DNA from: Bacillota bacterium
GTDB taxonomy: Bacteria > Bacillota > Dehalobacteriia > UBA4068
Assembly (NCBI GenBank): GCA_009778255.1
Contig: WRKD01000230.1
Coordinates: forward strand, 1-37,297
Length of the DNA: 37,297 nucleotides
Direction: 5' to 3'
The notes under the pieces are model-generated. The model searched no databases. It saw nothing but the letters and a program-made list of their open reading frames with translations, and was not told the origin of the DNA. A program made the translations under genes and the position numbers. Shown here one piece after another: positions 1 to 37,297 of the stretch. How positions within the stretch are numbered: position 1 is the first letter of the stretch; every line of letters starts with the position of its first letter.

Positions 1-326
1 GAGGATTAGAGAGGTGGGTTCCCCATAAGAAGTAAATTGTATACTCCATGCTACTCTTGCCCACCTCGCCTGCGAGGGGGGACGATGCCTGAAGGGCATC
101 AGGGGGGAGTCAATAACGTTGCGAAAACCCATGACAGCGCAGAAAAGAAAGCTTTGGAATCTATTCAAAAAGATTATCCTTAACGCTTTCTTCGTCAAAA
201 CTTTTGCTTTCTAAAACTATATCATTGACACATTCGCCAATTGTGATAAGCGACTTAAAGATGGCATGTTGTAAAACTATTATTGATACAGTATAATCAA
301 ATAAACAATGGTGTATGATAAGATAT

Positions 327-1319
327 TTACTCTGGCGTATATCCCTTGCTGGTATCGATACTAATAGTATTCTTTGCCGCATCCCAGGAAACACCAAAAT
401 CTAAAACCTGACCAAGATCGCGTAGCTTAAAATAATTATTGCCATTAATATTATAGGCAGTAAGCTGCACTTCCTTGCCATCAAGATGAATTTTTGAAGT
501 TGTTTTCGTAGCTTCGCAAATATCTGTACTGCCGCTAATCATTTCCACACCCATTACATTATAAGCTTTATTACTGGTGAGCAAGATGACATTAGCTTTT
601 TCATCCCAGTTTACCCCGAACTGTTTGGCGCTGCCTATTAGGGATTGAGCTATATCTCGCAGCTTAAAATAATTGTTATTTTCAATATTATATGCGTCAA
701 AAGCAATTGTTTTTCCGTTCACTAGCACTTTAGAGGCGCTGGGTAGGGCGGTTTTGGCGCTGGTTGGTAGTGAATTGGCGGCTTCTAATGTGTTTTGAGG
801 CTCGAAAATAAAGGCGGTAGTTATATTTTTATCTAGGCCATTAACAGCTGTTTCATCTATCATATTGTTTTTGGAACAGCTTAGCGCTACTAGCTTGGTA
901 TTTTTACTTATATCTAAAGAGGTCAGCATATTATTGCGGCAATTGAGCGCCCCCAGTTCAAAATTACAGCTAATATCCAGCTCTATTAGCAGATTTTCGG
1001 AACAATCCAGATATTTTAATGCGGTGAAAAACTCTATGCCTTGTAAGCTGGTAATACCTTTATCTGATAAATCAAGCTCTAAAATTTCCAGCATTTCTGC
1101 AGCCGAAAGTAAACTATCTTGATTTTTGTCTATATCTATACCGGCAACGAAGTCGCGAAAAATGGGGTCGGGAAAAGTATCTGCGTTGATGATAATATAG
1201 CTTTCCGGCAAAGTATATTCCGCGGGAGGGGCGCTGTTGCATCCGCTGCTAGTTAAAGCCAGTATAGCAATTAGAATATTTAAAATAAAAAATTTATGGG
1301 GTGTTTTTCTCATATTCAT
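327..1319 (-). CDS. Lipoprotein with leucine-rich repeats and two copper-amine-oxidase-N-terminal-like (stalk) domains
   Basis: From ORF 327..1349. It has a signal peptide with a lipobox-like ILALTSSGC, then an LRR run (LEILELDLSDKGITSLQGIEFFTALKYLDCSENLLIELDISCN...). The duplicated C-terminal motif NNYFKLRD(I/L)...GV(N/S)WD is typical of Cu_amine_oxidN1-type domains. Start placed at the internal ATG (MNMRKTPHKFF) and is uncertain. Confidence 0.75.
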   Translation of the reverse strand: MNMRKTPHKFFILNILIAILALTSSGCNSAPPAEYTLPESYIIINADTFPDPIFRDFVAGIDIDKNQDSLLSAAEMLEILELDLSDKGITSLQGIEFFTALKYLDCSENLLIELDISCNFELGALNCRNNMLTSLDISKNTKLVALSCSKNNMIDETAVNGLDKNITTAFIFEPQNTLEAANSLPTSAKTALPSASKVLVNGKTIAFDAYNIENNNYFKLRDIAQSLIGSAKQFGVNWDEKANVILLTSNKAYNVMGVEMISGSTDICEATKTTSKIHLDGKEVQLTAYNINGNNYFKLRDLGQVLDFGVSWDAAKNTISIDTSKGYTPE

Positions 1320-1478
1320 AATACCTGTGTATAAATTTTTTCGTGGCAAATACAGTTTTAAGAATAGCGAGCTTATTCGGAGTAAATTGAGGCACCCTTA
1401 ATAATGATTATAAGGCAAAAGCGGTTTTTCTGTCAATGTCTTATCCAGTTGGGATTATTTTAAAAAGGATTGGTTTTT

Positions 1479-1943
1479 ATGCGTTATTATGTTATGGAAT
1501 CGCCAGAAAATGCATCACTGCCTACTATACCTAAGGGTGAAAGCGCACAAGTTGTGATGGCGCATGATTTGTATAAGTATTACGATATCGATTATGATGC
1601 GCGAAATGAGCTCATAAGCGATAGGTTCAAGCTTTTGCTGGAACGGTTTTTACTAAAATATGATTTTAAACCAGTTGTTTATTTAGATAGGGATAAAGAG
1701 GAACAACTTGTTTTTTGGAGATTTATGCCGCCCTTATATAATGATTATCAGGCTGTTTACAGAAATGATGGTTTGTTGTATTCTATTGCTTTTGTAAATA
1801 ATGATGCGCCGATAGTTTTCTCGGCGCGTTCGCCTAAAGGAGTACGCTCGATAGCGGTGAGAATGGCGGTGGCGGAAAGCGCTTTGCGCCGCGCTATATT
1901 GGGAGTAAAATTCACAAAAATATTGGAATTAGCAGAGGTATAA
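1479..1943 (+). CDS. Hypothetical protein (no family recognised)
   Basis: From ORF 1470..1943. The ATG at 1479 lies 9 nt after AAAAGGA. It sits 7 nt upstream of the DnaJ-like gene on the same strand. I recognise no motif. Confidence 0.5.
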   Translation: MRYYVMESPENASLPTIPKGESAQVVMAHDLYKYYDIDYDARNELISDRFKLLLERFLLKYDFKPVVYLDRDKEEQLVFWRFMPPLYNDYQAVYRNDGLLYSIAFVNNDAPIVFSARSPKGVRSIAVRMAVAESALRRAILGVKFTKILELAEV

Positions 1944-1950
1944 CATTAAC

Positions 1951-2751
1951 ATGGGTAATTTAGATAACTACTACGAAATCCTTGGAATAAAAAAAGACGC
2001 CAAGGAAGCGGAGGTAAAATCGGCATATCGCAAATTAGTTAAACAATACCATCCGGACGCCAACCCCGATAATACCGAAGCTGAAGAAAAAATTAAAGAA
2101 ATAAATGAAGCTTTTGCTGTACTCTCTGATGCGCAAAAAAGAGCGGAGTACGATAAGCAGGGTCATTTTGCTTATCAGCAGGATAAAAGCAGTGGACCGA
2201 TCTTTGGTGGTTTTGGCGGCGGTGATATCAATTTTGCCAATTATTTTGGCGGTACTTTTGGCGATATCTTTGGTGAGGGCAGGTCAAAAAGCGATCCCAA
2301 ACGTGGGCGAGATACAACTGTCTCTATACATATATTGGCTAATGAAGCTGCTTTAGGCGTAGATAAAGAGGTAAGCTTCGATTTCGCTGAAATATGCACT
2401 TCTTGCAGCGGCAACGGCTTAAAACCGGGAACAAAAGCAGATATTTGCCCACATTGTCATGGCTCGGGGCAAGAGCGTGTAATAACTCAGAATGCTTTTG
2501 GAAAAATGACGCAAACACGAGAATGCCCTGCTTGTCGTGGCAGAGGTAAAAGTGCCAGCGAAACTTGCCCGAAATGCTTCGGTAAAGGTTCTATGAAGAT
2601 GCGTAAGAAAATTATGGTAAAAATACCTAAAGGAATAAAAAATGAGCAAGCTATTTCCATAAAAGGAATGGGAGAACCGGGTAAGCAAGGCGGAGAACGC
2701 GGCAATTTGCTTATTAAAGTTTTTATCCGCCCCAAACATGGCTATTATTAA
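1951..2751 (+). CDS. DnaJ-like protein: J domain, G/F-rich linker and CxxCxGxG zinc finger, with a short C-terminus
   Basis: J domain with HPD (YYEILGIKKDA...YRKLVKQYHPDANPD). G/F region (GGFGGGDINFANYFGGTFGDIFG). Four Cys pairs (CTSCSGNG, CPHCHGSG, CPACRGRG, CPKCFGKG). At 266 aa it is shorter than canonical DnaJ. Confidence 0.85.
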   Translation: MGNLDNYYEILGIKKDAKEAEVKSAYRKLVKQYHPDANPDNTEAEEKIKEINEAFAVLSDAQKRAEYDKQGHFAYQQDKSSGPIFGGFGGGDINFANYFGGTFGDIFGEGRSKSDPKRGRDTTVSIHILANEAALGVDKEVSFDFAEICTSCSGNGLKPGTKADICPHCHGSGQERVITQNAFGKMTQTRECPACRGRGKSASETCPKCFGKGSMKMRKKIMVKIPKGIKNEQAISIKGMGEPGKQGGERGNLLIKVFIRPKHGYY

Positions 2752-2767
2752 GGAAGGGGGATTGTCG

Positions 2768-3526
2768 ATGTGCCCGGATGATAAAAGGAAAGAGCTTTAT
2801 AACCGCCAGATTATTATGAAAGAAATAGGCGAAGAGGGACAGCAAAAGCTGGCGAAAGCCTCTGTATTAGTAGTTGGCTGCGGCGGTTTGGGCGCGCCGG
2901 CTCTTTATTATTTAGCTGCTATGGGAATTGGACATTTGGGGCTATGTGATGGAGATGTGGTTTCTATTTCTAACCTTAATCGGCAGTTGCTGTATACTAT
3001 GGATGATATTGGTAAACCAAAAGTTACTGCAGCGCATAAGCGTTTGCTGGCTTTAAATCCATATTTAGAAACTACGTTATATGAGAAATTTCTTAGTAAG
3101 AACTTAGCCGAAAGTATTTTGCCAAACTACGATATTGCTCTGGATTGCTTGGATAATTTTGCCGGCCGTTTTGTGCTTAATGATGCCTGTGTTACTTTGG
3201 GCATTCCATTCGTACATGCAGGGGTAGGAGGGTTTGGGGGGCAGTTATTAACGGTTACTCCTGGTATTAGTCCTTGCTTACGCTGCCTTTTTCCGCAAGG
3301 GGAATATAAAAAAGAGCCGTCGCAACCTGAAGGTGTTATTGGCGCTACCCCAGGTGTTTTAGGCTCTATGCAAGCATTGGAAGTGCTAAAGTATTTACTG
3401 GGCTTGCCACTAAGTAACGACGGTTTTGTGGTTTACGATGGCATAAGCATGAGTTTTGATAAGGTGAAACTAATGGCATCGCCTCAATGCTTTTGCCAAA
3501 AAAGTAATAATCAACTGCTACAATAA
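2768..3526 (+). CDS. ThiF/MoeB/HesA-family E1-like adenylyltransferase
   Basis: Motifs YNRQI..., VLVVGCGGLGAPALYYLAAMGIGHLGLCDGDVVSISNLNRQ (Rossmann fold), and Cys pairs CLRC and CFC. Start moved to the ATG at 2768, 7 nt after AGGAAGGGGG; the tracked start at 2738 overlaps the dnaJ-like gene end. Confidence 0.85.
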   Translation: MCPDDKRKELYNRQIIMKEIGEEGQQKLAKASVLVVGCGGLGAPALYYLAAMGIGHLGLCDGDVVSISNLNRQLLYTMDDIGKPKVTAAHKRLLALNPYLETTLYEKFLSKNLAESILPNYDIALDCLDNFAGRFVLNDACVTLGIPFVHAGVGGFGGQLLTVTPGISPCLRCLFPQGEYKKEPSQPEGVIGATPGVLGSMQALEVLKYLLGLPLSNDGFVVYDGISMSFDKVKLMASPQCFCQKSNNQLLQ

Positions 3527-5458
3527 ACTAAAACTATTTAATGGGTAGAAACGCAATATAGCCTTGCCATAAATATTATCAATAGTTACCGCGCCAATAT
3601 TTTTTGATCTGCTATCGCGGCTGGCAAAACGATTATCACCCATTACAAAGTAGTATCCATCCGGTAAAACTATACTAATATCTCCATCAGTATAGATATT
3701 ATCTAAATATTCTTCCTCTAAAAGCCTTCCATTAATGAACACCAAACCGTCTGTTATGGCAATATGCTCATTGGGTAAGCCGATAATCCTTTTTATCAGC
3801 TGAGAAGACCTATCGGGAACATCGAGCATTATTATATCGTAACGCTGCGGGGCATTGATTTTTACGGAAATTTTGCTAATCAATAATATATCAGCGTTGT
3901 CGAGAGTGGGGTTCATGGAATTGCCATTCACCTGCGCCACATCGATTATAAATAGACGCAGGCAAATAGCTGCCACCATGGTTATTATCAACACTCTTAA
4001 ATAAAGAAATACTTGGGAATTGTTAGTTTTTGCTTCGGCCTTAAGCTTTTTGGCGGCTTTTCTTTTTTTAGTTTCCAGTCTTTTGTTTTCTTTGATTTTT
4101 TTAGTTGGTTTAGGCTCATGTGTTACTGTGCCTTGCGACTGCGAAAGCTCATTTTGTGTCAGCTGATCAAGATTAGCAATAGGCTCTTTTGGTAATGGTA
4201 CCGCATTTGGAAGGTCGGATATTTGATGCGGCAAAGGAGAAACAGGAGGAATAGTTGGTGGCAGATTTGGTAACGATTGAATAGTGGCAAAGGCAGAAGG
4301 CTGAAGTGGCAGTGGCGGAACATCTGCCGGAAGTGGCGGCGTTTTGGGCAAAGGCGAAACATCTGCCGGAAGTGGCGGCGTTTTGGGCAAAGGCGGAACA
4401 TCTGCCGGAAGTGGCGGCGTTTTGGGCAAAGGCGAAGCCTCTTCCGCAAGCGGCGGGGTATTTGGCTTTTGGGCAACAACAGGCATAGCTGTTGAAAGAT
4501 CTGGTGGCGGTTCGCTATAGGGTGTAGACGGCACTATACTATAATTTGCTGCGGCGTTACTAGGCTCTGCCTGTGCCTGCGCCTGCGCCTGCGCAAAAGC
4601 TGTTGAAATAGGTGTAGCAATTTCTTGATTAAGCAATTGCGACGAAGATTCCATTAGCCTATCGAGCTGCCCCTTCATTTGCAAATACTCATTTTTGGCA
4701 GAAAACGCCCATTGTTGAGCCAATTGATAGTTTTGATGATACTGATGTATTTGAGCTTGACCAAGATCGTAGGCACGTTTAGCTTTGGCTAAAGCATCTT
4801 GTATGCTTAAAACACGGAATCTTTTGTCTTCAGCTTCCAAGCCGGCTTGTTCTGCCTGCTTACGAGCTATATCTGCCTCTTCTTTTGCCAAAAGAAATTC
4901 TTTTTGAGCTAAACGATCCCATTCCTGTTCCAGCTCATAAGTTCTGTAAGACTGAGGAATCTGATTTTTTGCTTGGGCATATTCATTTGGGGTATCTAAG
5001 GCGTAAACTTGTTTTTCAAAGTATTCCAAACTGGCTTTTTCAGCTTTTTCGTGAGCTAAAGTAGCTTCTTCTTGCGCTTGGCTCATATCTGAATTAAGTT
5101 GAAGAATTTCTTGAGAAAGCAGTGTTAATAAATCATTCGATTTATCAAGACAATCCAAACTTTTTGTAACCGCTAAAGCATGATTTTGCAGAGTAGACAG
5201 TTGGTTTTGTACAGCTGTTTCTATTTCTGAATAATCTTTAATTCCTGCTACCGTAACATTGATTATTTTTTCGCGAGCAGAAATATTGGCTGCTTTAATG
5301 GTCTGAATAGCTAATGAAGTTTGTTTCTCTGTTTCTTCCGCCAATTGCAGTAAGCTTTGAACAGTAGCTTTCTCCGCTGCTTTCCCATCGATTTTGTTCA
5401 ATGCCGATAAACCAGGCAGGTCATTTAACGCTGTTCTTGTAAAATAAATGTTTCTCAT
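3518..5458 (-). CDS. lepB: Signal peptidase I with about 470-aa N-terminal coiled-coil / proline-rich / lysine-rich extension
   Basis: The C-terminal ~170 aa carry SPase I boxes (VNGNSMNPTL, LIKRIIGLPNE, VMGDNRFASRDSR) after one TM segment (VFLYLRVLIITMVAAICLRLFII). The N-terminal part is heptad-like and Q/E/A/K-rich. It is followed by 3x PLPKTPPLPADV(P/S) and a K-rich stretch. GGAGGA lies 10 nt upstream of the ATG at 5458. Confidence 0.85.
   Translation of the reverse strand: MRNIYFTRTALNDLPGLSALNKIDGKAAEKATVQSLLQLAEETEKQTSLAIQTIKAANISAREKIINVTVAGIKDYSEIETAVQNQLSTLQNHALAVTKSLDCLDKSNDLLTLLSQEILQLNSDMSQAQEEATLAHEKAEKASLEYFEKQVYALDTPNEYAQAKNQIPQSYRTYELEQEWDRLAQKEFLLAKEEADIARKQAEQAGLEAEDKRFRVLSIQDALAKAKRAYDLGQAQIHQYHQNYQLAQQWAFSAKNEYLQMKGQLDRLMESSSQLLNQEIATPISTAFAQAQAQAQAEPSNAAANYSIVPSTPYSEPPPDLSTAMPVVAQKPNTPPLAEEASPLPKTPPLPADVPPLPKTPPLPADVSPLPKTPPLPADVPPLPLQPSAFATIQSLPNLPPTIPPVSPLPHQISDLPNAVPLPKEPIANLDQLTQNELSQSQGTVTHEPKPTKKIKENKRLETKKRKAAKKLKAEAKTNNSQVFLYLRVLIITMVAAICLRLFIIDVAQVNGNSMNPTLDNADILLISKISVKINAPQRYDIIMLDVPDRSSQLIKRIIGLPNEHIAITDGLVFINGRLLEEEYLDNIYTDGDISIVLPDGYYFVMGDNRFASRDSRSKNIGAVTIDNIYGKAILRFYPLNSFSLL
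4319..4435. repeat. Three tandem 39-bp repeats inside the SPase I gene, encoding the proline-rich unit
   Basis: The unit aacatctgccggaagtggcggcgttttgggcaaaggcg(a/g) occurs at 4319-4357, 4358-4396 and 4397-4435 with differences only at the last base. It encodes PLPKTPPLPADV(P/S) on the minus strand. Confidence 0.95.
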
Positions 5459-5506
5459 TATTCAAGCATCCTCCAGTTTAAACTAAGTTTTTAAACTTTT
5501 CTTAGT

Positions 5507-6637
5507 TTATAGCATTTTAAAACTATTAAAAGGATAAAATCGGAGTATGGCTTTACCATTTATGTGTTCTTTTGCTATGCTGTTGATGGTATCGGCGCGG
5601 CTATCTAGGCTAGCTGGGCGGTTATCGCCCATAACAAAATAAGAATCTGCCGGTATTATGGTATCGATATTTCCGGTAGTGTAAATATTATCGAGAAACT
5701 CTTCATCTAACAATTCTCCGTTAATATAAACCGACCCGTCCATAATCATAATCTGTTCATTGGGCAAACCAATGATGCGTTTAATAAAATAACCGGATTG
5801 ATCTGGCGCATCTAATAGTATTATATCGAAACGCTGAGGGTCATGTAGCCTATAAGCAATTTTGCTGCTTATTAAGCTATCCATTGGCTGTATGGTAGGG
5901 GTCATGGATATACCGCTTACCTGAACAACATCAAATACCAAAAGGCGTAAGCATACGAGGAGTACTAAAGCTACTAATGGCATGGTAAAATACTGCCAGG
6001 TGTGGCTATCTTTTTTAATTTCCAGCTTAGCCGGTGTAGCAGTTTTAATGGTTGAAACAGCTTGCTCTATAGGACCAAAACCTGATGCTGACAGTTGCGG
6101 TTTCGCCATATTAGGCGGTTCTGCAGTAGCTAAAATACCTGTTATTTGGTTTCTTGGTAAGCCAGTGTTGCCGGTTGCCGTATATTTTACAGTTTCCGGT
6201 GGTAACTCGGGATGTACGGGTGATGTAACTTGATGCGGCTGTGGTGGTAAAGGCTGTTCAGTAGGCAGGGAATGATATATTGAATGAAGTATCTCATTTT
6301 CCTGTGCATTAGGTTGTATTTGGGAAGTGCTTTGCCGCAGCAATTGTAATTCATCTACATGGCTTTTTAGCTGTTGATATTCTTGTTCTGCCTGTTTAGC
6401 ACGCTGTTGCGCTATTTCCATGTCATTTCGGCATTTAAGTAGTTGAATTTCATGTAATTCATGATCAGTAATTAGGTCTGTTGATATACTATGATTACCT
6501 AAAAGCTTTTTTACTAAATTATTGGCGGCATTAGCTGTTTCAGCAGCAATTGAAGCATGCTTTTCTGCTTTCTCTACTAAATAGAGAAAGCTTTGCATAA
6601 TGATATCTTGATTATTGTCTTTTAACAATGGATACAC
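5507..6637 (-). CDS. lepB: Signal peptidase I paralogue with about 200-aa N-terminal coiled-coil / proline-rich extension
   Basis: SPase I boxes (VSGISMTPTI, FIKRIIGLPNE, VMGDNRPASLDSR) follow a TM segment (MPLVALVLLVCLRLLVF). Its N-terminal motif LYLVEKAEKHASIAAETANAAN resembles LQLAEETEKQTSLAIQTIKAAN of the neighbouring paralogue. The exact start is uncertain: GTG at 6637 or TTG at 6628 after GAGGGTG. Confidence 0.8.
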   Translation of the reverse strand: MYPLLKDNNQDIIMQSFLYLVEKAEKHASIAAETANAANNLVKKLLGNHSISTDLITDHELHEIQLLKCRNDMEIAQQRAKQAEQEYQQLKSHVDELQLLRQSTSQIQPNAQENEILHSIYHSLPTEQPLPPQPHQVTSPVHPELPPETVKYTATGNTGLPRNQITGILATAEPPNMAKPQLSASGFGPIEQAVSTIKTATPAKLEIKKDSHTWQYFTMPLVALVLLVCLRLLVFDVVQVSGISMTPTIQPMDSLISSKIAYRLHDPQRFDIILLDAPDQSGYFIKRIIGLPNEQIMIMDGSVYINGELLDEEFLDNIYTTGNIDTIIPADSYFVMGDNRPASLDSRADTINSIAKEHINGKAILRFYPFNSFKML

Positions 6638-6795
6638 CCTCTACATTTTGACCACTGAATACCGGATACTGACTATCAAAGCAGCCTTAGTATTAATATA
6701 CCATATAATAATGTACTGGGCAAGAGCAAAATTAGTCTGCCCATATTTGCAATTTTCTGCTGGGAGTTGCTTGTATTTTTGTAAAAAATTTGTAC

Positions 6796-6824
6796 TTGAT
6801 TTGTAAATACCAATGTGTTATAAT
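6796..6824 (+). promoter_or_regulatory. Sigma-A-type promoter with extended -10 (TTGATT-17-TGtTATAAT)
   Basis: -35 TTGATT at 6796-6801, a 17-nt spacer ending in TGt, and -10 TATAAT at 6819-6824. It lies upstream of the GTG start at 6853. Confidence 0.6.
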
Positions 6825-6852
6825 GCGAATAATAGTTTTAAGGGGCGATGCT

Positions 6853-7104
6853 GTGAAGATAGAGATACGAGGAGCAGAAAAACTAAGCTTTAGGGAAAAA
6901 CAAGTAGTAACGCTTAAAGAAAGTGGTTATTCCGCTAAGAGTATCGCCAATACACTGGCCCTGGCCGAAAGTACGATTGCTACACTTTATAATCGTGCTC
7001 GTGCTAAAGGCTATGAAAGTGTTATCGTAATACCCGGCTCGGTACTAAAGCTATTTGATTTAGAGGAGGAAGATTCTCTTGGAGACAATGCGGGAGAAGA
7101 GTAA
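6853..7104 (+). CDS. Small LuxR/GerE-type (sigma-70 region-4-like) HTH protein
   Basis: LSFREKQVVTLKESGYSAKSIANTLALAESTIATLYNRARAKG is a LuxR/GerE-type HTH. The GTG at 6853 lies 8 nt after AAGGGG. The tracked upstream ATG codons fall inside the predicted promoter. Confidence 0.65.
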   Translation: MKIEIRGAEKLSFREKQVVTLKESGYSAKSIANTLALAESTIATLYNRARAKGYESVIVIPGSVLKLFDLEEEDSLGDNAGEE

Positions 7105-7423
7105 AAAACGTTTTTGCTGGTCTAGATTACTGGTTATTTGCGCGGTTTGTTTTCTGATGCTTAAACTTGGCTCGCAGTATCATCGTTATCAGGCGATACA
7201 AGATGAAGTTGAAGAGTATCAACAGAAGTTAACAGAAGCCCAAGATGAATACCGGCGTCAGCAAGAGCATTTAAAATTATATTATAGTGATTCTTATTTG
7301 GAGCAAATAGCACGAGGCAGTTTAGGTATGGTAAAATTAGGAGAAATCGTAGTTTCTCCGGCAGAAATAAGCGATGTACGTGAATTGGATGAAAAAATAA
7401 AAGATAAAGATGTGACCCATTAA
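7079..7423 (+). CDS. Septum formation initiator family protein (FtsB/DivIC-like)
   Basis: Short cytoplasmic tail, one TM segment (LLVICAVCFLML), a coiled coil (QDEVEEYQQKLTEAQDEYRRQQEHLK), then YLEQIARGSLGMVKLGE, typical of DivIC/FtsB. The start is TTG 7079 (8 nt after GAGGAGGA) or ATG 7088. Confidence 0.75.
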   Translation: METMREKSKKRFCWSRLLVICAVCFLMLKLGSQYHRYQAIQDEVEEYQQKLTEAQDEYRRQQEHLKLYYSDSYLEQIARGSLGMVKLGEIVVSPAEISDVRELDEKIKDKDVTH

Positions 7424-7462
7424 GTTGTTTAAGTAAAACTCCTGTTACATATTATTTTCGTA

Positions 7463-7491
7463 TTGACAACATTCCCTAAAAATATTATAAT
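7463..7491 (+). promoter_or_regulatory. Consensus sigma-A promoter (TTGACA-17-TATAAT)
   Basis: TTGACA at 7463-7468, a 17-nt spacer and TATAAT at 7486-7491, about 40 nt upstream of the S1-domain gene. Confidence 0.7.
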
Positions 7492-7531
7492 TATACCAAA
7501 ACTCAGAAGTTTTTAGGGGGATTTTGCTTTT

Positions 7532-7906
7532 ATGCCGATAACTGTAGGTAGCGTCGTAGAAGGGCGTGTTACCGGTATAAGTAAATTTGGCGCATTTGTT
7601 GAACTACCAGACGGCCGCGTAGGCTTAGTTCATATTTCTGAGGTAGCAGATGTTTTTGTGCGCGACATTAAAGATTACTTATCTGAAAAAGATATGGTGA
7701 TGGTTAAGGTTATAGATATAGCAGGCGTTGGCAAAATTGGCCTTTCTATTAAGCAAGCGGCGTCTGCTTTGCCGCCACCGCAGTATTTTGAAGCGACTCA
7801 TTTGAAAGAAGAGAATTTTGAAGATAAACTTGTGCGTTTTATGAAAGAAAGCAATGAAAAGCTGGTTACCTTGAAAAGGCATCAAGATAATCGTAAAGGA
7901 AGATAG
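7532..7906 (+). CDS. S1 RNA-binding domain protein (YabR / general-stress-protein-13-like)
   Basis: S1 fold signature VGSVVEGRVTGISKFGAFVELPDGRVGLVHISEVADVFVRDIKDYL...V KVIDI. The position after a divIC-like gene matches the B. subtilis divIC-yabR order. Confidence 0.85.
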   Translation: MPITVGSVVEGRVTGISKFGAFVELPDGRVGLVHISEVADVFVRDIKDYLSEKDMVMVKVIDIAGVGKIGLSIKQAASALPPPQYFEATHLKEENFEDKLVRFMKESNEKLVTLKRHQDNRKGR

Positions 7907-7922
7907 GAGTACAAATTTAACT

Positions 7923-8882
7923 ATGGAGAAGTGGGCCGCGATAGATATCGGTTCTAATACGGTGCAATTATTGGTGGTCGAAAGGGAGGATGCTCACTTT
8001 CGACCACCTTTAACTGATAGTGTAATAAAGCCGGGAAATACTAAAAACCCTCTATTTAGTGCTTTGCGCACGACCAGATTGGGGGCAAGCAGTAAGCCAG
8101 GCTTATTAAAAAAGAAGCGTATAGAAGAAACTGTAGAAGCGCTTAAGGAGTATCATAGCTTACTTAGCAGCCTTGGAGTTGAAAAAGTGCGCGTTATAGC
8201 TACTTCTGCAGTGCGAGACGCCGCTAATGCACAACTATTGCTGCAGGCAGTGCGCGATTCTTGCGGCTGGCAGATAGAAATACTCTCGGGGCAGGAAGAA
8301 GCCCGCTTTTCATTTTTCGGTGCGGCTGCTTCGGCTTTGGCTTATGGCATGAATCATATAATAGTACTGGATATTGGCGGAAATTCCAGCGAATTGATTC
8401 GCTGGCGTAAGAATCGCTTGAGTACTATTAGTGCAAATGTGGGAGCAGTGCGCGCACATGTAGCCGGCTGGCAAATAAATGAAATTATTGAAGCGCTGGC
8501 TTTCATTGACCGGGAAGAGGATGATGATAAAGCCGAACTAATTATTGGAGTTGGCGGTACTATCACCACAGCCGCCGCCCTCATTATGGGCTGCCAAGAA
8601 TATGACCGGAAAACTGTGGAAGGCTATTGCTTAAAAATAGAAGAAGTAGAAGAGTTGATAACCATACTACAGCCCTTAACAATTGCCGAGCGTTGCGCTT
8701 TTTCGCCCTTGCTTGAGCGTCGTGGTGAAATTATTTGTGAAGGGTTGTTAATATTGGTTGTTTTTTATCGTTTGTTATCATTGACTGAGTTAAAAGTTAG
8801 CGCGGGCGGGGTATTGGAAGGTTGCTTGTGGGATTTGTATCAAAGAGGATCATTTCCAAGAAACGAAATAAACCATCTATAG
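7923..8882 (+). CDS. Ppx/GppA-family phosphatase (exopolyphosphatase-like)
   Basis: N-terminal AAIDIGSNTVQLLV, then RVIATSAVRDAANA, VLDIGGNSSEL and GVGGTITT, which are ASKHA-fold Ppx/GppA motifs. Confidence 0.85.
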   Translation: MEKWAAIDIGSNTVQLLVVEREDAHFRPPLTDSVIKPGNTKNPLFSALRTTRLGASSKPGLLKKKRIEETVEALKEYHSLLSSLGVEKVRVIATSAVRDAANAQLLLQAVRDSCGWQIEILSGQEEARFSFFGAAASALAYGMNHIIVLDIGGNSSELIRWRKNRLSTISANVGAVRAHVAGWQINEIIEALAFIDREEDDDKAELIIGVGGTITTAAALIMGCQEYDRKTVEGYCLKIEEVEELITILQPLTIAERCAFSPLLERRGEIICEGLLILVVFYRLLSLTELKVSAGGVLEGCLWDLYQRGSFPRNEINHL

Positions 8883-8921
8883 TCAAATTCGGAGTAATTA
8901 GAGGCGCCCTATAATTTTTTA

Positions 8922-8950
8922 TTGCGCTGCCTAAAAAATATTGGTATACT
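8922..8950 (+). promoter_or_regulatory. Sigma-A-type promoter upstream of hom (TTGCGC-17-TATACT)
   Basis: TTGCGC at 8922-8927, a 17-nt spacer and TATACT at 8945-8950. This argues against the tracked ORF start at 8922. Confidence 0.5.
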
Positions 8951-8984
8951 ATTTTATATAATTTCAACTTATGAAAGGGGTTGC

Positions 8985-10400
8985 ATGATGAAAAGCTATG
9001 AATATTCCCAGCGTAGAAGGCGGAGCCATAAAAGCGGGAGCTCTGGATTAGTATCTATGCCGAGGCGTGAAGCAATAAGCCCCGACAAATTTAATAAACT
9101 GAAAATAAACGTGGGTATATGCGGTTTAGGTACAGTGGGAACAGGTACACTTGATGTGCTGATGCATAATCGCGATATCATCGGTGCACGTGCTTTACCA
9201 ATTCGTGTTACCCATGTGGCAGATATAGATGTACAACATGCCGCTGCTGTGTTAGAACAGTACAATTTAGCCGATATAAAGGTTAGCTCTACTTGGCAGG
9301 CTTTGGTTGACGACCCTACCCTTGATATAGTGGTTGAACTGATAGGTGCCGCGTCGGCAGCCCACGATTTTATTGGTGCTGCGCTAAGTGCAGGTAAAAG
9401 TGTGGTAACAGCAAATAAAGATATAATGGCTTCTCATGGAGGTGAATTATTGGCTCTGGCTGCCGAGAACAAAGTTGATTTATTTTTCGAAGGCAGCGTA
9501 TGTGGGGGCATTCCTATCATCGCGGCTATGAAAGAAGGTTTTGCGGCTAATAATATAATAAGAATATTAGGCATAGTTAATGGCACTACTAACTATATTT
9601 TAACCAATATGACAGAATATGGCATAAGCTTTGCAGATGCTTTAGCTGAAGCCAAGCGTTTAGGCTATGCTGAAGCGGAAGCGGAAAATGATATTGAAGG
9701 TCATGACGCGGCGCGTAAAATTGCCATTTTGGCTTCTATTGCCTTTAACAGCCGCGTTAAAGACGATATGATACCCACGGAAGGCATTAGCGGAATAACG
9801 CAATGGGATATTGCTTATGCCGGGGAATTCGGCTATGTAATTAAGATGTTAGGCATAGCGAGAAGTGACGGGCAGATTATAGAAGCTCGCGTGCATCCGG
9901 CGATGATCAAAAAAAGTCATCCTTTGGCGGCGGTACGAGATAGTTATAATGCTGTTTTTATTGAAGGAGATGCGCTTGAAAACGCTATGCTATATGGACG
10001 GGGCGCCGGTGCTTTGCCAACCGGCAGTGCTGTGGCGGCAGATATTATCAGCGCAGCACGAAATATTGCCCATAATGGACGCGCACGTTGGGGTTGTACA
10101 TGCTATCGCAGCTTACCTGTTAAACAGCTTTCTGAGACTAAAAGTAAATATTATGTACGGTTACAGGCAATAGATTTACCGGGTGTATTCGCCGCTATTA
10201 CTGCCAAACTGGGTGAACAGCAGGTGAGTATGGCTTCAGTTGTGCAAAAGCGTAGTATGGAAGATGGGGCAGCGGAAATTGTATTGATCACCCATGAAGT
10301 TAATCATCAACATTTACACAATGCGCTTGGAGAAATAGCTGCTTTGGAGTGTGTAGCGGAAATTGGCAGTGTGATTCGCGTAGAGGACAGCGAAGCATGA
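8985..10400 (+). CDS. hom: Homoserine dehydrogenase
   Basis: NAD-binding VGICGLGTVGTG, VVTANKD, a catalytic region (GIVNGTTNYILT, AEAKRLGYAEAEAENDIEGHDAARKIAILA) and a C-terminal ACT-like domain. The ATG at 8985 lies 4 nt after GAAAGGGG. This leaves an unusual ~45-aa basic N-terminal extension. Confidence 0.9.
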   Translation: MMKSYEYSQRRRRSHKSGSSGLVSMPRREAISPDKFNKLKINVGICGLGTVGTGTLDVLMHNRDIIGARALPIRVTHVADIDVQHAAAVLEQYNLADIKVSSTWQALVDDPTLDIVVELIGAASAAHDFIGAALSAGKSVVTANKDIMASHGGELLALAAENKVDLFFEGSVCGGIPIIAAMKEGFAANNIIRILGIVNGTTNYILTNMTEYGISFADALAEAKRLGYAEAEAENDIEGHDAARKIAILASIAFNSRVKDDMIPTEGISGITQWDIAYAGEFGYVIKMLGIARSDGQIIEARVHPAMIKKSHPLAAVRDSYNAVFIEGDALENAMLYGRGAGALPTGSAVAADIISAARNIAHNGRARWGCTCYRSLPVKQLSETKSKYYVRLQAIDLPGVFAAITAKLGEQQVSMASVVQKRSMEDGAAEIVLITHEVNHQHLHNALGEIAALECVAEIGSVIRVEDSEA

Positions 10401-11293
10401 GAATACGTATACCTGCCACCACGGCTAATTTGGGCTGTGGATTTGATAGCTTTGGTATGGCTTTAGGATATTACAATTATCTGGATTTTGAGGAAGCGAG
10501 TAAAGCTTCCGTACAAATAGTGGGGCATGGCGCCAAGCATTTACCGGTGAACGCGCAAAACTTAATACTCCGCGCTGCTCAGGCTGTTTACGATAGTACG
10601 AATAGCGGCTCGGCTATGTTATCTATTATTGCCCATAATAATATCCCCCTTTCCCGCGGCATGGGTTCTTCTTCCGCAGCTATTGTAGGAGGTCTTTATG
10701 CCGCTAATCATGTTTTAGGCCAGCCTTTATCAAAAGATAAATTACTATTATTAGCTACAGAAATCGAGGGACATGCGGATAATGTGGCTCCGGCTCTTTT
10801 AGGCGGGTTTATTGTTATCGTTCATGAGGGAAATGAGCAAAGAGTAAAACGTTTAGCATTACCGCCATCGCTTAAGTCGGTTCTGGCGGTGCCGGATTTT
10901 ACAGTTTCTACTAAAAGGGCGCGTTTTATTTTGCCGCAAAAGGTGATGCTAACTGATGCAGTTTATAATCTCAGCCACGCGGCATTTATGGTTCTTTCTT
11001 TGGCAGAGGGAGATTTACATGGTTTTGGAGAAATGCTAAAAGACCGTTTACATCAAGTGCATCGTTTAAAGCTGATTCCAGGCGGCGGCGCAGTGGCGCA
11101 AGCAGCGCAAGCTGCGGGTGCTTTGGGTTGTGCCATATCCGGTTCAGGACCCACAATGATAGCTTTTTATGAAGGAGAAAAAGAGCAAGGTATAGCTATT
11201 GGCGAAGCTATGCGTAGCGCTTTTGCCCTGGAACGGATTCAGGCAGACATCATGCTAGTAAGCCCGGATAATATAGGGACTCTTGTTGTATAG
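10397..11293 (+). CDS. thrB: Homoserine kinase
   Basis: Begins MRIRIPATTANLGCGFD. GHMP kinase motif PLSRGMGSSSAAIVGG. The ATG at 10397 overlaps the hom stop (ATGA). Confidence 0.9.
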   Translation: MRIRIPATTANLGCGFDSFGMALGYYNYLDFEEASKASVQIVGHGAKHLPVNAQNLILRAAQAVYDSTNSGSAMLSIIAHNNIPLSRGMGSSSAAIVGGLYAANHVLGQPLSKDKLLLLATEIEGHADNVAPALLGGFIVIVHEGNEQRVKRLALPPSLKSVLAVPDFTVSTKRARFILPQKVMLTDAVYNLSHAAFMVLSLAEGDLHGFGEMLKDRLHQVHRLKLIPGGGAVAQAAQAAGALGCAISGSGPTMIAFYEGEKEQGIAIGEAMRSAFALERIQADIMLVSPDNIGTLVV

Positions 11294-11337
11294 TTTTCTG
11301 ACCCCACATAATATTGCTAGGAATTGTGAGGGATAAT

Positions 11338-12570
11338 ATGGCTGTTGTGGTACAAAAATATGGCGGCAGCTCGGTGGCTAATGCCGAGCGTTTGCGTTCT
11401 GTAGCTCGCAGGGTGAGTGAAACGGTGGCGCATGGACATCAGGTAGTAGTGGTGGTATCTGCTATGGGCGATACAACCGATGACTTGATTGCTTTGGCAG
11501 GTCAGTTGAGCCGACTTAAACATAAGCGTGAGATGGATATGTTAATGGCTACCGGCGAACAGCAGACCATTGCTTTGTTGGCTATGACTCTATTGGATAT
11601 GGGGGTGCCTGCGATTTCTTTAACCGGGCGTATGGCCGGCTTCCGTACAGATGGTAATTTTGGTAACGGACGTATTCTTTGCATGGAATGTGAAAGAGTA
11701 GAGCAGGAATTAGCCTCTGGTAAAGTGGTGGTGGCTGCTGGTTTTCAGGGTGTGGATAAGATGGAAGATATTATTACTCTGGGGCGCGGCGGCTCCGATA
11801 CCAGTGCGGTGGCTTTGGCTGTAGCGCTCAAAGCTGAAAGCTGTGAGATATTCACCGATGTTGAAGGTGTGTATTCTGCCGATCCGCGTATTGTTAAAAA
11901 AGCATGGAAAATGCCGTTTATTTCATATGACGAAATGCTGGAAATGGCTTCTATGGGCGCACTTGTTTTGCAACCGCGCAGTGTGGAATTGGCAAAGCAA
12001 TATGGTGTGAGGTTGCATGTGCGTTCTAGCTTTAATTACCATGAAGGTACGATAGTGCAGGAGGAGGCTCTTATGAATAAGGAGCTGGAAAAAGAATTGA
12101 TAGTTTGCGGAGTAGCCCATGATTTAAATGTGCTCAAAATAACCTTGTTCGCAGTGCCCGATACACCGGGCGTAGCCGGGCTAATTTTTGGCGCTTTGGC
12201 GGCGGAAGCTGTGAATGTAGATATGATTATTCAAAGTGGCAATCGTAATGATAAACAAGACTTGTCTTTTACCTGTGGAAGAGATGAGCGTGATAGGGTG
12301 GAACCGATTTTACGGGAGCTGGTAAAGAATTTGGCAGCTGAGAATTTTGAGCTTTCCGATAATAAAGCCAAGATATCCATTGTGGGCGCAGGAATGCTAA
12401 CGCATCCGGGCGTGGCGGCGCGTATGTTTGAGGTGTTGGCAAAAACGGGTTGTAATATAGATATGATTTCTACTTCGGAGATCAAGATTTCCTGTATTAT
12501 AGATGAAACGAAAATCAAACAAGCAGTATTAGCTTTGCATACTGCCTTTGAACTTGATTGTGGTACTTAG
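11338..12570 (+). CDS. Aspartate kinase (aspartokinase) with C-terminal ACT domains
   Basis: VVQKYGGSSV, VVVVSAMGDTTD, LGRGGSDTSAVALA and EIFTDVEGVYSADPR. Tandem ACT regions at the C-terminus. The ATG at 11338 follows GAGGG. Confidence 0.9.
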   Translation: MAVVVQKYGGSSVANAERLRSVARRVSETVAHGHQVVVVVSAMGDTTDDLIALAGQLSRLKHKREMDMLMATGEQQTIALLAMTLLDMGVPAISLTGRMAGFRTDGNFGNGRILCMECERVEQELASGKVVVAAGFQGVDKMEDIITLGRGGSDTSAVALAVALKAESCEIFTDVEGVYSADPRIVKKAWKMPFISYDEMLEMASMGALVLQPRSVELAKQYGVRLHVRSSFNYHEGTIVQEEALMNKELEKELIVCGVAHDLNVLKITLFAVPDTPGVAGLIFGALAAEAVNVDMIIQSGNRNDKQDLSFTCGRDERDRVEPILRELVKNLAAENFELSDNKAKISIVGAGMLTHPGVAARMFEVLAKTGCNIDMISTSEIKISCIIDETKIKQAVLALHTAFELDCGT

Positions 12571-12610
12571 AACATAAGCTATTTCAGTTCAGGAGACTAT
12601 TATGAATTTA

Positions 12611-12648
12611 CCAGAAAAAACAACTTGCATTCAAGTGGTTTTTTCTGT
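12611..12648. terminator. Bidirectional intrinsic terminator after the aspartokinase gene
   Basis: ccagaaaaaacaacttg-catt-caagtggttttttctg: a long stem flanked by an A-run and a T-run. Confidence 0.7.
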
Positions 12649-12653
12649 ATAAT
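12625..12653 (+). promoter_or_regulatory. Sigma-A-type promoter for tRNA-Ser (TTGCAT-17-TATAAT)
   Basis: TTGCAT at 12625-12630, a 17-nt spacer and TATAAT at 12648-12653, about 48 nt upstream of the tRNA 5' end. It overlaps the terminator stem. Confidence 0.45.
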
Positions 12654-12701
12654 ACAAAGGTATTCGTGCTCATGCAGTATTTGTAAATGTTTATATATTG
12701 T

Positions 12702-12790
12702 GGAGTGGTATCGAAGTGGTCATAACGAGCTGCACTGGAAATGCAGTGTACCTCCGGGTACCGCGAGTTCGAATCTCGCCCACTCCGCCA
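12702..12790 (+). tRNA. tRNA-Ser: tRNA-Ser (anticodon GGA), class II with long variable arm and encoded CCA
   Basis: Acceptor GGAGTGG/CCACTCC with G73 and CCA. Anticodon stem CTGCA/TGCAG with loop CTGGAAA (GGA). Variable arm tgtacctccgggtacc. T arm GCGAG-TTCGAAT-CTCGC. Confidence 0.9.
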
Positions 12791-12795
12791 GCTAA

Positions 12796-12834
12796 AATGC
12801 CTGCTATCCATAGGGTTGCAGGCATTTTTATTTT
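12796..12834 (+). terminator. Intrinsic terminator after tRNA-Ser
   Basis: aatgcctgc...gcaggcatt stem followed by tttttatttt. Confidence 0.75.
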
Positions 12835-13212
12835 GCGTTGCCTGCCATATTTTTACCGCTTTTTCCTGAGTTTGACACGCATTTTCCATAAAAAACTGGC
12901 TGCCATTCAGATATTTAGCAGCCAGTTTTGTGTTACTTTAGCACTTCATAGTAGCCATACATTTAAAAAATAATCCTTGATATAAATTGTATTACATGAT
13001 AAAATATGGCCATACTGATGAAGCTGGTGATATGCATGGCTACAAAAACTACCAAGTACCATCTGGAAATTCAAACCCACCGCAAAAACCCCTATGGTTT
13101 GTTACGTACAAGCCCACGGCAGCGCCCACGGCGGTTCTGGCGTAGCCTAACCGTCAGAGTGGGTCACATATGCTTTGTAAAAGCGGGTGATACGTCCTTC
13201 GTTCTTCTTTTT

Positions 13213-13440
13213 TTAGCCGTTTTTATTTTCATTCGCCATTCGTTTGTATTCCAGAATATCACCCGGTTGACAGTCTAAAACATCACATATTGCGTCGAGC
13301 GTGGAAAAGCGGATTGCACTGACTTTGCCTGTCTTGATATTTGATAGGTTAACATTGGCAATCCCCACTTTCGCCGCTAGGTCGTTAAGTGATATTTTTC
13401 TGTCAGCCATCATTCTATCAAGCCGTAAAATAATAGCCAC
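13213..13440 (-). CDS. XRE/Cro-type HTH transcriptional regulator (YozG-like)
   Basis: (V)AIILRLDRMMADRKISLNDLAAKVGIANVNLSNIKTGKVSAIRFSTLDAICDVLDCQPGDILEY matches the short YozG-type HTH family. The GTG start at 13440 follows GAGGTGG. The tracked upstream extension overlaps the previous gene. Confidence 0.85.
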   Translation of the reverse strand: MAIILRLDRMMADRKISLNDLAAKVGIANVNLSNIKTGKVSAIRFSTLDAICDVLDCQPGDILEYKRMANENKNG

Positions 13441-13450
13441 GTTTACCACC

Positions 13451-13984
13451 TCACAATGTCGTATCGCTTTCATTTTGAAGTGAACGGCCATAATCGAAAA
13501 TTAGACAAAGCACCCAAACGACACCTGCCGCGATGAAAGCGACGAGGCCCGACACACAACCTACGACCAACAAAACAATCGCCAACCTCTTTAACGCCTT
13601 TATGACATCATCACGGAATGGGGAACCATTTTCCCTGAGTAGCTTAAAAACTTTTCTTACAAAACGAAGGCCGACCAGTGTAAATATGGTACTAAGGAAG
13701 CCGGTCAATCCGACAATGGGAACGAATCCGTTTGCGTTCAAAAAATCATAGCCCGATTTCCACATAATCGGAAGGCAAACGCTGGTATTGCCGATTTTGA
13801 ACAGCAGTGGCACATTCATATCCACACCGTTGATCGTGACAATCTCCGTACCTAAATTCTTAGTCGTCCATACCCAAGCAAGTAGTTCCGCTACCGCCAA
13901 AACAATGAATACAATGGTTGCGATGTTTAACAAGACACTGATAACCTTGCTGAACCGTTTGATTTTTTCTGTTTGCTTTTCCAT
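13451..13984 (-). CDS. DUF2975-like multi-pass membrane protein, the usual partner of YozG-type HTH regulators
   Basis: Four predicted TM segments. It lies immediately upstream of the YozG-like gene with a 10-nt gap. The ATG at 13984 (MEKQTEKIKR) lies 9 nt after GGAAGGTGG. Family assignment rests on the conserved pairing and topology. Confidence 0.6.
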   Translation of the reverse strand: MEKQTEKIKRFSKVISVLLNIATIVFIVLAVAELLAWVWTTKNLGTEIVTINGVDMNVPLLFKIGNTSVCLPIMWKSGYDFLNANGFVPIVGLTGFLSTIFTLVGLRFVRKVFKLLRENGSPFRDDVIKALKRLAIVLLVVGCVSGLVAFIAAGVVWVLCLIFDYGRSLQNESDTTL

Positions 13985-14120
13985 TTCGGAAAACCACCTT
14001 CCGATTTTATTAGTGTATGTCATGACAACCATAGTATAGTACAATGATTTATGATTGTCAAGTATTTTTTAACGATAATCGTAAAAATAATAATCTGCCG
14101 CGTTATAACTCACCGAACTG

Positions 14121-14173
14121 ACAAAAATCCCAAGCCCCTTTGCGTAAGTGTACAGCCGCCGAGGGGCTTTTTA
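14121..14173 (-). terminator. Intrinsic (bidirectional-looking) terminator after the ABC-2 permease gene
   Basis: aagcccct...aggggctt stem (14132-14139 / 14162-14169). T-runs flank it on both strands. Confidence 0.6.
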
Positions 14174-14214
14174 TATATACAACCGATATTATGCTTATAC
14201 TGCCAATCAAGCTA

Positions 14215-15072
14215 TTAGCTATTTTTTCTGGACATATTTAAAAGTGATAAACTATAAAAGACAACTGCTGTGCCCATTAAAATTATAATGCTGACCCACG
14301 GAGTGACCACGTAATTACCGAAGCGGAAGGTTACACCCATATACTCTTTAAATTCATTCAAATAATCAATCGGTATTCTGTTAAACGAGGACTGCAAAGG
14401 AGTTTCCATCAGTACTTGGCGAAACAGTGACGCGCCGTGTGATACAGGGAATACCTTAATAACCGCTTGTACCGATCCGGGCAAAGCCCCAATGGGAAGA
14501 TAAATGCCGGTCAGAAAGCCGATCAGGGTCCCTATGATGGTACTCGCTGTAGTAAACGCGCTATGGCTCTTAAAAAAGGATACGATGAAGTAAACCATTG
14601 AGGTATTTGTTATAGTTGCAAGAATCACTAACAAAAAGATTTCTACGCAGGCAGTAAGCGAAAGCCAATCGCCTCCATTGAATACAATATATATTTCAGA
14701 GATCACAACCGTAACAAGCGACATAATCACGGCTATTAAAAACGCGCTTCCTATATACCCACCTACGACACTGCTTCTTTTGATGGGTGAAGAATTGAAA
14801 TCCTTATTGATTTTTTTGACTTTATCATCAATCATAACCCCAAACGCACCCATAGTCGTAGTTACCGAGGCTACGGCAAGAAGTCCGGCTACAAGCCAAT
14901 TGTTCATTAAGACATCCGCATAGGGGATGTCTTTCATAGAATCAGTCAGCCAAACATCTCCTAAAAAAATCGTATAAAGGACAATAATGATGAGAATAGC
15001 CAGTAGTGAAAAGAACACAGCGCTTCTGTCGCGGAAGAATAATTTTAAGTTGCGTTTCATAAAAACTCTCAT
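14215..15072 (-). CDS. ABC-2-type transporter permease
   Basis: About six TM segments with an N-terminal KLFFRDRSAVFFSL motif typical of ABC-2 permeases. The ATG overlaps the ATPase stop (ATGA). Confidence 0.8.
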   Translation of the reverse strand: MRVFMKRNLKLFFRDRSAVFFSLLAILIIIVLYTIFLGDVWLTDSMKDIPYADVLMNNWLVAGLLAVASVTTTMGAFGVMIDDKVKKINKDFNSSPIKRSSVVGGYIGSAFLIAVIMSLVTVVISEIYIVFNGGDWLSLTACVEIFLLVILATITNTSMVYFIVSFFKSHSAFTTASTIIGTLIGFLTGIYLPIGALPGSVQAVIKVFPVSHGASLFRQVLMETPLQSSFNRIPIDYLNEFKEYMGVTFRFGNYVVTPWVSIIILMGTAVVFYSLSLLNMSRKNS

Positions 15073-15983
15073 TGCCGCAGCTCCCTTCCCGTAATACCAA
15101 TAAAGGCATCATCCATCGTTCCCTGCAATACTTGAAAACTGCTAATACAGGCACGGCATCTTTCCACTATAGGTATTGCCGCCATAGTATCGGACAATTT
15201 CACAACAAATTCGTTGCCAAAATGAGTAAAATCAAGCGCTAAATCCTGTATAGCTTGCCGTAGTGCGGCTTCATCCACAGCAGACAATCTTAAAGTGTCG
15301 GTGGCATAATGTGTTTTGAGTTCGGCGGGCGTACCTTTGGCCGCGACTTCGCCGTGGTCAATCACGATGACATAATCGGATTCTGCCGCTTCTTCCATAT
15401 AGTGCGTTGTCAGAAAAACAGTCATGCCTGTTTTCGTTTGAAGCTGCCTAATCGTATTCCAAATACTTTTACGGGTTTGCGGGTCAAGACCAGTGGTCGG
15501 TTCATCAAGGAACAAAATTTTTGGTGTGTTAATCAACGCCCGCGCGATATCAGCTCTGCGCCGTTGGCCGCCCGAAAGCTTTCCGTAGGGTCGGTCAACA
15601 AACTCATTAAGCTCTGTCATTTGTATCACCTCATATACAGCTTTCCTGATCTCAGCCTTGTTCAATGTGTACAATCCTGCTCTAATGGTCAGATTTTCAC
15701 GCACAGTAAGCAGATCGTCCAGCACTCCGTCTTGAAACACTACGCCGATCATTTGCCGGATCGTTTTACCTTCCCGGTGAAGGTCAAGTCCATTTATGGT
15801 AACCTCTCCACCGCTTGCGCTCATCAACGTGCATAGTATGTCGATTGTGGTCGATTTGCCCGCCCCGTTTGGGCCAAGAAAAGAAAATAATTTCCCCTGT
15901 TCAACATAAAAACCAATGCCCTTTACAGCAGTAAAGCTGCCATAGTTTTTTCTCAGATTGGTTACTTCAATTACCTTATTCAT
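15069..15983 (-). CDS. ABC transporter ATP-binding protein (ABC-2 / drug-exporter type)
   Basis: Walker A GPNGAGKST, signature LSGGQRRR, Walker B ILFLDEPTTGLD, H-loop TTHYMEEA. The ATG at 15983 follows GGGAGGTG; the tracked GTG start lies inside the RBS. Confidence 0.9.
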   Translation of the reverse strand: MNKVIEVTNLRKNYGSFTAVKGIGFYVEQGKLFSFLGPNGAGKSTTIDILCTLMSASGGEVTINGLDLHREGKTIRQMIGVVFQDGVLDDLLTVRENLTIRAGLYTLNKAEIRKAVYEVIQMTELNEFVDRPYGKLSGGQRRRADIARALINTPKILFLDEPTTGLDPQTRKSIWNTIRQLQTKTGMTVFLTTHYMEEAAESDYVIVIDHGEVAAKGTPAELKTHYATDTLRLSAVDEAALRQAIQDLALDFTHFGNEFVVKLSDTMAAIPIVERCRACISSFQVLQGTMDDAFIGITGRELRQ

Positions 15984-16130
15984 AGTGTAATTCACCTCCC
16001 TGAAGTCATTATAACAAAGGCTTTCAGAGCATACAACAGAGTCAAGGCAAGTTGTAAATATGACAATGTAAGACGCAAAAAAAGGACAGTAAGTTGTAGG
16101 CAGCCTACTGTCCTGTAGTGTGTATATTTG

Positions 16131-16562
16131 TTAAGAATGGTATCGCTGTTTCAATCTGTCGTTTAATTTATCTGCCAATTTTTTATCTTGAAAAGTTGCA
16201 ATAGCCAAGACTGCGGCGTAAACAACGAGAACAAGCGCAATAAATACAATAACCTCCGTGGGACTGTTCATTCTGACCCAATCCCAAAGTTGGGCAAAAT
16301 AGAAAAGCACAGCCAACAAAAACGGAATATGAATAATCTGGCGAATCAACATCTGCTTTTTGCCAAGCTCCTTGCGTGAATAAAATATGATAAAGGGTAA
16401 ATCACTGGCAAGGGCCATCAACAGTATTCTTCCAATATCGTCAAGTGAATAGACGGCATTTCGGTTAAATATCAGACAGAACACGTACATTGACGCGATA
16501 ATTCCTGTTGTAATTACAAAGTAAGAGTGGACCATAGTTTTTACCAAATCCCCTATACGCAT
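16131..16562 (-). CDS. DUF3021-like small membrane protein, partner of a receiver-less LytTR regulator
   Basis: Four TM segments in 143 aa. AGGGGGTG lies 5 nt upstream of the ATG. It is directly downstream of a LytTR-domain gene, which is a recurrent pairing. Confidence 0.6.
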   Translation of the reverse strand: MRIGDLVKTMVHSYFVITTGIIASMYVFCLIFNRNAVYSLDDIGRILLMALASDLPFIIFYSRKELGKKQMLIRQIIHIPFLLAVLFYFAQLWDWVRMNSPTEVIVFIALVLVVYAAVLAIATFQDKKLADKLNDRLKQRYHS

Positions 16563-16573
16563 TTTGACACCCC

Positions 16574-17008
16574 CTAAATACCGAGCCTTTTTTTCAAATC
16601 ATTGACATACTGTCTTGAAATAATTACCCTTTCGCCATTGTTCAGCGTAGCTTCAAACCGTCCGCTTAACGCGGGGCTAAGCATCCTTATCTTGCTCAAA
16701 TTCAATATCACCGATTTTGATACCCGTAAAAAATCACCGTTGCCAAGGGCTTCCTCTAACTCATAAAGCCTTTGCTTCGATTCATATATTTTGTCCTTAC
16801 AATAAAGAAAGGTCTTATTGTCCACAACTTCAATATAGTAGATCCCGACTGGCTGTACACGGTGAATTTCATTTCCGTTATAGGCTATAAGCGCGTTCTG
16901 CGCTTTCAACAGGGTAAGTACACGGAGGAGTTCAAGGCTCATCTGATGGCATTTGACAATTATTTGTTCTTCTTCGCCATCTTGCGGTTCCTCAATGACA
17001 ATTTTCAA
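16574..17008 (-). CDS. LytTR-family DNA-binding protein without a receiver domain
   Basis: At 144 aa it is too short to hold a receiver domain as well. The C-terminal FLRVSKSVILNLSKI...GERVIISRQYVNDLKKRL is LytTR-like. The TTG start at 17008 follows GGGGTGAG. Confidence 0.75.
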   Translation of the reverse strand: MKIVIEEPQDGEEEQIIVKCHQMSLELLRVLTLLKAQNALIAYNGNEIHRVQPVGIYYIEVVDNKTFLYCKDKIYESKQRLYELEEALGNGDFLRVSKSVILNLSKIRMLSPALSGRFEATLNNGERVIISRQYVNDLKKRLGI

Positions 17009-17105
17009 ATATACTCACCCCATCCATATGCAATCTTAGTGTGTTACAAAATTTTCAAATGCCCACACCATTATCATAGGGCGGGCTTTGCCAGCAACCC
17101 AAGTA

Positions 17106-17371
17106 GCCAGGAGCCAGAAGTCAGAATGGAATTGAACACCTTTAGAGTATGCATCCAGTAATTTGCAATTCACGAATAATTTGCTGACTTCGTTTAGTAA
17201 ATTAGGAAGTTTCCTGAACGTCATAATACTCAAGATCTTTAGCTAGAATCAAATAGTATCTGCATTCCTCAACATAAAAACAAAACTCTTCTAAAAGCAG
17301 CATAAAATCTCATAGCTTGCTCTTATTGGTTTGTTTCTTTAGATATTCTGACTTCTGACTTCTGACTCCTG
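17106..17371. repeat. 20-nt imperfect inverted repeat pair (18/20) bounding a 226-bp AT-rich segment
   Basis: The reverse complement of 17106-17125 (ccaggagccagaagtcagaa) is ttctgacttctggctcctgg. This matches ttctgacttctgactcctga at 17352-17371 in 18 of 20 positions. Confidence 0.8.
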
Positions 17372-17374
17372 ACT
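17347..17374. repeat. Four tandem heptamers CTGACT(T/C)
   Basis: ctgactt ctgactt ctgactc ctgactc, read directly at 17347-17374. Confidence 0.95.
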
Positions 17375-17592
17375 CCTCCTAAATCATGCACTCTAGCTTG
17401 AGAAGCGCCTATAATCATGTTTTATTTTAATGTTTATTCGAAGGAATAACATATAAAGCCAGTCATATCAAAAAATATTTTATCATATGTATGGCTACGT
17501 TCAGAAATTTCTTTGCGAATGATGTTCTTTTTTAGCTAAGCGAATTAAATGATTTTAAGGACGGGATGACGGAAAACTATGTCTGCTCCCAG

Positions 17593-18789
17593 CTACCTAA
17601 GTAACCAGTCAAGAGCATTAATCTGTTTAATGCCATTGTGCGAGGTCAGCGGACTATGATCCATCGTTAAAATATATTTTGGATTGTGGTCATTTATTGC
17701 TTCCAAAGGCGCAAGCTCCCGTTTCAGGATATCGCCCGTTGCGTCTATTAATGTGTAAGCGACTTGATAATATTCCTCACCCTCATCGCTGATTGCGATA
17801 AAGTCAACCTCAGTAGTTCTGACCTTGCCGATGTAGACCTCATATCCACGGCGCAGAAGCTCCAAAAATACGATATTTTCGAGGATATGCCCATCGTCGG
17901 CTTTTTTCGTGCCGAGCATGGCGTACCGCAGCCCGACATCGGCGGAATAGTATTTGTCACCTGTTTTTAAGTGCTGCTTCCCTTTGATATCATATCGACC
18001 GATCTTGTAAAGGATGAAGCTATCGATTAGAGCCGAAAGATAACTTTCCACCGTATGAACCGCTATTTTTCGCCCTGCGGAAGTCATCGTATCGGAAATG
18101 CTTTTTGTGGAACAGATATTGCCGATGTTGTGGAACATGAAACGAACCACACTTTTGAGCATTTCAATATCCGGGAATTTCCTGCGGGCAACTATATCTT
18201 TCAGTACTATCGTATCGAATATGCCTTGTAAATACTGCCGCCTGTCTTTCTGCTTTTTAAACTCTAGGGCATAAGGAAACGCACTGTTTAGTATAAAATC
18301 CCCATATAGGCGGTCAACACTCGTATCTTTAGGAAACACAGAAACGTATTCCTTAAACGATAACGGAAGCATTTTTATCTCCACATACCTACCTGAAAGC
18401 AAGGTTGCCAATTCGCCGGAAAGCAAATAAGCATTTGAGCCCGTAATATAAACATCGCAATTTTTCTTGATGTACAGGCTGTCAACGGCTTTCTGAAAAT
18501 CTGTAACGCGCTGAACTTCATCAAGAAAAATGTACATCTTTTTGTCCGGCAGTAACCTTTCATTCACATAGACATATAGCTGTTTGCTGGTTTCTATGTC
18601 AGCAAACTCGCCTTCTTCAAGGTTGATAAAAACTATTTGATCATCAGTAACGCCGTCAGCCCGAAGATAGTCCTGATAAAGCTCGAACAGAGTGGACTTG
18701 CCGCAACGGCGTATGCCTGTAACCACCTTAATAAGCTGTTTATCCCGAAAACTGATTAGGCTATCAAGATATTCTTTTCTTGCTATCAT
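17593..18789 (-). CDS. AAA-family ATPase with DUF4143 C-terminal domain (AAA_14/DUF4143 type)
   Basis: YLDSLISFRDKQLIKVVTGIRRCGKST (Walker A), MYIFLDEVQ (Walker B), then a DUF4143-type region and the C-terminal EVDFIA motif. The ATG at 18789 follows GGAGG. Confidence 0.85.
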   Translation of the reverse strand: MIARKEYLDSLISFRDKQLIKVVTGIRRCGKSTLFELYQDYLRADGVTDDQIVFINLEEGEFADIETSKQLYVYVNERLLPDKKMYIFLDEVQRVTDFQKAVDSLYIKKNCDVYITGSNAYLLSGELATLLSGRYVEIKMLPLSFKEYVSVFPKDTSVDRLYGDFILNSAFPYALEFKKQKDRRQYLQGIFDTIVLKDIVARRKFPDIEMLKSVVRFMFHNIGNICSTKSISDTMTSAGRKIAVHTVESYLSALIDSFILYKIGRYDIKGKQHLKTGDKYYSADVGLRYAMLGTKKADDGHILENIVFLELLRRGYEVYIGKVRTTEVDFIAISDEGEEYYQVAYTLIDATGDILKRELAPLEAINDHNPKYILTMDHSPLTSHNGIKQINALDWLLR

Positions 18790-19094
18790 AAAGATTGCCT
18801 CCGATTTGCATTGATTGTACCACAACTCTTTTCAATTGTAAAGTTTTTGCAGTATATATGCAAAAATATTTGCCTTTTGTCTAGTTTTTTATATGAGTAT
18901 TATGACCGTAAACTGAAGATAGTGTTCGCCAAAAATATATGAATATGATTATTTTTCTATTTCGATTGACCTATCGGGCTTATCGCCGCGTTCGGATGGC
19001 AGTGGCTTAAATTGCCGCAGATGTTCAAGTATTGATGCTCTCTGTGTTACGCCCATGCTTTATCTGTGATTGTATAAAGAACACTGGTAGACTG

Positions 19095-19496
19095 GACCAG
19101 GATTTGGTTATCACAGCGCTAAAGCGATATACAAAAAACAAAATAAACATGAAGCGCCTTATGGATAAAGACGAGTTAGCACGCATTCAAAAAGGAGTAT
19201 ACGGCAAAGTAAAAACAACGCCTTTTGGCAAGCTAATGCCAAGCACGGATGCGTGCTATACTTGGTTCAGCGAAGGGGAAGCCGAAATGGATTTTGTCAT
19301 ACAGCGAGACGGAAAGATAATCCCTATCGAAGTCAAATCCGCTGATAACAGTAAGGCAAAAAGTTTGAGCATTTATATAGGCAAGTTCAAGCCTGAATAC
19401 GCGATAAAAATATCGGCTAATAACACTTTGGCTTTGCCAACGGTAAAAAGACAATCTAGCTTCTGGCATCTTAAGGGCAAAGCCCGCATTAGTTGA
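19095..19496 (+). pseudogene. Mosaic of two gene remnants: a DUF6088/AbiEi-like fragment fused to the C-terminal end of a second DUF4143-type ATPase
   Basis: ...ELARIQKGVYGKVKTTPFGKLMPS resembles the (R/K)GIYxxPK..FG motif of DUF6088/AbiEi-type proteins. From about 19254, EMDFVIQRDGKIIPIEVKSADNSKAKSLSIYIGKFKPEYAIKISANN is the typical C-terminus of DUF4143 ATPases. There is no plausible start or N-terminal domain. Confidence 0.55.
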
Positions 19497-19732
19497 ATAC
19501 TATACATTTTATTCAGATTAAATATAATATTTCTTGTAAATAAGTCTGAAATGCGAGTGAAATGCCAGTGAAAAATGAGATACGTGTATTACAATTATGT
19601 GTAAGCATATGAAAAATAATTAAAACAATAATTGTAAAATTATTATTTTTATTACATAATTTTAGTCATATTAATAGTAAATAACTTTTGTGATGATTAT
19701 TCAACTTGTACTTATGACAGATATATAGCATA

Positions 19733-19888
19733 TTAATCATTTTGTATGACCTCCAAATATCTTCGAATAATTGCAAGAGCACTAAGATTATAGATTTCCA
19801 TTATAACTATTGGTGATATACCGCTTTTTTAGACATGATACCCGAAAGATTTACGTAAGGAGTGGCAGGATACACGATTTTCGAATTC
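19733..19888 (-). pseudogene. Tyrosine recombinase (phage-integrase family) 3' remnant with an in-frame stop
   Basis: The minus strand reads ...FENRVSCHSLRKSFGYHV*KSGISPIVIMEIYNLSALAIIRRYLEVIQND*. HSLRK(S/T)FGYH and the ...RYxxx C-terminal box (catalytic His/Arg and Tyr regions) are recognisable. They are interrupted by TAA at 19829-19831. No N-terminal two-thirds is present. Confidence 0.6.
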
Positions 19889-20071
19889 TAATGCTCCGGC
19901 GGCGGAGCGGATTAGCCAATAGGCTTTAATACAGCCTTCGCTGCCCGTTTTGCGCCTAGACTGCGTTGTCGTCGCTTCACGTAGCTGTAGGCTACGCTTC
20001 AGCTCCTCCGCCTTGCTAGGCGAAAAAATTGCTAGTGAATCTGGTAATTCGGAGTAAATCGAGGCGCCCAT

Positions 20072-20761
20072 ATGTTAGTAGAGATAGTCTTTTTGCCAAT
20101 TAACGATGATCCTCTCACCGGGGAAGAGCTGGAATTGTTCCAGTTTGTTTCATTGGAAAAACAAAAGAAACTTTTAAGATACAGGCACTATATTGATAAA
20201 AAACTATCCTTATATGCGGATCTCTTAGTACGTTATTTAGCCTGTAAACATCTAGGCTTAACAAATGATGCTTTAGTGTTTTCTCAAACAAATAACGGAA
20301 AACCATATTTACTGGGAGGATATTTATTTGCTTTTAACCTCTCACATACTAGAAACGCTATCGCTGTTGCTATTGCAAAAAGAAACGTTGGCGTTGACAT
20401 TGAAAAGGTGGTAAACAATACAAACCATATTGATAGATGCAAAATATGCAAAGAGTTTTTTACAACTGATGAGCAAAATTATGTAATTTCTGAAGCGGAA
20501 GGAAGAGATTGGCGCTTTTATGAGATTTGGACACGAAAGGAAGCATATTTGAAATGGAAAGGTGAGGGTTTTTCTTTACAGGTGAATAATTTCAGTACTC
20601 TGCACACTGGCCAAGGAGTACAAATAAACGCTATACCTGTCGGAGAGTATATTATTACAGTTTGTACTGAAATTATTATTCAGAGGTATTGCCTTTATTG
20701 CTGGACGGAAACGACTGCAAAACAAAGATTTTTGAATACTTTATCTCACAATGCCAACTAG
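20072..20761 (+). CDS. 4'-phosphopantetheinyl transferase, Sfp type
   Basis: GKPYL, FNLSHTRNAIAVAIAKRNVGVDIEKV and WTRKEAYLKWKGEG are the Sfp-family motifs. Confidence 0.85.
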   Translation: MLVEIVFLPINDDPLTGEELELFQFVSLEKQKKLLRYRHYIDKKLSLYADLLVRYLACKHLGLTNDALVFSQTNNGKPYLLGGYLFAFNLSHTRNAIAVAIAKRNVGVDIEKVVNNTNHIDRCKICKEFFTTDEQNYVISEAEGRDWRFYEIWTRKEAYLKWKGEGFSLQVNNFSTLHTGQGVQINAIPVGEYIITVCTEIIIQRYCLYCWTETTAKQRFLNTLSHNAN

Positions 20762-20997
20762 AACCTATTTAAATATAACTATAGGGCGCCTTAATAATAG
20801 TGCAAAGCAAACAATACGGAATGGAAGGCTTATTATCTGATCAACAATCTGTATTTTGTGAATCGGAGGGGTATTGGTTTTAGAGGCTGTTGATTATCGG
20901 GCAATTATCAACGGGCTAAACAAAACTAAAACGCAGGATAAAACGTGTTATTGCCATATTATCGTATTAATAAAGCAACACTCTTTATAAAGGCGTG

Positions 20998-22590
20998 ATG
21001 GAATATATGTCAGAACAAAGCTCATTATTTCGGAAAGTTTCTTTGGATCGGCTATCCTCACCAGAACAACTTGACCAAAAAATAACGGTTATTTCACCGA
21101 TAGGTTGGGTGGCGATAGTTTCCTTAGCAATTTTGCTTTTTGCCGCAGTAGTTTGGGGTTTTTTAGGTATAGTATCAGATAAAGTAAGCGGCAACGGTAT
21201 ATTAATGTACGGTGATGGGATTGTGAGTATTACTTCTCAAACCAGTGGCCAGATTACCGATGTCTACGTGCAAGAAGGGAGCTATGTAGAAAAGGGGCAG
21301 ATTATTGCCCGTGTTACACAAGACGAGTTAACGCAGCAAATTGAGCAGGTGCAGAAAAGCATTGACGCATTGGATACAGTAAATGTGGAGTCACTTGATT
21401 TTGATATTTACTCTCTTAGCAACGAAGTATACTCTCAATTTGCCCCGTTATTGGGGCAAATTCGTTCTGCTCGTGTTCAGCATGAGGCACAAAGATTGGA
21501 AGCAGAGAAAAACGAGCAGGATATTATTAACCAAAAGGAACAGCAAGCACAGCAAATTAATGCGCTCAGAAGACAGATAGCAATGCTGGAGGGGCAAATA
21601 TTACAATATAATAAGCAGCTTGAAGTAGATTTGGAAAAAGCACAAAAAGAATTGGAAGATGCGGAAATTTTATTCGATTTGGGAGATATCTCCAAAAATC
21701 AACTTGATTCGTCAAGGGATGAAGTATCAAGATTATTGAGAGAAATTGAATTAAGAAGCCACGACATTAATAATGGCGACTTAGGAAATTTTGACAAAGA
21801 GCTCAACAAGCCGAGCTTTGATTCTTCGCTTGTTTCAATGCAGTCGCAGCTTGAGGGTTACCGATTGCAACTGATTCAGGCACAGACAAATAATACACTA
21901 CTTAATGATATTTTTACCGATTACCTTTGGGGAGCATACAACCAGACAGGTGACCAAATCTCCTCACTTATTGAACAGTTTGCCGATCGCAAGCAGGTCA
22001 CATTACAAGATTATCAAGAGCACTTGGAATATCTGCAAACTCAATATTCTAAAAAAACTGCGATAATAGCGGAATTCAGCGGCATTGTGTCAGGACTTAC
22101 GGTTCAGCCATACGATTTAGCACAACCAGGTTTTGTACTTGGCAATATCGTTCGGGGCGATCAGGTAGCTGTTAGTTCCAATGTCAAAATGTATGTACCG
22201 ATGGGTAAAGGCAAACTGGTTGAAGATGGAATGGAGGTAAATATATCACCCACTACAGTTAATAGGGAAGAGCATGGATATATTATCGGGCAGGTTGTGT
22301 CAGTGTCGGCTTCGTATGTTACTCAGGAACATATAATGTCTATTCTGCAAAATCAGCAACTCGTGATGGCTTTTGGCGGAAACTCGGCCGTTATTGAGGT
22401 AGAAGTAGAGCTGCTGCGCGATGACAATACTATAAGCGGTTACAAATGGTCAACTCCAAAAGGAGCGCCTCTCCCTATCAGCCCTGGCACTATCTGCCGG
22501 GGAGAAATAAAAGTATCCGACCGGCGGCCTATTGATATGATCGTTCCGTTTATTAAGAAACTTTTCCAATCAAGCGAGGATTACCAATGA
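20998..22590 (+). CDS. HlyD-family membrane fusion protein, NHLM-bacteriocin-system secretion protein type (TIGR03794-like)
   Basis: N-terminus SLFRKVSLDRLSSPEQLDQ followed by one TM segment. It has a biotinyl/lipoyl-like hairpin (GQITDVYVQEGSYVEKGQIIARV), a long coiled coil and a C-terminal beta-barrel. The ATG at 20998 follows AAAGG. Family call from memory of the model and the adjacent two-ABC architecture. Confidence 0.8.
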   Translation: MEYMSEQSSLFRKVSLDRLSSPEQLDQKITVISPIGWVAIVSLAILLFAAVVWGFLGIVSDKVSGNGILMYGDGIVSITSQTSGQITDVYVQEGSYVEKGQIIARVTQDELTQQIEQVQKSIDALDTVNVESLDFDIYSLSNEVYSQFAPLLGQIRSARVQHEAQRLEAEKNEQDIINQKEQQAQQINALRRQIAMLEGQILQYNKQLEVDLEKAQKELEDAEILFDLGDISKNQLDSSRDEVSRLLREIELRSHDINNGDLGNFDKELNKPSFDSSLVSMQSQLEGYRLQLIQAQTNNTLLNDIFTDYLWGAYNQTGDQISSLIEQFADRKQVTLQDYQEHLEYLQTQYSKKTAIIAEFSGIVSGLTVQPYDLAQPGFVLGNIVRGDQVAVSSNVKMYVPMGKGKLVEDGMEVNISPTTVNREEHGYIIGQVVSVSASYVTQEHIMSILQNQQLVMAFGGNSAVIEVEVELLRDDNTISGYKWSTPKGAPLPISPGTICRGEIKVSDRRPIDMIVPFIKKLFQSSEDYQ

Positions 22591-24803
22591 GTGCAATTTC
22601 TAAAAAAGCACCAAAGCAGGAAGCCCCGCGCATCAATAACAGAGTACGCACACCCAGCATCCTACAAATGGAAATGGTAGAATGCGGTTCAGCTTCTCTT
22701 GCCATGATTTGCGCCTATTATAAAAAATATATACCGCTTGAAGTGTTACGTGTAGAGTGTGGTGTCACAAGGGATGGCGTTAAGGCTGGTAATATGGCAA
22801 GGGCGGCCAAGAAAATAGGCTTTGATGTTAAAGGCTTCCGCAAAGAACCAGCCGATTTAGCCAAGTTGAAGCCCCCTATGATTATCCATTGGAATTTTAA
22901 TCATTTTGTGGTTTTCGAAGGTTTCAAAAACGGCAAGGCATATATCAACGATCCGGCAAGCGGACGGCGGATTCTTTCCTATGAAGAGTTTGACCTGGCG
23001 TTCACCGGAGTAGTCCTAACTTTTGAACTTACAGAAGAGTTCGAGAGAAGCGGACAAAAAAGCACCATGATATCTTCATTGGCAAAACGGCTGCGGGGTG
23101 TGCAAAGCGCAATTGTATTCCTGGTAATTGTGGGGCTGCTGCTGGTTATACCAGGTCTTATTATCCCGGCTTTCTCTCGTATATTCATAGACGATTTGCT
23201 ATTGGCTGGCAGAAGTGAATGGCTAAAGCCTCTGCTTTGGTGCATGGGGGCTACAGCGCTTCTACAAGCCATTCTTACAGGAATTCAACAACGATATCTA
23301 TTGCGCATGGAAACCAAGATTGCTCTAAGTGGCGCCAGCAGCTTTTTTTGGCATATCTTACGGTTACCCATATTATTTTTTCAACAGCGTTCCCCCGGTG
23401 ATATCAGTTCCCGACAGAATTCCAACAATACTGTGGCAGAATTTTTGTCACGGCAACTGGCGGAAAATGTAATTGGTGTTATCACGCTTATATTTTATTT
23501 TATTGTTATGTTGCAATATAATGTGCTGCTTACCATGCTAACCCTAGTGCTGGCGGTTATAAATGTATTGTATTTTATTTATTCTTCCGGGAAAGTTGAG
23601 GATTTAAATAGTAAGCTGAAACAAGATGTGGGAAAGCTAGCCGGGACTTCGGTATCAGGGCTATTCATAATTGAAACCCTTAAAGCCACAGGTTCGGAAT
23701 CCAGCTTTTTTGCAAAATGGGCGGGTTACCACGCCAAGCAGTTAAATTCCCTACAAAAGATGGGCGCCTTTGCCCAGATTTTGTTTACCCTGCCAAACTT
23801 TATGTCCGGGCTTGCCAGCGTAATTGTTTTGTGCGTGGGCGGGATGCAGATTTTGGACGGCAATATGACCGTAGGTACATTGATCGCATATCAAAGCCTT
23901 ATTGTTAATTTTATGCATCCTATTAGCAAACTTACACAGATGGGCATGAAGATAAAACAGCTTAAGGGAGATATGAGCCGCCTTGATGATGTACATAAAT
24001 ATGCTGTGGATAAATTCAGCGACCCCGATCGTGATTTAGCGCTTGAAGCTGTCGGCGAAGCCGATTTCCGCAAGCTGGAGGGCTATGTGGAGATAAAAAA
24101 CTTGAGTTTTGGCTATAATGTGTTGGAACAACCGCTTATCGAAGATTTCAATCTAAGCCTAAAGCCTGGATCCCGCGTGGCATTGGTTGGAGCTTCCGGC
24201 AGCGGTAAGAGTACGGTTGCCAAAATGCTTGCGGGCATTAACCGCCCTTGGGGTGGCGAAATTTTGTTTGATGGCGTAAGCAGGGACGATCTGCCGCGCA
24301 ATGTAATCAGTAACTCTCTGGCAGTAGTGGATCAGGATATCAGCATGTTTGAGGGAACTGTTCAGGACAATATAACCATGTGGGATGAAACAATCAGTGA
24401 TGCGGATATAGTGGGAGGCGCGAAGGACGCTTGCATCCACGATGACATTGCCGCACGCGAGGGTGGGTATAAAAGCACTATCAGGGAAGGCGGCGCAAAT
24501 TTCAGCGGCGGTCAGCGTCAGCGTTTGGAAATTGCCAGGGCTTTAGCTATCAATCCCTCTATTTTAATTCTTGATGAAGCTACCAGCGCGTTAGATGTGC
24601 GTACAGAAAAAATAGTCAATGATAATATCCGCAGGCGGGGTTGTACATGTATTATTGTGGCACATCGTTTAAGCACTATCCGAGACAGCGACGAGATTAT
24701 TGTTATGCATCGCGGTAAAATTGTTCAACGAGGCGCCCACGATGAAATGAAAAATGTTCCCGGTCCTTATGCTGAGCTAATTGAAACGGCGGTGAGTGTG
24801 TGA
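22587..24803 (+). CDS. Peptidase-containing ABC transporter (C39 double-glycine peptidase + TMD + NBD), NHLM ABC1 type (TIGR03796-like)
   Basis: C39 domain with Cys (QMEMVECGSASLAMICAYY), His (HWNFNHFVV) and Asp (INDPASG). Six-TM ABC exporter domain. Walker A GASGSGKST, signature FSGGQRQR, Walker B ILILDEATSALD. The ATG overlaps the upstream stop (ATGA). Confidence 0.9.
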   Translation: MSAISKKAPKQEAPRINNRVRTPSILQMEMVECGSASLAMICAYYKKYIPLEVLRVECGVTRDGVKAGNMARAAKKIGFDVKGFRKEPADLAKLKPPMIIHWNFNHFVVFEGFKNGKAYINDPASGRRILSYEEFDLAFTGVVLTFELTEEFERSGQKSTMISSLAKRLRGVQSAIVFLVIVGLLLVIPGLIIPAFSRIFIDDLLLAGRSEWLKPLLWCMGATALLQAILTGIQQRYLLRMETKIALSGASSFFWHILRLPILFFQQRSPGDISSRQNSNNTVAEFLSRQLAENVIGVITLIFYFIVMLQYNVLLTMLTLVLAVINVLYFIYSSGKVEDLNSKLKQDVGKLAGTSVSGLFIIETLKATGSESSFFAKWAGYHAKQLNSLQKMGAFAQILFTLPNFMSGLASVIVLCVGGMQILDGNMTVGTLIAYQSLIVNFMHPISKLTQMGMKIKQLKGDMSRLDDVHKYAVDKFSDPDRDLALEAVGEADFRKLEGYVEIKNLSFGYNVLEQPLIEDFNLSLKPGSRVALVGASGSGKSTVAKMLAGINRPWGGEILFDGVSRDDLPRNVISNSLAVVDQDISMFEGTVQDNITMWDETISDADIVGGAKDACIHDDIAAREGGYKSTIREGGANFSGGQRQRLEIARALAINPSILILDEATSALDVRTEKIVNDNIRRRGCTCIIVAHRLSTIRDSDEIIVMHRGKIVQRGAHDEMKNVPGPYAELIETAVSV

Positions 24804-27439
24804 TCGCGACTTTACAGAAAAAAGATAATGCCCCCTTTTGGATACATAAGGAAGAAAGCGATGCTTTTTTTGTCTTAGAGGGCACTATTAATATATATCA
24901 TAGCATAATAGGCACTGAGGATCAGCCTACCGGTTCGCGCATTTTCCTTTTTCAAATGCTGGAAGGTGAACTACTTTTTTCTTTAAATCCTTTTGAACGT
25001 GGAGACGGTACCTGCGCAGGATTGCTGGCGGTACCGGCCAGTGATATTGAACTGAATCAAACTCAGATATCTCTATCAGGCAATATGCGTTCTTTTGTAG
25101 AAGAATGGGTTGAAAAATGTTGCTGGCGGCTTGGTTATTCCCGCGAACGGATTGAAGCGGCTTGTCTGGCACTTGACCAAACCGGTATTGAGGGGTTTAA
25201 TGATTCTATCATGCGTCTGCTTGACGAGCAAGTGCAAGAAGAAGCCCGGCAAACAAGAGTTGCTAACCGCCGCCGTTACGCTGGAGAAAATAACTATATG
25301 CAGACCGCTATCAATAACTTACAGTCTGTAGTGCCCAGCGCACAAGAGCAAGGTTCAGTAATTCATACGGAGGACAATCCTTTGATTGCAGCCTGTGCCG
25401 CCGTAGCACAGGAGAACGGCATGGAAATTACAATTCCCAGAGCCATCCGAGAGAAAACGGCCTCCGGCGATGTAGTAGGGGATATCGCATCAGCTTCATG
25501 TTTTAGGACGCGGGAAGTTATACTAAATGGTAAATGGTATCTCCAGGAAGGTGGAAGCTTCCTGGCAAAGCTTGAGGAAAGTGAAGAGCCGGTTGCTCTG
25601 TTACAAAAATCCCCTAAACGATATATTATGTATAATCCCGCCACCAAAGAAAGAACAAAGGTAACAAAAAATAACTATGCCATAATCAACCCAAAGGCCG
25701 TGATGTTCTACCGCAGCCTGCCCGCGCACAGCTTAGGCGGCAAGGATATTATACGCTTTGTGCTAAGAGGCACAGGAAAGACCGACTGGATTTGGATAAT
25801 CGTAATGGGATTATGCGGTGGGCTTCTTGGCATGCTTTCGCCAATCATAACCGGAACAGTCTTTGACACCATTATTCCTGATGGCAACCGTAGCTTGCTT
25901 ATTCAAATAGGGTTCTTAATGGGGGCCATGGCGCTGACTACTTTCGCTTTTGAAATCACCAGGGCTTTCGCCATGCAACGGATATCCGGCGTGGTAGAGC
26001 GAGATTTGCAACCTGCGGTATGGGATAGAATATTAAGCCTGCCGGTAGGCTTTTTTAAAAAATATACTGCCGGTGAACTGATGGAGCGAGCAATGAGCAT
26101 ATCACAAATTCAACAGATACTTTCAGGTGCTGTGGCAAATACTATTATTACCAGCATTTTTTCTGTTTTTTACATTATTGTAATGTTTGTAAAAAGCACC
26201 AGGTTGGCCTGGTACGGTCTGGGGATAGCGGCACTTGCCTTAATTATTTCTCTTTTGCTTGGCTGGCGTCAAATTAAATATGCCAGCAAGCAGATAGATA
26301 TAAATAACAAAATTTCCGGCAGGATGTTCGGCTGGCTTTCCGGGCTGGCAAAAGTTAAAATGTCAGGATCAGAAAAACGTACTTTTTATAATTGGTCAAA
26401 AATGTATAAAGAATCCCGCGAGATCACCTATAAGAAAGGCAGTATCGGCAACTGGTCGGTGGTAAGCAATTCGGTTATTATGTTGATTGCATCAATGATT
26501 ATCTATGCGGTTATGTTTAAGCAAAATGGTATGTTGATCGCCGCCGGCTCATTTATCGCTTTTAATGCGGCCTTGGGGAGTTTAATTCAAGGCGGTGTAC
26601 AGCTTTCACAATCTGTTATAGATGCCAATATTGTGATTCCCCTCTATAAATCAGCTCAACCGATTTTTCAAGCAGTGCCGGAGTATGACGATTTGAAAAG
26701 TGAGGCTCCGCCTTTAACCGGCGAAATTGAACTCAGCCGAATCAATTTTAGCTATGATAAGGGTGGGCCTCAAATCATCAAAGATGTTTCTATACAAATC
26801 CGTAGAGGTGAGCATGTGGCTCTTGTAGGGCCTTCCGGCAGCGGTAAATCCACTTTATTTCGCATCTTAATGGCTTTTGAACAACCGGATAGCGGTGAAA
26901 TTTATTATGATAGAATTAGCCTAAACCAACTAGACATACGTTCAGTACGGCGTCAGCTTGGAGTAGTGTTACAATCCAGTATGCTTATGGCTGGGAGTAT
27001 TTTTGAGAATATCGCCGGCTCTAACCCCAGTATCACGCATGATGATGCCTGGCGGGCGGTTAGGCAGGCAGGTATGGAGGATGACTTGCAGCAAATGCCT
27101 ATGGGTATACACACCATGATTTCTGAAGGCGCCAGTACACTCTCCGGCGGACAGAGACAACGGTTGCTGATTGCACGGGCGCTGGTAGGCAACCCCAAGA
27201 TATTATTTTTTGACGAGGCGACAAGTGCCCTTGATAACAAGACGCAAAAAATTATTAGCGATAGTATTAACCAGCTCAAGGCTACCCGTATTACTATTGC
27301 GCATCGCTTGAGTACCGTACAGGACTGTGACCGCATCATTGTTTTAGAAAGCGGCAGGGTTACAGAAGAAGGCACTTATGCTGAGCTTATAAAGTTAAAC
27401 GGGACTTTTGCAGCAATGGCAAGACGGCAAATGGCATAG
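24800..27439 (+). CDS. Second ABC exporter subunit with cNMP-binding-like N-domain and no peptidase, NHLM ABC2 type (TIGR03797-like)
   Basis: The N-terminus PFWIHKEESDAFFVLEGTINIYH...RIFLFQMLEGELLFSL resembles a cyclic-nucleotide-binding-like beta-roll. A TMD follows, then the NBD (GPSGSGKST, LSGGQRQR, ILFFDEATSALD). The GTG start overlaps the ABC1 stop (GTGTGA). Confidence 0.85.
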   Translation: MIATLQKKDNAPFWIHKEESDAFFVLEGTINIYHSIIGTEDQPTGSRIFLFQMLEGELLFSLNPFERGDGTCAGLLAVPASDIELNQTQISLSGNMRSFVEEWVEKCCWRLGYSRERIEAACLALDQTGIEGFNDSIMRLLDEQVQEEARQTRVANRRRYAGENNYMQTAINNLQSVVPSAQEQGSVIHTEDNPLIAACAAVAQENGMEITIPRAIREKTASGDVVGDIASASCFRTREVILNGKWYLQEGGSFLAKLEESEEPVALLQKSPKRYIMYNPATKERTKVTKNNYAIINPKAVMFYRSLPAHSLGGKDIIRFVLRGTGKTDWIWIIVMGLCGGLLGMLSPIITGTVFDTIIPDGNRSLLIQIGFLMGAMALTTFAFEITRAFAMQRISGVVERDLQPAVWDRILSLPVGFFKKYTAGELMERAMSISQIQQILSGAVANTIITSIFSVFYIIVMFVKSTRLAWYGLGIAALALIISLLLGWRQIKYASKQIDINNKISGRMFGWLSGLAKVKMSGSEKRTFYNWSKMYKESREITYKKGSIGNWSVVSNSVIMLIASMIIYAVMFKQNGMLIAAGSFIAFNAALGSLIQGGVQLSQSVIDANIVIPLYKSAQPIFQAVPEYDDLKSEAPPLTGEIELSRINFSYDKGGPQIIKDVSIQIRRGEHVALVGPSGSGKSTLFRILMAFEQPDSGEIYYDRISLNQLDIRSVRRQLGVVLQSSMLMAGSIFENIAGSNPSITHDDAWRAVRQAGMEDDLQQMPMGIHTMISEGASTLSGGQRQRLLIARALVGNPKILFFDEATSALDNKTQKIISDSINQLKATRITIAHRLSTVQDCDRIIVLESGRVTEEGTYAELIKLNGTFAAMARRQMA

Positions 27440-27464
27440 TAGTATTATATTTTAGGTGGCAGAT

Positions 27465-28427
27465 ATGGAATTAGAGTTTATAGCCGAAAACCGCTTTACC
27501 AAATTTCCTATGGAAGAAAACTTGCAGGAAGAAGTTTTCGCCAGCGACTGGGAGTTACTGCTTAGCCGTCATACCAGGGAACCTTGGGAGATTCTTCGTG
27601 AGATGTTTGTTGAGCTGAGTTTTCCTATCGGAAGCGGCCAGAGTAAAAACCCCGAACTTTTAGTGGCGTTGAAGCGCGGCATACTTCCCTCGTATCCTCA
27701 AGGGGCATGGAAACCTATCGCACCTGCGGGGATTATGGTATATCTTCATCCAACACCGGCAGGCCGTCTTCCGGTTATTGAATGTGAAGCTGACACTGAT
27801 TTTATACGCTTGCTACAAAGCCTTGCCTATCGCTGTGATTCTCGCCCCGTGCCAAAATCCCGAGGGGCAACTATCATCAAAAACTACAATAACTGGGCGA
27901 GAATCAATATGCATCGCAACAGCTCAACAGATGGCATCCCCAAAGACCCGGCACTATACCGAGACTGTATCGCATTGCTCTCCCACCGATATTACAGCGG
28001 TGTAACTCCAGAAGTATTTGGGCTTAAGAGTGATGAATGGCGAAAAAAATCCCTTGTTCTGCGACGCGAGCATGAAGTAGCCCATTACATGACACAACGT
28101 CTTTATCATTCTGCAAAAAATGAGATACATGATGAGATAATTGCGGATTTCATGGGACTTACCGCAGCTTTTGGCGATTATGATCCGGACAAATTCCTCA
28201 CTTTTTTAGGCCTGGAGAATTATCCGGATTATCGCGCGGGCGGCAGATTAGAAATTTATCTGCCTACAAATGATAAAAATTTTAGCTTGCTATGTGAAAT
28301 CCTGCCACAAGCAGCAAAAAACATAGCTGCTTATTATTATAATACAGACGGCGACCGAATAAGAGTATTCCATGCGCTGTGCCGCACCTCAATGGCAGAC
28401 ATAGTAAGGGGGAAACTGCATGAATAA
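27465..28427 (+). CDS. Soluble protein with HExxH motif (putative zinc metallopeptidase-like; family not recognised)
   Basis: REHEVAHYMTQRLYHSAKNEIHDE contains HEVAH plus downstream Glu/His/Asp candidates. No TM segments or signal peptide. The ATG at 27465 follows AGGTGG. The 3' end overlaps the sigma-factor start by 8 nt. Confidence 0.55.
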   Translation: MELEFIAENRFTKFPMEENLQEEVFASDWELLLSRHTREPWEILREMFVELSFPIGSGQSKNPELLVALKRGILPSYPQGAWKPIAPAGIMVYLHPTPAGRLPVIECEADTDFIRLLQSLAYRCDSRPVPKSRGATIIKNYNNWARINMHRNSSTDGIPKDPALYRDCIALLSHRYYSGVTPEVFGLKSDEWRKKSLVLRREHEVAHYMTQRLYHSAKNEIHDEIIADFMGLTAAFGDYDPDKFLTFLGLENYPDYRAGGRLEIYLPTNDKNFSLLCEILPQAAKNIAAYYYNTDGDRIRVFHALCRTSMADIVRGKLHE

Positions 28428-28959
28428 GATTGTTTTGCATCCAGCGTCAATAGAAGTAGAGTTTGAGGAACTGTATAAAAAACAATTTTCCTCCGTTTAC
28501 AACTACATATATTTTCACATAGGTGATGCTATGGATGCGGAAGATTTGACAGCAGATATATTCGTACGCGCTTATAAATATTGGAAAAGTTATTCTAATA
28601 GCAAAGGAAGCCAAGGCGAATGGCTTGGCGGCATTGCCAGAAACACGCTCAAGACTTATTTTAAAATAAAAGCATGTAAACCTCAAGTAAGCCAATTATC
28701 CGAATTTATAGCCGCAGATATTTGTATAGAAGATTGTTATCTACACAAAGAAGAATTGCTGCAAGTATTAGCGCAAATTAAGGCGTTACCAGAACTCCAA
28801 CGGGAACTTTTGAGCATGAAATACCTGTTGCGTCTTACAAATAGGGAAATCGCAAAGACTACTGGGATGAGCGAGAGTAATGTAGGTGTGGTACTACACA
28901 GGTCAATTAAAAAAATACAAAAAAACAGCAAGAATACATTATATAAATATTATGAATAA
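28420..28959 (+). CDS. ECF-type sigma-70 family RNA polymerase sigma factor
   Basis: 179 aa with only regions 2 and 4: FEELYKKQFSSVYNYIYFHIGDAMDAEDLTADIFVRAYKYW and WLGGIARNTLKTYF for region 2, LPELQRELLSMKYLLRLTNREIAKTTGMSESNVGVVLHRSIKKI for region 4. Confidence 0.85.
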   Translation: MNKIVLHPASIEVEFEELYKKQFSSVYNYIYFHIGDAMDAEDLTADIFVRAYKYWKSYSNSKGSQGEWLGGIARNTLKTYFKIKACKPQVSQLSEFIAADICIEDCYLHKEELLQVLAQIKALPELQRELLSMKYLLRLTNREIAKTTGMSESNVGVVLHRSIKKIQKNSKNTLYKYYE

Positions 28960-28976
28960 ATATGGGAGTGGTGATA

Positions 28977-29276
28977 ATGCTTATCAACAAAATACAGGAA
29001 AACGGAAAACTTATTCTCGCCCTTGATGGTAAATTAGACACAAACACCTCATCGCAGCTTCAGCAAGTATTAATTCTCGCATTTGATGATGTAAAAGAAA
29101 TTGTACTGGATTTTAAGAATCTGGCCTATACATCGTCGGCAGGATTGCGTGTTCTGTTGCTGGGGCAGAAAACGGCAATAGCTAAAAAAGCATCCATGAC
29201 GCTTTGCAATGTTTCGGAAGAGATTATGGAAGTGTTTGATATGACCGGTTTTTCTGACATGCTGACCATTTTGTAA
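28977..29276 (+). CDS. STAS-domain anti-sigma-factor antagonist (SpoIIAA/RsbV-like), copy 1
   Basis: LILALDGKLDTNTSSQLQQ...LDFKNLAYTSSAGLRVLL...MTLCNVSEEIMEVFDMTGFSDML. It has the conserved phosphorylatable Ser context (SSAG). The ATG at 28977 lies 8 nt after GGAG. It is a 99-aa paralogue of the 35627..35926 product. Confidence 0.85.
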   Translation: MLINKIQENGKLILALDGKLDTNTSSQLQQVLILAFDDVKEIVLDFKNLAYTSSAGLRVLLLGQKTAIAKKASMTLCNVSEEIMEVFDMTGFSDMLTIL

Positions 29277-29295
29277 TTTGGAGGGTTGAGAGAAT

Positions 29296-32200
29296 ATGCG
29301 CAGCTTATCAAAATCTCAGAAAAACATATATTTGAATGATCTTAGTGGTGCAAAATTACCGGTAAACACACTACATACAACATTACAGTTTTTGGAAAAA
29401 ACTGATGATCTGCTACTTGAAAAAGCTGTGAACTTTGTTATATTAAACAATGATATTTTTAAAATACGAATTATTGATCAAGGCGGCGAACCGTTTCAAG
29501 ATTTTTGCGCTGAAATAAAAGAATGCAACATTGATAGCACTCTTTATTCCGATGAAGAGCTTTCTGTAATTTTTTTACAAAGAAAGACCCAGAAGTTTGA
29601 TGTTTATAAAACACTTTATGATTTCACGCTTTACCGAAAAAAAAATGGACTATGTGTGTTAAGTATAGTCACTCATCATATAATCGTTGACGGCTATGGC
29701 ATGGGGGTTCTTTGCGATGATATCCTGAGGGTTTACTGTTTATTACTTGAAGGAAGGATCCTAGTGGCCGAAACCTTGCCTTTTGCGGATTCTTTGCAAG
29801 TTACTGAAATAGATTATGAAGAAAACAAAGCCTTCTGGAACAGATATTTTGATGGTTTTGATATTGGCGGCAAACCTTTTGCCACTAAAAACGATTCTTT
29901 AATTGCTTCCGTTTTTAAGGGAGCAATAGAAAGCACCACCATCATGAAGTATTGCGCAAAGCATTCTCTTACTCCATATACCGTTTTTACAGCAGCATTA
30001 GGAATATACTTGATGAATATCTACGGGACAGACGAAACAGTTGTGATAATCCCGCGCATGAACAGAAGCCTGAATGAACGAAAAACAATCGGTTGTTTTG
30101 TGCTGCCCGTTCCTATAAGATTTAAAAAAACTGACAGTTTTGCGGCTTTATGTGAGCAGATCAGTCGTGAAGGCAAGGTTGTTAGCGCTCATAAAAAATA
30201 TGATTTCAGCCAAATAATTGAGGATTTTAAAAGAAAATTCAACACCGAAAGTCCAATTTCTGAGTTTACACTAAATTTTCAACTGAAAGACACCATAAGT
30301 AAAATCAAAACAAAAATGAATTTTAGCGCTTGCGGCGCTATGCGCAATCTTATAACGTTGAATATCAGCAATTATGAAGGTGATAATGTTTATGATATAA
30401 CCTATGACTACCGTAGTGATATATTAGATGAAAAGTATATGGCCTTCTTTCATAACGCATTGAAATGGATTATTAAACAGGGTGTATCCGGAACGCCTGT
30501 TAGCAAAATCAAAATTATACCAGATGCGGAGCTTGAGTATCTTAAAAACGAATTTAGAGGAGAAACGGTTTATTATAACAATCATGAAACCATTATCTCG
30601 CTATTCGAAAAAACAGTGAGTACAACGCCTTATGCCCCCGCTGTTTTTACCCGTGATAGAGAAGTACCTTTGACTTTTTCCGAATTAGACAATCTTTCCC
30701 ATAAAATCGCTGTTTCCTTACGAAAGAAAGGTGCGGAAAAAGGATCGCTTGTTGGCTTTTTGCTTGAAAGAAATTACACCCTTCTACCCACAATTCTTGG
30801 AATACTTAAGGCGGGTTGCGGATTTTTGCCCCTTGATATTAATTACCCCAAAGGGAGAATTGATTATATAATAAGCGACAGTAAAGCAAAATTTATTATT
30901 TCCGCCCCAAAGATAGCGCAAAAATTCGCAATCGATTATATTGATGTAAATGAGCTTTTGCTCGGAGGAATAAATGGATCCGTTCATGTAAAAGTAAATC
31001 AAGATGATTTGGCATATTGCATTTACACATCAGGAACAACCGGCCAGCCGAAAGGAGCTTTACTTGCCCATAAGGGCATAGTAAATATCACTCATCCCCT
31101 AAACAACCCATTCAACAAAGCTGTATGCGCAGTTGGTACAGGTATTGTCGCGATTGGTTCAATATGCTTCGACATATCTCTTTTTGAAATTTTAGTGTTT
31201 TTGCTGAACGGTAAGTTTGTGGCTATTGCTAATGATGATGAACTTGCAAATGGTGAAGCAATTGCGGAATTATTTTATAAAACGGGCGCAAACGCGCTCC
31301 ATTGCACACCCTCAAGGTTGCATAATTACCTTTTAGGCAGTTTATTTACGGATGTTTTAAAAACACAAATTAAGATAATTCTTTCTGCAGGCGAGGTACT
31401 GCCTTCTCATCTTGCCGCTATGATAATTGATTATAATATAAAAATATACAATGGCTACGGCCCCACAGAAACTACTATAGGCGCAACCATTACTGAAGCG
31501 GGTGATCGCGAAACCATTGGAAAGCCCATAGCCAACACGGCTGTTTATATAGTGGATGCAAAAAAAACGCTCCTGCCATTCGGTGTTACAGGTGAAATTG
31601 CTATAGCAGGTGATGGCGTTGGGCTTGGGTATATGGGAAATGATAAGCTTACAGCAGAAAAATTTACTGTAATAAACAACGAAAGGGTATATCTTACCGG
31701 AGATTTAGGACATTTTACCTCTGATGGGCAGCTTAAATATATGACAAGAAACGACAGCCAGGTGAAATTACGTGGATATAGAATAGAACTTGCTGAAATT
31801 GAACAATGCGCGCTGCAATGCCAAGGCGTTGAGAATTGCGCAGTGATTATGAAGAAAATAAACGACATAAATTATTTGATATTATATTATAGCGGTATAG
31901 AAGCAGTAAGCGAAAAACTTAAGGAGCATCTTAGAAAGTTTTTATCCTATTATATGGTGCCTCAAGTGGTCGTAAGATTGTCTTTTTTACCGACTAATAT
32001 CAATGGTAAAACTGACCGCGCGGCTTTGCTAAAGCTCTCTGTAGCGATGAAAAATGAATATGCGCCTCCATCTACAAAAGAAGAGAAGATACTTTGTAAA
32101 GCCTTTGAAATAGCGCTTTCTTTACCGAGAGTAGGGATAAATGACAATTTTTTTGAAATCGGCGGTACCTCCTTGTCGGCGGTAAAAATGATGATGTATG

Positions 32201-33483
32201 CCAACAAGTACGATCTTAGTGTAGAGTATTCAACTATATTTAAGTATCCTACACCGCATTTACTTGCAGAAAATATGCTAGAAAGCAAGATTCAAAATTA
32301 TTTATTACCGTTGGTTACCGCCAATGAAAAGGAATTTGAAAAAATAGACGAGCTCCTACAACAAAAACATAATGAGAATTTTTCGATCTCAGCTCTTTGC
32401 AATGTACTGGTTACGGGTGCAACAGGGTTTTTGGGGAGTCATATAATAAAATATCTTTTAGGCGATAGCTGCACAGGTAAAATATACTGCCTTGTGCGGG
32501 CTAAAGGAAAACTTACTCCGGAAAAACGATTGAAAACAACCCTTTTTTATTACTTTAATGATTTTTTTGAGGAACAATTTGCCAGAAAAATAAAGGTTAT
32601 TGGGGGAGATATGAGCCAAGATAACCTTTTTGCAAGCATTCCGTATGAAATAAACACCGCAATAAATTGCGCGGCCAATGTTGCCCATTTTGCCTATGGA
32701 GACGCACTGGAGTCGGTGAATATAAAAGCGGTGGAAAACTTGATCGATTTTTGCACAATAAAAAATGCTGAGCTTATCCATATCTCTACCATAAGCGTGG
32801 CAGGTCATACAATAAAGGACAATATTAATGACACTGTATATTCGGAACATGACTTATACAAAGGCCAGATCATTTCCAACGAATATATCTACAGTAAATT
32901 CGCTGCTGAATTTCTGGTGCTAAAAGCCAAGACAAAGGGGCTGAAAGTAAAAGTTATTCGGGTGGGTAACTTGCAGGGGAGAATGGACGACGGAGAATTT
33001 CAAATAAATTTGCAAAAAAACGCTTTTATGCGGAGTATTAAAGCATATGCAGCAATTGGAGGAGCGCCCGACGCCTTCAAAAATAATTCGGTAAACATTA
33101 CGCCGGTTGATGAAGCGGCAAAAGCCATACTATTACTTTCCGGGCTTCCCAACTGCTTCACGGTTTTTCATGTAATGAATGCCGTACCCGTTTCATACGA
33201 TCAGATATTTTTCATGTTTTCTACAATCGGAAAAGAAATCCACTATATGAAAAATGAGGAATTTGAAGAACTTATAGACCAACTCTACAAAGATAACGCT
33301 CAAAGTAGAAAAGTAGAAGGGCTGTTTCTTGAAAAAAGCGACATTCGGCTAAGAGAAATACCTATAAAGTCTGACTTTACGGTCAGAACTTTAAAAAATC
33401 TAAATTTCCAATTTAAGACAATAGAAAAAGACTACATAGAGAAATATTTATGCATGTTAAATGGTTTGGGTTTTTTCGATTAG
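29296..33483 (+). CDS. Single-module nonribosomal peptide synthetase, C-A-T-R (condensation, adenylation, thiolation, terminal reductase)
   Basis: C domain: LSKSQKNIYLND and HHIIVDGYG (HHxxxDG). A domain: LAYCIYTSGTTGQPKG, FDIS, NGYGPTETT, GEIAIAGDGVGLGYMG, YLTGDLG, LRGYRIELAEIE, NGKTDR. T domain: FFEIGGTSLSAV. R domain: VLVTGATGFLGSHI and YIYSK (YxxxK). My hand alignment to GrsA-PheA from memory gives a tentative specificity code D-I-F-H-L-A-G-I-G-K, which I cannot assign to a substrate. Confidence 0.9.
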   Translation: MRSLSKSQKNIYLNDLSGAKLPVNTLHTTLQFLEKTDDLLLEKAVNFVILNNDIFKIRIIDQGGEPFQDFCAEIKECNIDSTLYSDEELSVIFLQRKTQKFDVYKTLYDFTLYRKKNGLCVLSIVTHHIIVDGYGMGVLCDDILRVYCLLLEGRILVAETLPFADSLQVTEIDYEENKAFWNRYFDGFDIGGKPFATKNDSLIASVFKGAIESTTIMKYCAKHSLTPYTVFTAALGIYLMNIYGTDETVVIIPRMNRSLNERKTIGCFVLPVPIRFKKTDSFAALCEQISREGKVVSAHKKYDFSQIIEDFKRKFNTESPISEFTLNFQLKDTISKIKTKMNFSACGAMRNLITLNISNYEGDNVYDITYDYRSDILDEKYMAFFHNALKWIIKQGVSGTPVSKIKIIPDAELEYLKNEFRGETVYYNNHETIISLFEKTVSTTPYAPAVFTRDREVPLTFSELDNLSHKIAVSLRKKGAEKGSLVGFLLERNYTLLPTILGILKAGCGFLPLDINYPKGRIDYIISDSKAKFIISAPKIAQKFAIDYIDVNELLLGGINGSVHVKVNQDDLAYCIYTSGTTGQPKGALLAHKGIVNITHPLNNPFNKAVCAVGTGIVAIGSICFDISLFEILVFLLNGKFVAIANDDELANGEAIAELFYKTGANALHCTPSRLHNYLLGSLFTDVLKTQIKIILSAGEVLPSHLAAMIIDYNIKIYNGYGPTETTIGATITEAGDRETIGKPIANTAVYIVDAKKTLLPFGVTGEIAIAGDGVGLGYMGNDKLTAEKFTVINNERVYLTGDLGHFTSDGQLKYMTRNDSQVKLRGYRIELAEIEQCALQCQGVENCAVIMKKINDINYLILYYSGIEAVSEKLKEHLRKFLSYYMVPQVVVRLSFLPTNINGKTDRAALLKLSVAMKNEYAPPSTKEEKILCKAFEIALSLPRVGINDNFFEIGGTSLSAVKMMMYANKYDLSVEYSTIFKYPTPHLLAENMLESKIQNYLLPLVTANEKEFEKIDELLQQKHNENFSISALCNVLVTGATGFLGSHIIKYLLGDSCTGKIYCLVRAKGKLTPEKRLKTTLFYYFNDFFEEQFARKIKVIGGDMSQDNLFASIPYEINTAINCAANVAHFAYGDALESVNIKAVENLIDFCTIKNAELIHISTISVAGHTIKDNINDTVYSEHDLYKGQIISNEYIYSKFAAEFLVLKAKTKGLKVKVIRVGNLQGRMDDGEFQINLQKNAFMRSIKAYAAIGGAPDAFKNNSVNITPVDEAAKAILLLSGLPNCFTVFHVMNAVPVSYDQIFFMFSTIGKEIHYMKNEEFEELIDQLYKDNAQSRKVEGLFLEKSDIRLREIPIKSDFTVRTLKNLNFQFKTIEKDYIEKYLCMLNGLGFFD

Positions 33484-33576
33484 TCATGCAGCAAGTATTC
33501 TCACAAACATAGAGCAAAAGACACAGCGCACTTTAGGTTTTATCCTGTTTAATGCCCTTGGCAGAAAGGAATTTTT

Positions 33577-35085
33577 ATGAAAATCAGCTTGGATATTGTT
33601 TTTATTTGGACATTCGCGGTTTCTTTATCCGGCGTAATGTCTGCGCTTATTTGCGGCATAACTTTAAAAAGTAGATATACGAAATCAGTTGCCTTTTGGG
33701 GATATGCGCTTGCTTTTATTATCGGTTTTTTAATATCGTTTCTGCTGTATAATTCTAATATTTCGAACGATTTTGGCGGAATCGTTGTAATGTCTGTTTT
33801 AATCTGGATAGCCTGCCTGATAGTGAGTGCGGGGCATTGGTCATCAAAGTGGTTTGTCGCGATAATGGCAACACTCATTTCCAATGTATCGACTTTTTTT
33901 ATCTGCGGCCCAACCCTTAGTTTTATTGACGAAACGACAAACCCATATAATATTATAACCATTTCAATTTTTATTGGACTAAAAATAGTTTTATTTACAA
34001 TATTATTTGTCTTATATAAAATTAAGCTGAGGGAAAAGGTGCATAAGGTTATTGATGCTTTGAGCGGTAAAATGAGCAGTTATTTGCCTGTTGCGATCGT
34101 ATCATTTTTTGGATTCTATATAATCAATGTTATCACAAATAATATGGGAATAATCCCTTCCGCCATAACTATAGGTCAAATTAATCAAATAATAACCCTG
34201 CCGGATAGCTTGGAGCTCCGCTATATTTTTATTGCTCTTTACGGCGTCATAAGTCTTATTTTCATTCTGGAGTTCTGGCAAATGTTCGCTTCCGTTTTTT
34301 GGTCCTCACGCGCTCATAAAACAGAAGCTGAGTTAAACATTGCTAATAAAATTCAGCAGGACATGCTGCCCTGCATTTTCCCCGCATTCCCGGATCGCGC
34401 CGATTTTGATATATATGCCAGTATGCAGCCTGTGAAAGAAGTTGGCGGTGATTTTTATGATTTCTTCCTAGTTAATGACAATACACTTGCTGTGGTTATT
34501 GCCGATGTCTCTGATAAAGGCATACCCGCCGCGCTGTTTATGGTTATTACCAAAACCCTCATAAAAAACACCTCCCTTTCCGGCAAAAGCCCCAAGGAAG
34601 TTTTTGAAACCGTTAATAATATGCTTTGCGAAAATAATGAAGCCGGTATGTTTGTTACAGCATTTTTGGGTTTTCTTGATATTATCAGTGGAAAATTCAC
34701 TTATGTCAACGCAGGGCACAACTTACCGTTGCTGCGCTCCGGTAGTACCAATTCTACAAACAGGCGCTTTGACTGGTTGAAGGCCAAGCCTGGTTTTGTG
34801 CTGGCCGGTATGGAAGATATGTTTTATAAGCAAGAGGAAATTATTTTAAGGCCAGGGGACGAATTATTCTTATATACTGACGGTGTGACCGAGGCTGCAA
34901 ACCGCGAAAGCAAGTTATTTGGCTCCCCTCGTCTGATTGAAACGGCGAATGAGTATCTTGATTTGCCATTAAAGGAATTTACAATATCTATAAAACGAAA
35001 AATAGAAGAATTCGCTAATGGCGCCGAGCAGGCGGATGACATTACCATGCTTGCTTTACGGTATAAAGGGAAAGGCACGAGTTGA
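33577..35085 (+). CDS. Membrane-anchored PP2C/SpoIIE-family serine phosphatase (RsbU/SpoIIE-like) with multi-TM N-terminal domain
   Basis: The N-terminal ~250 aa are hydrophobic, with roughly 7-8 TM segments. The PPM domain has EVGGDFYDF, VIADVSDKGIPAALFM, NAGHN, LFLYTDGVTEA and ADDITMLAL. AAAGGA lies 6 nt upstream of the ATG. Confidence 0.85.
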   Translation: MKISLDIVFIWTFAVSLSGVMSALICGITLKSRYTKSVAFWGYALAFIIGFLISFLLYNSNISNDFGGIVVMSVLIWIACLIVSAGHWSSKWFVAIMATLISNVSTFFICGPTLSFIDETTNPYNIITISIFIGLKIVLFTILFVLYKIKLREKVHKVIDALSGKMSSYLPVAIVSFFGFYIINVITNNMGIIPSAITIGQINQIITLPDSLELRYIFIALYGVISLIFILEFWQMFASVFWSSRAHKTEAELNIANKIQQDMLPCIFPAFPDRADFDIYASMQPVKEVGGDFYDFFLVNDNTLAVVIADVSDKGIPAALFMVITKTLIKNTSLSGKSPKEVFETVNNMLCENNEAGMFVTAFLGFLDIISGKFTYVNAGHNLPLLRSGSTNSTNRRFDWLKAKPGFVLAGMEDMFYKQEEIILRPGDELFLYTDGVTEAANRESKLFGSPRLIETANEYLDLPLKEFTISIKRKIEEFANGAEQADDITMLALRYKGKGTS

Positions 35086-35097
35086 TAAGTAATTATT

Positions 35098-35577
35098 CTA
35101 CGCAACTTTTTTTTTAATCAGCAATATATTTTTATTATCCTCATAGCGATACTTTATGGCGTCTGCTATACTCTTTACCAAAAGAATACCTAATCCGCCA
35201 ACCTCCCGTTTTTCCGCGTCCAGTGTTATATCGGGGTCGTCTTTTTCAAGTGGGTTATAGGGTTTACCGCAGTCCTCGAATTCGATAATAACTTCATCAC
35301 CGACAGCTATACGAATTGCTACATTTCCAGCTGCTGTAGAAGGTTGTTCTCTTGGCAAACTGCTTGCCCAGGTATCTTCGCTATATGCATAATACACAAT
35401 ATTAACAAATATTTCTTCCACAACAAGAGCAAGTTGTGTTTGCAACTTCGCGGTGCAATTGCAGGCTGCCAATTCCCCAGTAATGAAATCCTTTACGGCA
35501 TCTAGGTTTTCTATTTTAGCTGTGGTTACAAACTCTTTTAAATTAATAAGGTTGTTTATATCCTTATTTTTTGGCAT
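35098..35577 (-). CDS. Anti-sigma-factor-type serine kinase (HATPase_c; RsbW/SpoIIAB-like)
   Basis: LALVVEEIFVNIVYYAY (N-box region), FEDCGKPYNP and GGLGILLVKSIADAIKY (G-boxes). The ATG at 35577 lies 9 nt after AAGGAG. The tracked longer start would overlap the STAS gene. Confidence 0.8.
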   Translation of the reverse strand: MPKNKDINNLINLKEFVTTAKIENLDAVKDFITGELAACNCTAKLQTQLALVVEEIFVNIVYYAYSEDTWASSLPREQPSTAAGNVAIRIAVGDEVIIEFEDCGKPYNPLEKDDPDITLDAEKREVGGLGILLVKSIADAIKYRYEDNKNILLIKKKVA

Positions 35578-35626
35578 AACATAAAACTCCTTATTACTAT
35601 TGCTGCCCAACTGTTGACTGGTATGA

Positions 35627-35926
35627 TCATTCAAAATTCAATACACTGGAAAACCCGGTTATTTCGAACACTTCCATAATATCTGGTGATACATTTACAA
35701 GAGTTTGCCGGCTGCCTTTTGTTTTTGCTGCTTTCTCACCCATAAGTAATATGCGTAGCCCTGCCGATGAAACAAAAATAAGCTTAGCGAAATCAAGCTC
35801 AATATGCTCTGCATTGCTGATTTCGGGGAGAAGAATTTCCTGTAATTTAGGGGATGTGGTAGTATCTAGCCTGCCAGATAAGACAATTGTTGTTTTTTCT
35901 TCATTGTGGATTACATTAATATTCAA
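35627..35926 (-). CDS. STAS-domain anti-sigma-factor antagonist (SpoIIAA/RsbV-like), copy 2
   Basis: TIVLSGRLDTTTSPKLQE...LDFAKLIFVSSAGLRILL...QTLVNVSPDIMEVFEITGFSSVL. The TTG start follows AGGAGAGGA by 5 nt. It lies directly upstream of the RsbW-like kinase gene. Confidence 0.85.
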   Translation of the reverse strand: MNINVIHNEEKTTIVLSGRLDTTTSPKLQEILLPEISNAEHIELDFAKLIFVSSAGLRILLMGEKAAKTKGSRQTLVNVSPDIMEVFEITGFSSVLNFE

Positions 35927-36017
35927 ATTTATCCTCTCCTACCCCTCAAATTCATGCAATAAAAATTAAAATTTCCCCTCAATGCCCTAGAGAATTAGTG
36001 CAAAGGGGTAAAACTAT

Positions 36018-36236
36018 CTACTTGTTTTTCTGAAATTCCTCCGATTTATCGCAGTGTTCCGTGGTGCTAGCCAGACCGCCGCCTACTTTATCAAACTTTT
36101 CTATAGATAGCGTGTCAGATGGCGTATCGGCATTTCGAGACAGGCGCACCAAAATTTTCTCCCAAACAGCCTTCTCGCGCCCTGCGGAAAAATCAATGGC
36201 ATTAAATAATTTTTCTATTTCAAAAAACTTATTCAT
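36018..36236 (-). CDS. 72-aa peptide with double-glycine-type leader motif (candidate PCAT substrate / RiPP-like precursor or signal peptide)
   Basis: MNKFFEIEKLFNAIDFSAGREKAVWEKILVRLSRNADTPSDTLSIEKFDKVGGG|LASTTEHCDKSEEFQKNK. LSIEKFDKVGGG places hydrophobic residues at -12, -7 and -4 relative to GG, as in double-glycine leaders. GAGGA lies 7 nt upstream of the ATG. It is the first gene of the minus-strand operon. Function is inferred, not demonstrated. Confidence 0.55.
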   Translation of the reverse strand: MNKFFEIEKLFNAIDFSAGREKAVWEKILVRLSRNADTPSDTLSIEKFDKVGGGLASTTEHCDKSEEFQKNK

Positions 36237-36647
36237 AGTTTTTCCTCGTTCTTTTGTTTCGGAGGATAATATAAATGCCCAATAAAGTCCTTAACAGAAA
36301 ACTTTAGAGTAGTTCCTGCAAAAAACTCTTTCTAGCTATAACTACATTCTTTTTTGAAGAGTATTACATGGTATTCCCACATTTGTTTTATTTATAATTA
36401 TGAGCATTGGCATTTGCTATCTCTAAATCAAATGTATCTCCGTTTTTTGATACAACAATATTACCATACCTGTTTATGATTAGCAAATTTATTCGGAACG
36501 ATTTCAGCCATTTATTTTCTAAAAAAGTAATATGTAATACTTTCAAACAAAGTGAGTAGTTATTAATGTTAAGCGGATAAATATGTTTATCCAAGGCAAG
36601 CAGAACAGTATACCACGTACAACCATCGTAAGTACCGGAGGTGATAA

Positions 36648-37297
36648 ATGAATACAAACGACGTCAGAAGAAAGGCGGAGTTGCTGTCAAGCTTTATGGT
36701 ATCCGCGCGCAGGCATTTACATAAATATCCTGAGCTGAGCGGGGAAGAATACAATACACAGAAGTATTTAGAGTCATTTCTTAAAGATGAGGGCGTGGAA
36801 TATAGAAAAGTGGCAAATACAGGTCTTGTCGCAATCATACACGGGTGTGTGGGCAGCGGATGTGTCGCATTGCGCTCCGATATTGATGCGTTGCCACTCG
36901 AAGAAGAAACCGATGTTCCGTATCGTTCAGTCAATGCAGGCGTGATGCACGCCTGCGGACATGATGCTCATACCGCGATCGGCATGGGTGCCGTAAAATT
37001 CTTTAACGATAACCGAGACAGTTTTCGGGGCGCGATTAAATTTTTCTTCCAACCCGCCGAGGAAGGATTGGGCGGGGCGAAGCGCATGATCGAAGAAGGA
37101 TGCATGGAAAATCCGCATGTAGATTACTGCCTGGGCCTTCATGTGCAGCCATATCTTCGATATAATCAGGTGCAGGTAAAAAATGGCGAGATGTATGCTT
37201 CCGTTGATGGCATGCTTATCACGGTCAAAGGGGTGGGGGGGCATGGAGCTTACCCTAACTTCTGCGCAGACACCGTAGTGGCGGCTGCCTACGTCAT
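36648..37297 (+). CDS. M20-family amidohydrolase (N-acyl-amino-acid amidohydrolase / hippurate hydrolase-like), 5' partial that runs off the window
   Basis: Not in the ORF track because no stop is reached. The ATG at 36648 follows GGAGGTG. My translation: MNTNDVRRKAELLSSFMVSARRHLHKYPELSGEEYNTQKYLESFLKDEGVEYRKVANTGLVAII...ALRSDIDALPLEEETDVPYRSVNAGVMHACGHDAHTAIGMGA...IKFFFQPAEEGLGGAKRMIEEG. These are M20D hallmarks (HxxPEL, DALP, HACGHD, QPAEE). Confidence 0.85.
   Translation, partial: MNTNDVRRKAELLSSFMVSARRHLHKYPELSGEEYNTQKYLESFLKDEGVEYRKVANTGLVAIIHGCVGSGCVALRSDIDALPLEEETDVPYRSVNAGVMHACGHDAHTAIGMGAVKFFNDNRDSFRGAIKFFFQPAEEGLGGAKRMIEEGCMENPHVDYCLGLHVQPYLRYNQVQVKNGEMYASVDGMLITVKGVGGHGAYPNFCADTVVAAAYV

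What the first reader, a model, noticed from the sequence alone, without database searches (positions are those of the whole stretch)
20072..36236. Composite locus: PPTase + NHLM-type exporter triad + HExxH protein + ECF sigma + partner-switching module + C-A-T-R NRPS + double-glycine peptide (candidate undescribed system)
Seen in sequence: nine co-directional genes run from 20072 to 35085 with overlapping or very short junctions. ATGA overlaps occur at 22587/22590, a GTGTGA overlap at 24800/24803, an 8-nt overlap at 28420/28427, and the other gaps are 17-93 nt. They converge on a three-gene minus-strand operon (36236 to 35098). Established knowledge: HlyD-like + C39-ABC + second ABC is the NHLM bacteriocin export architecture (TIGR03794/03796/03797). 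PP2C + STAS + HATPase_c kinase is a partner-switching module. A C-A-T-R module with an Sfp-type PPTase makes a reductively released (aldehyde or alcohol) product. Inference: I know of no characterised system that combines a ribosomal double-glycine peptide, its dedicated exporter, a one-module reductive NRPS and a sigma/partner-switch circuit in one tight locus. Model (a): a hybrid ribosomal/nonribosomal secreted product. Model (b): an autoinduction circuit in which the exported peptide or NRPS product is sensed by the multi-TM PP2C and fed through STAS and the kinase to the ECF sigma.
Basis: partly seen in the sequence, partly recalled or inferred. Interest (0 to 1): 0.85.

Follow-up and report, generated by a model that had tools for sequence, protein, structure and literature searches.

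The report
Regulated peptide-export island with embedded NRPS
An uncultured termite-gut-type Clostridium carries a conserved gene island that combines a bacteriocin-type peptide exporter, an alternative sigma factor apparently gated by a phosphatase/kinase switch, a dedicated one-module peptide synthetase and a new family of small exported peptides; no paper in the searched library describes this combination, and its product is unknown.

Summary
All twelve genes are present at the stated coordinates and pass family models.

The juxtaposition is not chance:
- A distant lineage keeps kinase-NRPS-PP2C beside an NHLM exporter.

1. A long-leader double-glycine precursor with a YcaO lies just past the window's right end.
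2. A promoter-like motif, TGTAAT-N17-GTAGTTAT, occurs exactly twice in the window. The two copies fire divergently into the peptide-STAS-kinase operon and the M20-YcaO-precursor operon. The same motif precedes precursor genes in sister loci.
3. The 72-aa peptide belongs to a family of at least 13 small proteins with a conserved leader ending LSxxELDxVAGG and a hypervariable hydrophilic tail.

The NRPS product and the small peptide are probably signals. A hybrid product is not excluded. The PPTase is not conserved elsewhere. This is a new variant of known kinds.

The parts
20072..20761 (+). Sfp-type 4'-phosphopantetheinyl transferase. It is an accessory, not a conserved part of the cassette.
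   Evidence: PF01648 (50 bits) and PF22624 (44 bits). The best NCBIfam hit is AusB, at 80 bits against a cut-off of 225. A 233-nt gap separates it from the next gene. No homologue appears in the other four complete loci with the NRPS.
20995..22590 (+). HlyD-like adaptor of the NHLM exporter (alternative ATG start at 21007).
   Evidence: TIGR03794, 298 bits against a cut-off of 156. One N-terminal transmembrane segment.
22587..24803 (+). ABC1: C39 peptidase, permease and ATPase.
   Evidence: TIGR03796, 1060 bits against a cut-off of 853; PF03412, 122 bits. An ECG cysteine and an NHFVV...NDP histidine/aspartate are visible in the sequence.
24800..27439 (+). ABC2: permease and ATPase without a peptidase domain. 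It has an extra N-terminal stretch of about 190 aa that matches no family.
   Evidence: TIGR03797, 852 bits against a cut-off of 709, covering residues 192-878.
27456..28427 (+). DUF7005, a cytoplasmic HExxH protein and conserved fourth gene of NHLM export loci (ATG start at 27465 gives the 320-aa database protein).
   Evidence: PF22541, 259 bits. H203, E204, H207, D223, E224 and D228 are invariant in 19 sequences. 42 of 48 fully flanked GTDB loci carry an NHLM ABC gene within 10 kb. The AlphaFold2 model has pLDDT 89.8 and no PDB match better than E = 0.99. No transmembrane segment.
28420..28959 (+). ECF sigma factor, the putative pathway-specific activator.
   Evidence: TIGR02937, 78 bits against a cut-off of 43; Sigma70_r2 and r4_2. 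It overlaps DUF7005 by 8 nt. In-frame DUF7005-sigma fusions exist elsewhere.
28962..29276 (+). STAS1, an anti-sigma-antagonist-type protein found only in loci that have the NRPS.
   Evidence: PF01740, 54 bits; TIGR00377, 69 bits against a cut-off of 53. An SSAGL motif is present. It is 68-88% identical in L090, L098, L107, L111 and L113, and absent from the four loci without the NRPS.
29296..33483 (+). Single-module NRPS with C-A-T-R domains.
   Evidence: Condensation, AMP-binding, PP-binding and NAD_binding_4 domains. The motifs HHIIVDG, GGTSL, TGATGFLG and YxxxK are intact. The Stachelhaus code DIFHLAGIGK is invariant in 8 orthologues and in a 36%-identical homologue.
33577..35085 (+). Membrane PP2C (SpoIIE-type) phosphatase. 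Roughly 8 hydrophobic segments precede a C-terminal PP2C domain.
   Evidence: PF07228, 160 bits, residues 301-496. Hydropathy scan. It follows the NRPS directly in all loci that have the NRPS and in the distant locus L114.
35098..35634 (-). HATPase_c_2 serine kinase, an RsbW-like putative anti-sigma factor (the called ATG start at 35577 gives 159 aa).
   Evidence: PF13581, 63 bits. RsbW and SpoIIAB equivalog models are far below cut-off. 44% identical to the kinase upstream of the L114 NRPS.
35627..35926 (-). STAS2, an anti-sigma-antagonist-type protein and the orthologue of the single STAS in loci without the NRPS.
   Evidence: PF01740 and PF13466; TIGR00377, 63 bits against a cut-off of 53. 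It scores higher than STAS1 against the sister-locus STAS.
36018..36236 (-). PEP72, a small double-glycine peptide: a conserved leader of about 54 aa and an 18-aa hydrophilic core, LASTTEHCDKSEEFQKNK.
   Evidence: Translation. Syntenic homologues in L098, L107, L111 and L113. 13 small relatives share the IDFSxGxExAVWEKI and LSxxELDxVAGG motifs and have variable tails. No Pfam or NCBIfam hit.
36336..36369 (-). Promoter-like bipartite motif P1 (TGTAAT-N17-GTAGTTAT), facing PEP72-STAS2-kinase.
   Evidence: Weight-matrix score 39.2. The window has only two hits at or above 14, against none in 20 shuffles. The matrix was trained on sites that include these two. The same motif precedes PEP72 in L107, L111 and L113.
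36532..36565 (+). Promoter-like bipartite motif P2, facing the M20-YcaO-precursor operon.
   Evidence: Weight-matrix score 32.9. The same motif precedes YcaO in L111 and the precursor genes in L109, L010 and L099.
36648..37297 (+). 5' part of an M20 amidohydrolase gene, cut by the window end. On the contig it is followed by a 625-aa YcaO, a 107-aa long-leader double-glycine precursor and a 70-aa membrane protein.
   Evidence: Contig context from L001 and L008. Translations. TIGR01891, 335 bits against a cut-off of 154; the YcaO domain model TIGR00702, 116 bits against a cut-off of 76.

Best explanation
The region is the export-and-control core of a bacteriocin/RiPP-type peptide island in an uncultured Clostridia lineage.

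**Export (by homology).** The NHLM pump has three genes: a HlyD-like adaptor, a C39-peptidase ABC protein and a second ABC protein. Together with its conserved cytoplasmic companion DUF7005, it cleaves peptides after a double-glycine motif and exports them. The likely cargo is (a) long-leader Nif11-like precursors encoded with a YcaO just beyond the window, and (b) the 72-aa peptide PEP72.

**Transcription (inferred from conserved motifs).** The ECF sigma factor is the pathway-specific activator. It reads TGTAAT-N17-GTAGTTAT promoters. In this window two such promoters fire divergently, one into PEP72-STAS2-kinase and one into M20-YcaO-precursor.

**Gating (inferred from domain families and gene order).** The HATPase_c_2 kinase acts as an RsbW-like anti-sigma factor. 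Dephosphorylated STAS sequesters the kinase. The multi-pass membrane PP2C is the sensory input that dephosphorylates STAS.

**Signals (inference only).** The C-A-T-R NRPS makes a reductively released amino aldehyde or alcohol, possibly N-acylated. Together with the exported PEP72 core it is most probably a signal that feeds back on the PP2C. This would be an induction loop like the pheromone/kinase/regulator circuits of class II bacteriocins, but wired through a partner switch and an ECF sigma factor.
For: **The locus is a conserved unit.**
- Synteny holds in five complete loci (window, L098, L107, L111, L113) and several truncated ones (L090, L093, L094, L097) at 66-83% identity.
- The specificity code and catalytic motifs are invariant.

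**The NRPS travels with the switch.**
- In the distant locus L114, the kinase (44% identical), NRPS (32%) and PP2C (41%) are contiguous.
- They lie 4 kb from an ABC1/ABC2 pair that passes TIGR03796 and TIGR03797.

**Sigma plus partner switch is conserved without the NRPS.**
- Sister loci L109, L110, L010 and L099 have DUF7005, sigma, PP2C, STAS and kinase next to double-glycine precursors.

**A promoter-like motif links the parts.**
- The motif occurs exactly twice in the window, as divergent sites 85-100 nt upstream of the two operons.
- It also precedes PEP72 in L107, L111 and L113, YcaO in L111, and precursor genes in L109, L010 and L099.
- A related TGTAAT-N16-CGTATT motif precedes precursors, radical-SAM genes and DUF7005 in Desulfotomaculia loci, two of which (L021, L082) show the DUF7005-linked sigma factor.

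**PEP72 looks like exporter cargo.**
- Its family has a conserved leader ending LSxxELDxVAGG and a hypervariable hydrophilic tail.
- Its gene is first in the operon with the signalling genes.
- The ABC1 C39 domain has visible Cys, His and Asp residues.

**Precedents from the literature.**
- ECF sigma/anti-sigma control of a RiPP with auto-induction: microbisporicin MibX/MibW (PMC4973701).
- An ECF sigma encoded beside partner-switch genes at a secretion system: the Bordetella btr locus (PMC7498569).
Against: - No experiment links this sigma factor to the motif. The motif is absent upstream of the exporter-DUF7005-sigma-NRPS-PP2C operon, upstream of PEP72 in L098, and in L003, L005, L102 and L110.
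- RsbW-type kinases normally hold group-3 sigma factors, not ECF ones. The kinase scores far below the RsbW and SpoIIAB equivalog cut-offs and has no sequence match in the PDB.
- L114 has kinase, NRPS and PP2C but no STAS, sigma or DUF7005 in 24 kb. The kinase may therefore have a target other than a sigma factor.
- Loci without the NRPS keep a homologous PP2C membrane domain (48-60% identical), so the NRPS product cannot be its universal ligand.
- One PEP72 homologue ends in SGC and two in ASG rather than GG.
- The chemistry of the NRPS product and the donor substrate of its C domain are unknown.
- The long-leader precursors do not reach the TIGR03798 cut-off.
Confidence: 0.45

Rival explanations
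1. Hybrid ribosomal/non-ribosomal product. The conserved N-terminal leader motif of PEP72 recruits it to the NRPS or a partner. The reductively released aldehyde, or the NRPS-bound aminoacyl group, is joined to the PEP72 core, for example at its frequent Cys or at the new N-terminal Leu. The pump then exports the conjugate.
For: - PEP72, STAS1 and the NRPS occur together in 5 of 5 complete loci with the NRPS and in 0 of 4 loci without it.
- The PEP72 leader has a second conserved motif, IDFSxGxExAVWEKI, which export alone would not require. Five cores, including the window's, share LSxxxE[HRY]CD with variants at the first two residues.
- The invariant A-domain code suggests one fixed building block.
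Against: - No enzyme for joining the two is evident. An N-terminal C domain normally takes a thioester donor, which a ribosomal peptide lacks.
- Several family members lack Cys.
- In L114, no PEP72 homologue was detected by similarity in the 24 kb around kinase-NRPS-PP2C.
- On trees of the shared genes, loci with and without the NRPS are sister groups. The co-occurrence may therefore reflect a single gain or loss event.
Confidence: 0.15
2. The partner switch controls export or enzyme activity rather than the sigma factor. This would resemble Bordetella BtrU/BtrW/BtrV, which govern type III secretion post-transcriptionally, or the STAS protein MlaB, which binds an ABC ATPase. STAS or the kinase would bind the ABC proteins, DUF7005 or the NRPS. 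The sigma factor would be controlled by DUF7005.
For: - Partner-switch genes lie near NHLM/DUF7005 loci that show no ECF homologue: L015, L036 and L050.
- L114 has the kinase and PP2C flanking the NRPS with no sigma or STAS nearby.
- DUF7005 and sigma overlap by 8 nt, are adjacent in many Firmicutes without any partner switch, and are fused in P0012 and P0026.
- The Bordetella precedent is described in PMC7498569.
- Both STAS proteins have weak MlaB hits.
Against: - In the termite-gut clade the order sigma-PP2C-STAS-kinase mirrors sigB/sigF-type operons.
- The kinase-STAS operon sits behind the same motif as the precursor genes, as expected for sigma/anti-sigma feedback.
- The MlaB hits are far below cut-off.
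Confidence: 0.2
3. The NRPS is an independent small biosynthetic cluster that was inserted into a regulatory operon and is inherited with it, with no functional tie to the peptide system. The composite is then two neighbouring islands.
For: - The exporter + DUF7005 (+ sigma) core exists in at least 42 other fully flanked loci without the NRPS.
- Sister termite-gut loci work without it.
- The PPTase is not conserved.
- No sigma-type motif precedes the NRPS.
Against: - The NRPS sits inside the operon, with gaps of 19 nt and 93 nt, between STAS1 and PP2C in every locus that has it.
- The kinase-NRPS-PP2C adjacency next to an NHLM pump recurs at 32% NRPS identity.
Confidence: 0.12
4. PEP72 is an export-coupled regulator in the manner of FlgM or Bordetella BtrA. 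Its conserved N-terminal domain binds and inhibits the sigma factor or the kinase. Cleavage by the C39 pump, possibly followed by leader degradation by DUF7005, relieves the inhibition and so couples transcription to pump activity.
For: - The conserved N-terminal motif is stronger than the tail.
- The gene is co-transcribed with STAS2 and the kinase behind the sigma-type motif.
- A secreted anti-sigma factor exists in the analogous Bordetella btr locus (PMC7498569).
- DUF7005 has a conserved HExxH...DE...D signature and is cytoplasmic.
Against: - Double-glycine processing exports the tail, not the leader, so the putative inhibitory domain stays in the cell.
- Loci without the NRPS have the same sigma factor without PEP72.
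- PEP72 shows no similarity to known anti-sigma domains.
Confidence: 0.08

Closest known systems
NHLM (NHLP/Nif11-leader) bacteriocin export system, TIGR03794/03796/03797 (Haft et al. 2010, PMC2887384)
   Same: - All three exporter genes pass the equivalog cut-offs.
- The C39 domain appears to have its catalytic residues.
- Precursors with long leaders ending ...LDEVAGG lie nearby.
   Different: - The 2010 description is a three-gene cassette. Here a fourth gene, DUF7005, is tightly linked across phyla.
- The local precursors do not reach the Nif11-leader model cut-off.
- A second family of short-leader peptides (PEP72) with hydrophilic tails is present.
Three-component induction of class II bacteriocins and competence: double-glycine pheromone + histidine kinase + response regulator + ComAB-type exporter (own knowledge: ComCDE/ComAB, PlnABCD, BlpCHR)
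   Same: - A small double-glycine peptide gene is first in an operon with signal-transduction genes.
- A C39 ABC exporter is present.
- A shared promoter motif precedes both the signal operon and the peptide-product operon.
   Different: - There is no histidine kinase or response regulator.
- The signalling genes are a membrane PP2C, STAS, a HATPase_c_2 kinase and an ECF sigma factor.
- A dedicated NRPS is embedded in the locus.
RsbU/RsbV/RsbW-SigB and SpoIIE/SpoIIAA/SpoIIAB-SigF partner-switching modules
   Same: The same three domain families are present, in a comparable gene order in the sister loci: sigma, PP2C, STAS, kinase.
   Different: - The sigma factor is an ECF (group 4), not group 3.
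- The kinase is far below the RsbW/SpoIIAB equivalog cut-offs.
- There are two STAS paralogues.
- The phosphatase has a membrane domain of about 8 segments that matches no family.
Bordetella btr locus: ECF sigma BtrS, secreted anti-sigma BtrA, partner switchers BtrU/BtrW/BtrV at a type III secretion system (PMC7498569)
   Same: An ECF sigma factor is encoded with a PP2C, a kinase and a STAS protein next to a secretion machine whose substrates it controls.
   Different: - The secretion system differs: an ABC/C39 pump versus an injectisome.
- It is a Gram-positive-type lineage.
- There is no BtrA homologue.
- An NRPS is present.
ECF-controlled RiPP clusters: microbisporicin MibX/MibW (PMC4973701)
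   Same: A pathway-specific ECF sigma factor lies inside a RiPP cluster, with feed-forward auto-induction.
   Different: There the anti-sigma is a membrane protein, MibW. Here no such gene is present and a partner switch takes its place.
Stand-alone C-A-T-R and related reductive NRPSs: myxochelin MxcG, aureusimine AusA/AusB
   Same: - The domain order is the same, and the alignment to the MxcG model is full length (354 bits).
- The PPTase is closest to AusB.
- The R-domain motifs are intact.
   Different: - The scores are far below both equivalog cut-offs (2300 and 2500).
- No aryl carrier or second module is present.
- I could not assign the specificity code DIFHLAGIGK to a substrate.
- The NRPS is embedded in a sigma/partner-switch operon.

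Membership tests
NHLM bacteriocin exporter (TIGR03794/03796/03797) | All three subunits score above the curated equivalog cut-offs. | tested here: met
   298 > 156, 1060 > 853 and 852 > 709.
NHLM bacteriocin exporter (TIGR03794/03796/03797) | An active C39 peptidase domain on ABC1 (Cys, His and Asp). | tested here: inconclusive
   PF03412, 122 bits. ECG, NHFVV and NDP residues are visible in the translation, but I did not align them residue by residue to a characterised C39 domain.
NHLM bacteriocin exporter (TIGR03794/03796/03797) | Cognate NHLP (TIGR03793) or Nif11-leader (TIGR03798) precursors are present. | tested here: not met
   The 107-aa precursor on the contig has no NCBIfam hit. The L111 paralogue scores 16.6 against a cut-off of 32.3. 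Both have long leaders ending LDEVAGG, so they are Nif11-like only.
Partner-switching module (RsbU/V/W type) | A PP2C phosphatase, a STAS antagonist and a HATPase_c-type serine kinase are encoded together. | tested here: met
   PF07228, 160 bits; PF01740, 54 and 49 bits; TIGR00377, 69 and 63 against a cut-off of 53; PF13581, 63 bits.
Partner-switching module (RsbU/V/W type) | The kinase is an RsbW/SpoIIAB equivalog that binds a group-3 sigma factor. | tested here: not met
   RsbW models score 18.5 against 145 and 13.6 against 155; the SpoIIAB model scores 13.6 against 135. The only sigma factor in the locus is an ECF. Binding cannot be tested with these tools.
Partner-switching module (RsbU/V/W type) | A phosphorylatable serine in the STAS protein. 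| tested here: inconclusive
   Both STAS proteins carry SSAGL at the expected place. I did not align it to SpoIIAA Ser58, and there are no phosphorylation data.
ECF (group 4) sigma factor | Only sigma regions 2 and 4 are present, and the score is above the ECF superfamily cut-off. | tested here: met
   TIGR02937, 77.8 against a cut-off of 42.9; Sigma70_r2 and r4_2; 179 aa.
ECF (group 4) sigma factor | An adjacent cognate anti-sigma factor with an anti-sigma domain, usually a membrane protein. | tested here: not met
   No neighbouring gene matches an anti-sigma-domain family. The neighbours are DUF7005 and STAS1.
Reductive single-module NRPS (C-A-T-R) | C, A, T and thioester-reductase domains with intact catalytic motifs. 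| tested here: met
   Pfam domains all pass their cut-offs. HHxxxDG, the Asp235/Lys517 code ends, GGxS, TGxxGxxG and YxxxK are conserved in 10 homologues. TIGR01746 alone is below its cut-off (175 < 213).
Reductive single-module NRPS (C-A-T-R) | Equivalog of a characterised enzyme (AusA, MxcG). | tested here: not met
   AusA model, 612 against a cut-off of 2500; MxcG model, 354 against 2300.
DUF7005 (PF22541) | Score above the Pfam gathering cut-off. | tested here: met
   259.5 bits against a cut-off of 27, covering 341 of 361 profile positions.
Zincin-type metallopeptidase (for DUF7005) | An HExxH helix plus a third ligand within a zincin fold. | tested here: inconclusive
   HExxH and the downstream DE...D are invariant. 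The confident model (pLDDT 89.8) has no PDB match better than E = 0.99. The weak top hits include M3 and M1 peptidases and EryP, at TM 0.2-0.3.
Class II bacteriocin three-component induction system | A double-glycine induction peptide, a histidine kinase and a response regulator. | tested here: not met
   The peptide is present. No histidine kinase or response regulator lies between 19.0 and 37.3 kb. The similarity is functional only.
Hybrid RiPP-NRPS natural product | A covalent link between a ribosomal core peptide and an NRPS-derived unit. | not testable with these tools
   Only co-occurrence is available: 5 of 5 loci with the NRPS against 0 of 4 without.

The most novel reading that the evidence does not exclude
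This would be a previously undescribed cell-cell signalling design. A dedicated one-module reductive NRPS makes a small aldehyde or alcohol autoinducer, alone or joined to the exported PEP72 core. The membrane domain of a PP2C phosphatase senses it. The signal passes through STAS and a kinase to an ECF sigma factor, which switches on ribosomal peptide production. If so, NRPS-PP2C would be a synthase-receptor pair conserved across distant Clostridia.
Probability: 0.22. Interest if true: 0.85.

Novelty: new variant of a known kind. Interest (0 to 1): 0.62.

Why it matters
- If the circuit works as proposed, it shows a partner switch controlling an ECF sigma factor. It would also give Nif11/NHLP-type peptide clusters in anaerobic Firmicutes their first pathway-specific regulator and a promoter motif that can be searched for.
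- It marks DUF7005 as an unstudied fourth component of a very widespread peptide exporter: 213 relatives among GTDB species representatives.
- It defines a new small-peptide family and an NRPS clade with a fixed but unassigned specificity code. That clade was found only inside this regulatory context.
- All of this is testable by heterologous expression. The motif plus the sigma gene offers a handle for switching on silent clusters of this type.

Tried and rejected
**Searches that found little or nothing**
- An exact-sequence look-up of the 323-aa DUF7005 ORF failed. The database protein starts at the ATG three codons later.
- The word-indexed protein search with PEP72 found only itself. The full HMMER scan was needed to find the family. 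Three large coiled-coil or repeat proteins in that list (P0115, P0124, P0125) were set aside as compositional matches; only P0125 was inspected.
- The Foldseek PDB search of the DUF7005 model gave no significant hit.
- The PDB sequence search of the kinase gave no hit.
- The generic sigma-70 promoter and terminator scan showed only a modest excess over shuffles and nothing interpretable.
- The Rfam scan found only a tRNA at 12702-12787.
- The repeat search found only the paralogy between the two STAS genes.
- Literature searches for DUF7005, for RiPP-NRPS hybrids, for termite-gut biosynthetic clusters, and for Nif11/NHLP together with ECF or SpoIIE returned nothing relevant.
- The context look-up for the 36%-identical Lachnospiraceae NRPS (P0055) failed.

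**Ideas rejected**
- That the PPTase is part of the conserved cassette. It is absent elsewhere.
- That the exporter operon is driven by the same motif. There is no site upstream of it.
- That the long-leader precursors are bona fide TIGR03798 members. They are below the cut-off.

**Not done**
- I could not assign a substrate to the code DIFHLAGIGK from memory and did not try to force one.

Full report
**1. Observation**

The ORF map shows nine co-directional plus-strand genes from 20072 to 35085 and three minus-strand genes from 36236 to 35098.

Two details differ. The PPTase-to-HlyD gap is 233 nt. ECF-to-STAS1 is 2 nt with the longest ORF, or 17 nt with the called start.

Profile searches confirm every assignment:
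- Sfp-type PPTase
- TIGR03794 (298 > 156), TIGR03796 (1060 > 853) and TIGR03797 (852 > 709)
- the HExxH protein, which is Pfam DUF7005 (259 bits)
- an ECF sigma factor (TIGR02937, 78 > 43)
- two STAS proteins
- an NRPS with C, A, T and NAD_binding_4 domains
- a SpoIIE-type PP2C with roughly eight N-terminal hydrophobic segments
- a HATPase_c_2 kinase

The 72-aa ORF (PEP72) matches no family. Upstream of 17.5 kb the window holds housekeeping genes.

**2. Origin, and what lies just outside the window**

The window is part of a 41.7-kb contig of a MAG labelled 'Firmicutes bacterium'. Related contigs come from JGI and ENA metagenomes and from MAGs with isolate names such as Nt197P4bin16 and Th196P3bin40. 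From my own knowledge these are termite-hindgut bins.

Reading the contig beyond the window's right end gives four more genes:
- an M20 amidohydrolase, whose gene starts at window 36648
- a 625-aa YcaO
- a 107-aa peptide with a long leader ending ...LEDLDEVAGG and an Ala/Gly-rich core
- a 70-aa membrane protein

These precursors resemble Nif11-type leaders but do not reach the TIGR03798 cut-off. I call them Nif11-like only.

**3. The conserved core is exporter + DUF7005 (+ sigma)**

A scan of one genome per GTDB species with a DUF7005 alignment found 213 relatives in many phyla. Among the 80 loci fetched, 61 carry an NHLM-type ABC gene at 300 bits or more. Among the 48 with full 10-kb flanks, 42 do, and 35 have the whole triad.

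The 2010 description of the NHLM system lists three genes only (PMC2887384). 'DUF7005' has no hit in the paper library.

DUF7005 has these properties:
- It is cytoplasmic.
- It has invariant H203, E204, H207, D223, E224 and D228.
- It folds confidently (pLDDT 89.8).
- It has no significant PDB neighbour. The weak top hits include zinc peptidases.

In Firmicutes an ECF sigma gene follows DUF7005 (L003, L017, L035, L040, L059, L080). Two database proteins are in-frame DUF7005-sigma fusions.

**4. The composite with the NRPS is conserved**

In the termite-gut clade there are five complete loci: the window, L098, L107, L111 and L113. There are also truncated ones: L090, L093, L094 and L097. All keep the order HlyD, ABC1, ABC2, DUF7005, ECF, STAS1, NRPS, PP2C, plus a three-gene unit of small ORF, STAS2 and kinase. 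NRPS identity is 66-75%. The three-gene unit is convergent in four loci and co-directional in L107.

The protein database holds only eight NRPS orthologues at 55% identity or more. Seven are on contigs that also carry DUF7005: four loci were read directly and three are inferred from matching contig lengths. The eighth contig is 4.8 kb. Identity then falls to 36%.

All catalytic motifs are intact. The ten-residue specificity code DIFHLAGIGK is invariant, even in the 36%-identical homologue.

Four sister loci (L109, L110, L010, L099) have DUF7005, ECF, PP2C, STAS and kinase. They lack the NRPS, STAS1 and the small ORF, and sit next to double-glycine precursors and/or radical-SAM genes. Trees of ABC1, ABC2, DUF7005 and the sigma factor place the two locus types as sister groups. 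NRPS, STAS1 and PEP72 were therefore probably gained or lost together once.

The PPTase has no counterpart in the other four complete loci with the NRPS.

**5. A distant echo**

A homologue with a 32%-identical NRPS (code DIFYLAGIGK) comes from an unrelated sample (L114). A kinase (44% identical) lies immediately upstream of it, and a PP2C (41% identical overall) immediately downstream. The PP2C catalytic domain is 57% identical and its multi-segment membrane domain 27%.

An ABC1/ABC2 pair that passes TIGR03796 and TIGR03797 lies 4 kb downstream. No STAS, sigma factor or DUF7005 appears in the 24 kb.

The NRPS-PP2C-kinase-NHLM association is therefore older than the termite-gut clade. This argues against a passive insertion.

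**6. A promoter-like motif ties the parts together**

Upstream regions of PEP72 (window, L107, L111, L113), of M20/YcaO (window, L111) and of the precursor genes in L109, L010 and L099 share TGTAAT-N17-GTAGTTAT with a partly conserved spacer.

- **Weight-matrix scan.** A matrix built from 11 instances finds exactly two sites in the 37-kb window, at 36336-36369 (minus strand) and 36532-36565 (plus strand). They are divergent and lie 85-100 nt upstream of the two start codons. Nothing else scores at or above 14, and 20 shuffles gave no hit. The two window sites were among the training instances. The only new site found was in L010.
- **Looser pattern.** A looser pattern gives 4 window hits against 0.33 expected.
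- **Related motif.** In Desulfotomaculia loci, TGTAAT-N16-CGTATT sits directly upstream of precursor genes with classic ...LDAVAGG leaders, of radical-SAM genes and of DUF7005 itself. L021 has four copies. Two of these loci (L021, L082) showed the DUF7005-linked sigma factor by similarity.

The CGT-containing -10 element and the fixed spacing fit an ECF-type promoter. Assigning the motif to this sigma factor is my inference.

No site precedes the exporter-DUF7005-sigma-NRPS-PP2C operon, PEP72 in L098, or anything in L003, L005, L102 and L110.

**7. PEP72 is a real peptide family**

A full HMMER scan of 1.84 billion representatives finds 13 small proteins of 62-109 aa (12 of them 62-76 aa) at 38-53% identity. 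They share:
- an N-terminal motif, IDFSxGxExAVWEKIxxRL
- a leader end, LSxxELDxVAGG, which is the same signature as NHLM cargo; variants are SGC (one) and ASG (two)
- a hydrophilic, acidic, hypervariable tail of 13-23 aa, in four of them (and in the window peptide) of the form LSxxxE[HRY]CD

A conserved leader with a variable core, a position at the head of the signalling operon, and a sigma-type motif upstream resemble the induction peptides of class II bacteriocin and competence systems. That comparison rests on my own knowledge.

**8. Mechanism**

Shown directly:
- gene families
- synteny
- co-inheritance
- the motif and its positions
- the peptide family

Inferred:
- The C39 pump cleaves and exports both peptide types.
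- The ECF sigma factor reads the motif.
- The kinase is its anti-sigma factor, STAS its antagonist and the membrane PP2C the sensor.
- The NRPS product and/or the PEP72 core act as inducers.

Literature precedents exist for an ECF-controlled, auto-induced RiPP (PMC4973701) and for an ECF sigma factor encoded with partner-switch genes at a secretion system (PMC7498569).

Weak points:
- RsbW-type kinases are not known to me to hold ECF sigma factors.
- L114 lacks STAS and a sigma factor.
- Partner-switch genes also accompany NHLM/DUF7005 loci that show no ECF homologue (L015, L036, L050). The switch might therefore act on the pump, on DUF7005 or on the NRPS instead.
- The PP2C membrane domain is 68-76% identical among loci with the NRPS, but still 48-60% in loci without it.

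**9. Comparison and novelty**

Each component belongs to a known family. The exporter is a bona fide NHLM system.

What appears new:
- a partner switch apparently wired to an ECF sigma factor inside a peptide-export island
- a dedicated C-A-T-R NRPS clade not found in any other context
- the PEP72 family
- DUF7005 as a fourth exporter-linked gene
- the promoter motif

No paper in the searched open-access library links Nif11/NHLP systems with ECF sigma factors or SpoIIE-type phosphatases. I could not run antiSMASH or MIBiG.

I rate it a new variant of known kinds, with moderate-to-high interest. The product and the signalling logic are still hypothetical.

Noticed in passing
L008 837-1160 (-), 1451-3328 (-), 198-410 (-); same contig, about 0.6-4 kb beyond the window's right end: Next to a stand-alone 625-aa YcaO lie a 107-aa long-leader double-glycine precursor (...LEDLDEVAGG|GKVLDTAAKIGEAAAGAAGFAVAAAAN) and a 70-aa membrane protein. 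The same YcaO + Ala-rich precursor set occurs in L111 and in Desulfotomaculum L080 and L035, with a methyltransferase in L111 and L080. The chemistry of this YcaO on cores that largely lack Cys, Ser and Thr is unclear.
   Followed up: partly
window 27456-28427; loci L010-L089: DUF7005 is linked to the NHLM exporter triad across many phyla: 42 of 48 fully flanked loci, and 213 relatives among GTDB representatives. It has an invariant HExxH...DE...D signature and a confident predicted fold with no PDB neighbour. It looks like an undescribed fourth component of the system.
   Followed up: partly
P0012 (489 aa), P0026 (513 aa), P0044: In-frame fusions of DUF7005 with the ECF sigma factor, with different linkers. 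They suggest that the two proteins interact physically, although sequencing frameshifts in the 8-nt overlap are not excluded.
   Followed up: partly
L021 1563, 9829, 11021, 14823; L023 11081, 12916, 12924; L082 8032, 9769, 13388; L014 1627, 1638: TGTAAT-N16-CGTATT (A/CGTATT or AGTATT variants in some copies) lies directly upstream of NHLP/Nif11-type precursors, radical-SAM genes and DUF7005 in Desulfotomaculia and Syntrophomonas loci. It is a candidate regulon motif for the DUF7005-linked sigma factor.
   Followed up: partly
L114 9565-15921 and 19867-24234: A distant lineage (Logan SRR29713739) has kinase-NRPS-PP2C contiguous, and 4 kb downstream a truncated HlyD-like ORF and a bona fide NHLM ABC1/ABC2 pair. 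A possible TGTAAT-N17-GTTATGAT precedes the kinase. No STAS or sigma gene was seen.
   Followed up: partly
L050 11082-19174; L015 18181-20838; L036 6562-6867: Partner-switch genes also sit beside DUF7005/NHLM loci in Cytophagia (with a LanM-like DUF4135 protein and a 1532-aa sensor kinase-receiver-PP2C fusion), in Chthoniobacter (PAS-GAF-PP2C) and in Pelotomaculum (a STAS gene about 100 nt after DUF7005). None of the three shows an ECF homologue.
   Followed up: partly
L080 11674-11970; L103 3976-4164: Directly after the sigma gene in other Firmicutes there are other small double-glycine peptides with short hydrophilic cores (...ELDMVAGG|VNMNKMTDEQGKKGGL; ...LDELDNVAGG|VSHTDIKLPK...). They are unrelated in leader sequence to PEP72.
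   Followed up: no
window 24800-25375 (ABC2 residues 1-191): ABC2 carries an N-terminal extension of about 190 aa ahead of the TIGR03797 match. It has no Pfam hit. The sequence FFVLEGTINIY looks like a cyclic-nucleotide-binding or cupin-like fold, but this was not tested.
   Followed up: no
L113 18310-24115: In this locus with the NRPS, the flank beyond PEP72 encodes a nitroreductase, an iron alcohol dehydrogenase and an aldehyde dehydrogenase. These could act on an NRPS-derived aldehyde, or they could be unrelated.
   Followed up: no
window 17593-19496: An AAA_14/DUF4143 ATPase gene (minus strand) and a truncated DUF4143 fragment (plus strand) lie immediately upstream of the PPTase. They mark the left border of the island and may be a remnant of a rearrangement.
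   Followed up: no
window 29199-29254 and 35649-35704: The two STAS genes are paralogues in opposite orientation: 56 nt at 77% complementarity, and about 50% protein identity. STAS2 is the orthologue of the single STAS in loci without the NRPS.
   Followed up: yes
window 12702-12787 (+): A tRNA gene (Rfam RF00005, 57 bits) lies among the housekeeping genes upstream of the island.
   Followed up: no

Follow-up and report, generated by a model that had tools for sequence, protein, structure and literature searches.

An ECF sigma factor gene among partner-switch genes in a peptide-export/NRPS cluster of an uncultured Clostridia bacterium

Genes and domains of the cluster

The window, as we call the whole 37,297-nucleotide stretch of DNA that was analyzed, belongs to an uncultured gut-type Clostridia bacterium and carries a gene for an ECF sigma factor within a peptide-export/NRPS gene cluster (Table 1). 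All genes named in a preliminary description of this DNA are present and intact, based on Pfam and NCBIfam. A string of plus-strand genes opens with that of a 4'-phosphopantetheinyl transferase (PPTase) and includes an exporter triad that lies above all three curated NHLM cut-offs, the N-terminal extension of about 190 aa in exporter subunit 2 having no family match. The kinase and STAS2 genes are found on the minus strand, where they converge on the phosphatase gene, and the gene for a small protein, s72, heads their operon.

Table 1. Genes and promoter-like sites of the cluster, with positions in the window.
Feature	Position	Strand	Evidence
4'-Phosphopantetheinyl transferase	20072..20761	+	Pfam ACPS and AASDHPPT_N; NCBIfam AusB-like below cut-off
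NHLM-type HlyD-family secretion adaptor	20995..22590	+	TIGR03794, 298 bits (cut-off 156)
NHLM exporter subunit 1: C39 peptidase/permease/ATPase	22587..24803	+	TIGR03796, 1060 bits (cut-off 853); Pfam Peptidase_C39
NHLM exporter subunit 2: permease/ATPase	24800..27439	+	TIGR03797, 852 bits (cut-off 709), residues 192-878
DUF7005 HExxH protein	27456..28427	+	PF22541, 259 bits
ECF-type sigma factor, 179 aa	28420..28959	+	Sigma70_r2 residues 24-82, Sigma70_r4_2 residues 114-168
STAS1, anti-sigma-antagonist-type	28977..29276	+	Pfam STAS; TIGR00377, 69 bits (cut-off 53)
Single-module NRPS, C-A-T-R	29296..33483	+	Pfam Condensation, AMP-binding, PP-binding, NAD_binding_4
7-TM sensor domain fused to SpoIIE/PP2C serine phosphatase	33577..35085	+	SpoIIE, 160 bits, residues 301-496
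RsbW/SpoIIAB-like serine kinase, candidate anti-sigma	35098..35577	-	HATPase_c_2, 62.9 bits
STAS2	35627..35926	-	Pfam STAS and STAS_2
s72, 72-aa soluble protein, head of the STAS2-kinase operon	36018..36236	-	Homologues; profile-profile match
Promoter-like site facing s72-STAS2-kinase	36336..36371	-	PWM 36.8 bits (matrix trained on the sites); -35-like TGTAATAC at 36361-36368, -10-like GTAGTTAT at 36338-36345, 15-nt spacer
Divergent promoter-like site facing the amidohydrolase gene	36530..36565	+	PWM 29.9 bits (matrix trained on the sites)
M20-family amidohydrolase, cut by the contig end	36648..37295	+	TIGR01891, 218 bits (cut-off 154)

The sigma factor consists of regions 2 and 4 only, as had been described, with neither region 3 nor region 1.1 found by Pfam. 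It is recognized as a sigma70-ECF protein (TIGR02937, 77.8 bits, cut-off 42.9) and reaches no named ECF subgroup or equivalog in NCBIfam, the best being TIGR02952 (BldN family) with 102 bits versus a cut-off of 206. It belongs to a tight, monophyletic clade (support 0.94) of about 37 proteins sharing 45-100% identity, which are in all cases encoded immediately after NHLM-type exporter genes. The absence of a zf-HC2/ASD anti-sigma factor next to the sigma was confirmed; no adjacent small protein has a transmembrane (TM) segment either, and DUF7005, the sigma, STAS1, STAS2, the kinase and s72 are all non-membrane proteins by hydropathy. The sigma gene is followed instead by a STAS gene (STAS1), in keeping with the preliminary description.

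STAS1 and STAS2 both exceed the cut-off of TIGR00377 and are paralogues as claimed, with 47 of 99 residues identical and the SSAGLR(V/I)LL context common to both. A length of 99 aa had been given for each, which holds for STAS1 with the ATG at 28977 as start codon, its homologues being 99 aa long, but not with the first ATG (28962), which yields 104 aa. The second Ser of SSAG in STAS2 aligns with the phospho-Ser in the DSSG of SpoIIAA (1TH8_B), and the phospho-site Ser is kept in all STAS homologues. In the phosphatase, seven hydrophobic segments precede the SpoIIE domain, which makes it the multi-TM PP2C that had been announced; the SpoIIE match spans 191 of the 192 profile positions, and the translation displays GGDFYD, DVSDKG, YTDG and DDIT motifs. 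Only 26 relatives of its N-terminal 7-TM domain were found among 1.8 billion cluster representatives. When 18 of these were scanned against Pfam, SpoIIE was found in six, GGDEF in six and HisKA-HATPase-REC in one, so that the 7-TM part seems to be a modular sensor domain, also placed on GGDEF and histidine-kinase outputs. This agrees with the earlier idea that the membrane domain of the PP2C receives the signal, and makes the 7-TM phosphatase our candidate for the signal input. The kinase is RsbW-like, with a HATPase_c_2 domain as described; the best solved relatives of its family profile are RsbW (6M36, 7e-7) and SpoIIAB, and the N, G1 and G2 boxes (E..N, DxG, GGLG) are preserved in the family.

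This is the sole ECF-sigma/STAS/PP2C/kinase set in the 2.2-Mb genome, in which we found a single HATPase_c_2 match above cut-off (the kinase), two STAS proteins and one PP2C of the 7-TM type, all within the window. The sigma factors found in the genome are RpoD, FliA, SigH, two SigI-like and four ECF proteins; no sigma of the SigB/SigF/SigG type was detected in this 90.7%-complete genome, FliA/WhiG being the sole group-3 sigma. A precursor HMM detected no NHLP/Nif11-leader precursor gene in the whole genome, and Nif11-type precursor genes occur in the related loci L087, L088, L096, L004 and L199.

Conservation of the gene order and a promoter-like motif

The linkage of the ECF sigma with partner-switch genes that the preliminary description pointed out is conserved: phosphatase and kinase genes are present in nine of the ten loci of the sigma clade that have enough sequence (there is one exception), versus none of 144 control loci, chosen as those of the nearest ECF sigmas outside the clade. 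In these controls, no kinase or PP2C match was obtained, and most of them have a co-directional downstream ORF bearing a TM segment. Three simpler loci (L001, L004 and L005) encode HlyD, ABC1, ABC2, DUF7005, sigma, PP2C, STAS and kinase on one strand; they are devoid of the NRPS, and the phosphatase gene lies directly 3' of the sigma gene. In part of the clade, an NRPS gene is inserted between those of the sigma and the phosphatase, and the arrangement of the window, with both STAS1 and the NRPS inserted, is also found in L002, L085 and L086; since it recurs in related loci, it is not due to chance. The two STAS proteins form separate clades; STAS1 travels with the NRPS insertion (it is found in all seven NRPS-type loci), and STAS2 groups with the STAS of L001, L004 and L005, being orthologous to the single STAS of the simpler loci. 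This is consistent with the branched module that had been proposed. L087, which has kinase and phosphatase genes and no STAS gene on its 10-kb contig, speaks against control of the sigma by a partner switch. A second, independent case is found in L171, where a more distant sigma (127 bits versus the clade HMM) lies beside genes for a dCache-PP2C, a kinase and a STAS protein, with no NHLM exporter.

The clade loci also contain a clade-specific promoter-like motif, TGTAATAC-N15-GTAGTTAT, at 19 intergenic sites. These sites were picked by eye and then trained the matrix, so that their own scores are circular and only the absence of the motif elsewhere is independent: in the 2.2-Mb genome it occurs only twice (>19 bits; the next best site has 18 bits), as a divergent pair at 36336-36565, and no site of at least 17 bits is found in 2.9 Mb of control loci. 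One site of the pair lies about 85 nt upstream of the M20 amidohydrolase gene. In 12 other loci the motif stands ahead of genes for s72 or precursors, and the kinase gene is located downstream of it on the same strand in the window, L002, L085, L087 and L102. We infer that these promoters belong to the ECF sigma of the window, and the M20 amidohydrolase gene is a predicted member of its regulon. The small sigma could be put to use with its predicted promoter as an orthogonal pair for expression.

The gene content and order suggest that the switch set may regulate the ECF sigma of the window, in partial support of the preliminary description. We tentatively propose, with a confidence slightly short of even, that this sigma is the cluster's own regulator and that its activity is set by the surrounding partner-switch proteins. 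We infer that the kinase would bind the sigma, keep it inactive and phosphorylate the STAS proteins; a signal perceived at the 7-TM domain would render the PP2C domain active, and dephosphorylated STAS would then bind the kinase and free the sigma. The freed sigma would transcribe the amidohydrolase operon as well as the s72-STAS2-kinase operon, the latter forming a feedback loop comparable to that of the sigB-dependent rsbV-rsbW promoter. As STAS1 would be made together with the sigma and STAS2 with the kinase, there might be two pools of antagonist. Against the pairing of kinase and sigma stands that the classical clients of SpoIIAB and RsbW are group-3 sigmas, with the region 3 that is absent here, and that the kinase belongs to a broad clade (hundreds of proteins with 50-60% identity) whose contexts are not always sigma-linked. 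If the pairing is true, an RsbW-type protein would for the first time serve as anti-sigma to an ECF sigma.

Candidate sigma partners and outputs of the switch

The s72 protein has a conserved N-terminal part and a hydrophilic tail of 18 aa, along with a double-glycine motif (LSIEKFDKVGGG), and its homologues occupy the same position in L002, L085, L086, L087 and L102. In deeper relatives of the sigma, the gene for a double-glycine protein of about 100 aa (s100) comes directly after the sigma gene, in the classic position of an anti-sigma (five of five deeper-clade loci). Genomes with a full-length s100 have no kinase homologue, and kinase-bearing loci have a short s72 or none, a complementary distribution. 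Since s100 directly follows the sigma in these kinase-less relatives, it is a candidate for an older partner of the sigma family. The s100/s72 family, with about 50 members in Clostridia and Desulfotomaculia, lacks annotation, and a profile-profile comparison (hhalign) matches s72 to the sigma-adjacent proteins with 94.9% and an E-value of 4e-8; as far as sequence comparison goes, s72 is a shortened relative of s100.

It is possible, if rather unlikely in our view, that s72 and its longer relatives are the real partner of the sigma, that is, anti-sigma-like helical proteins with a double-glycine signal that the C39 exporter would cleave or remove, coupling the sigma to export by the logic of FlgM or BtrA, with the switch tuning s72 (e.g., at the Ser of DFSxG). 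These proteins combine a double-glycine motif with a gene position beside the sigma or kinase gene, and a role as secreted anti-sigma is putative. In its AF2 model, s100 is all-helical (pLDDT 74), L006 has an s72-like gene behind that of the sigma, and in the STAS-less L087 a relative (s62) is encoded directly before the kinase. The GG motif is the same as in the co-located Nif11-type precursors, s72 is the sole double-glycine substrate found in the genome, and the Ser of DFSxG is kept in nine of ten s72-type sequences, though the aligned position in s100 is variable. Yet Foldseek returned neither an anti-sigma domain nor any other match for the s100 model (all E-values above 2), much of the similarity between s72 and s100 resides in the GG segment common to all such leader peptides, and the N-terminal ~40 residues of s100 are missing in s72. 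Moreover, as PCAT exporters cut after GG and export the C-terminal part, the helical part would remain in the cell. The preliminary description had considered that the 72-aa protein might be the cognate anti-sigma, which would speak against its own reading; this objection stands in part, given its relation to a protein in the anti-sigma position, but L001, L004 and L005 encode the sigma and the full switch without s72 or s100, and s72 therefore cannot be the universal anti-sigma of the clade.

Under the partner-switch control that we favor, s72 would be the shortened descendant of this older ~100-aa partner, and the synteny, the promoter motif and the relation of s72 to s100 lead us to think that a phospho-switch joined, or took the place of, an earlier partner linked to the exporter. 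A joint version, which we hold to be doubtful, has s100/s72 as a helical partner cleaved or removed by the C39 exporter, such that export capacity would set the sigma, and the RsbW-type kinase, the two STAS proteins and the 7-TM PP2C taking over sequestration in the clade of the window. If s100/s72 is indeed an exporter-linked sigma partner, this would represent a new feedback principle for RiPP clusters.

DUF7005 was the other candidate named in the preliminary description. Its stop codon overlaps the sigma start by 8 nt, an overlap kept in nine loci, and being translationally coupled to the sigma gene it might encode an anti-sigma or an activating protease, which we consider highly improbable. 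It adjoins the sigma or s100 gene in the deeper clade, and is more conserved than the sigma itself (62-83% identity across loci). However, it is not an obligate partner, as it is absent from six related loci of the window's clade (L006, L087, L096, L098, L100 and L102), in which the sigma gene comes directly after ABC2, and its position varies, either before or after sigma-s100. The invariant HExxH...NEIHDE, with a Glu downstream of HExxH, speaks for an enzyme, and DUF7005 is probably an optional metallopeptidase of the system, more likely to cut leader peptides or s100 than to sequester the sigma (its AF2 model, with a pLDDT of 49, is unusable).

The switch could also act on no sigma at all, in which case unphosphorylated STAS would act on the exporter or on biosynthesis and the sigma would be controlled separately. 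STAS outputs of this kind are known from BtrV in Bordetella secretion, SypA, and MlaB on an ABC ATPase. Transporter genes accompany the switch genes in every case (NHLM in the clade, a MatE-like 572-aa protein in L169 and L171), and in Treponema primitia the locus L170 encodes STAS, PP2C and kinase proteins but no sigma. No sigma interaction was seen for RbaW (PMC3999984). The Bordetella case is a weaker precedent for an ECF sigma under partner switching than had been claimed, as BtrU/V/W control secretion and not the ECF sigma BtrS, whose anti-sigma is the secreted BtrA (PMC7498569). Nevertheless, we find an output other than the sigma unlikely: in L001, L004 and L005 the genes of the switch come immediately after that of the sigma, the kinase gene is within the predicted sigma regulon, and the kinase and full-length s100 have complementary distributions. 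In addition, the deeper clade has the same exporter and no switch, hence the exporter does not need it.

Relation to known regulatory systems

RsbW-type partner switching is the textbook control of SigB/SigF-type sigmas, and ECF sigmas are textbook clients of ASD-type anti-sigmas. To our knowledge, the partner-switch control set has so far been known only for non-ECF classes, and a conserved case joining RsbW switching with an ECF sigma would widen both paradigms. With RsbU/RsbV/RsbW-SigB and SpoIIE/SpoIIAA/SpoIIAB-SigF of Bacillus, the window has in common a SpoIIE-family PP2C, single-domain phospho-Ser STAS proteins and a GHKL serine kinase with N, G1 and G2 boxes, and with SigB also the location of STAS and kinase genes behind a probably sigma-dependent promoter, like the internal sigB promoter. 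In contrast to both Bacillus systems, the nearby sigma is of the ECF type, without region 3, in a genome without SigB or SigF; the phosphatase carries a rare 7-TM sensor, two STAS paralogues are encoded in different operons, the STAS-kinase operon is headed by a small double-glycine protein, and the whole module lies inside a peptide-export/NRPS cluster.

In the literature searched, Bordetella provides the only described locus with an ECF sigma and a switch. In the window as in the btr locus, genes for a secretion system are accompanied by those of an ECF sigma, a PP2C, a STAS protein and a kinase, and by that of a small sigma partner that may exit through the system, this partner being putative in the window. 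The system is of type III in Bordetella and a C39-peptidase ABC exporter here; no sequence relationship is claimed. Control by s100/s72, if true, would bring the FlgM/BtrA principle to a bacteriocin exporter.

The exporter triad (TIGR03794/03796/03797) is common to the window and to NHLP/Nif11 bacteriocin export. Related loci of this kind harbor Nif11-like double-glycine precursors along with radical-SAM, YcaO or LanM genes, whereas the genome of the window has no precursor and its cluster adds an NRPS, a PPTase, an ECF sigma and a phospho-switch. The literature searched contains no account of this regulatory layer. The proposed control would provide a new route from sensor to promoter (7-TM PP2C to ECF sigma) to switch on silent peptide/NRPS clusters of uncultured gut anaerobes.

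In the PlnABCD, BlpC/H/R and ComCDE systems, class II bacteriocins and competence are under three-component peptide-pheromone control. These systems also have a double-glycine peptide gene directly before the regulatory genes, a polytopic membrane sensor, and a peptide presumably processed by the C39 exporter of the cluster. The window differs in using a PP2C, STAS proteins, a kinase and an ECF sigma, and not a histidine kinase and response regulator, and in that the N-terminal part of s72 is unusually conserved and the tail is conserved in the deeper s100 relatives. Finally, in actinomycete lantibiotic clusters, where an ECF sigma is paired with a membrane anti-sigma as in MibX/MibW, the sigma acts as pathway-specific activator. 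The window likewise encodes an ECF sigma in a peptide-antibiotic cluster, but instead of a membrane anti-sigma it has a soluble GG-motif protein and/or an RsbW-like kinase.

Gene content of the exporter-sigma locus

The window, which is an entire contig of 37.3 kb, belongs to a 2.2-Mb, 90.7%-complete metagenome-assembled genome, and a single plus-strand gene string spans positions 20072-35085, on which a minus-strand operon encoding s72 (a 72-aa protein), STAS2 and the kinase converges. The genes named in the preliminary description are all present and intact, with Pfam and NCBIfam domain matches and their features kept, including the sigma factor reduced to regions 2 and 4 and the two 99-aa STAS paralogues, which share SSAGLR(V/I)LL and are 47% identical. 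The gene set was right; corrections concern the strands, as the kinase and STAS2 genes belong to the converging minus-strand operon, and the start of the STAS1 gene (28977 for 99 aa).

Features of the locus in the window, and s100 genes (encoding ~100-aa double-glycine proteins) in four comparison loci
Feature	Position	Strand	Remarks
PPTase		+	first gene of the 20072-35085 string
HlyD adaptor (NHLM exporter)		+	exceeds curated cut-off
C39-peptidase ABC (NHLM exporter)	22587-24803	+	exceeds curated cut-off
Second ABC (NHLM exporter)		+	exceeds curated cut-off
DUF7005 HExxH protein		+	between second ABC and sigma genes
ECF-type sigma	28420-28959	+	regions 2 and 4 only; TIGR02937 above cut-off
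STAS1	28977-29276	+	99 aa
NRPS, C-A-T-R		+	between STAS1 and phosphatase genes
Phosphatase	33577-35085	+	seven hydrophobic segments, then SpoIIE/PP2C domain
RsbW-like kinase	35098-35577	-	last gene of s72-STAS2-kinase operon
STAS2	35627-35926	-	99 aa; middle gene of the operon
s72	36018-36236	-	72 aa; operon with STAS2 and kinase
s100 of L192	11549-11845
s100 of L194	11188-11430
s100 of L196	7605-7919
s100 of L199	10001-10297

The second Ser of SSAG in the STAS proteins aligns to the phospho-serine of SpoIIAA. Among solved structures, the family profile of the kinase, which keeps the N, G1 and G2 boxes, matches RsbW (6M36, 7e-7) and SpoIIAB best; both are reached by this profile only, the single sequence having no match in the PDB with phmmer. 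The functional features of the STAS proteins and of the kinase are intact. The kinase is the sole HATPase_c_2 match above cut-off in its genome, where no paralogues of the two STAS proteins or of the phosphatase were found. The sigma factors of this genome are RpoD, FliA/WhiG, SigH, two SigI-like and four ECF-type proteins, and no SigB, SigF or SigG was found in its 2.2 Mb (90.7% complete). The locus holds an ECF sigma factor, the three partner-switch enzymes and an NHLM exporter; neither a class I anti-sigma factor nor the group-3 sigma factor that partner-switch modules target was found in it. We would class it as a new combination of known kinds (ECF sigma, partner-switch enzymes, NHLM exporter). 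We found no paper describing partner switching, an ECF sigma factor and double-glycine bacteriocin export together, and the main text of the ECF re-classification does not mention STAS, RsbW or PP2C regulators (PMC7826278; Casas-Pastor 2021).

In the second ABC subunit, the N-terminal ~190 residues (24800-25370) are not covered by the TIGR03797 model and have no match in Pfam; to the eye, this region resembles a beta-barrel, cNMP-binding-like one (FFVLEGTINIY). On the minus strand, at 14215-17008 of the window, a gene for a LytTR DNA-binding protein that lacks a receiver domain adjoins those of a DUF3021 membrane protein and of an ABC-2 exporter of the DrrA/DrrB type. This group has the look of a small, independent resistance or sensing module with no relation to the sigma-switch locus.

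Linkage of the sigma factor to partner-switching genes

The sigma family is tight (about 37 proteins, 45-100% identity), and below that level scores fall to generic ECF sigmas. When HMMs of the window's own proteins were run over 23 related loci, the sigma gene was found directly behind the second ABC gene or DUF7005 in all of them, and phosphatase and kinase genes were detected in nine (the window, L001, L002, L004, L005, L085, L086, L087 and L102) of the ten loci that reach far enough past the sigma gene. In the exception, L088, 11 tandem precursor genes occupy the stretch up to the contig end. The same HMMs yielded no kinase or PP2C match in 144 control loci (1.45 Mb) of the nearest ECF sigmas from outside the clade. 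A co-directional ORF follows the sigma gene in 120/130 control cases, and 77 of these 120 ORFs carry a TM segment, as is usual where the anti-sigma is a membrane protein. Loci of kinase homologues from the window's own taxonomic order had flanks of 1.5 kb only and were uninformative.

The genes follow a plain sigma-PP2C-STAS-kinase order on a single strand in L001, L004 and L005, and the pair of STAS1 and NRPS genes, common to seven loci, therefore represents an insertion. STAS2 is the orthologue of the lone STAS protein of these simple loci, and STAS1 forms a clade of its own; this tree rules out a recent duplication as the origin of the two paralogues. L087 has s62 (its s72-type counterpart), kinase and phosphatase genes and no STAS gene. 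The L005 contig, with a Clostridia-type cluster and 54-85% protein identity to the window, is placed in a MAG labelled Prevotellaceae, which probably reflects a binning error or a transfer.

We tentatively propose that the sigma factor is now controlled by this phospho-switch, a reading that we consider quite possible if somewhat short of probable. The kinase would be the partner that sequesters the sigma factor, the STAS proteins would act as antagonists of the kinase, and the PP2C phosphatase would provide the signal input. Alternatively, the switch may act through STAS proteins on export or biosynthesis, a mode of action reported for BtrU/V/W of Bordetella (PMC7498569) and proposed for RbaV (PMC3999984). 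This seems improbable to us. The wider clade of the kinase is not always linked to a sigma gene, which is missing beside the switch genes of one comparison locus (L170). Another locus (L171), with no NHLM exporter, is a second example of an ECF sigma gene next to those of a PP2C, a kinase and a STAS protein.

The 7-TM part of the phosphatase (245 aa, 33577-34311) itself matches no Pfam family and is very rare: a search of 1.84 billion cluster representatives gave just 26 relatives. Eighteen of these were scanned against Pfam, which revealed SpoIIE in six, GGDEF in six and, in one, the HisKA-HATPase-REC of a hybrid histidine kinase; output domains as varied as these are typical of a modular input domain. 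In related loci, the phosphatase has another sensor domain in its place, namely CHASE2 (L087) or dCache-HAMP (L170, L171).

Small double-glycine proteins and DUF7005

Homologues of s72 are encoded at the same position in L002, L085, L086, L087, L099 and L102, and L006 has an s72-like gene after the sigma gene. The family is conserved in its N-terminal part (EIEKxLxxIDFSxGREKAVWEKI), has a double-glycine motif of the same style as in co-located Nif11-like precursors, and ends in a hydrophilic tail of 11-19 aa. DUF7005, for which we found no paper, has an invariant HExxH...E in sequence comparison and looks like an enzyme; its AF2 model, from a 9-sequence alignment, was too poor for a fold search (mean pLDDT 49). 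It was ruled out as an obligate anti-sigma partner because it is missing from six clade loci.

DUF7005 occurs in 7/401 genomes from other families of the phylum, and through it we reached a deeper clade (genomes G129, G307, G078 and G207, and one Desulfoscipio-like contig) with the order exporter-[DUF7005]-sigma-s100-[DUF7005]-Nif11 precursors-tailoring genes. The s100 gene always lies directly after the exporter-linked ECF sigma gene, the position in which, going by gene order, a cognate anti-sigma would normally be expected. Its product ends in ELEDDELDMVAGG and a conserved short tail (VNLNxxxDEKxKK), and belongs to a family of about 50 members from Clostridia, Desulfotomaculia and Syntrophomonadaceae, all annotated 'hypothetical' and without a Pfam domain. 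In a profile comparison, s72 matches s100 over the latter's C-terminal two thirds (94.9%, E 4e-8), with much of the signal supplied by the GG segment. An AF2 model of s100 shows six helices (pLDDT 74), and Foldseek returned nothing similar from the PDB (all matches E >2).

The s72/s100 proteins might be the true anti-sigma factors, handled by the exporter, with the switch modulating them. In line with this, beside the placement of s100, no kinase homologue was found at E <=1e-5 anywhere in the four s100-type genomes or in G395, a genome carrying DUF7005 fragments only. Kinase-bearing loci, however, have a short s72 or none, and L001, L004 and L005 combine sigma and switch with neither s72 nor s100; we regard this alternative as rather unlikely. 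As we read it, the system has a conserved core made up of the exporter, the ECF sigma, a small protein with a GG motif and motif promoters before peptide genes. To this the window's clade added a sensor PP2C (7-TM or other), one STAS protein and a kinase of the RsbW type; its small protein became shorter or was lost. In the sigma tree, monophyly has a support of 0.94 for the window's clade and of 0.996 for the s100 clade, but the deep nodes do not recover the two as sisters, so that their common origin rests on synteny, motif and s72/s100.

Promoter-like motif, candidate regulon and exporter cargo

Regions upstream of s72 and precursor genes have in common a bipartite motif, aaCCnTGTAATACwTTtc...aGGTAgTTAT, which reads across loci as GTrATAC-N15-GTA. 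The two promoter-like sites in the window (36336-36371, minus strand, and 36530-36565, plus strand) carry its halves as TGTAATAC and GTAGTTAT. A position weight matrix trained on 17 sites found 19 intergenic sites in clade loci (23-37 bits); scores of training sites are circular, and the independent part of the evidence is the positions of the sites and their absence elsewhere. Control loci, which amount to 2.9 Mb over the two strands, held no site of at least 17 bits, and the window's 2.2-Mb genome has two sites only (36.8 and 29.9 bits; next best 18). These form a divergent pair, about 165 bp apart, in the 36237-36647 intergenic region, one facing s72-STAS2-kinase and the other an M20 amidohydrolase gene that starts at 36648 and runs off the contig end, which would put this gene in the sigma regulon. 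In L087 and L102, kinase and phosphatase genes are likewise preceded by motif sites on their own strand, and the matrix detects no site upstream of the exporter-sigma string. Generic sigma-70 promoter and terminator scans gave counts near shuffled expectation and singled out no useful site. From these co-occurrences we infer that the motif is the sigma factor's own promoter, in which case the sigma factor would drive STAS2-kinase expression in a feedback. A GTGATAC-N15-GTATAA architecture is seen after s100 and before precursor genes in the deeper clade, a likeness by eye only, as the matrix leaves these sites unscored.

A whole-genome search found no Nif11/NHLP-type precursor in the window's genome despite its complete NHLM exporter, and s72 is the only double-glycine substrate found there. 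The PPTase and the C-A-T-R NRPS in the exporter operon point to a product of the N-acyl amino aldehyde or alcohol type. The precursors of related loci (L088 4667-9312, in 11 tandem copies; L087 2258-3545; L004 13074-13349) combine a Nif11-like leader and a GG site with a hydrophobic core rich in Gly, Ala and Val, and almost all of them end in Trp (RRW, LRW, ISW, IKW). An inserted ParE/RelB toxin-antitoxin pair (1516-2092) separates the sigma gene of L087 from the precursor genes.
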